Source of the DNA: Malacoraja senta
Taxonomy: Eukaryota
Direction: 5' to 3'
Assembly (NCBI GenBank): GCA_038087875.1
Contig: CM075993.1
Coordinates: 8,806,001-8,870,000 of the forward strand
DNA length: 64,000 nt
Positions 1 through 64,000 of this stretch are shown here, one piece after another. A program made the translations under genes and the position numbers. The notes below the pieces were generated by a model. That model had not been told where the DNA came from and ran no database searches. It saw nothing but the letters and a program-made list of their open reading frames with translations. Positions within the stretch are counted from its first letter, which is position 1. Every line of letters begins with the position of its first letter.

Positions 1-954
1 GGTCAGCATGCTCTCTACTGTGCACCTGTAGAAGTTAGAGAGTCCTCCTTGACAAACCGACTCTCCGTAATCTTCTCAGGAAGTAGAGGCGCTGATGTGC
101 TTTCTTAATAATTGCATCAGTATTCTCGGACCAGGAAAGATCTTCAGAGATGTGCACGCCCAGGAATTTGAAGCTCTTGACCCTTTCAACCATCGACCCG
201 TTGATATAAACGGGACTGTGGATCCCCATCCTACTCCTTCCAAAGTCCACAATAAGTTCCTTGGTTTTGCTGGTGTTGAGGGCCAGGTTATTGTGCTGGC
301 ACCATATGGACAGTCGCTCGATCTCTCTTCTATACTCTGACTCATCCCCATCAGTGATACGTCCCACAACAGTGGTGTCGTCAGCGAACTTGATGATGGA
401 GTTCGCACTATGACCGGCTATGCAGGCATGAGTATAGAGTGAAAACAGCAGGGGGCTGAGCACGCAGCCTTGAGGTGCTCCCGTGCTGATTGTTATCGAG
501 TCTGACACATTTCCACCAATACGAACAGACCATGGTCTGTGAATGAGGAAGTCGAGGATCCAATTGCAGAGGGATGCGCAGAGACCCAGTTCTGCGAGTT
601 TGGTAACCAGCTTGGAGGGGATGATTGTATTAAATGTCGAGCTGTAATCAATGAATAACAGCCTGACATATGAGTTTTTGTTGTCCAAGTGGTCCAGAGC
701 GGAGTGGAGGGTCAGCGAGATCGCATCCACCGTTGATCTGTTGTGGCGGTTGGCAAACTGCAGTGGGTCCAGGTTTTTGTCGAGGTAGGAGTTGATTTGC
801 GCCATGACCAACCTCTCAAAGCACCTCATCACCACAGGCGTTAGTGCCACTGGTCGATAGTCATTGAGGCACGTCACCTTACTCTTCTTGGGCACTGGTT
901 TAATTGATGCCCTTTTGAAGCAGGTGGGAACCTCAGACCTCAGGTTGAAAATGT

Positions 955-1773
955 GGGCAAATGCAGTATCATGTGGATAAATGTGAGGTTATCCACTTTG
1001 GTGGCAAAAACAGGAAAGTAGACTATTATCTGAATGGTGGCCGATTAGGATAAGGGGAGATGCAACGAGATCTGGGTGTCATGGTACACCAGTCATTGAA
1101 AGTAGGCATGCAGGTGCAGCAGGCAGTGAAGAAAGCGAATGGTATGTTAGCATTCATAGCAAAAGGATTTGAGTATAAGAGCAGGGAGGTTCTACTGCAG
1201 TTGTACAGGGTCTTGGTGAGGCCACACCTGGAGTATTGCATACAGTTTTGGTCACCAAATCTGAGGAAAGACATTCTTGCCATAGAGGGAGTACAGAGAA
1301 GGTTCACCAGACTGATTCCTGGGATGGCAGGATTTTCATATGAAGAAGACTGGCTTGGACCCGCTAGAATTTAGAAGATTGAGGGGGGATCTTATAGAAA
1401 CTTACAAGATTCTTAAGGGGTTGGACAGGCTAGATGCAGGAAGATTGTTCCCGATGTTGGGGAAGTCCAGAACAAGGGGTCACAGTTTAAGGATAAGGGG
1501 GAAGTCTTTTAGGACCGAGATGAGAAAATCATTTTTCACACAGAGAGTGGTGAATCTGTGGAATTCTCTGCCACAGAAGGTAGTTGAGGCCAGTTCATTG
1601 GCTATATTTAAGAGGGAGTTAGATGTGGCCCTTGTGGCTAAAAGGATCCGGCGGTATGGAGAGAAGGCAGGTACAGGATACTGAGTTGGATGATCAGCCA
1701 TGATCATATTGAATGGCGGTGCAGGCTCGAAGGGCTGAATGGCCTACTCCTGCACCTATTTTCTATGTTTCTA
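955..1773 (+). mobile_element. CR1 LINE 3' fragment nested in Rex1
   Basis: LVRPHLEYCIQFWSP and RRLRGDLIETYKI motifs, 3' UTR and TTCTATGT tail; near-identical to the 3' part of the copy at 29858-31304. Confidence 0.92.
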
Positions 1774-1882
1774 TATCCATAAAAACTCCAGCCAGTTGGT
1801 CTGCACAGGTTTTTAGAACACGACCAGGTATACCATGAGGTTCAGGTGCTTTTCGAGGGTTCACCCCTCTGAAGGATTTTCT

Positions 1883-2901
1883 TTTTTTCTTTTTTAAATT
1901 TGTATTTATTAGGAGTACATTACATTACAACCAATTACATTAGTACTCGTCACGTATATTTTATTATAATTAATGTACTCCGTCATTTTTTTACACTAAT
2001 AAAGGGAAAGGATAAGATTGAAAGAAAGGAGAAAGTGAAGGAAAATAGTGAAAGTGTAAAAAACGTGACAACAAAAAAGAACAAAGACCCTATAAGAAAG
2101 AAATTAAAAAAAAAAAGAATTAAGAAATAGACCCTAAAAAAGAAGAAAAAAGAGAAAAACAAGTACTTTGTTGAAAGCATCATGCAAATAGAATATACCA
2201 ACTCTCCAGCTTTCATCCCCCCTTACCTGACCTCAGTTTTATTTGCACCCTATACTTGTAATAATTCTATAAATGCAGACCACGTCAGGTGGAAGTGATC
2301 TGGTTTACCTGCCAGGGGGAGTCTTATCTCTTCTAGGTGTAATGTTTCAAACATATTTGAAATCCACATATTTATAGTTGGTATTGGAGCGTTTTTCCAG
2401 AATTTTAAGATTAACTTTTTTCCAGTTATTAACCCATAGACTATTAATTTCTTTTGGAACACATTTAGTTCTGGACTATCTTACGTTGTTCCGAAGATAA
2501 TCCATTCTGCTTTGGGTATCAGTTTTATTTTAAATAATTTTGTAAAGATTTCAAAAATTTCAATCCAAAATTTTTGAATTTTTGTACAGAAAACAAATGA
2601 GTGCGCTATAGTAGCTTCTTGAGATTGACATTTATCACAAATGGATGATACATTTGGGAATTTTTTTATTAATTTTAGTTTTGGAATAATATAATCTATG
2701 TAAAATTTTAAATTGTATTAAAGTATGTCTTACATTAATCGAACATTTATGCACGTTTAGTAAATGTTCATTCCACCTTTCCTTTGAGATTTTAATAGCT
2801 AATTCTTGTTCCCAGTCTCTTCTAATACCTTCCGTAGATGGTATTTCTACATTTAAGATAATATTATACAAATATGATATTAAGTTTGCTGATTCTGCTT
2901 T
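1883..2901 (-). mobile_element. 5'-truncated L1-clade LINE with 13-bp TSD
   Basis: ORF2 C-terminus (IQFKILHRLYY, WSAFIELLQV), A-rich tail; TSD TGAAGGATTTTCT at 1870-1882 and 2902-2914; near-identical to 50721-51760. Confidence 0.92.
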
Positions 2902-3869
2902 TGAAGGATTTTCTGACGTTGGTCTCTGTGACTGAGACTGAAATACCATCACAGCAAATGGGGGCTTGGGAAGGCACATCGGTGTTCTCCCTGTCAAAGC
3001 GTGCGTAAAACGCATTGAGCTCACCAGGGAGTGATGTTTCGCCGACATTCGAGCTGCCTCCTGGTTTCGCCTTGTAGGAGGTGATTGCATTCAGGCCCTG
3101 CTGCTGAACATCTGTCTCATCCTCCAGTTTGGAGCAGAAGTCCCTTTTGGCCTTTTTGACGGCCTTACCAAGGTCATATCTGGACTTCTTGTAGACCACT
3201 GTATCCTCAGACATGAATGCCCAGTGTCTGGTCTTCAGAAGAGTGCGGATCTCAAAGTTCATCCAAGGTTTCTGATTGGGAAACACTCGGAAGGTTTTTG
3301 TAGGGATGCAGTCCTCCACACATTTCTTAATGAAGTCTGTAACGACTGTGGCGCATTCGTTCAAGTCTATTTTGCCGAGTCCTTGAACATTGCCCAGTCT
3401 ACAGACTCCAAACAGTCCTGTAGTTGTTCCTCTGCCCCCCCCCCCAGCTCTGTACTGTCCTCACCTCTGGGGGTGCGCTCTTTAATGCTGCCTGTAGGCA
3501 GGAAGAAGCAGCACCGCGGTATGGTCGGATTTACCAAAGTGAGGGCGAGGGATAGAGCGATAGGCATTCTTGATGGTGGTGTAGCATTGGTCGAGGGTGT
3601 TTGGTCCTCTGGTGCAGCAGGAGACATGTTGGTGGAAGTTAGGGAGTGATTTCTTTAGGTTTGCCTTATTGAAGTCCCCAGCAATGGTGGTAAATGCCTT
3701 GAGGAAAGACGTCTGGTGTTTGTTGACCACGGCGTGCAGCTCCTCCAGTGCCAGACGGACGTCTGCCTGGGGTGGGATGTAGACCGCGGTCAGGATGATG
3801 GAGGTGAATTCCCTTGGGAGGTAGAAGGGAATTCTACCTCCCAAGGGGATGTAACAGGATATAGATCAG

Positions 3870-4571
3870 TCAGATATCAGAATCAGAATCACACTTTATT
3901 CGCCAAGTATGTTTTGCAACATACGAGGAATTTCATTGGCCAGGTCAGTCATACAATTAAAAGCAACAGATCACAGTGACTTCTACACATTCCTCACTAT
4001 GATGGAAGGCGAAATAAAGTTCAGGTCCCTTCCCTTAGTTCTTCCTCGGTCGTAGGCAGCGAGCCTCCGTTGACGGGACGATCTTGACTCCCTTAGCCGG
4101 CGGCGATCGGGCCCTCTGCCTCGAGGCGATCCGCTCCCGCATCGGGGGAATGTCAGCTCCCCCGCGCTGGACGATCGAACCTCGCATCGTGGCTGGTCGA
4201 ACCTTCCGCCACGTTGGAGCTCCCAACTAGCCTCTCCCGACTGCGAGCTCTTGATGGTAAAGTCCGCGGTTGATGCGATCCCAGGCAAGGTATCAGCTCC
4301 GATGTTAAGTCCGCGCCCCGCGGTGGGCCTTACGACAGTCCGAGGAGGCTTCCAGCGATGGAAGGCCCAGAGCAAGACGGAGAATGTGATCCGAAAAATA
4401 ATCACATCTCCGGCAAGGTAGGGACTTGAAAAAAAGTTTCCCCCGATCCCCTCCCCCACATAAAACAAACTGAAGAACATTTAAACAAACTTTTAACACA
4501 CTAAAAAATAACAAAAATAATGGAAAAACAGACTGCTGGTAAGGCAGCCATCGCACCGGCGCCCCTGGTGG
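3870..4571 (-). mobile_element. GC-rich non-autonomous retroposon with Rex1-type tail
   Basis: AATAAA followed by (GATTCT)n tail on minus strand; CpG-rich non-coding body sharing motifs with 15853-16831 and 20183-21030. Confidence 0.55.
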
Positions 4572-4847
4572 TCAATATGGGAAAAGAAATAATAGATGCA
4601 AGTTTAATCTGAGCAGTTTGAGGTATTACACTTTATGAGATTAAATTTAAGAGGAAAGTATACAGTTCATGTCAAGTTTAGCTTAGTTTAGAACTACAGC
4701 ATTGTAACAGGCCCTTCAGCCCATCAAATCAATGCCAACTATTAATCTACTGTTCAAAGGATTTCTACATTATCCCACTTTCGCATCAAATCCCTACACA
4801 CCAGGGCCAATTTACAGACCACAGGGGGTTCACAGGGAGAACTCCAG

Positions 4848-6660
4848 TTTCAGTTTAGTTTATTGTCATGTGTACAGTGAAAAGCTTTTGTTGTGTGCTA
4901 TCCAGTCAGCAGAAAGACTATACATGATTATAATCGAGTCATTTAGTGTATAGATACATGATATGGGAATAACGTTTAGTGCAAGGTAAAGCCAGCCTGA
5001 TCTCAGCTGGGAAGAAACTGTCTCTGAATCTGGAGGTGTGCTTCTATACCATTTGCCTGATGGGAGTGGGGAAGAGGGAGTGGCCAGGGTGCAACTCGTC
5101 CTTGATTATGCTGCAGGCCTTACCGAGGTAGCGTGAGATATAAATGGAGTCAATAGAAGGGAGGTTGGCTTGTCTGGGCTGCGCCTACAATTCGCTGCAA
5201 TTTCTTGCCGTATTGCATGGAGCTATTCCCAAACGAAGCTGTGATGCATCCTGATAAAATGCTTTGTATGGTGCATCTGTAGAAGTTGGTGAGAGTTGTA
5301 GGGGACATGCCAAACTTCCTAAGCCTTCTAATGAAGTAGAGGCATTGGTGCGTTTTCTTGGTCATTGCTTCAATATTAGTCCAGGAGAAGTTGATATTGA
5401 CTCCTAGGAATTTGAAGTTTTCAACCATCTCTACTTTGGCACCGTCAATGCAAACTGTAGTATGTGTACTGCTTCGCATCCTGAAGTCGATCACTATTTC
5501 CCTTGCCTTGCTGACATTGAGAGAAAGGTTGTTGACTCGACACCAGGCCACAAGGTTGTCGATCTCCTTCTTATACTCTGTCTTATTTGATATCCGGCCC
5601 ACAATGGTGGCGTCGTTTTTGAGAATCTGAAAATGTAATTAGATTTGTATATGGCTGCACAGTCGTGGGAGTACAGGGAGTAAAGAAGCAGCTGAAAACG
5701 CACCTGTGTTGAGGATTATCGTAGAGGATGATTTGTCCCCTATCCTCAATGATTGGAGTGTGTTGGTCAGGAAGTCGAGGATCAAGTTACAGAGATGAGT
5801 GCTGATACCAAGTCCCGCCAATGTGGTGATAAGCTTGGATGGTTAATGGTATTAAAGGCGGAGCTGTAGTCTATTAATAGGTGTCAGAAGTAAGTGTCTC
5901 TCTTGTCCAGGTGTTCGTGATGAGTGTAGGGCTAGGGCAATGGCATCGGCCATGGACCTGTTGTGGCGGTAGTCAAACTGCAGTGGGTGAAGCCCACAGG
6001 GTAGACTGGATTTAGTGCGTTCCATAACTATGGATGTCAAGGCTACTGGACGGTTTTCGCTTAGGCATGAGGCATTGCTTTTCTTCAGCACTGGGATGAT
6101 GGTAGCTGGTCCGCACACCTACTAAGGGCACGGCCAGGGACTTCGTCTGGGCCAGTCGTTTTTCGTGGGTTTACCCTCAAGAAAGCCGATCTAACCTCTG
6201 CTACAGTCAACCTGGGGAGAGGCACACTGGAGTCTGAAGGGCCAGGTGACACTGTTGGCCTTCTGCTCGAAGCGAGCATAGAAAGCATTCAGTTCATCGG
6301 GTAGGGTCGCACTATCACCAATGATGTTGCCTGACCTTGTTTTGCAGCCAGTTATCTTATTCAGACCGTCCCACAATTCTCCATGTGTCCGAGTCATTCT
6401 ACTGGGACTCAAGTTTGTCCTGGTATTGCCTCTTGGCTTTTCCTGATGGCTTTGCGGAGATCATAGCTGGCCTTCTTGTACCGCTTGAGATTATTTGACT
6501 TGTGTGCAGCGGATCTGGCCTTAACCTGTGAATGTACCTCGCGGTTCATCCATGGTTTCCAGTTGAGGAACACTCGGATTGACTTCGTCAGCACACAGAC
6601 AGCACCTGAGGGTAAGATTGAACCTGTGTCTCTGGCACTGAGACAGCAGCTGTCCCAGCT
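4848..6660 (-). mobile_element. Decayed Rex1/Babar LINE
   Basis: Fragmented ORFs with [15 protein letters not shown] and KKTHQCLYFIRRLRKFG; 3' UTR near 4850-5050. Confidence 0.85.
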
Positions 6661-6729
6661 GTGCCGCCCAACATGGCAGGATACTTAACGGCACGATGTA
6701 CAGAGGAATCATGGGGTCCATGTCTATAG

Positions 6730-7110
6730 CTCCCTGAAAGTAGCAACACAAGTGGATGGAATGGTAAAAAAAGCATATGGTATGTTTGCTTTCATCGGTC
6801 AGGAGATTAAGGAAAAGAGCTAGGAAGTAAGGTTGCAGCTTTTTAGAACTACATCAGTCACATTTGTGGCATTGTGTCACCCCATGACAAGGACATGAAG
6901 AGGGTGCAGAAGAAGTTTACCATGATGCTGCCTGGATTAAGGGTGATCAGCTATAAGGAGAGCTTGGATAGACTTGGATTGTTTTCTCTGAAGTCTCAGA
7001 CGTTGAGGATCCAATAGATGATAATCAAATTATGAAGCATAGTTAGGGGAAACATTTTTCCAGGTGGAACCTTTTTTCCAGCGCGGAAATATAAAATACT
7101 ACAGGTCATA
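6730..7110 (+). mobile_element. Old CR1 3' fragment
   Basis: Degenerate AGGGTGCAGAAGAAGTTTACC...CCTGGATTA and TGGATAGACTTGGATTGTTTTCTCTG CR1 motifs. Confidence 0.65.
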
Positions 7111-7240
7111 CAAAAAAATTTAAATATAAAGGGAGAGGTGATGGGGGAGAACAAAGGAGGAGCCGTCGGGGTTACTTTGTAACTTTTTCAGCGCTGTATG
7201 TGGCGACTATTTGCATACCTTGCCAGCAAAGAATGTCACA

Positions 7241-7272
7241 TCTATCTCTATACCTATAAAAGTCTGATCGTT

Positions 7273-7312
<40 letters not shown>

Positions 7313-7620
7313 TGTATTCATTGTATGTTCCTCAAAACGCTACGCGCTAACGCTTACATTTTTACATATTCTTACTCACATTTTTCCCCTCCGCGACCTC
7401 ATCAGGTTCACTTCAGATTTCATGCTCCATTTCAAAAGTTATTCGCGATTAAAGTTAAAAAAAAGCCAAAAACTGCTTCTCACAGCCTTTTTCCAGCAGC
7501 TTCAAATGATGATGTCAATGCAACTCAGTGCACCAATCACAATTGGCTCTCAGGCTGCCGAATGCCACAATGACATCACAATGGGACGTTGCCAACGGCA
7601 ACAGCTGAAGGAGAGGTTGC
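7241..7620 (+). mobile_element. Helitron-like non-autonomous element, 5' part
   Basis: Begins TCTATCTCTATACCTATAAAAGTCTGATC followed by (TG)n; homologous to 5' ends at 17116, 53105, 59280 and minus copies ending at 28340 and ~31555. No 3' end recognised. Confidence 0.6.
7277..7311. repeat. (TG)n microsatellite
   Basis: About 17 perfect TG units. Confidence 0.95.
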
Positions 7621-8416
7621 CAAAGCAGGCCCTGTCGGGGGGGGGGGGGGGGGAAGGGGGGGGGTGGGGGCACCGAGTGCCATTTGGCATGAGCCTCATG
7701 TCTGTCTGCTTGAAAGGGATCTTGATTTGGGGGCCTCTAAAATTGGGTGGTCTCTGCTTGATCTTGGTTTGGGGGCCCATAAAATTGAAATTGGCCTGGG
7801 CCTCAGTTCATCTAGGAGAGGGCCTGGCCCAAAGCTGCCATAGAGAGAGGGAGAGAATATCTGAAGGGGCTGCTCCTCAAGTTCTGGTTGTATTTTATAA
7901 CCACGATCCTGGTGTTTGGACACAAGGCAGGGAGTGGGGAGGGCCGATCGGGGGGTGGGGGGGGGGGGGGTGGATCTCCCTGTCGGTTTGCTCCTGGGCC
8001 TGGCCAAGATGCACATTCGCATGTCCCCCCCCCCCCCCACCTCTGGCAATGAAGATGGTAGAAACTAGGCAGCAAAGTTACAAATTGAAGTGAGAGAAAA
8101 TCACAGCCAGTGAGAGGTTAGCATCTGACTCCAATTATAAATCGCACATGTGGCAGAGCCAAAAGAGATTCAAAATAGAATACAGCAATTTCTGATAAAA
8201 TCATGGAGCTCCACACAAGCCATAGATCATCTACTAAGCTTTTCTACAGCACTCAAATGCCCAGATTTGGCAGCACCAACAACTATAGCCATGAGGAATA
8301 GTAGACTGAAAACAATAAAGAAAAAGATCATGGATTGTGATACTTGCACTCATTTAGGTGTAAGGTGGCATAATGATAATGTTTAAAAAAAAGAACTGCA
8401 GATGCTGGTTAATACA

Positions 8417-9872
8417 GATTCAGATTCAGATTCAGATTCAACTTTATTGTCATTGTGCAGTGTACAGTACAGAGACAACGAAATGCAGTTAGCATCTCCC
8501 TAGAAGAGCGACATAAATATGAGCAGTAAATAAATAAATCTAATAAATCCTGGTGGGAGGAGTGTCCGGGGGGGGGGTGATTGGCAGTCACCGAGGTACA
8601 GTGTTGAGTAGTGTGACCGCCGCAGGGAAGAAGCTGTTCCTGGACCTGCTGGTCCGGCAACGGAGAGACCTGTAGCGCCTCCCGGATGGCAGGAGGGTAA
8701 ACAGTCTGTGGTTGGGGTGAGAGCAGTCCTTGGCGATGCTGAGCACCCTTCGCAGACAACGCTTGCTTTGGACAGACTCAATGGTGGGGAGTGAGGAACC
8801 GGTGATGCGTTGGGCAATTTTCACCACCCTCTGCAGTGCTTTCCGGTCGGAGACAGAGCAGTTGCCATACCATACTGTGATGCAGTTGGTAAGGATGCTC
8901 TCGATGGTGCAGCGGTAGAAGTTCACCAGAATCCGAGGAGACAGATGGACCTTCTTTAGTCTCCTCAGGAAGAAAAGACGCTGGTGAGCCTTCTTGACCA
9001 GAGTTGAGGTATTGTTGGTCCAAGAGAGGTCATCGGAGATGTTGACCCCCAGGAACCTGAAGCTGGAAACACGTTCCACCTCCCTCCCGTTAATGTGGAT
9101 GGGGGTGTGCATGCCGCCCCAAGACTTCCTGAAGTCTACAATGAGCTCCTTGGTCTTCTTGGAGTTAAGGGCCAGGTTGTTGTCAGCGCACCATGCTGCT
9201 AGGAGCTGGACCTCCTCCCTATAGGCCGACTCATCGTTGTTGCTGATGAGGCCAATCACCGTTGTATCATCTGCATACTTGGTGATGGTGTTAGTACCAT
9301 GTACAGGTGTGCAGTCGTAGGTGAAGAGGGAGTAGAGGAGGGGGCTCAGCACACAGCCCTGTGGAACGCCGGTGTTCAGGGTGAGGGTTGAAGAGGTGTG
9401 CTTGTCTAACCTAACAGACTGGGGTCTGTTGGTTAGAAAGTCCAGTATCCAGTTGCAGAGGGAGGGGTCGATGCCCAGGTCACCGAGTTTGGTGATCAGT
9501 TTAGAGGGTATGATGGTGTTGAATGCTGAGCTGTAATCGATGAACAGCATTCTTACGTGTCTCTGTTGTCGAGGTGGGAGAGGGCGGAGTGAAGTGCCGT
9601 TGAGATGGCATCCTCCGTACTCCTGTTCTTGCGGTAGGCAAACTGATAGGGATCCAACGTGGGGGGTAGGCAGCCTTTGAGGTGTGCCAGGACCAGCCTC
9701 TCGAAGCACTTGGCGATGATGGGAGTAAGTGCAACTGGGCGGAAGTCGTTGAGGCTTGCCGCAGTGGAGTGTTTTGGCACCGGCACGATGGAGGTGGATT
9801 TAAGGCACGTGGGCACAACTGCTTGGGCAAGTGACAGGTTGAAGATGTCAGTCCAGACGTCTGTCAGCACAC
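8417..9872 (-). mobile_element. Young 5'-truncated Rex1/Babar LINE (RT to 3' tail)
   Basis: ORFs 9553-10011 and 8588-9709 (one frameshift): [34 protein letters not shown]; (CTGAAT)n tail; inserted into a Penelope-derived repeat, with AATACA on both sides. Confidence 0.92.
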
Positions 9873-9919
9873 AATACACATAACAACACAAAGTTGAGAG
9901 GGAGAAGATTAAATCAGAT

Positions 9920-10100
9920 GTAGACACAAAATGCTGGAGTGACTCAGCGGGACAGGCGGCATCTCTGGAGAGAAGGAATGGGTGAAGTTTTGGACCCGAA
10001 ACGTCACCCATTCCTTCTCTCTAGAGATGCCGCCTGTCCCGCTGAGTTACTCCAGCATTTTGTGTCCACCTTCGATTTAAACCAGCATCTGCAGTTCCTT
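9920..10100. repeat. Penelope pLTR-derived fold-back repeat
   Basis: GTAGACACAAAATGCTGGAG...GGGTGA arm followed by its reverse complement. Confidence 0.8.
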
Positions 10101-10316
10101 CTTAAACATGAAATCATGTCGGTATTACTGTTGAGTAATGGTAACTACAAAGGCATGATGGAGTCGCTGGCTAAAGCTGATTGGAAAGGTACCCTCGCAG
10201 GAATGACGGTGGAGCAGCAATGGCAGGAGATTCTGGGAGTAATTCGGAGGACACGGGATCTTTTCATCCCAAAGAGGAAGGCAAGATTGGATTTGAGTGA
10301 TGTAATGGTGGAAGTG

Positions 10317-10421
10317 CTAGAAACTAGTATCGGTTCCACTTAAGGACAGAATCCCAGATGTATCAAACTAGAAACTAGTATCTGTTCCACTTAAGGACAG
10401 AATCCCAGATGTATCAAACTA
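10317..10421. repeat. 51-bp tandem duplication (2 copies)
   Basis: AGAAACTAGTATC(G/T)GTTCCACTTAAGGACAGAATCCCAGATGTATCAAACT occurs twice. Confidence 0.9.
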
Positions 10422-10889
10422 AAAACTCTTTCAACTTGTTTTTGTGCAGCTGTCCATTATATTTCCAAATTCAAACAAAGAAACAATGAATCCAAAGGAA
10501 AACAAACCAATGAATGCAAGACTGAGAAGCAAAAGAAGGGCAATAGGGAAACCATGACTGCCAAAAATTTGAAAAAGGAAAATGTTTTAATAAAGTACAT
10601 ATGAAACGTCCACTCTCAGAGGGCAGCCCTCAATAAAAACACTGATACTGAGCCTCTTATTTATAAAAGTTGTGGCTATCCCTGGACTAATCTAATGCCA
10701 ATCATTCTTTTAGTTGTTAAACACTGGAACATCACCATAAAAAATGTGAAAGTATAATAAAAACCTTATTGTCAGGAACAAATACAGCTGGAGCAGAGAC
10801 CATGGGTTACTTTGCAAGCCTTGAGGGATTGTGTCCATATAAAAATAAGCAGTCTTACTCCATAGATGAGCACAAAGATCCAGGCTGAA

Positions 10890-11352
10890 AGACAGTCGAG
10901 GAGGCCCAGGACAGAAAGGTCAGTATGGGAATGGAAGATGGAATTAAAGTGTTTAGCAACATGAAGATCAGATAGGTCCAGGCAGACTGAGCTAAGGTGT
11001 TCAGCGAAACGATCGGCGAGCCTGTGCTTGGACCTATCGATGTATAAGAGTCCACATCTTGAACAACGGGGTGTTTGGGTGGGAAGGTGGGAAAAAATGT
11101 TAACCAGGGTGGGAAGAAGTGTGGTCCAGATAGCTGTGGGAGTCAGTAGGTTTATAATAGATAATTTATTATAACAATGAACCATTCTACATTTCCTTGC
11201 TCCCCATCTGCTTTGATCTGTCATTTTCACACCTTGCCCTTCCATATCTATAGTTTCTCTTTCGCCTGACTCCAGTCTGAAGAAGGGTCTCGAGCCAAAC
11301 CATCACTTATTCCTTCTCTCGAGAGATGCAGCCTGTATCGCTGAGTTACTCT
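10890..11352. mobile_element. Penelope-like fragments (GIY-YIG piece on minus strand, pLTR tail on plus strand)
   Basis: RCSRCGLLYI..SKHRLADRFAEH..VAKHFN on minus strand; CTGAAGAAGGGTCTCG tail at ~11277. Confidence 0.75.
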
Positions 11353-11589
11353 AATATATTAATTTTCAAAACTAAAACAAAAATTATAGCAGAACGCTAT
11401 AAAATTCATTATACACCCCACAGTCCTTGATCACTAGAGGAATGCAGCTTAACAATATGTATATTAGCCAAATTGTTGATATATTGTGCCTGAAAGAAGT
11501 TGCACGATCTACCTTTATTCAAACTCCTATACAAGGGAAATGTACAAATGTATTCTAGCCATGGGAATTTTGGAAGTTAAAACTATAAA

Positions 11590-12250
11590 TGATTCTAACT
11601 TGAGGCATCAAAAATATAAAGTTAGCATGCAGGTGCAGCAAGTAATTAAGAAGGCAAATGACATGCTGACATGTTGATAAGGAACTAGAACAAAAATAGA
11701 GAAGTATTATTACAATTGTACAAAGTGTTGGTGAGGCTGCATCTCAAGTACTGTGCACAAACAAGGTCCCTCATTTAAGAGCGAATATACTAGAATAGTG
11801 ACTGTCCAGAATAGTTGCACCAGGCTAATGCTTGGGATGAGAGAGCTGACCTGTTGTGAACAGCTAAGAAAGTCAGATCTGTATTTTCTGAAGGCAAGAA
11901 GAATGATTGGTAATCTTATCTAAATATATAAGATACTAAGAGGGCATCCTGGGTAGATGTTATGTTTCCACTTGTGGGAAAGCCTTGAATGAAGAGCCAT
12001 AATTAAATGACAGGGACCAGACATTTAAAACTGAGATGGATATGAATCTTCAGTGTCTGCTACCTCAAAGGTTTTTAGAGGCTAGGATACTGGAGGTATC
12101 TTTTTTTTGAAAGTTTAGGCAAATGAAGGCTTTGTGGAACTGACACACATGAGGCGTTGAGACCTGGAACAGATCAGCCATCACCATATTGAATGGCAGG
12201 GAAGGCTTGACAAGCCAGATGGCTCTTTTCCTATTTTCTCGCTGTTTCTA
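11590..12250 (+). mobile_element. Old CR1 3' fragment
   Basis: KVSMQVQQVIKKAN motif and decayed 3' UTR (GATCAGCCAT...TTGAATGGC). Confidence 0.75.
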
Positions 12251-13209
12251 GTGCTCTTCCTTCCTCACGTTCATATTGTGGATTTCAAAATGCTGGCAAG
12301 CCTTAGAATTATGGGATTGCAATCAGAAATACTTTCAAATGTTACAATTGGCCAATGATGTGCACACGAGGATTACTCTTACAGAGTTACAGAGTCATAC
12401 AGCACAGAAACAGGCCCTTTGGTCCGACTTGTCCAAGCTAACCATTCAATTTTAGGCAATGTTAGTTGATGCGTACATGTATTATTGGGATGTCCCTTAA
12501 ATCTTCTGTAGTTTGATGTGGTCTATGTAGCAATTGGTACCCTTGGTGTTTATATTGAAAACCATTTTTGTTTTGCTGTGCTTTTAAGCTACTGTACGTT
12601 GATTTTTCCCCATTGTTTAAGGATTAGCAAAGTGCACAATTCCTACGAACACTTTTACAGAACCACCAGCATGTGTGAATTTATGGTGATCATATTCCAG
12701 TATGACATTTATGCTTTTTGCCTATTTTTTATTACTGAGAAGTAATTTTAAACCTTCAAAAGCTGCAGCAATGCTTCCCACTCAAAAAAGATTTTAAATT
12801 CTGCTTTGTTATTTTCCGTAGCTCCTCCAATGATGAATTTTTAATGAAAAAAAACTTACAATTTCTTGCACCTAACCAAAGTTTGAATAAAAAAACAATT
12901 GATAGCAAGTGGCTAAATCACTTGGCATTTAATACATTATCTTAATTTTTTCCTTGATTAAAACCAAAATGTTAATTGGACAAAAAAAGACACAAGGGTC
13001 AGGCAGCAAATAAGACACTAAAAGCTGGAGTAACTCAGCGGGTCAGGCAGCATCTGTAGAGAACATGCATTGTTGACGTTTCAGGTCAGGACACTTCTTT
13101 GGAATTTCAGAATCTACCAAATTGAAAATAATTTGTTCTGATGATTATTTGCTTCAGAAGATACTGGTCTATTGCATATAATGCTTACATATAAATATAT
13201 AAAATAGTA

Positions 13210-14430
13210 GTCCATAATAATCCATTCAGCCTTCAAACCTGCTTTGCTATTCAATGTGATTCTGGCTGATCATTTAAATTCAGAATCCTGTTCCTGTTTT
13301 TTCCTCATATTCCTTGATTTAATTAGACATTAGTACTACGCATAACTTCTTTCTGAACACATTTAATGGTTTGGCTTCAACAGACTTCTGTGGTAGAGAA
13401 TTCCACAAACTGACATTCTTTGGCTAAAGAAATGTCTCTACATTTCAGTCCTAAGCAGCTTATGCCCTGCGTATGACCCCTGATTTTGGACTTTCACTGG
13501 AAATATCTTTCCAGCATCTAGCCTGTCCAGTTCCATCAGAATTATATTAGCTTCAATGACTTCTCTCAGTCTTCTAAACTCTAAGAATCCAATCTCTTTT
13601 AATATGTTAATCTGGCCAGCCCACAAATCAACCTTGTGAACCTTCACTTCAATCCCTCCACTCCCCTCCACTATCCCCCCTTAAATAATACAAAAACTAA
13701 GCATATTAATCAAGTTCCAGTTTCACTGAGGTCCTATACAACTGTAGTAAGACATTCCTGCTCTATTGCTCAATTACTTTTGCAATGAAGGCCAACATAC
13801 TATTTAACTTCTGAACCACCTACTGCACCTGCACACCTATTTTCAACATTTGTTGCATAACGATAGCTCTTGCTGCTATCCTGCATTTGCAACCAAAATG
13901 GATAATCTGACATTATAATGTAACTGCCATGTATATGCCAATCACTCTGGAGCTTCTCTGCATTCTCCCTAGAGTGCCTGCTCCCACCAGACTTTATGTT
14001 GTTCTCAAACATGGATTATTACATTTAATTCCCTCAAATAACGAATATATATTCTGAAAACTGGAGTTCATGCACCGAATCCCATGGTAACACACGACTC
14101 ACTGCATGCAACTCGGGTGCCGGGGGGGGGGGGGGGAATGGGAGATGGGCGAATCCATTTATCCCTACACATGTTTTCCTGTCTGCCAACCAGCTCTCTG
14201 TCCACATCAGTACATTATCCTCAATCTATCTTTCTACAAACTTGCATAGTTTCTAATGTGGGGCATGTCAAAAGATTTCTGAATGCTCAAAACTGTTACA
14301 TCTGTTGATTCTTCCCAATCCACTCTATTAGTTACGTTCTCAAAAAAGTTCAGTAAATCTGTCAAACAAGATCTCTATTTTGTAAATCCATGCTGATTGA
14401 ACTGATCCATTCACTGTTTTCCAAATGCTC
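13210..14430 (-). mobile_element. Old CR1 RT/3' fragment
   Basis: LEFRRLR..LDRLDAGKIFP motif; CR1 3' UTR in reverse. Confidence 0.7.
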
Positions 14431-14444
14431 TGCAATTGCAAGTT

Positions 14445-14742
14445 TAATATTCTTAGAATAAAGGGCAGGCCATTTAAGACCGAGGTGAGAAAAAACTTTT
14501 TCACCAAGAGAGTTGTGAATTTATGGAATTCCCTGCCACAGAGGGCAGTGGAGGCCAAGTCACTGGATGGATTTAAGAGAGAGTTAGATAGAGCTCTAGG
14601 GGCTAGTGGAGTCAAGGGATATGGGGAGAAGGCAGGCACGGGTTATTGATAGGGGACGATCAGCCATGATCACAATGAATGGCGGTGCTGGCTCGAAGGG
14701 CCGAATGGCCCCCTCCTGCACCTATTTTCTATGTTTCTATGT
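14445..14742 (+). mobile_element. Young short CR1 3' end
   Basis: LRIKGRPFKTEVRKNFFTKRVVNLWNSLP; TTCTATGTTTCTATGT tail. Confidence 0.88.
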
Positions 14743-14811
14743 AATAGAAGCTAACATTTTACTCACAACTAATGTCGAGCCACCTTGTCTATTTTGCTAA
14801 AAATACATCTA

Positions 14812-15221
14812 TTGATGCTCCTGAACACATCATCAGTGATGTAACCTGGGGTCATTGGGTGTTTCGGGTCTTTCAACATCAGACACCCTCACCCAGGCGA
14901 CCCAGCCGTGGTTGATCAGACCACGACTTGTGTTCAGGTGGCATTCGCTCCTCCCCATGGACCTTCTCTCCTGATCCAGACCCATCTCGAGGCCTTCACA
15001 GCTGCCTCTGTGGTGTTCATGATGGCCCTTCTCCTCGCCACTCCGGTGATGCCCAGTGCACTCAAGGCTTTGTAGAGCGATTGCCCTGCAAAACCTCTGC
15101 AGCCCACTTCGATGGGCATACATCTTGTCTTCCAGCCCTGCTTGCAGCAGTCTATGACCAGCTCTTCATACTTGGCCATCTTCCTCTCGTGGGCCTCCTC
15201 CAGACGGTCCTCCCACGGCAC
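14812..15221 (-). mobile_element. R2-Hero-like non-LTR retrotransposon 3' end (restriction-like endonuclease)
   Basis: PWEDRLEEAHERKMAKYEEL..GW....PIEVGCRGF..SRWVWIRR, followed by a short 3' UTR. Confidence 0.8.
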
Positions 15222-15852
15222 TATAATTCTATCTTCTCTCTCTTCCTCTTTTTTTAAACAGTGGAGTAGCTACCCACCAATCCAATGGAACTGATGTAGA
15301 GATTAAAGAATGGAAAATGACTACTAATGCAACCACTATTTCTCGATCAACTTCGCTCAGTAATCTGGGAATGCAGCCTATTTGGGGATTTTTCCAGTTT
15401 CGTGGATCTATGTACTCGGCCCAATCATACGCAGCTGTTTCCTCAGCTATCCTACTTGTATTATGATCTTAGAAGTGGGGGTGCGGGGTTGTGAGTGGAG
15501 ATGTTTGCTGATAATTACACAATGTCCAATCCCATCTGTAATTCCTCAGCCAATGAAGTAGTCCTTCTCTGTGTACAAGTCGTCAACATTCAGATATCTG
15601 CTGATATGTAGCAGGGATTATGCCAGGGAATTACCATATACAACTGAATAAAATTATCTTGCATATGTGTAGGAAGGAACTGCAGATGCTGGTTTAGACC
15701 AAAGATAGACACAACATGCTGTAGTAACTCAGCAAGTCAGGCAGCATCTCCGGAGGAAAGGAATAGGTGACAATTGACAAGGAATAGACCACTACCCAAC
15801 AAGGTCGTGGGCTAACATCTATCCATGACATCTGAGGGGCATTACAATTGGT

Positions 15853-16831
15853 ATAATAATAATAATAATAAATGTTATTTGTGGGCGCCTATACAAAAGT
15901 CTCAAGGACACCTTACAGAGTTTAACAAAGAAACAAATAATCGGGGTAAAATAAGTTATAAAGACATCACCAATACACAAATGAAAGCCAGAATTCAATC
16001 CAAAGACACAAAAAAGAAAATCAGAAACACAATGTGAGGAGAGAGCAGCGGCAGCTAAACCTCGCTAGCGTCCACTCTCCCCTCCGACCGCCATCTTGGA
16101 CAGACTAACATAGACACAACACACAAAAATCATCCCCCCACAATGGTTACCACTGTGGGGGAAGGCACAATGTCCAGTCCCCAACCCCAGTTCACCCAAA
16201 GTCAGGCCTATTGAGGCCTCTGCTATTGCCTCTACGGAGGCCCGATGTTCCTGGCCGTTCTCACCGGGTGATGTTGCCCCGGCGTCGGGAGAGTCCTCTC
16301 AGCGGCTGGGCCACCTGGAACGGCCGCATTCCTCACCGGAGGCCGCAGCTACCGAAGCCGACAAGGCCGCGCCGGTTTGGAGCTCCAAGGCTCCCGATGT
16401 TAAAGTCTGCGCCGCCCGATCCTCTCCGCAGTCCCGCAGCCCGGAGGTGTTGACCTCGGCGGTCACAGCTCACCGGAGCTCCAGCGCGTCGATCCAGCGC
16501 GGCGACCCAGGCAAGGCATCGCCCGCTCCGCTCCGCGACAGCGCTCCAGCGCTGTGCCGCCACCGAAGCCGAGGTGCAGGGCGGTCCCCGCCAGGAAACG
16601 GCGCTCCAGGCCCGCTGGTAGGCCACGAGGACGGGTCGACGGGGCAGCCCGGAGAAAAAGCTGCCTCACCAACCAGGTAGGGACCTAGAAATGTCGTTGC
16701 CCCCTTCACCCAACATTAAAAAGTAGAGTAACTCCTACAAACAAAACGGAGACTCACTAATACTGTTTTAAAAAAGTGATTTAAACAGACGGCTGCTGGT
16801 TAGCAGCCGTTCCCCAAGATGGCTCCTCCTC
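15853..16831 (-). mobile_element. GC-rich non-autonomous retroposon with L2-type tail
   Basis: Minus-strand tail TGTAAGGTGTCCTTGAG...GGCGCC...(ATT)n; CpG-rich body and GGCTGC..GCAGCC head shared with 3870-4571. Confidence 0.55.
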
Positions 16832-16924
16832 TTTATGAACTGCATCATCAATATTCTGGGTTATCATTGACTGAAAACTCAACTGGCCCAGGCACACAAA
16901 TATTGAGGCTACAAAAGCAGTCTG

Positions 16925-17115
16925 ACTTATGGGTGAGTGGTGGAATATTGCGTTGGGCGAACGGGTTACATTGGGGGAACGGGTGATGGGGGTGATTGGC
17001 TCCGTCTCCCGGGTGAACAGCGAAGCCGCGTTCGGGGACCAGCCCTCCCAGGTGACGCAGCGCCTCACCTACCCCGCGTTAGGGGACGGGGCCCAACGGG
17101 TCCCGCTTGGTCTAG
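16925..17115 (+). mobile_element. Helitron-like element, 3' end
   Basis: GGTGAGTGGTGGAATATTGCGTTGGG motif, GGGCCC-AAC-GGGTCC hairpin, then CTAG|T. Confidence 0.7.
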
Positions 17116-18104
17116 TATACTATTAAAAGTTTTGTCTAGTTTATCTGTCTGTCTGTGAGATCAAGGAACTATGCCAAAACAGTACACAACAGTGCGAACA
17201 TTTTTGCAGAATGTTACTCAGCTTTTTCCCCTGGTCGTGAGTATCAAGTTTTTTCACATTTGATGTTATATTTCACGTTATTGATATTTAAAGTTTAAAA
17301 TAAACCAACTTTGAAAATAATAACTGCCTGTGAGAGTGAGACTTTTCCAGCAGCTTCCAGTGATGATGTCAAAATGCCACCTCACAGTCGTCCAATCACA
17401 ATTTGATCTAATTTACACAAGCTGCCGTGAAGATTCCGAAAACGGAAAATGACATCATAATAGGATCTCTGCTGCTGATCTCTGTTATAAGGAGAGGGAC
17501 TTAGTGTGGGAGATTTACAAGTTTTAAAGTGACATTTAAAAGTTGGATTTCTTCAAATCTGCATTGGCGGTTAGGCAGTTATGACGTCACAATGCCCTAC
17601 AATGTTTCCATCCCAGAACACTGAGTCCTTAACAGCAAATGTCCTTCAGGGAAAGAATCTGCCAGCCTAACCCAGCACAGCAAAGTTAATTAGATTTTGA
17701 TAACAAAGGGGAAGAATCTGCCAGCCTATACCAGCACAGCAAAGTTTAATGATTAGATTTGGATAACAAAAGATGGCCTTGTCAGTGGCACCTACATCAC
17801 ATTAAATCTTAGTGCAATTGCATTCTTTTAAAAGTTTAAAATGACCTGCACAGTTGGGGGCTCTGGGTGAGTGGTGGAATATTGCATTGGAAACGGGTTG
17901 CGTTGGAGGAACGGATGAGTGGTGGAATCTTACGTTGGGGAACGGGTTGCGTTGGGGGACTAGGCCTCCCTTGGGGGCTTTGGGTGGGTGGTGGATTATT
18001 GCGTTGGGGGAACGGGTTAGGTTGGTGGAACAGCTGAGTGGTGGAAACGGCCAGTCACTTTTTATGCCGCAGCCTTAAAAAGTGACTGACTGACTTTGTT
18101 ATTA

Positions 18105-18540
18105 TTTTATTTTTTAATTTAATTTTTTTTAATTTTATTAGAAGTATTGTACATTACAGTAATCTCCAATAAACATAAGTTTATACTTTTCTTGTACCAC
18201 TTCTTATTTTAAACTTTAATAAGAGAAAAGGATAGAAAGAGTTAGTAAAGATAGTAAGTGAGTGATTGAAAGAGTGGTCCAGGAACACCCATATGGACCT
18301 AAACCACAAGAAATTGTTTTAAAAAAAAAGAGAAAAACCAAAAGGAGGAAAAAGAAAAAATAAGATAAGATAGGACAATATGAAAGGGATGTACCTACTT
18401 CATATCTTTACTCACCCCTCGCCAGGTCCTGAAACCATTTATTATCAACATTTTGCTGCACCCTATGTTTGTAATATGTCGATAAATGGAGACCAAATCT
18501 TTTGGAATTGGTCTGGTTTACCTGCTATAGTTATTTTAAA
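18105..18540 (-). mobile_element. Short L1 3' end (different family)
   Basis: GKPDQFQKIWSPFIDILQT* followed by a pyrimidine-rich UTR and AATAAA plus A-rich tail on minus strand. Confidence 0.75.
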
Positions 18541-19209
18541 ATGCCGTGCGTGCGCATGCGGTCCGGAGGCGCAGGAAGGGGAGGGAGAGGTAACCAGCCG
18601 CACGAGGGGGGAAGGAGAAGCAACCAGCTGTGGGAGGGGGGGAAGGAGAGGGAGAGGCAACCAGCCGCAGGGAGGGGGGAGGAAGAGGGAGAAGCCTCCC
18701 TGCGGACCTGGACCAACAGCCCCTGGACCCCGCACCGGCTGGAATCACAGCCTAGACACAGGCGGCTGAACACAGACACAGACACAGTTATTTCAAAATA
18801 ACTGAAAGTCAGTCAGTCCCTTTTTTTGTAACATTGTTGTAAGGAGAAGGACGGAGTGGGGGAGGGGATGAGAGGATTGTTGTTTAATTTTATTTAAACA
18901 GATAGAGGGAAAGGAGGGTTATGGAGGGAGGGAGAGAGTGACTGAGGGTAGGAGAAAGGAGAGGTGAGGGAGTAGGGAAAGGGAGGAGAGGGGAAAGAAG
19001 ATGGAGGGTGAAGAGGAGGAGGAGGGAGTACTGGGGACAGGCATGAGACAGGAAAAAAGAGGAAGAGAGATGGGGTTCCAGGAAACATTGCCCCCGGTAG
19101 GATTTTTTTTTGATAATTGTACCTTGAAATGACAGTTTTCTTGCCTGTTTACCCATAATTTCTCGCGGGGTCTTCCCCACTCACAGGACCCCCCCCCCCC
19201 ACCCTTACC

Positions 19210-19480
19210 TTTGCTCACACACACAGGGACCTCCTCACTGCTCACAGGAAACCCGCCACCTTTGCTCACTCACAGGGAACCCCTCACTGCTCACACTCAC
19301 AAGAACCCCCTCTCTGCTCACACTCTCAGGAAACCCCTCACCTTTGCTCACACTCACAGGTACTCCCTCACTGCTCACACTCACAGGGAACCTCTCACAG
19401 CTCACACTCACAGGGACATCCCCTCACCTTTACTCACACTCACAGACTCCCCCCTCTGCGCACCAGGGCTCACACACACT
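19210..19480. repeat. ~30-bp minisatellite (TGCTCACACTCACAGGGAACCCCTCAC-like)
   Basis: About 8 degenerate tandem copies. Confidence 0.85.
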
Positions 19481-20182
19481 CTACTTGCTTTAAAACGCAT
19501 ATTGACACCGACAATGCCCGGCCCTCCAGCCACGCCACGACCTTTCCCAGCCCAGTGCCCACTCTCGCGCTGCCTTCCCCCAGAGCCGCCGCTAACTGCA
19601 CTCTCGGCCCCGGCGCCTCGTTCCACCAGGCCTCGCCTTCTCCTCCAATCACCACTCTCTATCATCAATCCTGCCCCCCCCCCACTTCCACCTCTGACCG
19701 ACGCCTCCCTCCTCCAATCATCGCACTGAATCATCATATCCTGCCCCAATGCCTGCTGACCGACATCCCTCTCGTCCAATCAATGCCCTCGATCATCAGT
19801 CCCACCCCCACTGTCTTGCAGAAAGCCATTTAGAGATTTAGATTATTTTAAAACAAATTTTGAAATCCGCGGAAATCTGCGGGTCCGCGGAGAAATCTCA
19901 TGCCTGTGGGGATGAGGGGAAATGAGTCGCGCCTGAGCAGTTGGGGGCTATTGGTGAGTGGTGGAATTTTGCTTTGGGGGAACGGGTTGCGTTAGGGGAA
20001 CAGGTGAGCGGTGGAATATTGGGCTGGGGGAACAGGGCCCAACACTCCCACTTGGTCTAGTAAGAAATAAATGTTGGCCTTCCCAGCAATGCTCAGATCC
20101 CCAAAAAAGTTAACAAGAAAATTTAAGAAAATGTATTTCTTTGTTCATTATATATTTCATCAGCACTGGAAAATAAAAACAA

Positions 20183-21030
20183 AATAGAATAGAATGCTAT
20201 TTATTGTCATTCAAACCTAGGCTTGAACGAAATATCATTACTACAGTTTTTTACATTACAAAAAAACCCAAGACCCACACTTAACACATTTACATAAACA
20301 TCCATCACAGTGAGTCTCCAACATCTCCTCACTGTGATGGAAGGCAAAGTCTTATCTCTTCCCTTTATTCTTCACCCGCGGTCCAGCAGTGCAACTGCAG
20401 CGTCTAGATGAACTGGGGCTCCGGTGTTAAAGCCCCCGGCGGACGATGGTAAGTCCTGTGGCCATTTAGCCACGCCGGGCGATGTTAGGCCCCGGCTCCG
20501 TGTCCTTTAAACCCCGCGGTTCAAGCAGTCCAACCCGCAGTCCAACTGCAGCGTCTAGGCGAACTGGGGCTCCGATGGTAGAGCCCCCGGCAGACGATGG
20601 TAAGTCGCGCCGGGCGATGTTAGGCCTCGCTCCGTGTCCTTTAAACCTTGCGATTCCAGCGGGAGAAGTTGCCGTTGCGGGAGCTCCGAAAAGCCATCTC
20701 CCACCAGGGACCTGGAGCTCCCAATGTTCCTGTCCACCGGGCCCGCATCCGGAGCTTCCGAAACTCCAAAGTCGGGTCGCAGCGGAGCGCCACCACAGCT
20801 CTCCCCGCTCCAAAGTCGGCCAGCTCCGCGATATCAGGTCCCAGGCTCCGCGACTGGAGCCCTCAGGTTGGTCCCGGCCGGAGGCCGCCGCTGGCTCCAC
20901 AATGTTAGGCCCAACGACATCGGAGATCCGACAGGAAAAAAGTCGGGTCCCCGTACAGGGAAGAGATTAACGGTTTCCCCAACATCCCCCCTCCACCCCC
21001 CACATATACACAGCTAAAAAATAATAAAAT
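20183..21030 (-). mobile_element. GC-rich non-autonomous retroposon with Rex1-type tail
   Basis: GAATGACAATAAA plus (ATTCT)n tail on minus strand; CACTGTGATGGAAGGC core; internal ~150-bp duplication (20380-20650). Confidence 0.55.
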
Positions 21031-21505
21031 CAGGAATGATTCAAGTTCCAGAATGGAATGGGTGAAAAGGCAAAGAGTATCTGTGATTGAGTGCAGACCA
21101 AAGGTAAGATGGAAGAGATAACAACAGAAACCTACTGAAACAGAAAGATACAGCCCCATCTGTGGACGGCGATCTGAAATTGTTCACTTCATAAACTGTC
21201 CCAAGTACGGCAATATGACCATACGAAAGATGAGGTACTTTTCTTCACGCTTTCGTTGGGCAAAGTTGAAGCAATCTAGAAAGCTGAAAACAGAGGCCAG
21301 AACGCAAATGGGGCAGAGAATTAAAGTAACGGGTGACTGGAAGTGCCCTATGAACTAAAGAAGGCTGATCTGCAAAGCAGTCATCCAATTTGTTTGTTTT
21401 CTGCAAAGCCGACACTTCATGGTTTTTGTTTTAAATATGTAAAACAGTGGTTTTTAATATTAAAATCAATATATTTTAGAATATATGTATTGATCCACAA
21501 CTTAC

Positions 21506-21631
21506 CTTCACATTTTTGCGTTTCTTCACTAAATCTATGTCCAGCTGGGCATTTGCATTCAAAGGATCCCACGGTATTTATGCAATTTCCCCCATGACAG
21601 CTCCCTGGGATAGCTTGGCATTCATCCACAT
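21506..21631 (-). CDS. FBN2: Fibrillin internal exon, calcium-binding EGF domain 1, 126 bp
   Basis: (D)[41 protein letters not shown] with cbEGF consensus and 6 Cys. Acceptor ctttggtag|AT, donor G|gtaag. Splices in frame (phase 1) to the 39561-39758 exon. Confidence 0.9.
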
Positions 21632-22488
21632 CTACCAAAGAAAGTAAAAATATTTAATTGAATTGTCCTGCAGTTTTCACCAATCATGCTATTGCAGTAG
21701 TACTTACCACCACATTTATTTATCTTTAATGCTCAACGCAAAAAAATTAAGTTACGAACTGAAGCTGTTGAATTTTCTGTGGTCCTGTACACCCCCTCCC
21801 TTCCCCGCGGAAGTGTACAGCACAAGATACAATCGTTCACATTCTCTACACAATGTACTTCCTAGTATTGAAACAAGTGTTTTTTTTCCGGTTGTGGCTG
21901 ACACCAAAAGGAAAACTGATTGAAAAAGATTGTTAACTTGATTATATTTCAACATAATCTAAAGTTTTGAAATTTAAAGAAAGGGATTTCACCACTAAGT
22001 GAAAGTCGGTCCTCTTTTAATTTCTTCCCACATTGCTGTGATTGGGACAAATGGAGCTCGCAAATGGAAATAACTTCAAGCAACAGTTAATCTCACCAAT
22101 GGATTTGATGGAACTCTCTTTGAATCTCAATCATTTTCTTTTGTAGATTGTTGCTTCTGAGTCAAAACAATTACTTTTTAACTTTAATTTTAATTCAAAG
22201 TCTCGTGACGAGACTACGTGAAGAACCCGCCAGCCCGTATGCGCATCAATACGTTGTCGCATGGAGTGAGATACGGATACGGATGCATTCGGAAATGCTC
22301 CGTCAGAGCTTTAACGGTGAAGGTAAGTTTTTTTTGCAGTAACAGTGCTTCTTGTTTCAATGTGGGTATGATTTCCAAAAATGGACAAACCAAGAAACAA
22401 GAAGAGATGTGCCGTTGAAAATTCAGTGGGGAATGACGGCAACAAGCGAGGTCGGTGGCCGTTGCTATCAAGCTCAGAGCAAGCGCGA

Positions 22489-22862
22489 CCTGCACAGCAA
22501 CCACCGCTAAAGCTCCGAAAGGGAGTAGCTTGTCTAGCGGGGCTCGGAGACGTGAACAGGCGCGGCCTGCACAGTTAACCTCCGTGAAAGCTCCGAAAAG
22601 GAGTAGCTTGTCGACCCGGGCTCGGAGACGCTGGCAGGTGTGGCCTGCACAACAACCTCCACGAAAGCCCCAAAAATGAGCAGCTTGTTGACCCGGGGTC
22701 GGAAATGCTGGCAGGTAGGGTCTGCACAACAACCTCCGCGAAAGCTCCGAAAAGGAGCAGCTTACGGACCCGGGCTTGGAGATGCTGGCAGGGCGGCCTG
22801 CACAGCACTCTCCGTGAAAGCTCCGAAAAGGAGCAGATTGTCGACCCCAGGCTCGGGGAAGA
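22489..22862. repeat. ~77-bp GC-rich tandem repeat, 5 copies
   Basis: Units start near 22489, 22566, 22644, 22721, 22797: CCTGCACA.CAACCTCCG.GAAAGCTCCGAAAAGGAG.AGCTTGTCGACCCGGGCTCGGAGA... Confidence 0.9.
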
Positions 22863-23144
22863 CCAAGTCGGAACTGGCTGTCCAAAAGGACAATACTGGC
22901 CAGGGAGGCACTGCCTCAACATCTAAGGTTGATGTTATCAGTCAACTCACAAGAGTGGGGATAAGTGAGTGAGTGGCTGGTGATGGGGAGGTGCACTGCA
23001 CTGATACAGGCAGTTCAATTCAGATATCTGAGGATATCTCCCACTCAGGGGCTGGGAGTATGAGGATTCCCTCAACAAATGGATAATACCTTTCAGCTCA
23101 CGACTATAAAAGAGCTGCCGGCACTCGGGATTAAAATTTGCCAT

Positions 23145-23452
23145 CCCCTCGGGCCCGTCGCGGAGCGGAGCACGGATTCAGGCGCGGGACTGACTTACCA
23201 TCACCCGGCGGGGTCACAGCGTCAGAAGCCTGGATCGCCTCAGCGCAGAGGGAGAACAAAGAGGGAAGAGACAGAGACTTTAAGACTTTTGCCTCTATCA
23301 CAGTGAGGAGGTGCCTGGTGAACTCACTGTGGTGGATGTTAATTTGTGTTTATTGTGTGTTTTGTTATTTATTATATGTATGACTGCAGGCAACGAAATT
23401 TCGTTCAGACCGAAAGGTCTGAATGACAATAAAGGAATCTAAGTCATCTAAG
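23145..23452 (+). mobile_element. 3' part of GC-rich retroposon with Rex1-type tail
   Basis: TTTTGCCTCTATCACAGTGAGGAG core (reverse complement of the 20325-20350 motif) and CTGAATGACAATAAAGG tail. Confidence 0.55.
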
Positions 23453-23959
23453 GTGAACCAGTAGAGGCAAATCTGGCAAGTAGCATTATATACTTGAATT
23501 CACATCAGCTGAATGAGAACATGCAAGAGAATGCTGAAAAGTATGTTAATCCTGATAACTGCCAGATTCGTGATTGGTTAAACGAAGTCTAAAGATCTAA
23601 AACTCCAGCAAGTTCGGAGAGCTCTCACAAGAGGGATTTTGGTGTTTGCGAGGTTGGTGGATGGAACACAATGTTCTGAAGTGCAGCAAGACGCCTTAGC
23701 ACTGCTGTGTAAGGATATCATCCCGACCAAGTTAGTGGCTGAAACCGCTAAATTGAGGCTGGTTGGAGCACCAGGCCTACACATCTAAGACAGAGCCAGA
23801 GGCCTTTTTTAGGCACAGGTTCACAGCACTCACCATGGAGACAGCGCGTGCCACACACTGTCTCAACCACAGCAGGCCACGATGTCAGAGCCAGAGGGAA
23901 GGGACAGAACAAAAACCAGTGTCAGCAGATGCTGTCAATCAACCACCTAATCCCGTTAA

Positions 23960-24983
23960 GGTAGGTGAGTATTATTTCGGTTTGATGTGGTAACGGAAAA
24001 AAGGGTAGAGTAGCCTTCAAAAAATGTCTAATTTGTAAATATCTAAAAAAGTGTGAATTAGGTAAATTATATTTATTGGAGAGTTGTTCGAAAGACATAA
24101 AACAACCATCCAAAAACAAATCACGGAAAGCTACTAATCCCTCTTCCATAACAGAAAGGCTTGATCAGTACTAGAAGGTTGGAAGAGAAAATTAGATATG
24201 ATAGGACTCGATAAGATAAAATCATTCAGTCCAAAAAACTTACGAAATTGAAACCATATTCGAAATGTATGTCTTATTATTGGGTTAGTCGTATATTTAT
24301 TCAATCTCGTAATTGTAAAAGGTAACGAGGCCCCTAGAATAGAAGCCAATGATAGCCCTTGTATAGAATCACGTTCAAGTTTTATCCATCCTGGGCATTG
24401 GGTATCTTCTAAATCTTTTGTCCAAAACGTTAAATAACAAACATTAACTGCCCAATAGTAGAATCTAAGGTTCGGCAGTGCCAAACCACCGTCTTTTTTT
24501 TATTTCTGTAAGTATTTTTTACTTAGTCTGGAATTTTTATTCTGCCATATATATGAAGAAATTTTGGAATCAATAATTTCAAAGAAAGATTTGGCAATAA
24601 AAATTGGTATCGTCTGAAATAAATACAAAAATTTAGGTAAGATAAACATTTTAATAGCATTGATTCGGCCGATTAAAGATAAGGACATTGGCGACCATTT
24701 AGTAAACTGTTGTTTGATATGGTCAATTAAAGGCGTAAAATTAGCTTTAAATAAATCCTTGTGTTTCTTGGTAATCTTAATACCTAAATAAGTAAAACTT
24801 TCGGTAGTCAATCAAAGTGGAAACTGTCCATAATTCGAAACTAGATTGTTTATTGGAAAAAGCTCACTCTTACTAAGATTTAGTTTATAACCAGAGAAAC
24901 TACTAAATTGATTAAGTAATGCTACTATTGCCGGAATAGATTTCTCAGGGTTAGAAATGAATAATAACATTTCATCTGCATAA
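23960..24983 (-). mobile_element. L1-clade ORF2 fragment (second family), split at the YADD motif by CR1
   Basis: YADE..., FSGYKLNLSKSE, LSLIGRINAIKMFILPKFLYLFQ, LPNLRFYYWA; the preceding IKLSL codons lie at 27211-27226. Confidence 0.88.
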
Positions 24984-27207
24984 GGGCATATAAGGTAGCC
25001 AGAGATAGTGGGAGGGTAGAGGATTGGGAAGCATTTAAAGGTCAGCAAAAAATAACTAAGAGATTAATTAAGACGGGGAAAATAGACTATGAAAGGAATT
25101 TAGCGAACAACATAAAAACTAATAGTAAGAGTTTTTATAGCTATATAAAAAGAAAAAGGGTGGCTAAGGTGAACGTTGGTCCATTGGAGGGTGAGACTGG
25201 AGAGTTGTTGGTGGGGAACATGGAAATGGCAAAGGCATTAAACGAGTATTTTGTATCAGTCTTCACCATAGAAGACACAAAAAATATTCCAACGCTGGAT
25301 AAACAGGGGGCGGTAGGAATGGAAGAGCTAAATACTATTAAGATCACCAAGGAGGTGGTATTAGGGAAATTAATGAGACTGAAGGAGGATAAATCCCCTG
25401 GGCCTGATGGATTACATCCAAGGGTCTTGAGGGAGATAGCGGTGGGGATTGTGGATGCATTGGTGATAATTTTCCAAAACTCCCTGGAGGCAGGAACGGT
25501 CCCAGTGGATTGGAAAATGGCCAATGTAACACCTATATTTAAAAAAGGAAGTAAACAGAAGGCGGGTAACTATAGACCGGTTAGTCTAACATCGGTGGTG
25601 GGTAAAATGTTAGAGACAATTATTAAAGAAACACTAACGGGGCACTTGGATGGACATGACTTCATCGGACAGAACCAGCATGGTTTTGTGAAGGGGAAGT
25701 CCTGTTTAACGAATCTGCTCGAATTCTTTGAGGAAGTAACAACCCGGGTGGATAAAGGGGAACCGGTGGATGTGGTATACTTGGACTTCCAAAAGGCTTT
25801 TGACAAGGTGCCACATAAGAAACTATTGCTAAAAATAAAAAATTATGGGATTGGGGGTAATATATTAGCATGGGTAGAGGATTGGCTAACAAATAGGAAG
25901 CAGAGAGTGGGGATAAATGGTTCATATTCGGGATGGCAACCGGTAACTAGCGGGGTTCCGCAAGGGTCGGTGCTGGGACCCCAGTTGTTCACAATTTATA
26001 TAAATGATTTGGAGGAGGGAACCAAGTGTAATATATCAAAATTTGCGGACGATACAAAAATGGGAAGAAAAGTAGGGGATGAGGAGGATAGGAAGTGTCT
26101 GCAAAGGATATAGATAAGCTAGGTGAGTGGGCAACAACTTGGCAGATGAAATTTAATACTAATAAATGTGAAGTCATTCACTTTGGGAAAAAAAATGATA
26201 GGGCAAGTTATTTTCTAAATGAGGAGGAGCTGCGTTGTAATGCAACGCAAAGGGATCTAGGGGTAGTAGTACATGAATCACTAAAAGTTAGTATGCAGGT
26301 GCAGCAAGCTATCAGGAAGGCCAATGGAGTTTTGGCCTTTATTGCTAGGGGGATTGAGTATAAAAACACGGAGGTCTTGCTGCAGCTGTACACAGTATTA
26401 GTGAGACCACATTTGGAATACTGTGTACAGTTCTGGGGTCCATACTTAAGGAAGGATGTACTGGCCCTGGAGGCAGTGCAGCGAAGGTTTACAAGATTAA
26501 TTCCTGCAATGAGGGGATTGACATATGAGGAAAGGTTAAGTAGGCTGGAACTCTACTCTTTGGAGTTTAGAAGAATGAGAGGCGATCTCATTGAAACATA
26601 TAAGATCGTGAGGGGCCTTGATCGGGTGGATGCACCGAGGATGTTCCCAATGATCGGGGAAACTAGAACTAGGGGACATAGTTGCAGAATAAGGGGGGGC
26701 TCTTTTAAAACTGAGATGAGGAAGAACTTCTTCACCCAGAGGGTGGTTAATCTATGGAATTCACTGCCCCAGGGAGCAGTGGAAGCAGAAACATTAAATA
26801 TATTTAAGTCTAAAATAGATGTTTTTTTAGCTGCCAAGGGGATAAGGGGCTACGGGGAGAGGGCAGGGATATGGACCTAGGTAGGGTTAGTATAGTAAGA
26901 CCTGAGTGATCTCCTGGACAAGTGTCGATCGCCTGGATTGGGGTCGGAGAGGAATTTCCCGGATTTTTTTCCCGAATTGGACCTGGGTTTTTATCCGTTT
27001 TTTTGCCTCCCCCAGGAGATCACGCGGTTCTTGGGGTGGAGAGGGGTGATAGCGGTATAAAGGGGAGGGTAGTGTCTTGTGTTCTGTGTCTTGTGTCTAC
27101 TGTTTGTGGGTAGGGGTGTCTGTTTGGTGTTCAGCCATGAGCGAATGGCGGTGCGGGCTCGATGGACCTGGTGGTCTACTCTCGCACCTACTTTCTATGA
27201 TTCTATG
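24984..27207 (+). mobile_element. 5'-truncated CR1 LINE with near-intact RT
   Basis: ORFs 25160-26113 and 26095-26880 (one frameshift): [39 protein letters not shown]; long 3' UTR; TTCTATGA tail. Confidence 0.95.
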
Positions 27208-29289
27208 ATAAAGAGATAGCTTTATACATTCTATCTTTGTCCCGCCCCCTCCCCTGACATCAGTCTGAAGAAGTGTCTCGACCCAAAACGTCGCCCATTC
27301 CTTCTCTCCAGAGATGCTGCCTCACCTGTTAATTTACTCAAGCATTTTGTGTCTACCCTCGGCCACATGCCAAGCATTTCGAATCACAGATTTCACATTT
27401 CCTGCGTCTGCAATATTTTGATTTTTTTAAATAATTGTATGTAATAAAGGTCTTTTCAATTCTTTACCACCCATTAGAAGCTGGAAATTGAAGAAAAATG
27501 AGAGACATTTAGGCTCTGGTCAGGGAGACATGAAACAGATATAGGCAGCTGGAATCAAGTGTATCCCTGGAGGAGTTTCGGGAACAGAGGACCATACTTA
27601 AGAAGGAAATCAGAAGAATAGTGTGGACTCGACGTGTGGGTCGGGTTGCGGGCAGCGTCGGGGGAAAGTTGTGGAATTTTTTGTAACACACTCCCCCCCC
27701 CCCCCACCACCTTGTGCAGCCCAGTGGGACCGAAGATGGTGGCGCGCAGCATTCTCTTTCAAGCTGCTGCTGCCCTTGGCAATCGCCAACACAATATTCC
27801 ACCACTCACCAGTTCCCCCAACACAACCCGTTTCCACCACTCACCAGTTCCCCCAACGCAACCTGTTTCCACCACTCACCAATTCTCCCAACTCAACTCA
27901 CTCTCTCTCTCTTTCTCTCCCTCAATGGCGGAGCGCAGCATTCTCCTCCAAGCTTCTGCTGCCGTTACTGTAGGCAACCTCTTCTTCAAGCTGATACCGT
28001 TACAGTTGGCAACTTCCCATTGTGATGTCATTGTCACACTCGGCAGCTTGTGTAAATGAGAGCCCAATGTGATTGGTGGACTGTGAGATGGCTTAGTGAC
28101 ATCAACACTGGAAGCTGCTGGAAGACCGTCTCTCTCAGAAGCCATTTTTGGCTTTTTTATTTAAAACTTTAATCATCAATAACTTTTGAAATAGAGCATG
28201 AATTCTGAAGGGAACCTGATTATGGCCTGGACGTGAAAAATGTGAGTAAGAATGTGGAAATATTCAGCGCTACCGCGGAGCGTTTGACGAAGATACAATA
28301 AAATACATACACACATACATACAAGATGATGTTATGTATACTAGACGAAGTGGGACCGTTGGGTCCCTGTCACACGGGAAGACTGGTCCTCAAACGCAGT
28401 ATTCCACCACTCACCCATAGCCCCCAACTGCCCAGGGGTGGCTGACGGGTTCCCGTTGTGACGCCAGAGATCCCCGTTGTGACGCAAGTCACGGCAACCT
28501 TCCCCAACCGCGCCTCGCCATCTATCTTCCTACCACTATCCTCCTCCATTCCCTCTCATCCCCAACATTCCCTCCCCTTCCTCTTCACCATCCCCCTTCT
28601 CTCCCCTCTCCCCCATGTACCTAAACACAATATCAGTTGTTAATGAACAAAGATTAATTTGATCAAAATGGAGTCTTTCCTGTGGAATTAAATCACCCTA
28701 TCTTTTGGGGGGGGGGGGTGAATAGTTTGAGGAATGTTTGAACGATCGGAATAAAATTGGGTCTGCTCCCCCAAAGCACCCATTCCCTACCCGTAGCCCC
28801 CACGGGAGGCATGGTCCTCCAAATCAACCCAAACATAAGATTCCAGTACTCCTAACCCTCCCCCAGCATTGGACTTGAAAAAAAAATCCCAATGGCACTT
28901 CCCCAATTGCAATACCAATTGACCCTTCCCCTCCTGTCTTGCCAAGAGCTATGATGGCAACATTGTTGCAAATGTTTGGTGCACTTGCTGTGATATGCCA
29001 TTGAGGTGAAAAGTTCAGTGTTCCTGGAAGCTGTGAGGAATAATTTTAACAGTAAAAATCATTTAAAATTCTCAGTCTTTTGACGTTTTTAAACTTTAAT
29101 CAGTAATAAGTCGAGAAATAAAGCATGAAATGTTCACATAAGGTGATCCAGGCCTCGACGGGAAAAATGTTAATCGGAATATTTTAAAATGTTATCGTTA
29201 TCACGTAGTTTTCTGACAAAGATGTAAAGACAACCACATATACACAGACACGTACAAAGATCAGAGTTTTAATAAGGATATGGTATTGA

Positions 29290-29730
29290 AAGAATCAGTG
29301 GAATCAAGTTAAAAATGGAATTAGTGCAAGAAACGGAATAAAAGCAAGGTAAATCTTTTTAAAATGTTATATTCAAAGAATCAGTGCAAATCAAGTTAAA
29401 TACTGTGAGGTCTTTTTAAATAAATCTTATCTTTAAAGATCACAAAGTGAGAATAAAGCAGTCAGAATCAAGCAGTGCAGAACTCGATATGCAAAGAGTG
29501 CAAATCAAGTTAAAAACCACAAGGTCTTTTAAAATAAATCTTATCCTGATAGATCACGAAGTGAGAATGAAGCATCAGAATCATTAGTGTAGAGCTCGAT
29601 GTTCAAAGAATCTGCAGATCAAGTTAAAAACCTTAAAGATCGCGAATTGGGTATGAAGCAGTCAGAATCAAGCAGTGCAGAACTTGATGATGACTCGACC
29701 TCAAGCAGTGTAGAATTCGATGTTCACTCG
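29290..29730. repeat. ~110-118-bp degenerate tandem repeat (about 3 copies plus partials)
   Basis: Recurrent AATCAAGTTAAAA...ATAAATCTTATC...GATCAC.AAGTGAGAAT.AAGCAGTCAGAATCAAGCAGTGCAGAACTCGAT. Confidence 0.8.
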
Positions 29731-29857
29731 ACCGTTGGGGAGGTGGTGAAGCTGTTTTTGAAATGAGGCTCTTCCCCTGACGTCAATGGAAGGTGGTGGA
29801 ATATTCTGTGTGTGAAACGGGCGGCGACCTTCTCCCCTTGCGGGGGCATTGTGACGT

Positions 29858-31304
29858 TAAAAAGGGAGGGAGAGAGAAAACGGGGAATTACAGACCAGTT
29901 AGTCTAACATCGGTGGTGGGGAAAATTCTGGAGTCAGTTATTAAAGATGGGATAGCAGCACATTTGGAAAGTGGTGAGTTCATTGGACAAAGTCAGCATG
30001 GATTTATGAAAGGTAAATCATGTCTGACGAATCTTATAGAATTTTTCGAGGATGTAACTAATAGAGTGGATAGGGGAGAACCAGTGGATGTGTTATATCT
30101 GGACTTTCAGAAGGCTTTCGACAAGGTCCCACATAAGAGATTAGCATACAAACTTAAAGCACATGGTATTGGGGGTTCAGTACTGATGTGGATAGAGAAT
30201 TGGCTGGCAGACAGGAAGCAAAGAGTAGGAGTAAACGGGTCCTTTTCAGAATGGCAGGCAGTGACTAGTGGGGTACCGCAAGGCTCAGTGCTGGGACCCC
30301 AGCTATTTACAATATATATTAATGATCTGGATGAGGGAATTGAATGCAACATCTCCAAGTTTGCGGATGACACGAAGCTGGGGGGCAGTGTTAGCTGTGA
30401 GGAGGATGCTAGGAGGCTGCAAGGTGACTTGGATAGGTTGGGTGAGTGGGCAAAAGCATGGCAGATGCAGTATAATGTGGATAAATGTGAGGCTATCCAC
30501 TTTGGTGGCAAAAACAGGAAAGTAGACTATTATCTGAATGGTGGCCGATTAGGAAAAGGGGAGATGCAACGAGACCTGGGTGTCATGGTACACCAGTCAT
30601 TGAAAGTAGGAATGCAGGTGCAGCAGGCAGTGAAGAAAGCAAATGGTATGTTAGCATTCATAGCAAAAGGATTTGAGTATAAGAGCAGGGAGGTTCTACT
30701 GCAGTTGTACAGGGTCTTGGTGAGACCACACCTGGAGTATTGCGTACAGTTTTGGTCTCCTAATCTGAGGAAAGACATTCTTGCCATAGAGGGAGTACAG
30801 AGAAGGTTCACCAGACTGATTCCTGGGATGGCATGACTTTCATATGAGGAAAGACTGGATAGACTCGGCTTGTACATGTTGGAATTCAGAAGACTGAGGG
30901 GGGATCTTATAGAAACTTACAAAATTCTTAAGGGGTTGGACAGGCGAGATGCAGGAAGATTATTCCCGATGTTGGGGATGTCCAGAACTAGGGGTCACAG
31001 TTTAAGGATAAGAGGGAAGACTTTTAGGACTGAGATGAGGAAATCATTTTTTACACAGAGAGTGGTGAATCTGTGGAATTCTCTGCCACAGAAGGTAGTT
31101 GAGGCCAGTTCATTGGCTATATTTAAGAGGGAGTTAGATGTGGCCCTTGTGGCTAAAGGGATCAGGGGGTATGGAGATAAGGCAGGGATGGGATACTGAG
31201 TTGGATGATCAGCCATGATGATATCAAATGGCGGTGCAGGCTCGAAGGGCCGAATGGCCTACTCCTGCACCTATTTTCTATGTTTCTATGTCTATGTTTC
31301 TATG
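29858..31304 (+). mobile_element. Young 5'-truncated CR1 LINE nested in a Helitron-like unit
   Basis: RT ORF to 30836 (one premature TGA) continuing to 31199; TTCTATGT-repeat tail; host sequence CATTGTGACGT/CACTGGAAGCTG rejoins across it. Confidence 0.95.
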
Positions 31305-32469
31305 TCACTGGAAGCTGGTGTCTGTGTTTTTAAATTTTGGCCTTTTTTTAAACTTTAATCATCAATAACTTGTAAAATATGGCATGAAATGTGAAGGTAA
31401 CCTGATTATGGCGTGGACGGGAAAAATGTGAGTAAGAACGTGGAGAAATTTCAGCACTACCGCGTAGCGTTTTGACGAAGATACAAATACACAGACGCAT
31501 AGATACATGCACACACATACAAAATGACAGTTTTATAAGTATACAGATAGATAGATAGCCAACACCTCAAAGTACATGAGATACCATTAGCACTGTGATA
31601 AATCTATCAAATCCATTGACCGGATAAGCATGCCGTTGTCTTTGCTCTTTTCAAAGCCCACATTGAGGTCTTACTGCACTCAGAAAGCTCCAATGGGCAA
31701 TTCATGTTATTCGTACGCCCGACACTGAACTCCTGACACTGGCACTTTATTCTAAGATCTATCATAGTAATAGAATACCAGGAATTCTTTCATGAATGTC
31801 CTCATAACCTTCTTGAACGTGCAATATCTCACAAACTCACAAAAATCCTGCTCTAGAAATATTCAAAGTGGAGAAGCAGCATCTGTGTTGGCTCTGAGAA
31901 CCTCCAATCATCAGAAACATGAAGAAGCCCATTAAAAAAAAAGACGGAGGAGCACAAAAGTTCTAAACTATCCATTTATTCACCCCATCAACCACCACCA
32001 ATGATAGTCCCCTAATGCCCCTGATTGGCCTCATGAAACACCGAAGAACATGTTGAGTGGAAGCCATTATCTTTATTCCTGAGGGATTTCCTAGGAGCCA
32101 GCAGTTGAGGAGAACCTTTGTGATGACCTTCCCTGTGGCTAAGGGCAGCGAAACCCTTCTATAGTTACTACAATTGGATTTGTCTTTTTCCACGAAGGAC
32201 ATGGAAGACAGTAAGATCTGTGTGACACGACACACAGATATGGGTCGGCACTTTGAGGTAAGCTGTGTTGGAGATCGCCATTTTAAATGCGGCCTGCACC
32301 GCATTTCAAATGCGGCCTCCAGCTACTGGCTCATAGCCCTGCAGGGAAAGCGGTGTAAACACACAGGGCGAGAATGGCAGATAGTCAGGGCAGCTCTAAG
32401 ACAGCCTGTCTGTAAACGAGGACTCGCTGTGATCAGTACAATGCCTCAATATTCCAGTCAGCGGAAAGC

Positions 32470-33105
32470 AATGTACACAATTGAAGTGTACAGAATAGTG
32501 AAAGGCTTGGATAGAGTGGATGTTTCCACTAGTGGGAGAGTCTCGGACCAGAGGCCATAGCCTCAGAATTAAAGGACATTCTTTTCGGAATGAGATGAGG
32601 AGGAATTTCTTTAGTCAGAGGGTGGTGAATATGTGGAATTCTTTGCCACAGGGCTGTCATTGGATATTTCTTCGGCACAGATAGATAGTACGGGTTAGAG
32701 AGGTTGGGGGGAGAAGGCAGGAGAATGGGGTTAGGATGGAGAGATAGATCAGCCATGATTGAATGGCAGAGTAGACTTGATGGGCCGAATGGCCTAATTC
32801 TAATCCTATCACTTATGATCTAATATATGCAAGGGCAGTTTGAGATTAAGAAGGAGGTGGTGCTAGGGCTGAAGATTGATAAATCCCCAGGACCCTGATT
32901 AGATTTAACCCAGGTTATTGATAGAGGCAAAAGAGATGATTGTGGAAGCCTTGACAAAGATCTTTGTGGCTTCTCTAGCCACAGGCGAGGCCGTGGTGGA
33001 CTGGAGAGCAGCTAATGTTCCTTTATTTAAGAAGGGAAGTAGAGAGGATCCAAGGAATTATAGGGTGGTGATTCCTACGTCAGTGGTAGATAAACTATTG
33101 GAGAG
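32470..33105 (+). mobile_element. Two CR1 fragments (3' end and RT N-terminal piece)
   Basis: IEVYRIVKGLDRVDV plus 3' UTR; then DWRAANVPLFKKGSREDPRNYR. Confidence 0.75.
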
Positions 33106-33790
33106 TGTGTAAGAAAGAACTGCAGATGTTGGTTTAAACTGAAGAAAGACACAAAAAGCTGGAGTAACTCAGCGGGATAGGCAGCATCTCTGGAGAGAAG
33201 GAATGGGTGACGTTTCGGGTCGAGACCCTCTTCAGACTGGTTAGGGATAAAGGGAAACGCGAGATATAGACGGTGATGTGGAGAGATAAAAAACAATGAA
33301 TGAAAGATATGCAAAAAAGTAACGATGCTAAAGGAAACAGGACATTGTAAGCTGTTTGTCGGGTGTAAATGAGAAGCAAGTGCGACTTGGGTGGGGGAGG
33401 GATAGAGTGAGAGGGAATGCCAGGGCTACCTGAAGTGAGAGAAATCAATATTCATTACACTGGGCTGCAAGCTGCCCAAGTGAAATATGAGGTGCTGTTC
33501 CTCCAATTTGTGTTTAGCCTCATTCTGACAATGGAGGAGAACTAGGACAGAAAGATCTATGTAGGAATGGGAAGGACAATTAAAGTGTCCAGCAACCGAG
33601 AGATCAGGTAGATTCAGGCGGGCTGAGCGAAGGTGATCCGTGAGACGATCGCCCAGTCTGCGTTTGGTCTCGCCGATGTATAAGAGTCCACATCTTGAAC
33701 AACGGATACAATAGATGAGGTTGGAGAAGGTGCAGGTGCACCTCTGCCTAACCTAAAAGGACTGTTGGGGTCCCTGGACAGAGTCGAGGG
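33105..33790 (-). mobile_element. Penelope-like element 3' part (GIY-YIG plus pLTR)
   Basis: Minus strand encodes SNLIYCIRCSRCGLLYIGETKRRLGDR; followed by pyrimidine-rich UTR and the pLTR shared across the window. Confidence 0.85.
33209..33235 (-). ncRNA. Minimal hammerhead-ribozyme-like core in Penelope pLTR
   Basis: CTGAAGA-GGGTC-TC-GACCC-GAAA-CGTC matches CUGANGA/stem II/GAAA/NUH; Penelope-like elements are known to carry minimal hammerheads. Stem I pairing is weak. Confidence 0.55.
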
Positions 33791-33799
33791 AGGACTGAA

Positions 33800-34759
33800 C
33801 TGGAGACTGCGGCGGCCGAACCCGCGATCTTTGGGTCGACGCCCACCCGCCGCCTGGCTCGGTGTCCTCGGATTGACGCCTGCCGGCCCGCGTCCTCGCT
33901 CGGGGTCCACGCCTGCCCGCATCCTCGCTCGGGTCCGCCGCCCGGCGCCTGGCGGAGGGGGGGCTGTTGCCACAGGCCGAGCCCGGCTCGACGTCCGCCC
34001 GCCCGCCCGGGGTCCTCGGGTAGACACCGTCCACGGCCTCCCTCGAGTCCACGTCTGCCCGCAGCATCCATCTCTCGACGATCGCCCGCCACCACGCCCG
34101 CCGTCCTCGGGTCGATGCACACCCATGGCCTCTCTCTGCCCTCTCTCTCTGCCTCTGCCCTTTCCCCTGTCTCTGTCCTCTCTCCCTGTCTCTTCACCCT
34201 CTGTCTCTGCCCTCCTCCCTCTCTAACCCCCTCCCTCTCTCTCTCTAGCCACGCCTGCGCAGTTGGTGGCTATGCGTGAGTGGATAGGGCAAGGGATGGG
34301 GTAAAGGAGCAAATGAATAATATTAATTTAATATCAAGGGCGGGGTTAGCGTGTGTGTGTGTGTGGGGGGCGTTAGTGTGTGTGTGGGTGGGGGTGGTTA
34401 GTGTGTGTGTGTGTTTGACGCCACAGGCCGCCCCCCTCCCAGGACCAACAAGTCCCACTTGGTCCAGTATACTAAACAAACATCCATCCGTCCATCCGTC
34501 CCTCCGTCCGTCCGTCCGTCCGTCCGTCCGTTCATCCATCCATCCATCCATCCATCTATCCATCTATCTATCTATCTATCTATCTATCCATCCATCCATC
34601 TATCTTCTGTGTGATTTCATGTGATCCTGAAATTACAGCAATACGATACAGTTGGTCTAGTTCTTTTTTAAGTCCTCGAATATTGCGTTGGGGAACGGGT
34701 TACGTTGGGGGACCAGGCCTCCTGTGTGACAGGGACCCAACGGGTCCCAGTTGGTCTAG
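33800..34759 (+). mobile_element. Two tandem Helitron-like units (3' ends at 34467 and 34759)
   Basis: CCCACTTGGTCCAG|TATACTAA junction; second end is the perfect GGGACCC-AAC-GGGTCCC hairpin plus AGTTGGTCTAG|T; CpG-rich repetitive cargo at 33810-34120. Confidence 0.65.
34480..34604. repeat. Compound (CATC)/(CGTC)/(TATC) microsatellite
   Basis: Directly visible tetranucleotide runs. Confidence 0.95.
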
Positions 34760-35599
34760 TGTGTGTGTAAAAATATGAGGCATAGATGGGATAGTCAGAA
34801 TCTTTCTCCACGAATGGAAAAATCAAATTCTAGAGGGCATAGCTTTATGGTGAGAGGGGCAAAGGTTAACAGAGATGTGTGTGGCATATTTTTATAAACA
34901 GAGGGCAGTGAGTGCCTGGAAAGCACTGCTGGGGTGGTGGTTGAAGCAGATACGTTAGTGGCATTTAAAATACTTTTGGATAGATATATGGACAGCAGTG
35001 AATGGAGGGATATGGGTTATGTACATGTAGGTAAGTGATGGTCTTGGTATCATATTCGGTACAGACACTGGGCCAAAGGGCCTGTTCTTGTGCTGAACTC
35101 TTTCTTCTATGTTCTTGAAGATGGTCACAATTACAGCATCTCTGAGGTCCTTTAGCATGTCTTCCTCTCACTTCCAGCTCCCATCTTCTGAGCTGCTCAC
35201 TATTTTGGTGAGAAGAGGCTCACAGTGGCAATATTTCCTTCTAAACAGTTCCAAAAATGTAGCACAAAAAGATATCAGGAATATTTAAGTCTCTATTTAT
35301 CCTTTGTCCTTTGTTATTTCACCTCAGGTATTTATTAGAGGCACAATAGGCTTTGAAAGGCCTGTTTAAATATTTTCGAAAGCTTATTTTTTCTTTGGGT
35401 CTCCAGACTACTTTTTTCACTTGCATCCTATCTCTCCAAAGTGAAGCCCACCTTTCCACCTAGAGAATGGCAAAACTAATGCCACATATAATCCAATATA
35501 AAGTATAATATGCAATCATAGTCTAAGTCACAAGTCTCTACAGAAGTAAAGGCCTACAATACCCACTACTGGACTGCCTCTTATACCAATAAGGTCTTA

Positions 35600-36830
35600 G
35601 GAATAGTAGAATTAAGCTATTCAGCCCATCAAGTCTACTCCGCCATTCAATCATGGCTGATCCATCGCTCCCTCCTCACCCCATTCTCCTACCTTCTTAC
35701 CATAACCTCTGACACCTGTACTAATCAAGAATCTATCTATCTCTGCCTTAAAAATATCCAGACGGCCTCCACAGACTTCTGTAGCAAAGAATTCCACAGA
35801 TTCAGCACCCTCTGACCAAAGAAATTTCTCCTTATCCCCTTTCTAAAAGAACATCCTTTAATTCAGAGGCTATGACCTCCAATCCTAGACAATCCCACTC
35901 GTGGAAACATCCTCTACAACTTTCACTCTATCCAAGCCTTTCACTATTCTGTGTGTTTCAATGAGGTCCCCCCTCATTCTTCTGAACTCCAGCGAGTACA
36001 GGCCCAATGCCCACAAACATTGATCATAGGTTAACCTACTCATTCCTGGGATCATTCTTGTAATCCTCCTCTGGACCCTCTCCAGAGCCAGCACATCCTT
36101 CCTCAGATATGGTGCCCAAAATTGCGCAGAATATTCCAAATGCAGCCTTACCAGTGCCTTATACAGCCTCAACATTACATCCCTATTTTTGTATACAAGC
36201 CCTCTCGAAATAAATGCTAGCATTGAGTTTGCTTTCTTTACTACCGATTCGACTTACAGATTAACTTTTTGGGAATCTGCATCAGCACTCCAAAGTCCCA
36301 AACACCTCTGATTTCTGGATTCTCACCCTATTTAGAAAATAGTCTACGCCTTTATTCCTACTACCAAGATGCATGACTCCACACTTTGCTACACTATATT
36401 CCATCTGCCACTTCTCTGCCCACTCTCTCAACCTGTCCAAGTCCTTCTGCAGAGTCCCTGCTTTCTCTACGCTACCTGCCCCTCCACCTATTTTCGTATC
36501 ATCTGCAAACTTTGCCACATAGCCTTCAAACCCCTCGTCCAAATCCAGCCAACCTGCTATCCATGCTAGTATCTGCCCTTTGATACCGTGGGTTCTCATC
36601 TTCCTAAGCAGCCTAACGTGTGGCACCCTATCAAAGACTTTCTGAAAATCTACGTAAACAACATCTACTGACTCTCCTTTGTCCTGCTTTTTACTTCTTC
36701 AAAGAATTCCAGCATATTTGTTAAGCAAGACCTCCCCTTCACAAAGCCATGCTGACTTTGGCCTATTTTATCGTGAACTTCTAAGTACTCCGTAACCTCA
36801 TCCTTTACAATGGACTCTAAATTATTAAGA
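35600..36830 (-). mobile_element. CR1 RT/3' fragment with internal deletions
   Basis: GQSQHGFVKGRSCLTN, KFADDTKIGG, LYSLEFRRMRGDLIE. Confidence 0.88.
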
Positions 36831-36939
36831 TAGGATTCAGTGAATGTCCCACTGTGTGCTCTGCTAACAAAAATCCCCAAATTGGTACTAAACAAAGTCA
36901 CTTTTCAGTAGGTTCCACCTAATGAAGAATCCAACCGTT

Positions 36940-37590
36940 AGAACATAGAATAGTACAGCATAGGTACAAGCTATTCATGCCACAATGTCTGTGGTGAGCA
37001 CGATACCCTTAAACTAATCTCCTCTGTATGCATGTGATCCATACACCTCCATTCCCTGCATATCCATATGCCTATCTAAAAGTCTTTTAAATGCTACTAT
37101 TGTATCTGCTTCCACACTGGGAAAGCATTCCAGGCACCCATTGCTCTCTGTGCAACAAAAAAACTTACCCTGTTGAACTCCTTTAAACTATCCCCCTCTG
37201 CCTTTAAACCTATGCCTTCAAATCATTGGCATTTCCACCCTGGGGAAAAATGTTTGTCTACTCTATCTTTGCCTCCCAGACTTTTATATAGTTCACAGGT
37301 CTCCCTTCAACTTCCAACAGTCCAAAGAAAACGATCCACATTTATCCAACATAGCTGTAGAAGGGTCTCGACCCAAAACGTCACCATTCCTTCTCCCCAG
37401 AGATGCTGCCTGTCCCGCTGAGTTCCTCCAGCTTTTTGTGTCTATAGCTAATACCCTCCAATTCAGGGACAATTTTGGTTATCCTCTTCTGCACCCTCTC
37501 CAAAGCCTCCACATCCTTCTTGTAATGAGGCGACCAGAACTGAAAACAATGTTTCAAATGCAGCTTTAGCAAAGTTTTATAAAGCTGCAT
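36940..37590 (-). mobile_element. Old CR1 3' fragment with nested Penelope pLTR piece (37350-37445)
   Basis: QFWSPHYKKDVEALERVQKRITK; decayed 3' UTR. Confidence 0.7.
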
Positions 37591-37995
37591 TGAAAAAATA
37601 ATTTGCAGGCTGAAATAATCAATAGCCTCCAAAAGAAGATAATTTTTAAACAAAGATAATGTAGTACCATGGAGATGTTAAGATAAATCTTCTCGACTTT
37701 AAGATATATGTTTCTGCAGTCTTAAGGGGCACTACTTTTTAGACTTGATGATCCTAAACTTTCAATGAAAGTATCACCTCATAATTGCAGTTAGTTTATG
37801 GTGTTGGTTGCTGCATTAACATGTATTATCAGTGTTTAAATGATCTAGAGATTAACACAAGTAAAAAAGGTTGGTAAAAAATTCGAAAGTGACCACATGC
37901 ATTATGCAATGATTTTTTTTTTTTAAATCCAAAATATTTTTTAAAAAGATGGCACACTTCCAGGACTTTGAATTAGATCCCTCATGCTTATGAGT

Positions 37996-38233
37996 AGGAA
38001 GGAATTGCAGATGCTGGTTTAAAACGAAGGTAGACACAGAATGCTGGAGTAACTCAGTGGGACAGGCAGGATCCCTGGAGAGAAGGAATGGGTGACCTTT
38101 TGGGTCAAGACCCATATGAAGACCATTCAAATGCAGACTTCTAAAAGGAGGGTCTCGACCCGAAAGGTCACCAATTCCTTCTCTCCAGAGATGCTGCCTG
38201 TCCCGCTGAGTTACTCCAGCATTTTGTGTCTAT
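37996..38233. mobile_element. Penelope-derived fold-back insert with 16-bp TSD
   Basis: Two inverted pLTR arms; CCTCATGCTTATGAGT at 37980-37995 and 38234-38249. Confidence 0.85.
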
Positions 38234-39560
38234 CCTCATGCTTATGAGTTGCATACTCATGGCTGCTGGACCTGTGTGAATGTCAAAAATTGCTCTACTT
38301 TGATGTCAAATGAAAATAAAATCTGCCTTACAAAAAGGGCAATGTACAATGAAGGCGTCAATCACTGAAACTTGTGAATTGAATGTTACGATGGCATCAA
38401 AGAGCATGGCTTAACCTAAACCATGGCTATGAAATCCACACTTTTCTATGCAAGTTAATTTTTAAATTCACCCATTCCAGCTACTTGAAGTGCTTAGGCA
38501 CCTCTAATTACCACCTCCCCAGTTTCCTGAAGCTCTCATGGTCTCCTGACCCTCCTCCTATCAGTTATGATACCCAACTACAATGTGATCCATACTAATT
38601 TCACCAACTTGTTAACCTCTCTTCACCGTCAGCCCCATGATTTTCAATCCTGATTATCTCCTTCCAACTACTCTGCCTAACTGAAAGTGGAGGTAAACTG
38701 TTCAAAGTAGAGAAAGGGCATTTGGTGGGTTCTAAGTAAAGAACCTTGAGCCCTTGCATTTGGATCCCGCAGAAAACCCCGCGTAAGTGACAGGTGGGGT
38801 ACATCAACTCACAAACTACCCACTCATCCACCCCAACAGACATCTCCTGCCCCATTTGTGAAAGATTCAATGGCTCCCACATCGGCTTCATTAGCTACGG
38901 AATTCACAGAACCAGACTTGAAACAAGACATCCTCGATCATGAAAGATGTTCTAAGATAAAGTACATTTTTTGAAAGATTCCTAATGTTACTGTTTTCCA
39001 TTGCAACTTTTTATAACAGACTTTTGTGTTCATGTTAGTATGCAAGCGGGGGTTCGTTTATTGAATATATTTAATGAATTGATAGATTTTTAGCTTGAGG
39101 AATAGGCAGGCATGGAGCTGAAGATAAACCATGATCTAATTGAATGGCAGAGCATGCTTGCAGGGCCATATGGCCTTGTCCTGCTTTAATTGCTTATATC
39201 TTGAATCCAGTATTCTTCTTTTAAACAATATATAAAATAATAATTTAAAGCTATATTTTATCTGGTCAAATCATGTAAGATTAGTTCAGTATCAAAAAAT
39301 TGAATGATTAAGGCTTCACAAGTAATGAATGATTAAGGGCTGACAAAGTCTGGCTCATTAAATGCTGGCCACACTCTGGCATCCAGGAAACACAGTTACT
39401 TGTCATTTCCCCTTTAGCAAATACTTTTGAAGTGTAGTAAACCATACAGTCAGGAACCTGTCAATCATCTCCCACCGGTTATTTTGGAAACCCTATTGGA
39501 AAATAAAGCTTAATTTGATTAAATTTCAACAGCTCTGCATGTGCAAAATGCACCCCTTAC

Positions 39561-39758
39561 CTTGACAAGCTCCAGTTCGGATATTGGGAATAAAGCCACG
39601 GCGGCATGGTTGTGGCTGGGCAGGGCACATCTCACAGGGATGTCCCCACGCTCGTCCAACTGTTGCGCAGCAAAGGGTTTTGGTGCAGACAATGCCACTG
39701 AGTTGCCCTTGGCACATTTGGTTGTTTACTGATGTGAAACATGGTCCAGTCCTGTAAT
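39561..39758 (-). CDS. FBN2: Fibrillin internal exon, first hybrid (TB-like) domain, 198 bp
   Basis: Translates to (D)[65 protein letters not shown], near-identical to vertebrate fibrillin hybrid domain 1. Acceptor ttttag|AT, donor G|gtaag. NNQ and AQPQP favour FBN2, SGIV/TVGR are FBN1-like, so the paralog call is less sure than the fibrillin call. Confidence 0.9.
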
Positions 39759-41021
39759 CTAAAATAAATAGTTATGTTAGAAAACTGCATAATAATTAAG
39801 AAAGCCATTTTTTCAAAACTTTAGAAAAATCTTTCCTGATATCTAAATTATTTATCTTGAAGTTAAATAATATAAAATTATTCTTGACAGTACGTAATCA
39901 TTAAATTTGGCAAATGCCCAAATAGCAATTTTTAAAAATCTATTATCAAAATGCATTAACGTCCATCTAAGCAATATTTACACAAATATTAATGCTCCTA
40001 TATATATATATTGTTAAAAGCTTCAAAAAACACAGTGATGGAGTAACTCAGTAAATCAGTGGGTTCATCTGAACCGCTGAGTTACTCTAGCACTTTTTGT
40101 CTTTTTCTTTGTAAACCCGCATCTGAAGTTCCTTGTGTCAAAATGTTAAAAGGCTTTGTCAAGACAAAAAAATCACAAACTCCGCATTTTATAATTCTAT
40201 ATATTGTAGATATTCAATTTCAATATTAATATCATTTGACAAGTTAAATGAGTAGAGAGGAAAACAGCAAAAATATTTATTAGCAGTTATTCCAATTCCA
40301 AATAGTTAGTGGTAAAGATAGTATATGTATTTGATAGAATAAGGTCTGATGCTCCACTTATGGTTTAAAGGGGTGCAGGCACCTCAGATAGTCTAGCACC
40401 TAGATATAGTGAATAATGAGTGAAATGCAGTTGATATAAAAGTAATGAAGTTTTATTCTACTGCTGTATACAGTGCTGCAAGTCCAACAATTCCAATAGA
40501 TAGAATTAGAAAAGATTTATGATTACTGCTGAAGAAGTTGAAAAATATATCAATGTGTCAATAAGTCACTGTGAGGCGGCATGTGAATCCTCAAATGTGC
40601 TCGGTTGTAATTCTCAAGTCCCACCTGATCCTCCATCCCCTTGTTTTAGTGTACGAAAATCTATCAATCTTAATAACAAAGCATAGTAAAAAAAAAATTA
40701 AAAAAATCTTTCAATAAAGTGCAAAATGAACAAATCCCTATGATGCCAAGATCTACCTTTTCTGATCTGAGGAAACAGCTTCTATCCGTTAATCCCTCTC
40801 ACAATCCTTTATCACTCAATGAGATCAGCTCTAATTCCTATAGAAACCAGTGAATTGAAGCTAATTTTACATCGATTTTTTTTAAAGTATAACCAAATTG
40901 CAGCATGAATCAATTTAATGAATCTACTTTGCATTGCAACCCTGGAGTCAATAATGCATTAAGGTGCAAGAATTTCTTATTCTTATCTTTTAGGCAGTCA
41001 CTTGGGATCAAGGGTGACTTA

Positions 41022-41576
41022 AGGGCCTGTACCACTTCGGCGTCATTTACGCGACAGGCCAGCAGTGACCGACGCACGAAAGTCGCGCGGAAATCGTCTA
41101 GCAGTACGACAGTCGTGCTCCAAGTAGCGCCCGTCTCCGTGGCAAGGATTTTCCCAGTGAAAATGTTTCAAAACTCGGCGCGCTTTATACCTGGGTGATC
41201 ACGTGGTGCAGCGTTCAAATGACGTGGCTAACGGGCGGCGACGCATGATTACGGACATTGACGCATGGTGACGCATAATAAATGAGCATAGGCAATGTTT
41301 GCGGGTCACCGTACATATACATTGCGTCAACACGCGCTACACGTACGCCATCAGTACATCAGTGTACGCCATCAGTACGTCAGCGTGCGCAAGGGATACG
41401 TCACGCAGGTGGCGCGCGAGGATTTTGAAAATTCCAAAATCCTGGGGCAATAGAGAAGCACCGCGCGTTACCGCGCATCACTGCATACTCCACCATGCGC
41501 GCGTCATGACGCACTAACCAATTTTTAGGATGTCGCGTAAATGACACACAAATGATGCCCAAGTGGGACAGGCCCT
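41022..41576. mobile_element. PIF/Harbinger-like MITE
   Basis: TIRs AGGGCCTGT(A/C)CCACTT plus subterminal GTCATTTACGCGAC/GTCGCGTAAATGAC; flanks TTA/TGA (imperfect 3-bp TSD); CpG-rich non-coding interior. Confidence 0.7.
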
Positions 41577-41934
41577 TGACGTTTACTGGTTCTGTAAATT
41601 CTGAGATGACTGTGGAGCCACCTGCAGACAAGGCAAGGTGGAAAGTGGGGAAAAGAGAGAAAGGACCAGGGTAAAGACCATGAGTGAGAGACAGAGTGGG
41701 TGGGCGTGAAGGATAGAGTTGTAGATTGGAGATTGCGAGGGGAATGATGGAGGAAAATAGGAGCTGTAATTGAGTCTGGCATGGGAAGAGTGGATAGCAT
41801 GGAAATCTGTCGTTGTGAAGAAAATGATAGGTAAATTGGTGGTGAAAAAGACAGAAAATGGTGTTTGTGGAAGCAAATACAGGAGGGAGGGGTTGTGATT
41901 TCGCTCAATCCCAAAACTGTAGGGGTCTTCATTG

Positions 41935-42670
41935 TTTAGTTTTGTCAAGTACAGTGAATTATTATTGAGGTTCAGTGAAAAGCTTTTTGTTGTGTACTAA
42001 CCAATCAGTGAAAAAATTACACATGATTATAGTCAAGCTGTCCACAGTGTGCAGATGTAGGATAAAGGGTATAACGTTTAGTGCAAGATGAAGTCCTGTA
42101 AAGTCTGATTAAAGATAGTTATGAAGGTCTCCAATGAGGTCGATGGGAGGTCAGGACCGCTTTCTAGTTGGTGAGAGGATAGTTCAGTTGCCTGCGAAAA
42201 CAGCTGGGAAGAAACTGTCCCTGAATCTGGATGGAATGCGTTTTCAAACTTCTGTACCTCTTGCCAGATGGGAGAGGGGAGAAGAGGGAGTGACAGGGGT
42301 GAGACTTGCCCTCAATTATGCTGGCGGCCTTGCCGAGGCAGCATGAAGCGTAACTGGAGTCAATGGAAATGTGGCTGGTTTGCGGGATGGTCTGGGATAT
42401 GTCCGCAACACTATGCAATTTATTTTGGTCTTGGATGGAGCTGTTCCCAAACCATGCTTTAATTCATCCCGATAAAATGCTTTCTACAGCACACCAGTAG
42501 GAGTTGATGAGGGTTGTTGGGTATATGCCAAACTTCCTAAGCCTTCTAAGAAAGTTGAGATATTGGTGTGCTTTCTTGGCCATTGCTTTGATGCGACTGG
42601 TCCAGGACAAGTCGCTGGTGATATATATTCCTAAGAACATCCATCTCTACTTTGGCTCCATCAATGTCTT
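41935..42670 (-). mobile_element. Decayed Rex1/Babar 3' fragment
   Basis: HPCHSLFSPLPSGKRYRSLKT; same subfamily 3' UTR as 4848-5400. Confidence 0.8.
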
Positions 42671-43421
42671 ATTTGGCATGCACTCCACGAAGTACTTGCT
42701 GATGAAATCAGTGACATACTCATTTAGGTGTCCTCTTCTTTTTTTTTTTTTTTTAACCTTTCTTCATTCTCTATCCCTTGATCAATACATTCTCACTCCT
42801 ACTTTCATTCTCTGCTTACAACCCTTTTCTGTGCTCCTCCCATATTGATTGCAATGGTTTCTGACAATAACTAATAGCTGATGTTAAGCAGGAACGATCT
42901 GCCAACCGAGTATTGGGAGTAGACTAAAGAATGGGTTCAATGAAGGATGTTTGGGGCATTGGGGAATGCCAAGTCAACAAACTGGGCATCAGCAGGAAAA
43001 TAATTTCAAAACTCTTTCTCCTATTAGCTCCCTGCTAAACTACATAATATGTCACTTTATATTACATTAACTGTAATTACATTGTAATTAAGTGACAGCC
43101 CTAACATCAAGCCAGAATTACTTTCACAACCATGTTCAGCAGATACCTTGTTTCTACAATTGCAATGGTACACTCTGAAACAATCGAAACAAATTGGATT
43201 TGATTACTGGTAATACATTAATAATAATAATAATAATAGATTTTATTTATATAGCGCTAGGTCTTTATCTTTCATGCTGAAATACTGTTCATCGTGGAAA
43301 CACAAGGAACTGCAGAGGCTGGAATCTTGGACAAAACACAACGTGCTGGAGGAACTCAGCTGGTCAGGCAACATCTGTGGAGGGACTGGAGAAGCAACAT
43401 TTTGGACTGAATGGCTACTTG

Positions 43422-44622
43422 TAGCGATGTTACAAAACCTACTTTCAGCGGCGCTGCAGTTCTGCCACTGGCCGTGGGCGCGACTCTGGCACCTTTGAGG
43501 AGGAGGGGGCGGGATTAAAATGCAGTTTTGTACTGCCTGTCAGAGGTGGATTTCCTCGGAGTGCTAGCTGATGAAGAAAATCGATCGGACTTCCGTTCCC
43601 GGTTTATTTAATAAAAAATTCGCTGGACAATTTAATAATTGGATTTAAATAAAAAGCGACTTCTAACACCCTCAACGCCTACAATGTGACGGATCGCAAG
43701 AATTGGACAAAACAAAGGGTAAGTCGTTTATTTTACATATAATCTTGCTTCTTGGGATGGCTTTAATCTAATTTTACGTTGCGAAAATTTTATTTGGGCC
43801 CCTTACGAACCGGCCATGTCTTTCCTGCTGATATGGGGTTCAATTTGACCGCAACCGCAACGTTCCAATCGATCGCGTTCCAGAATTACCCACTCGCAAG
43901 ATGATTAAAATGCTCCATTTTTTTGGACAATCATGTCATAAGCCATCTAAATTGTCTACATTTTGGATTATTCTCTCTCCATGATCATTATTTTTAAACT
44001 AAATATTCACAACAGTTTGAGTCACATGTATTGTGCAAAAAACAATAATTTTGATTATATTTTGAGTGGATGTTTCTGGATTAATTTATGGGAATTAAGC
44101 ATTACATTCGTTCCATTTGGCCTATAAGTTCATGAAAGTGAGATTTAAAAATCATGTTATATTGTAAATTTTTGTGTGAATGTTATTTGGACACTTAGGC
44201 TATTTAAAAATGTTAACCTTTTCTTAAGAAATGGATAGATGTTTAGATCTAGTAATTGAATTTAGATGAATTTAATTGATGAAATTGATTTGATGAATGA
44301 TGAATATGAATTTCTTGTTGGGTATTTACTATTTGTTTTAGCGTTTAACTTTATCTATAATAACTGAAAAAATCATTCTGTTCTCTTAATTTTTAAGAAA
44401 GTTATAGGCTTTTGACTGTTCTCGATCACAGCTTTTGAGTTAACTCAATGGAAAAGCAATAGGGAACAAGATGCTAATTTCCGAGTATGAAAATGGCCAT
44501 AACTTTTTAAATACTGAAGAAATGAAAGTGAATTAGACAAATTAAACTTCTTTTTATGCTTTATCTGATGGGATAAATTGCAGACTTGATTTTTAAAATC
44601 TCAAAATGTTGTAACATTGCTA
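43422..44622. mobile_element. Non-autonomous TIR DNA transposon (hAT-like), copy A
   Basis: TIRs TAGCGATGTTACAA/TTGTAACATTGCTA; flanks CTACTTG/CTACGTG; colinear with 51878-52860. Confidence 0.8.
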
Positions 44623-45982
44623 CTACGTGGCACTAAGAATTTGCTGAATTAGATACAATTTAGAAGAAAATCTGAACTTCTGTGGACCTTAAGCAGCAGC
44701 AGGATTATCTATATACAGATGAGCCATCTGGAACACCTGGGGAACTATGTAAGGATTATTTTTATTGACTATAGATCAGTTTTCAATACAATCATCCCTG
44801 ACATACTAGTCAACAAGCTGTCGGACTTAGTCTTCCCCCCTCTTGCCTGGATAAAGGACTTCATCAATAACCGCCCACAAACAGTGAAAATGGGCCCCTA
44901 CTGCTCCTCCACCCTCACTCTCAGCACTGGTTCTCCACAGGGCTGTGTGCTGAGTCCACTCCTCTATACTCTGTACACTTACGACTGCACTCCCATCCAC
45001 TCCACAAACTCCATTATTAAATTCGCGGATGACACCACAGTGGTCGGACTCATATCAGGAGGAGACGAGGCAGCGTACAGAGATGAGGTCCTGAAGCTGT
45101 CAGAATGGTGTTTCGTGAACTACCTGGCACTTAATATCAGCAAAACAAAGGAAATGGTCATCGACTTCAGAAGGCACAGAGCGGACATGCCCCGCTCATC
45201 ATCAACAGGGACTGTGTCGAGAGGGTTTCCACCTTCAAATTCCTGGGAACGCACATCGTGGAGGACCACTCCTGGTGTGCCAACACTTCAGTGGAGGTAA
45301 AAAAGACCGAGCAGCGATTGCACTTCCTGAGAGTGCAAAAGGAAGAACAGTTTAGAGGAGAAGCTACTAGTGACCTTCTACCGCTCCCCCATCGAGAATG
45401 TGCTGGCATATTGTATCACGGTGTGGCATGCCGGCTGCTCAGCAGCAGAAAGGAGAGCACTGCAGAGAGTGATCAAAACTGCGCAGAAAATCATCGGCTG
45501 CCCTCTGCCTTCCCTGGATGCCATCTCCAGCTCTCAGTGCCTCCATAGAGCCAGGAAAATAATCAAAGACCCCTTCCATCCTGGACAGTCACTGTTCAAC
45601 CTCCTGCCCTCTGGTAAGCGGTTCAGGTGCGTCAAAAGCCGGACAAACAGGACTTCCGGTGGCGCCATGTTAGATTAACAGACGTGCACCTAGCTCCACT
45701 CTCGAAAAATGTTCACGATTTTTCGTGTAAAACGGGTCCACAAGTCGGGACTGGATTAAAAACCTTACCGGAGCTTCTGGTCGCCGGGCTGATGACGTCA
45801 TCAGTAAACGCGATGTTTTAAACGGTGGTTTAAAGACTTTTAAATGAGTAAACTGTCTCCAGCCAAGAGCCCTCAGAGATCAGTGAAAAAGCTGCTGAGA
45901 AACCAGAAGAAGCCTGAAGGAGAAGTTACCTCTGAAGCTTCTGAAGTGGCTGCAGAAATGGATACAAGATCTAAGACAAGAG

Positions 45983-46933
45983 TTGGGTAAGGACAAAGAG
46001 TTTGATGATTTGAAGAAATCAGTGAAAGATATGAAAGATGAAATTTTGGATGAAAATAAAACTGATGGGAAAAATGATGGAAAAAATCGAAAAGATGATG
46101 CTGATTCGAATGCTGGTAATCAGAAGGCTATTGATGCTGGTAATCAGAAGGTGATTGATTCACTTGACACTATAAATAAACAAATTGATGATGTGAAAGA
46201 TGGACTATCGGGCAGAATGGACAAGATGGATAAAATTACTACGGACAGGTTCATGGCTGTGCTTGAAACAGTAGCTGCAAGTATGCGCACAATTACGGAA
46301 TTGGAGAAATATATGGCTCGAGTGGTTGAAGACATGGCGAAAATGAGGCAAGAACATGATCAAAGGAAGCAAGAATATGAGCAAACTTCACTACAGATGG
46401 TGATTCAACTGGGGAAAGTCTCAGACAAATGCCTGGACCTGGAAGCTCACTCTAGACGCCAGAATTTGAGAATTCTTGGAGTCTCAGAGGGAGTCGAGGG
46501 GAAGGACGTTCGTGAGTTTGTCATGGGCTTACTTAAACAACTGCTTAATCTTTCCAAAGAACCGAAAATTGAAGTGGCTCATCGTGTTCCAAGATTTAAA
46601 CAGAGATCTGATGCTGGAAAAAACCATCCACAACATATTATTGTGAAATTTCGGGACATTTTAGAACTGGAAGATGTCATGAGCAAAATCAAATACGGAG
46701 TGCAGCTACGGATGGACAATGACATTATCAAAATATTCAGGGACTATCCGTATGAAATTGTGCAAAAGAGAAATCAATTCGAGAAGGTTAAAGAGCTTTT
46801 AAGAGGGAAACAAGGTGTCAGATACGGTGTTTTTTATCCAGCTAAAATGCGTATTTCTTTTAAGGATTCTGAAAAGTCATTTGTAAAACCTGAGGATGCG
46901 TACAAATATGCCCAGAGCATCGTTGAAAAATAG
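45983..46933 (+). CDS. L1 ORF1p (coiled coil plus RRM/CTD); true start uncertain
   Basis: LDLEAHSRRQNLRILGVSEG, IEVAHRV, IIVKF, IFRDY, YPAKMRI. Listed start is not ATG; upstream ATGs are out of frame. Confidence 0.8.
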   Translation: MGKDKEFDDLKKSVKDMKDEILDENKTDGKNDGKNRKDDADSNAGNQKAIDAGNQKVIDSLDTINKQIDDVKDGLSGRMDKMDKITTDRFMAVLETVAASMRTITELEKYMARVVEDMAKMRQEHDQRKQEYEQTSLQMVIQLGKVSDKCLDLEAHSRRQNLRILGVSEGVEGKDVREFVMGLLKQLLNLSKEPKIEVAHRVPRFKQRSDAGKNHPQHIIVKFRDILELEDVMSKIKYGVQLRMDNDIIKIFRDYPYEIVQKRNQFEKVKELLRGKQGVRYGVFYPAKMRISFKDSEKSFVKPEDAYKYAQSIVEK

Positions 46934-47626
46934 AAATTAATAGTATGAATTAATTCTAAAACACTAGAATTCCACGGTTAATGGAGGTTTGGCAGATTAG
47001 AGCCATTCCAAGCAGTGTTTTGTTTGGGATGGCTAGACTGTTATCTATGGAATTTTGAATCAAGGACACTCTCTGTTCAAAACGAGTAAACAGCTGAACT
47101 GAAGTGAATGGTATATACCAGAAGTATTATCTGTTTAATAGACTACAATATTAAATCCAATTGTAAGAATTCATCCTATTAACAACCTAATAAGTTATCT
47201 ATGTTAGATTATAATAGCTACGGACGCTAATAAAAATAAAAAAATAAAAAATAACGAACTAACAAAACTAATATGAATTTTTACTAAATTCAAACCTTAT
47301 CTATAACTGGGAGGAGGGGATGAGAAACGAGCACCTGGCTTAGGTCCAGGGGCACGTCTCGTTAACCCCTTCAACCAACAGTTGACTATTATTGAAGTAA
47401 AAATCATTTGTTTAATAATTAGTAGCTAAAATTGCGATATATACATGATATGTTATAATGAAATATATAGGGTAAACACATAAACTCACATGTTTGTGTT
47501 TTGTGTTTAGTGATAAGCGTAAAAGGGATATACCAACAAAACTTAGAAATTCAAAAGTTCCCCCAATACCTAAAGACCTGGGATATGGATGCACCACAAG
47601 ATTTAAAGGTACTATAATTATTCAAA

Positions 47627-50600
47627 ATGCAAGATGCTAAGCAAAAGAACCTAGGAGGAGTCTCATTCTGTAGTTGGAATATAAGAGATACTAGCTCAGC
47701 TGAAACTGTACAATTCTGACATTATCTTCTTATAAGAAACTCATCTAAAATCTCATGATCAAGCTAGGTTGAGGGCGAAATGGATAGGTCAAACATACAA
47801 TTCTTCATTTACTTCGAAATCTAGAGGTACGTCAATCATTATAAGAAAAGGTATACCATTTAAAGCAAAGAATACCATAACAGACATCGAAGGGAGATAC
47901 TTAATAGTTAATGGAGAAATTCATGATACTCCAATTACCTTGGTAAATATATACGCGCCTAACTTTGACAACCCTCATTTTTTCAATAAAATTTTGAACA
48001 TAATCGCAGAGTCCAACTATCAAAATGTTATAATAGGAGGAGACTTTAACTGTGTTTTAGATCCGTATTTAGATAAATCAAGCCAAAAACAGAGAGGGAA
48101 TACGAAATTTAAAACCGGTGAACTTCTAAATACTTATATAAACAATACTAATATAGCATAAGTTTGGAGAATTGTTAATCCAACTGGCAGGGAATACTCG
48201 TTTTATTCAATGGTACACAAAACATACTCACGTATAGATTATTTCCTGGTGGACACAAAATTAATCCCTCATACTTTTAACCCAACATACCATACAAATT
48301 CGATTTCAGACCATTCACCACTAACTTTCTTTTTAAAACTGGAAGGAATGTCTAAGAATAAACCGTTTTGGAGATTTAATTCTCACATCCTAAAAGATCC
48401 ACGAGTATATATTTAAAAGAACAAATGGATGCCTTTTTAAAAAATAAATGACACTCCAGATATATCGCCTACTGTATTATGGGAATCTTTTAAAGCATAC
48501 ATTAGAGGTATTATAATTTCATATCAAGCTTTTCAAAATAAAAATAATAATAATGAACAAAGACAGTTAGAGGAACTTATTAGACAAATGGATATAGATA
48601 ATGCTAAAGATCCATCAATAGATAAACATAATAAAATAATAATTTTGAAATTTAAATTAAATAAATTATTATCAACCAAACTGATAAGACTTTTTCAAAT
48701 TACAAAACAAGAGCACTTTGAATTTGGGGATAAACCGCATAAACGTTTGGCTCGCCAGCTAAAAAAACGAGAAAAAGAACATATGATCCCAAAGATTAAA
48801 TCAGATAGAGGGGAATTATTAACCATACCGAAGGATATTAATAAAAGATTTGCGCAATTTTATGAGAATTTGTATACATCTAAAACGACAACTGACTCCT
48901 ATAAAATTAGAGTTTTTGGATAATTGTAATCTTCCAAAGTTAGAGTTGAAGGAACAAGAGGAATTGGGAGCACAAATCTCAATTAAGGAATTAGAAGATA
49001 CAATAAACTCATTAAAGAATGGAAAAACACCAGGTCCTGATGGATTTACTAATGAATTTTATAAAAGCTTCTATGACAAAATTATACGATTACAAAAAAT
49101 GTACCAATATGCTTTTAAAAAACAAATACTACCTGATACATTAGCTGAATCAACGATTACACTAATACTTAAAAAAGACAAAGTTATAGAAGAACCGGGT
49201 TCATATAGAGCTATAGCATTGTTAAACACAGATCAAAAAATATTAGCGAAAACACTAGCTAGAAGATTAAGTAAATATATTAGTAAACTAATAAACCCAG
49301 ATCAGACGGGGTTTATCCCTAAGAGATATTCATCTAACAATATGAGACGTTTACTCTACATAATGCACTCACATAAATCTGAAGAACAAGAATTATCAAT
49401 TATTTCGCTGGACGCTGAAAAAGCATTTGACCAAGTAGAATGGAATTATATGGATAAAGTATTACAAAAATTCAAACTGGGAGAGAATTTTATTTTATGG
49501 ATTAAACTATTATATAATAAACCTACAGCTAGAATATTAACTAATAACATATTATCCTCGAAATTTCAACTATCAAGGGGAAATAGACAAGGATGCTCAT
49601 TATCACCACAATTGTTTGCTTTTATAATTGAACCGTTAGCAGAAAAAATTAGAATACATCCTGATATCCATGGGTATAATACTAAATATTCAAATAATAA
49701 AATATCTTTATATGCGGATGATACATTACAAAACCTCAAATCACTATACCAAATATATTAAATTTAATTGAAGACTTTGGATCTTTTTCTGGGTACAGAA
49801 TAAATTGGAATAAAAGTGAAATTATGTCAATAAAACCGAAAGATGCAACACATCTTTTAAAATTCCCTTTTAAAATAGCCACAGAAAAATTTAAATACCT
49901 GGGAATCGAAATTACTAGAACATATCAAGGTATGTTTAAAGCAAATTTTGATCCTCTACTTAATAAATTAAACACACTAATTAAATTTTGGGAAACTCTC
50001 CCGATGTCTTTAATAGGCCGAATAAATGCAATAAAAATGATCTTCCTACCACAAATTATATACCTATTTCAATTGATTCCTATATACCTACCAAAGAAGT
50101 TTTTTTTTAAACTGTACTCAGATATTACTAATTTTATATGGGACTATAAATCACATAGAATACAAAGAACACACTTGAACAAACCTAAAGTATTAGGGGG
50201 CTTAGCACTCCCTAACTTCATGTATTATTATTGGTCAGTAAATATTAAAAATATGATTCAACTGATGGATAACTCTGCCCAGCAAGTGGACTGGATTGTA
50301 ATGGAGAGAGAGGACTGCTCCTCTGGAAACATTGGAGCGATCCTCCTCTCACCAATGAAACTGAATAACATAAATTATAATAAGAACCCAATTATACATA
50401 GTACAATCAGAACTTGGAAACAAATAAAACAAAATTTAAAATTAAGAAATTTATCACTTTTAACTCCCATAGTTAATAATCCTTCGTTTAATCCCTCTAT
50501 TACAGATAAATCTTTCACACAATGGGATAGACTAGGAATTAAAACGTTCGGTGACCTGTATGAAACTGGAAAATTACTATCATTTCAACAATTACAAATA

Positions 50601-51363
50601 AAATATAAACTCGGAAATAATCAATATTTTAAATATTTTCAAATATGTGACTATTTGAAAAAATATACAAAAGATCATTATAATAGCCCAGCAGATGTAT
50701 TGGATGATGCAATGCAGATAAAAGCTGAATCAGCAAACTTAATATCATATTTGTATAATATTATCTTAAATGTAGAAATACCATCTACGGAAGGTATTAG
50801 AAGAGACTGGGAACAAGAATTAGCTATTAAAATCTCAAAGGAAAGGTGGAATGAACTTATTAAACGTGCATAAATGTTCGATTAATGTAAGACACACTTT
50901 AATAGAATTTAAAATTTTACAGATTATATTATTCCAAAACTAAAATTAATAAAATTTTCCCAAATGTATCATCCATTTGTGATAAATGTCAATCTCAAGA
51001 AGCTACTATAGCGCACTCATTTGTTTTCTGTACAAAAATCCAAAAATTTTGGATTGAAATTTTTGAAATCTTTACAAAATTATTTAAAGTAAAACTGATA
51101 CCCAAAGTAGAATGGATTATCTTCGGAACAACGGAAGATAGTCCAGAACTAAATGTGTTCCAAAAGAAATTAATAGACTATGGGTTAATAACTGGAAAAA
51201 AGCTAATCCTAAAATTTTGGAAAAATGCTCCAATACCAACTATAAACATGTGGATTTCAAATATGTTCGAAACATTACACCTAGAAGAGATAAGCTCCTG
51301 GCAGGTAAACCAGATCACTTCCACCTGACGTGGTCTGCATTTATAGAATTATTACAAATATAG
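47627..51363 (+). pseudogene. L1 ORF2 (APE endonuclease plus RT), multiply frameshifted
   Basis: SWNIR, NIYAPN, GGDFN, YSRIDY, SDH, KTPGPDGF, SLDAEKAFD, RQGCSLSP, LYADD spread across several frames. Confidence 0.92.
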
Positions 51364-51877
51364 GGTTCAAAAGTACTTTAAAAAAACTGATGTCAGGTAA
51401 GGGGAGATGAAAGTTGGAGAGTTGGTATGTCCCATTTGCGTGATGCTTACAAAAAAGTATTTGTTTTTCTCTTTTCCCTTTTTCTCTTTTTTCTTCTTTT
51501 TTAGGGTCTATTTCTTAACTCTTTTTCTTTTGTTTTTAATTTCGTTCTTATAGGGTCTTTGTTCTTTCTTGTTGTCACGTTTTTTTACACTTTCACCTTT
51601 TTCCTTCACTTTCTTCTTTCTCTCAATCTCATCCTTTCCCTTTATTGGTGTAAAAAACTAATAAAGTTTATAACGGAGTACATTAATTGTAATAAGATAT
51701 ATGTGACGAGTATTAATGTATGTGGTTGCAACGTAATGTACTTCTACTAAATAAAAATAAAAAAATAAAAAAAATAAAAAGCCGGACAAACAGACTCAAG
51801 AACAGTTTCTTTCCCATGGCCATTAGAACTCTAAATTCCTCAAGTATCCACACGACATGAGAATGCTGTCATCAATT

Positions 51878-52860
51878 TAGGTATGTTACAATACTTACCT
51901 TCAGCGGCGCTGCAATTCTGCCACTGGCCGTGTGTGCGATTTTGGCGCCTTTGAGGGGGGGCGGGGTTAAAACGCGGGTTTCTCCTACCTTGTCCTGAAT
52001 TATATTTCGTTGGAGTGCAAGCTTTTGCTGAAGAATCGTTCCGACGGGCGTTTTGTGTATTTTTTATTTTTATTCGCCCGACAAGTTCAGCGCTGGAGTT
52101 ATTTTAAAATCAGCTTTGAAAGCCGTTTATTTTATGTATAAAAGTGCTTCTTAAGAGGCCTTTAATTCACATTTTAAAATGCGAAACGGTGATTCTTTTC
52201 CACAAACTAACGGCAGTATTTTTCATGCCGATACGGGGTTAAATTCTCCGCAAATCAACGTTCCAAATGATCGCGTTCCAAAAAACCCCACTCGCAAGAT
52301 GATTTAAATGCCCATTAATTTACAGGTATTAAACATTAAATTCCTTCCATTTGGCCTATAAATCCATGACAATGAGATTTAAAAATTATGTTATATTGTG
52401 AATTCTTGTGTGAATGTTATTTGGACACTTAGGCTATTTAAAAATGTTAATCTATTCTTAAGAAATTGATAGTTTAGATCTAGTAATTGAATTTTGTAAT
52501 TAGCTACAATTAGGTAACTAACTAATTATATGCTTTAATTTCATGTCATCTAAGTAAGATTATTTCATATTTGATTCAGAATGCTTCAATCTATAATAAC
52601 TGAAAATTTCTTTCAGTTCTCTTAATTTTTAAGAAAGTTATGGGCTTTAGACTGTTCTCGATCACAGCTTTTGCGTTAAGTCAATGGAAAAGCAATAGGG
52701 AACAAGATGCTAATTTCCGAGTATGAAAATGGCCATAACTTTTTTAATACTGAAGATTTGAAAGTGAATTAGGTGTCAAATTAAACGTCTTTTTATGCTT
52801 TATCTGATGGGATAAATTAGACTTGATTTTTAAAATCTCAAAAATGTTGTAACATAGCTA
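51878..52860. mobile_element. Non-autonomous TIR DNA transposon (hAT-like), copy B
   Basis: TIRs TAGGTATGTTACAA/TTGTAACATAGCTA; flanks ATCAATT/ATCAATC; inserted in the Rex1 3' UTR. Confidence 0.8.
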
Positions 52861-53104
52861 ATCAATCCACTATAAAACAGACCACTCAGTTAATATTTCC
52901 TCTTTAAAAAAAAATTCTTTTAAAGTATTTACTAAATTTAATGTAATATTCTCCCAGTGCAAAATAACGTATTGAATGTGACTTTGTCTTGTTTGGACTT
53001 GTTTTGGTTGCACTGATCAGGAGTAGCTCTCCTAATTTTGTTATATTTCTAAGTACAATGACAATAAAGGCTTATTATTATTATTATTATTTTATTATTA
53101 TATT

Positions 53105-54265
53105 TATCTATCTATCTATATCTATCTGTATACTATTAAAAGTCTTGTCTTGTTTGTCTGTCTGTCTGTCTGTGACATCAAGGAATTACGGCAAAACACA
53201 ACAGTGCAAAAATTCTGGCAGAACCTTACAGCTTTTTCCCTGTGGTCGTTCGTATCAAGTTTCTTCATATTTGATGTTATATTTTACAAGAAACTTTTTT
53301 AAACTTAAAAACTCAAGATTTTTGGAATAAAGGGGGAACTACGCCAAAATGGTACACGGTAGCGCATAACATTTTGCATCACCTTACGCACCTTTGTCTC
53401 GTGATCGTTCCTGTCAAGTTTCGTTCAGATCGGTGTTATATTTCACAAGTTATTGACACTAACAGTTTACAAAAAACACTTTGAGAACAATAACTTGACA
53501 GATGCTGTGACAGTTGATGGGAGATTCTGGCAGTTTGCAGCTATGATGTCACAATGGGATCTCACAGTTCTCCAATCACAATGGGATCTCATTTACATAA
53601 GCTGCCGTGAACAGTCCTTCACCCGACAATGACATAACAATGGGATCTCAGCTGCCAATCAACAGTGTTAAAGAAGGAACTGCAGATGCTGGAAAATCGA
53701 AGGTACACAAAAATGCTGGAGAAACTCAGCGGGTGCAGCAGCATCTAGGGAGCGAAGGAAATAGGTAACGTTTCGGGCCGAAACGTTACCTATTTCCTTC
53801 GCTCCATAGATGCTGCTGCACCCGCTGAGTTTCTCCAGCATTTTTGTGTACCTGCCAATCAACAGTGTTGGGATAAGCTCCACCCAGTGCAATGATAGAT
53901 TTCTTATATTGTTGTAAGGAGAGGTAGCGAGTGGGGGAGGGGAGGAGAAGAAATGTTATTTAAACATTGTGTTTAGTGGGGGAGTGCAAAAGGGGAAAGG
54001 TGAGGGAGGGAGTGACTGAGGGTAGGGAAAAGGATAAGGAGAGGTGAGGGAGGGAGTGGAGGAGGGGAGAGAAGAGGGACGATTGATTGGCTCCGTGGAG
54101 TGCCAAAGCCGCCCCCAACGTGGTTTCATTAAAACAATTTAAACTTTAAAAACGTCAGCCGCGCCTGATACTTGGGGGCTATGGGTAAGTGGTGGAATAT
54201 TGCGTTGGGGGAACGGGTTGTGTTGAGGGAACGGGTGAGTGGTGGAAATGGGTTGTGTTGGGAGT
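53105..54265 (+). mobile_element. Helitron-like element lacking a recognisable 3' terminus
   Basis: TCTATC...TATACTATTAAAAGTCTTGTC start, colinear with 17116-17480; ends in GGTGGAATATTGCGTTGGGGGAACGGG repeats. Confidence 0.6.
53670..53851. mobile_element. Penelope-derived near-perfect palindrome with 18-bp TSD
   Basis: Arms 53701-53776 and 53778-53853 with one mismatch; CTGCCAATCAACAGTGTT at 53652-53669 and 53852-53869. Confidence 0.9.
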
Positions 54266-54724
54266 TGATGGGCATATAAGAGAGAGAATAGGTTACAGGG
54301 AAAATCACATTGACAGGAATGCTCCAAGAGCCAGCATGGACTCAATTTACTGAATGCTTTCTATTTTGTAAGAAAATATAAAATTAAAATATAAATATTT
54401 GCTGGACTTACATTTTAAATTAAGTCTTACATTTTGGTGGATGGCAGCAAAATTGAAATCAACAAAAATCATTTGGGGAAAATGCCCCACAGTATGAAGA
54501 TACACAGATCATTAAGGAAGATTGTTGTGTTTTTTACTGGCCTAATGTCTCGCCCCAGCACTCATTGCACTTCTAATGTGCAATGTCCTACAATCATCTT
54601 TAGCAGCTTTATCAAAGTCACATGTTCATCAAAATATCAAACAGGAGAATATTTTTAGAACAGTGTTCTGTTCTATTCACAAATCTTCTGATAACAAAGC
54701 AGTCAGCAAGATCTAGACAACATA

Positions 54725-54927
54725 CAGGCATCGGAAGCGTCAAGGAAGACTACGAGGGAGCTCCAATGCGGAGATCACGTGGATGCTCTGGCGCGATGAC
54801 CGGGGTGCTCCGACACCGAGACCACAGGAGAGCTCCTACACGGAGACCACATGGGCGTTAGTGAGCAAAAATAATTGCTTACATAAGTGTGAGTTTACAT
54901 AAGTTGTCTTAAGTCAGCGAATGCCTG
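54725..54927. mobile_element. Possible Tc1/mariner (Tigger-like) MITE remnant
   Basis: TA|CAGGCAT...ATGCCTG|TA with TTACATAAGT subterminal repeats at the right end; only 7 bp of TIR match. Confidence 0.45.
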
Positions 54928-55303
54928 TATTAACAATTTAGTTGATGAGCCTGTCTAATGTATGCACGTTTGTAGACGATACAAAGCTAGGTGGCAGTAC
55001 AAGCTGTAAGAGGGATACAAGAGGGTACAGTGAGGCTGTGAATTGGTGAGGACGTTGCAGATGGCATAAAATGTAGATAAATATTAGGATAAACCACCTA
55101 GTAGACAAAAATAGAAAAGCAGATTAAAAGGTTTTTTAAAAGAGATTATTCATCCATAGAGTCCTTACTACCTCAACATACAGGTCCACCTCAGTGAAGT
55201 GTTTGTAACCCGGACAATTCATAGCAGAGGATGCGTGTAGTCCCGCTGCAACTGGCAAATCCACTCTGTTGGTCACCCAAACACTTAATCATACGACAGA
55301 GTC

Positions 55304-56185
55304 TCCCTAGTCCTCACCTTCCACCCCATACAGTACATAATCCCTAGTCCTCACCTTCCACCCCATACAGCATACATCTGCAACGGGATCCTACCACTAG
55401 CCACATCTTCCCATCTCCACCCCTTTCCACTTTCCACAGAGATCGCTCCCTCCGCAACTCCTTGGTCAACTCGTCCCTTCCCACACAAACAACCCCCTCC
55501 CCAGGTACGTACCCCTGCAATCGCAGGAGATTCACTCGCACCTCCTCCAACCTCATCTACTATATCTGTTGTTCCAGGTGTGGACTCCCATATATCGGTG
55601 AGACCAGGCGCAGGCTCAGCAATCATTTCACTGAATACCTCCGCTCAGTCCACCTAAACCTACCGGTTGCTAAACACTTTAAATCCCCCTCCCATTCCCA
55701 CACTGACCTTTCTGTCCTGGGGCTCTTCCAATGCCAGAGTGAGGCCCAGCACAAATTGGAGGAACAGCACCTCAAATTTCGCTTGGGCAGCTTATACCCC
55801 AGTGGTATGAACATTGACTTCTCTAACTTCTAGTAATCCTTTCTTTCCCTCCCTCTCCATCCCTCTGCCTTCCCAGTTCTCCGACCAGTCTTACTGTCTC
55901 CGATGACATTTTATCTCTGTTTGCTTTGTTGTTACCTTCTCCCAGCTAACAATGGTCTGTTCTACATTTTCCTTGATCTACATTTGCTTTGTCCTGTTTT
56001 CACACTTCACACTTCACACTTCCTTATCTATGTATCTCCCTCTCCCCTGACATGAGTCTAAAGAAGGGTATCGACCCGAAGCATCACCCATTCCTTCTTT
56101 CCAGAGATGCTGCCTGTCCTGCTGAGTTACTCCAGCATTTTGTGTCTATCTTCGGTTTAAACCAGCATCTGCAGTTCCTTCCAAC
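55304..56185 (+). mobile_element. Penelope-like element 3' part (GIY-YIG plus pLTR)
   Basis: ORF 55462-55833: SSNLIYYICCSRCGLPYIGETRRRL..H..VAKHF..LEEQHL..LGSLYPSGMNIDF; pLTR follows. Confidence 0.88.
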
Positions 56186-56339
56186 ACTTGATCATACGTA
56201 CAGGCTTTGCTTAAATTGTGTGTTCGTAACCTGGAGAGAAACTGCAAGAACAATCCAAACCATCCAACTCCTCATCCTCTCCCTAATACACCAAACAAGT
56301 CTTTGCTTTCTCATAATTATCCAGTTTCTTTTTGAATCT

Positions 56340-57365
56340 GACCCCTGGCAGTACCTTCCTACTATGACTTCCTCCTTACTATGATACTCAATTCAAGACT
56401 GATGAGGACAAATGTGCCAAAAGCCTTCTTCAACACTCTATCTACCTGTGATGCCACTTTCAGGGAACCACATACTTGGACTCCTAGATCTCACAGGTCT
56501 GCAACACTCCCCAGGCCCCTACCATTCACTATGGTCCTGCCCTAATTTGTCGTTTCAAACTGCAACATCTCACTCTTTTGTGCATTAACTGCTCGGATAG
56601 CTGATTAAGATCCTACTGTAATTCTTGATAAATCGTCCTCACTGTATACGATACCACCTATTTTAGTATAATCTGCAAACTTATAAATCACCTTGTTCAT
56701 TCTCAACCAAATCATTGATATAAACGACATGTCGAATGATATAGAAAGAAATGGGCCCAGCAACAACCCCCGAGGCATAACCTTCCGCCACCACCATTTG
56801 CTTCATACCGTGAACTGGATTCTGTATCCAGTTGAAGACACAAAGTGCTGGTGTAACACAGCCTGCAGGGTCAGCCTGGGTCTCTGGAAAACAGGGATAC
56901 GGGATGTTTTGGGTTGGGACCCTTCTTCAGAATGAGCGCCAAGGGAAAAAAAGCTACAAGAGGATTGGCAGTACAAGCTGACTCTTCATCTGTATCAACC
57001 TATTACCTGCGAGGCTTTGTCCTGCCCTCCTCTCTTCCAGCTTTCTTTGTGTCTTTTGCAAACCGTCATCTGCAGTTCCATGTTTCTGTATTCAGTTTGG
57101 TAGCTAGATCTCCCTTCCAGAGCAGCCTACCATGTGGAACCTGAAGTCCATATCAACTTTCTTGATTGCTTCTTCAAAACTCTAAGCAATGTACAAGACA
57201 CGATCTCCCACATACAAAAACATGCTGTCAGTCCCTAATTAACTCCTGTCTATCCAAATTCATGTACATCTTATCCCTCAGATTCATGTCCAGTAATTTC
57301 CTACCACAGATGTTAGGATTACTGGTCTACAATTTCCTGGCTTTTCTTTTCAGCCCTTCTTAAAT
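56340..57365 (-). mobile_element. Old CR1 RT fragment with nested Penelope-derived repeat (~56835-57090)
   Basis: Reverse-strand CR1 motifs (AAAGCCTTCTTCA, ATCTGCAAACTT, TCCCTAATTAACTCCTGTCTATCCAA). Confidence 0.6.
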
Positions 57366-57661
57366 AGAGAGCATATCTTGGCACCAAGACATCTCCACGT
57401 TAGTTATGGAGAAACTGCAGGAAATTAGCATTGAGGTAGAAGATGATCAGTGATCTTAATAAATGGAGGAGCAATCACAATAGGACAAATGGCCTACAGC
57501 CAGTCCTATTTCATACTGCTTTTTCATCGACCTTTCCTTCATTATCAGATCCGAAAGTGGAAATGTTCAGTTAATTGCACAAACTACAATCATTTGCAAT
57601 AATTTAAATCATGAAACAGAATATGCTTGTATGCGGACCGAGTTGGAAGTTATATTTCTCA

Positions 57662-58645
57662 CTAAACCAAGTGCGGACCCTTTGGGTCCCGTCCCCCAAC
57701 GAAATATTCCACCACTGCCCCCAACGATAGTTCCCGTTGTGACGCCAGAGATCCCCGTTGTGAAGCGAGTCATGGCAACTCTTCCCCAACTGCGCCTCGC
57801 CATCCCTCTTCCTACCCCTATCCTCCTCCATTCCCCCTCATTCTCCAACACCTCCTCCCCCTCCTCTCCATACTCCCTCTTCTTTCCCCTCTCTCCTCCC
57901 CCACTCCCCCCTCTCCTTTCCCCTACCCTCAGTCACTCCCTCCCCCCTCCCCCCTCCCTACCCCCCTCTATCTCCCTGCTCCCCACTCCTCACCTCCCCC
58001 TATCCCACTCCCCCTCCTCACCTCCCCATTGCCCTCCTCGCCCTCTATCCCCCACTCCCTACCTCCCCCACTCCCCCTCCCCTCCTCCCCCACTCTCCCT
58101 CCCCTCCTCCCCACTCTCCCTCCTCACCTCCCCACCTCTCCCTCTATCCCCCTGCTCCCCCACTCACCTATCCCCACCCCCCACAATGAAAATTGCAATT
58201 TAAAAAAAAAATGACACCTCCCCCCTATCCCACCCCCCACAATGAAAATTACGATTTTTCTTTAAAATAACCTAACCACAATGCTCGCTGTTAATGAAAA
58301 CGGAAGAATTTGATTAAAACTGATTTTTATTTTAAATCACGATTTTTAAAAATGTAAATGAGATTCAGGATCCCATTGTGACGTTGAATGCTGCTGACGG
58401 GCAGGGAAAGTGGAAAAGTGGTTTGAAATTTGATTTTTGTAAAGTTTCAATGTCAATAACGTAAAATATAGCATCAATCCGAACAAAATTTGTTTCTTTT
58501 ACATACCAGGATAATGGTGAGTGAGGTGGGCAAAATATTGTAGCACTATCGTGTACTGTTTTGGCGGGGTTTTGGAATATCGCGCACATGCACGCATACA
58601 TACAAACAAACAGGATTAGAGTTTTAGTAATATATAGATAGATAT
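57662..58645 (-). mobile_element. Complete Helitron-like non-autonomous element
   Basis: 5' TCTATCTATATATTACTAAAACTCTAATC; 3' GGACCC-AAA-GGGTCC hairpin plus GCACTTGGTTTAG|T; shares a 3' block with 28341-28620; long purine tract inside. Confidence 0.7.
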
Positions 58646-59279
58646 AAGATTGCAGACTGTAGACTTTATACAACAAGAGTGACTAACCACCACTAGTGCT
58701 CAAATACATTTAATATTACCATTACCAAGCCCCACAATATTGCCAAATGATAGCTATGAAACTAATTGTCTACCTCACCAAGGCATATTTTCACCATCTA
58801 CAAGGCAAAAACAAGAATGTGATTAAATATTCTTCATTGCTTGGATAAGTGCAGCTCCAACATCACCTAAAGAGCCATGCAGTGGTCACTTAATTGGCAC
58901 TCTAACTATTACCTTAATGTTCATTTTACCATCAACAGTGACCATGTTTGCAGTGTACACTTCTAGAACGTGCAGTGCTACAGCTCACCACACCATCTTC
59001 AACAGCAGCTCTCAAACACATGACCATTACCACCTGGAAAGACCAGTAGAAACTGTGCAAAATCACCACCACCTGTAAATTTTTCACCCTTCATGCATTC
59101 ATATTGAGTTTCTTTCACCGTATCCAACAATTCTATTAGAATACTATTACGAACAGAATGAAGCAGTTCAAATTGGTGGCTCATTATCAGTTCATGGGAA
59201 GACAAATGGCACTCTTGGATTTATTGAGTTGAATAGCTTGTTTCAATGCTGCAAATACTATTTAACATCTAATTTAATA

Positions 59280-59847
59280 TCATATCATATAACTATTAAA
59301 ACTCTGATCTTGGATATGTGTGTGTGTATAATCACATCTTCTCAAAGAAACAACACGCTAACGGTAAAATGTTTACATATTCCGGTAGAGATTTTTTCCG
59401 TGCAGTCCAAAATTGCCTTATCTGAAAAATTCATGCTTTATTTCTCAAATTATTAATGAAAATGTTTAAAAATACTTTGAATTTAAAATGGTTTTAACTT
59501 TAAAATCATTCCTCAGAGCTTCCAATACACTTCGATACAAAGTTGCAAGACAGCAACACTGAATTTTTCAGCTTAATGGCATCTAACAGCAAGTGCACCC
59601 GACATTTGCAACAATGTTGCCATCATAGCTCCTGGCAGGACAGGAAGGAGAGGGTCAATTGGTATTGCAATTGGGGATTGATTTTTTTTTTACTCCAGCG
59701 CTGGGGGAGGCTCACGAGCTATGATCTTTGCTGAGGAGTGCTCGAATCTTACCTTCGGCAATGGGTTGAGTTGGAGAACCACGCCTCCCATGGGGGTTAC
59801 GGGTAGGGGACAGGTGAATTGGGTCAATGGGTCTGCACTTGGTCTAG
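59280..59847 (+). mobile_element. Complete short Helitron-like element
   Basis: 5' TCATATAACTATTAAAACTCTGATC; 3' GCACTTGGTCTAG|T; homologous to the reverse complement of 28740-29281. Confidence 0.7.
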
Positions 59848-62121
59848 TATATCATTAAATTTGTCTTCTTGCCTCAGAGTCACTTTGTTTGTGTAATCGT
59901 TTTACACACTATTCAATGGTTAGAATTACAGCAATCAATGTGAATGGTTTGACCCCTTCACTCTGGTGTCTTCATTTCAAGCATTTTGAATACATTATTG
60001 TTTTGGAGCAATAACTTGTAAATATTCCCACTGTATGACTTTACAACTCAATTCAACAGGGAAAACATGTTATGTAAAAGCAATTTTTTAAATGGAAAAT
60101 TTACGATTTGGACATGGTTCCAATCAATTTTTATCCTCATCTAAATTTGTACATAATCATGTACAAATAAAGTAAATTTGACATTTATTTCATCAGAACT
60201 TTATATTTAGTCTTAAATTTGTTAAATGAACTTTTATTATAAATAGTTTGAATATACATTTTAAGTAAGCCAGCATTTGTTCCGCATGAATTGAATATGT
60301 TAAGGGACTGAAGTAACAATTAATTTTGTTACTTCATCAGGAAGCTACACTATCCATATTTTAATGTAATCAAGCATTTTCAATTCATTATAGTTTTCGA
60401 ATTGTACATTTAATTTCAATTTTCAAGGCACATTGTAAATTACTATGGCTGAAGCAAAGCAAGAATTTCATTGTCCTATCAGAGACACATGACAATAAAC
60501 TCACTTGACTTGACTTGACAATACACTTGAATTTATTGTGAGAGAAAAACTGGTTCTGTATGCATAATGAAATCAAATAGCTATTTTCTCCAATATAAAC
60601 TGTTAAATTGGCTGTTATTTGTATTGTACATAGAAGTGCAATCCAAAAGTACAAAATGGTAACCATGCTTCATCTTCATGATACAAAACTATAAGTAGCT
60701 GCAAATAATTAACTTAACATAACTTTCCCTTATGGAGTTCAAAACCCAGTTCCAATTTACAAAACCTCTCATGCTTCTCTTCAGATGTTATTCTCATCAA
60801 ATTATTTATCCCTAGTTAAACTTTGTAATATTTGCAATAAGTACAAGAGTTCTTTTTAATAGCTAATTGCTATTTCCAGCAAGTATATTAAGGATTATTC
60901 CATTATTTTGCATGTCATACAAAACACTACAAAGGAACTGTTCTACCTTTTCAGTAAAGCAAATTTGATTACTAAGCAGCTTGTGTTCATTTTAAAACAG
61001 ACTTAATGCTCCACCTTACAGACATGCTGGCTCCAGCTGAATGCAAGATCACTATTTCCAAAACCTCTTGACAAAAGTGCCACGTTGAACCAAACTTGAA
61101 TCATGCACAAAAGAGAGAAAACAGAAATTTCTGATATTAGGGATAGCGGAACAGTTTTACATTTAGTCTGAATAAAGCCTTACAGAACTGGAATTCAAAT
61201 GTAAACATTTCCTCTGACCATGTACATATGCAAATCAACAAATACAGCTTCAAATGGAACAGAGTATGGGCTCAAGCACTGACCAATATGTCCAGAAATA
61301 TTATAGATATGTAAAAACAGTCAATCAAATTCGTCAAAGATACTTCATTGATGACTTATGAAGTCATTATGACCGCTCAATACTTATGGTTTGTCCAATA
61401 TGAAATGAGATATTGTGTCGTTTGCTGGGCTAGCACTAAAGTTTAATGATGTATTTCATATAGTTTTTGGATGATTTTGGCAAGTTGAGCACTAAATATC
61501 CAATTTAGGTAATTTCCAAATATCCAATTAATGGTCATTTATACAGTGCTGGCGAGCGATTTTCTTAAACTGCAGCTGCACTTGTGATAAAGGTACCTCT
61601 ACAGCACTGGTAGCTAAAGAGTGTCAGGATTTTGACTAAAACAATGCTGAAATGGTGATACATATCCAAGTGGACTCCACAAGACATTGCTGGCCTACTG
61701 GTTGATAAAGATGGCGAGTCCTAATTTCACTCTGTTCTATAGTCACCTAGATATTGACCTTTCTGTACATTCAATTCACTCTGTCCACTCTAAACCTGTC
61801 TCCTTTGCAAAAAAGAAAATAACCCTATCCCCATAACTATAATTTTTCAAACCTGGAAGCATTCTCAATTCCTTTCACTTTCTCTCGTGCTATTATATCC
61901 TTCCTTGCCGTGTGATAACCAGAACTTAACACATTTCCCTAATTAAAGTTACACTAATTTCTAATATCATATAGCCTTTCTCACTAGTTTTATTTGACCA
62001 ATGAAAACCACTTGCTACTTAATCATTGGATTTGTATTTCCTACTCCAAGAACTCTGTGGACATGTATTCCAAGATACTTCATAATGCCTTTCCATTTAT
62101 CAAATATTGCATTTCCCAAAT

Positions 62122-62321
62122 NNNNNNNNNNNNNNNNNNNNNNNNNNNNNNNNNNNNNNNNNNNNNNNNNNNNNNNNNNNNNNNNNNNNNNNNNNNNNNN
62201 NNNNNNNNNNNNNNNNNNNNNNNNNNNNNNNNNNNNNNNNNNNNNNNNNNNNNNNNNNNNNNNNNNNNNNNNNNNNNNNNNNNNNNNNNNNNNNNNNNNN
62301 NNNNNNNNNNNNNNNNNNNNN
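62122..62321. other. Assembly gap (200 N)
   Basis: Run of N. Confidence 1.
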
Positions 62322-62559
62322 AAACTGGTAAACTTGCATGGTCAGGCAGAAACATTGGATGGGCAAAACACTGGATACTGTATTGAAGAGACAGATGAAA
62401 GCAAGATGTTTATAGCTATTGTTTTTAAACTATCTAAAACTAGTGTAAATTATTTTTTTAAGAAAAAACTGATGATGCTCAATGTTGAAATAAAAACAAA
62501 CTGGTGAAAATATTTGGTGGGTCAGGTGAAGAGTGAAATAGGGACCTTCTGATCTATTA

Positions 62560-63060
62560 GTCTAGCGTCAGTAGGGAAAATATTCAGTTAATAAGGATTA
62601 TAGAAGTAGAAAAGAATAATGGGATAAAAAAAGAGTCGGCATGGATTTATGATAGGAAAATCTGTGCTGAAGCCAAGTTCTTCACAATCTATATCAGCAA
62701 ATTGGCTGAGGGGGCAAAATATCTTAAGTATGCTGATGATATAAAATTCGGTAGCATTGTGAGAAGGAAAGATGTAAAGAAGCTTTAAGAGGATATAGGA
62801 AAGTTAAGTGTGTGGTGTGGACATAGCAAATGAAGTATAATGCGTATGAAAGAAAAATTAGGTTATCTACCTTCGAGCACAGAAAATCAGAGTTTTTTCT
62901 AAATGCTGAGATGCTAGGAATTTCAATCGTAAAAGGAACCGAGGTGCCCTCACACTTAAGTCGTTGAAAGCCAATATGTAGAGGCATTAATTAGGATGAC
63001 AAGTGGTTTGCTAGCAGTAAATATGATTTATATGAGATAAAGATGTTTAACTACAATTAT
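62560..63060 (+). mobile_element. Very old CR1 RT fragment
   Basis: Degenerate TTCACAATCTATATCA, AAGTATGCTGATGAT (KYADD) and TTATCTACCTTCG motifs. Confidence 0.55.
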
Positions 63061-63214
63061 ATTAATAATAATAATAATTCATTTTATTTACTGGCGCCTT
63101 TCTAAAACCCAAGGACACCTTACAAGGCATAGAATCACAAAAATACAAAACACATAATCGGAATAAATTAAATATAAAAACACCACAGTACACAAATCAA
63201 GGATATTGTGTTCT

Positions 63215-63450
63215 CGTGAGGCCTTCATCTTTTTGCACACAGTTTTGCTGTCCCCAGGCATTCTCCTATAATACTATCTCGGTCACCTCCATCCAGGGGC
63301 CTAAGCTGCCCTTCCAGAAAGGTGACCATTTTAATTCTCATTCCCATACTGACCTGTCTGTCCTTTGCCTCCTCCACTGCCAGGATGAGGCCAAATGCAA
63401 AGTAGAGAAATAACTTCATAAGTTCAGTCAGGATAGACTATAATCTGATG
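63215..63450 (+). mobile_element. Decayed Penelope GIY-YIG fragment
   Basis: HFNSHSHTDLSVLCLLHCQDEAKCKVE. Confidence 0.65.
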
Positions 63451-64000
63451 GCATACTCCAGTGCCGGATTTAGATGAAGAGAGGCTGTTCCACTTGTGAG
63501 GCCCCTCCTAATCCCCCACCCCCACGACTAAAGGAAGATGGTCCACCAGATTGACACCGATTTGCAGCTGAGCATGGCCAATGAGATAAGGGGCTGGAAA
63601 GCTGTGCTTTATTTATTTATTTATTGCCAATGCTAGTGTCGAATTATCGGCTTAAAACACTATTATTCTGAAATGGAGGGCAAGGAAAATTACTGAAGGG
63701 TTGTTTAGAGACTACAGTGCATTGTGACAGCATAGGTAAAAAAAAAGGCCTATGACAGTGTCAAAAATATTACACACCTTGCAGGACTCTCACTTAACTT
63801 TTTTTCTCTGTTGTCAGCCGGGCAACCTTGGCAGCTTTTTAGGTTGCCAAATGACAGCTTAGGTGGTCATTTAAGACGGCTTGCATGACGCGTCCGATAA
63901 TGTGCTCGGACGAAGAGAGTCAAGTCAAGAGTCAAGAGAGTTTATTGTCATGTGTCCCAGATAGGACAATTAAATTCTTGCTTTGGTTTAGCACAACAGA

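Follow-up and report, generated by a model that had tools for sequence, protein, structure and literature searches.

The window, by which we mean the whole 64,000-nucleotide stretch of Malacoraja senta DNA analyzed here, contains part of a fibrillin gene on the minus strand, represented by a hybrid/TB-domain exon at 39561–39758 (AG...GT; match to PDB 5MS9, fibrillin-1, E 3e-40) and a calcium-binding EGF exon at 21506–21631 (AG...GT). The introns of this gene harbor a dispersed repeat in eleven copies, complete or fragmentary, on both strands of the window; five of them pair a 5' end with a 3' end on the same strand. E11 (57662–58642, minus strand) is complete: it starts after an A with TCTATCTA-TATA, runs through a purine tract and closes with a 6-bp stem and TTAG followed by T. 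E12 (59284–59847, plus strand) is a complete old copy that has lost the left arm of its hairpin and ends in CTAG followed by T; the ~20 nt directly after it resemble a 5' start of the same clan. E5 (28341–29283, minus strand) is complete and chimeric. Its first 514 nt are 70% identical to E12 and stop near 28770 at a truncated pseudo 3' end, after which come a purine tract and a block 87% identical to E11; the copy closes with a 6-bp stem and CTAG followed by T.

E3 (17116–20060, plus strand) is a composite whose 5' core lacks the leading TC and which ends in a degenerate hairpin and CTAG followed by T. Its interior holds a subterminal block without a hairpin (17845–18050), nested inserts, a purine tract and a 27-bp array, and in five blocks it is 73–86% identical to E10. 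One of its inserts (18052–18826) has inverted arms of 21 nt (95%) together with a perfect 13-nt inverted repeat and contains a minus-strand piece of an L1-like 3' tail (~18100–18525), of which 18457–18525 is 81% identical to 51301–51369. E9 (34468–34759, plus strand) is a 292-bp unit with a TATAC start, a (CATC/CGTC/TATC)n microsatellite, an internal TTGGTCTAG at 34652–34660 and a perfect 7-bp stem (34732–34748) 11 nt before CTAG, again followed by T. E10 (53121–54262, plus strand) comprises a 5' core, a duplicated core (53334), a purine tract and subterminal repeats, with no hairpin or CTAG. Inside it sits a palindromic repeat (53652–53869), 98% self-inverted over 153 nt, high-copy by depth and flanked by an 18-bp target-site duplication (53652, 53852); this 190-bp repeat was considered as a SINE and rejected, being palindromic.

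The remaining copies are partial. E1 (7241–7621, plus strand; E 2.5e-53 against the self-built profile) has a 5' core and a (TG)n microsatellite, with no 3' end found, and forms a subfamily with E6 and E7 (75–77% identity to E7 and E6). E6 (27780–28340, minus strand) is a 5' core without leading TC that directly follows the CTAG of E5; it carries subterminal repeats (27786–27897) and neither hairpin nor CTAG. E7 (31325–31551, minus strand) is a 5' core only, truncated beside a CR1/L2-type LINE's 3' tail. E2 (16925–17115, plus strand) is a 3' fragment with the subterminal motif, an 8-bp stem (17087–17105) and CTAG, and it adjoins E3. E8 (34247–34467, plus strand), a 3' fragment with no 5' end found, has the subterminal motif, (GT)n, a short stem and CCAG, and adjoins E9. 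A GC-rich block at 33790–34246 lies upstream of E8 and is a candidate part of it.

All seven 3' ends that an earlier note on this DNA had listed are present, including the two variants: 17115, 20060, 28341 (minus strand), 34467, 34759, 57662 (minus strand) and 59847. Five of the seven read CTAG, and the other two are one-base variants (CCAG at 34467, TTAG at 57662), in agreement with the CTRR ending of canonical Helitrons (HLE1). A T follows every one of the seven, as claimed, against a background of 58 of the 230 CTAG sites in the window, which gives p ~6e-5; this T could be part of the element rather than of the target. A 17-mer from the 3' ends has five matches at up to three mismatches versus 0.11 by shuffle, a post hoc test whose pattern was taken from the copies themselves. 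The hairpin described near these ends holds in part: a stem of at least 6 bp ending 10–13 nt before the end, the HLE1 arrangement, is found at 17115, 28341, 34759 and 57662, and at 20060, 34467 and 59847 the stem is either interrupted or short. Stems of the same type occur at 13 of the 225 other CTAG sites in the window, and the excess at the ends has p ~3e-4. By folding energy, the hairpins at six of the seven ends are not distinct from shuffles (z −1.1 to +0.8); the 34467 end reaches z = −2.15 through a different pairing. In the E5/E12 subfamily the sequences also suggest that the hairpin has a compensatory variant, with its left arm in E5 and its right arm in E12; it was not counted above, as both arms occur together in no single copy.

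At the 5' side, about nine ends had been proposed; eight related cores of ~200 bp do align, and the ninth (34468) is weak, consisting of a TATAC block and a microsatellite only (profile E 2.7). With the boundary picked by eye, TC after A is readable at all six free starts and TCTATCTN-TATA after A at four of them, while the three starts that adjoin a 3' end lack TC. Since the profiles for the 5' core and the 3' end were built from the copies themselves, their strong matches are circular and show only that the window contains no further ends (next match E 0.48).

Such repeats might be retroposed SINE-like elements or 3' pieces of LINEs, the 3' hairpin serving as a reverse-transcriptase recognition site. 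LINEs are abundant in the window, E2 and E8 lack a 5' end, and E12 has a possible duplication, a 7-nt repeat near both boundaries, offset by one base, which is seen in 0.7% of random pairs and carries a ~3.5% chance over five tests. Against this, target-site duplications do not rise above chance in the other four of the five paired copies (two of the five begin at another copy's end), whereas the palindromic insert in E10 has an obvious one; four copies retain a 5' end without a 3' end, the opposite of retroposon truncation; and no poly(A) or repeat tail follows CTAG at any of the seven ends. A match to a described SINE or LINE tail was what the earlier note had named as evidence against its own reading; among the LINEs within the window, the ends have no BLAST match of at least 40 nt. 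A Pol III B box was found at none of nine starts (one stray A-like match), a tRNA search of the repeats gave none, and Rfam returned nothing at gathering score and no SINE head, its seven sub-threshold hairpin-type matches all falling on the palindromic repeat. We therefore regard retroposition as very improbable.

The ends also speak to the possibility of non-autonomous Helentrons (HLE2) resembling HINE/DINE-1, for which an HLE2 RepHel would supply mobility and T|T would be the target. A tetranucleotide-type microsatellite after the 5' end, such as the (CGTC/CATC)n of E9, and a palindrome near the 3' end recall Cg_HINE (as excerpted from PMC7492417), and HINE, DINE-1 and Cg_HINE share internal tandem repeats with the present copies as well. 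Unlike those elements, the copies here have no subTIRs, no apparent T|T context and a CTAG end: no subTIR or 5' inverted repeat exceeds shuffles in any of the five paired copies, the ends are of the CTAG type, and no T runs are found at the ends. Terminal inverted repeats are absent too, as had been claimed, the best inverted match in the five paired copies being 6–8 nt and inside the shuffle range. In the consulted part of the HELIANO table, the Chondrichthyes rows (four) are HLE1 only (PMC11417382). An HLE2 origin is thus highly unlikely.

The repeats encode no protein: none of 357 window ORFs matches a Helitron or helicase. This set comprises the ORFs of at least 60 aa, 363 less six that contain N, and the search for a RepHel ORF that the earlier note had proposed found none in it. 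No Rep, helicase or host domain and no Pfam domain lies inside any copy, and no captured exon was found in the 357 ORFs. What had been called variable cargo is modules common to copies, simple repeats, and nested transposons or later inserts, which lends no support to cargo capture. The array reported at 110 bp as an element interior is a 114-bp array (29383–29632) outside any end pair, upstream of the minus-strand start at 29283.

Dispersal, as expected of HLE1 elements, is evident from the seven ends and eight cores, which occupy both strands of the window. In runs of four organisms the repeat is in every case hundreds of times deeper than unique bins. In run X23, depth is ~9,700–45,000 over seven E11/E12 bins versus 31–68 in three unique bins, values that are not copy numbers; runs X1, X2 and X7 show the same contrast. 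X23 may be the source of the window, with no differences from it in the listed pieces, and is not independent. Each of the four runs has 10–15 contigs joining the pre-terminal block of E10 to that of E11. With bridging defined as at least 31 letters, the only qualifying case is one X1 contig across the 3' junction of E12 (61 letters); contigs of X1 and X2 over the right edge of E10 reach 29–30 letters into the copy, and that of X7 17 letters into E12. The listed contigs of X1, X2 and X7 stop aligning at 57438–57482, and none of those listed crosses the flanks of E11, a gap from which we draw no inference. No joint skipping E11 or E12 is among the 15 of 5,666 listed (52500–60500, four runs), which carries no weight either way, as these joints and the listed loose ends (24 of 15,339) are dominated by other repeats. 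Metagenome scans with two patterns gave no matches; a viral scan gave two, both dismissed as chance (no hairpin, G after CTAG).

The notion of a single family with fixed termini did not survive comparison of the copies. Under the rule that one Helitron family has 80% of positions identical across the final 30 nt (as cited in the consulted part of PMC4224331), 7 of the 21 pairs of 3' ends qualify, E8 and E12 reaching 80% with none; of the 5' starts, 1 of 36 pairs reaches 80% over 30 nt. Age may account for part of the 3'-end divergence. Judged from sequence, the repeats are a clan of old, chimeric subfamilies rather than one family with fixed termini. Against the earlier estimate of about 10 kb, the copies occupy 8.9 kb of the window when nested inserts are counted, and 5.2 kb of this is common to another copy.

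We conclude, with a probability of roughly 90%, that these repeats are old non-autonomous canonical Helitrons (HLE1), which an autonomous RepHel at another place in the genome would have copied. The non-autonomous Helitron reading put forward earlier is favored by the anatomy of the ends, by the absence of subTIRs, Pol III boxes and ORFs and by the repeat depth in four organisms, and the geometry of the copies agrees with the HLE1 definition as excerpted from PMC11417382. Counting against it, no capture of genes, a hallmark of Helitrons, is seen, the hairpin is intact at only four of seven ends, and E12 carries the 7-nt repeat described above. By analogy with Helraiser, an autonomous RepHel acting by rolling-circle transposition would nick before the 5' TC, peel off one strand, pause at the hairpin and cut after CTAG, and the copy would enter an A|T site, leaving no duplication. 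The mosaic copies suggest that a missed or damaged hairpin would let the enzyme continue as far as the following 3' end, and that insertion of copies into or next to existing ones would yield chimeras such as E5 and the three CTAG|TATAC junctions considered below.

The closest parallels in the sections of the literature we consulted are Helraiser and Helibat of Myotis. Helraiser has a TC start, a palindrome 11 nt before CTAG and an A|T target (PMC4778049), and both share with the present copies a start that here can be read as TC, a palindrome ~11 nt before CTAG, a T after the end, short non-autonomous copies with mixed interiors, and end-bypass chimeras (PMC4778049, PMC4224331); unlike there, we see no captured host exon and no autonomous copy in the window. 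Maize helA/helB have a similar start pattern (ATC...TTAAAA) and a hairpin with a CTAGT end; the four A|TCTATCTN-TATA starts resemble that of helB. Maize helAs also have multiple 5' and 3' ends per element (28.7% and 17.6%), and maize Helitrons insert near or inside one another, but most of them contain pieces of genes, and in 99 of 100 cases an internal 3' end has no intact CTAG (PMC3288121, in part). Insect Hel-2 (PMC4344730, in part) shares the CTAG end, a start that here can be read as TC, a 3' stem-loop and a microsatellite close to the 5' end, in Hel-2 (CTGT)n or (GTTT)n, whereas its predicted 5' inverted and subterminal inverted repeats were not found here. Among batoids, Helitron-1_AmRa and Helitron-2_AmRa (Repbase, Amblyraja radiata; excerpts of PMC11417382 S1, S10), compared by name only, are likewise HLE1 and of the likely host lineage, and HELIANO counts HLE1 insertions in Leucoraja erinacea (11,154), Mobula birostris (4,818) and Hypanus sabinus (1,651) (PMC11417382, same excerpts). 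We infer that these batoid HLE1s are most likely the autonomous partners of the repeats. The suggestion that the family might be undescribed is doubtful, since skates and rays have recorded HLE1 Helitrons; the kind of element is already known in these fishes, and the repeats add a further member. A 12-nt piece of the 3' end does not occur in the consulted text of the PMC11417382 supplement, and the mostly open-access literature searched contained no description of these ends and no paper pairing Helitron with Amblyraja.

Three copies end exactly where another starts (17115/17116, 28341/28340 and 34467/34468). All three junctions read CTAG|TATAC in the same register, two with an intact CTAG and one with CCAG (34467), and none has a 5' TC. 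TATA follows three of the seven ends, with a fourth candidate at 59847, and 1 of the 225 other CTAG sites in the window. The joined copies are unlike: E5 and E6 are 61% identical in their cores, and the 3' ends are 74% identical between E8 and E9 and 81% between E2 and E3. Because unlike copies are joined and the 5' TC is absent, the junctions are likely nested insertions rather than rolling-circle concatemers, and they suggest insertion into the clan's own 5' end. On the other hand, they could be concatemers or imprecise circle junctions moved as a unit, or TATAC could be the true 5' end of some subfamilies, a serious possibility at somewhat under even odds. Helitrons of plants and bats are known to form head-to-tail junctions and tandem arrays, and in one assay roughly half of the Helraiser circles had aberrant junctions (PMC5876387, in part); moreover, the displaced TCTATCTN that nested insertion predicts was not found upstream of E5, which alone among the junction donors has a 5' end of its own. 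Opposed to this are the dissimilarity of the joined units, the common register, and the precise junctions of Helraiser, which retain the TC that is missing here (PMC4778049, in part).

Nested insertion admits a stronger version, which we offer tentatively and with the odds against it, namely that the clan targets its own start, inserting into the 5' terminus of its members at a single fixed A|T (TCTATCTA|TATAC). If true, this would explain the CTAG|TATAC joints between unlike copies and the stacked TCTA units before free starts, and would produce ordered chains of mixed subfamilies in which end bypass feeds new chimeras. Helitrons are known to land preferentially in or close to one another, and self-targeting would put this tendency into a rule at the sequence level; it would also let RepHel target choice be read from natural insertions in a vertebrate.

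Sequence common to copies makes up ~8% of the window (14% with nested inserts) and matters mainly for annotation, as elements with such short conserved ends easily remain unclassified. Cartilaginous-fish genomes have been reviewed as LINE-dominated with few DNA transposons (PMC6817897 and PMC10115646, in the parts consulted), and HELIANO reports HLE1 copies by the thousand in three batoids and no more than one in the sampled sharks (PMC11417382, in part). A curated account of the clan's subfamilies would date the batoid HLE1 expansion.

The repeats dispersed through this window (copies and pieces E1 to E12, the handle E4 being unused; collectively, the clan) are a real group that the earlier note correctly recognized as Helitron-like. 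Their ends fit the definition of canonical Helitrons (HLE1) given in PMC11417382, with a short hairpin and CTRR, no terminal inverted repeats, a putative TC start, and a predicted A|T site. All seven 3' ends lie where they had been placed (17115, 20060, 34467, 34759, and 59847 on the plus strand; 28341 and 57662 on the minus) and read ACTTGGTCTAG or differ from it at one or two bases; T follows each of them, versus 58 of the 230 CTAG sites of the window. A stem of at least 6 bp ending 10–13 nt upstream is present at four of the seven, versus 13 of 225 other CTAG sites, and is damaged at the remaining three. The hairpin spacing equals that of Helraiser, whose palindrome lies 11 nt ahead of CTAG (PMC4778049); the folding energies are not unusual for equally G-rich DNA. 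A 25-nt subterminal motif, unnamed in the earlier note, occurs 10 times (0 in shuffles), often in several copies ahead of the hairpin. An additional TTGGTCTAG followed by T, lacking a hairpin, at 34652-34660 within E9 is possibly a relic 3' end.

At the opposite ends, eight of the roughly nine proposed 5' ends have cores of ~200 bp that align at 50–79% identity; in each, a TATA block is accompanied by TAAAA (or a variant of it) and a microsatellite rich in TG. The ninth start (34468) shows just a TATAC block plus a (CATC/CGTC)n run. For each of the six free starts, TC after A is a possible reading, with the boundary picked by eye, and for four of them TCTATCTN ahead of the TATA block, close to the start pattern of maize helB (PMC3288121). 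Profile searches of the window, with profiles built from these same copies, found no further ends. No subTIR rose above shuffle in any of the five paired copies, the Pol III B box is absent from all nine starts, no tRNA or fitting Rfam family was found for the copies, and none of 357 of the 363 window ORFs of at least 60 aa (six with N excluded) encodes RepHel, the Rep/helicase transposase. Judged from sequence, the clan very likely consists of non-autonomous HLE1 Helitrons, with a predicted A|T target and provisional boundaries. Two points weigh against it: no empty site was seen, and E12 has ATATCAT close to either end, with a one-base offset (a coincidence found in 0.7% of random pairs). 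This repeat may reflect a duplication or be left over from a clan start.

The termini are not fixed. Five of the eleven pieces have both ends on the same strand and span 292–2,945 bp (E3, 17116-20060, plus; E5, 28341-29283, minus; E9, 34468-34759, plus; E11, 57662-58642, minus; E12, 59284-59847, plus), four have a 5' end only (E1, 7241-7621, plus; E6, 27780-28340, minus; E7, 31325-31551, minus; E10, 53121-54262, plus), and two a 3' end only (E2, 16925-17115, plus; E8, 34247-34467, plus). The one-family rule for Helitrons, 80% identity over 30 nt (PMC4224331), holds for just 7 of 21 3'-end pairs and 1 of 36 start pairs, so the clan is better described as a set of subfamilies; the cores group as E1/E6/E7, E3/E10, E5/E12, and E11.

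The copies cover 8.9 kb, 5.2 kb of it with a match in some other copy, and their interiors are mosaics. The first 514 nt of E5 are E12-like and finish in a cut-off 3' end, followed by a purine tract (common to E3, E5, E10, and E11) and a block 87% identical to E11; the pre-terminal block of E10 is joined to that of E11 in contigs of all four sequence runs (10–15 contigs per run). Cargo capture had been proposed, yet the unique parts of the copies are simple repeats and later inserts, and a Pfam scan of the window ORFs found no domain inside any copy, its single match being a neighboring GIY-YIG outside them (33429-33752); thus no gene capture is evident. Nor is the supposed 110-bp array a Helitron interior: 114-bp and 33-bp tandem arrays (29369-29733) lie immediately upstream of the E5 start, outside the clan ends. 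A GC-rich 77-bp array (22479-22856, 4.9 copies) lies away from all ends. A CpG-rich block with 29-bp repeats and then a CT-rich tract (33790-34246) immediately precede the E8 3' fragment and may be part of it, although no 5' end was found.

By the Helraiser model (PMC4778049, PMC5876387), RepHel supplied in trans would nick at the 5' TC and displace one strand, pausing at the hairpin; a cut after CTAG would yield a circle, from which a copy would be joined into A|T. At a damaged hairpin RepHel would continue to a later 3' end, and such bypass could account for the internal 3'-type blocks of E5 and E3, which resemble those of maize and bat Helitron chimeras (PMC3288121, PMC4224331). These steps are inferred by analogy; their sequence outcome alone is observed.

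TATAC directly follows three of the seven clan ends and TATATC a fourth (59847), while TATA follows just 1 of 225 other CTAG sites; in free copies the TATAC block comes after TCTATCTN. At the three abutting junctions (E2/E3, 17115/17116; E5/E6, 28341/28340; E8/E9, 34467/34468), TC is absent at one register, in contrast to precise Helraiser junctions, which retain it. Rolling-circle concatemers would unite like units, whereas the partners here are unlike (E5 and E6 cores, 61% identical). The simplest reading, insertion at a fixed A|T within the clan's own start, would explain this and would leave stacked TCTA units ahead of free starts, as in E7, E10, and E11. We nevertheless rate such self-targeting as less likely than not: among the upstream partners only E5 has a start of its own, and displaced letters are absent there; TCTA runs also arise by microsatellite slippage; aberrant circle junctions are common in assays (PMC5876387); and the junctions number three. 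Should self-targeting hold, only its fixed register would be new, since maize Helitrons are already reported to insert within or close to one another (PMC3288121).

Later inserts interrupt the copies. That in E3 (18052-18826) has 21-nt inverted arms (95%) with GACT/AGTC repeats, a 13-nt perfect inverted repeat at its left end, and an L1-like tail piece (18100-18525), the arms lengthening if this piece is set aside; its sequence appears MITE- or HINE-like. E10 carries a palindromic repeat (53652-53869) with a clean 18-bp TSD, belonging to a very high-copy 190-bp repeat (found too at 9911-10108 and in roughly twelve further copies). The stretches of this repeat at 53701-53853 and near 9937-10052 are complete palindromes; it often adjoins GIY-YIG fragments (33104-33752, 55527-56187) and is likely Penelope-related. 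A hammerhead-like core matched five times at up to three mismatches, and Rfam gave only sub-threshold hairpin matches. Another dispersed repeat (43427-44622, 51883-52860; three blocks, 75–84% identical) is unrelated to the Helitron ends; its 52500-53033 part is very deep in all four runs.

The setting is animal DNA rich in LINE pieces with reverse transcriptase and endonuclease domains. Two exons of a minus-strand fibrillin gene lie in it, one for a TB/hybrid domain (39561-39758) and one for a calcium-binding EGF domain (21506-21631), ~18 kb apart and presumably consecutive; the ORF search may have missed further exons under 60 codons. Among the best 120 of 145 matches to the fibrillin exon, the shark Heptranchias perlo has the top identity, 98%. 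A near full-length L1-like LINE (45899-51780) has a 344-aa ORF1, with four matches, the sole named one being the skate Amblyraja radiata at 40% identity, and an ORF2 split across several reading frames; a stretch of 1 kb at 1877-2902 shares 90% identity with its 3' part. Together these matches point to a cartilaginous fish as the likely host, at the level of the group and not of the species. An ORF fragment at 14937-15269 (minus), lacking a Pfam match, resembles the end of non-LTR elements where a restriction-like endonuclease lies. An assembly gap of 200 N lies at ~62120-62320.

Runs from four organisms were compared with 52500-60500 at 85% likeness. In X23, which may be the window's source organism, summed depth is ~9,700–45,000 in seven E11/E12 bins versus 31–68 in three unique bins; such depth is not a copy number. 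The contrast recurs in X1, X2, and X7. A contig from X1, which is a different organism, spans the E12 3' junction and its flank, so this insertion predates their split. Together with the hairpin decay and the nesting of inserts, this makes the copies look old.

The literature searched held no description of these ends. The HLE1 kind is already known in the likely host lineage, since the HELIANO study (PMC11417382) lists two Repbase elements from Amblyraja radiata and HLE1 insertions in four of eight sampled chondrichthyans (Leucoraja erinacea, 11,154; Mobula, 4,818; Hypanus, 1,651; Carcharodon, 1).
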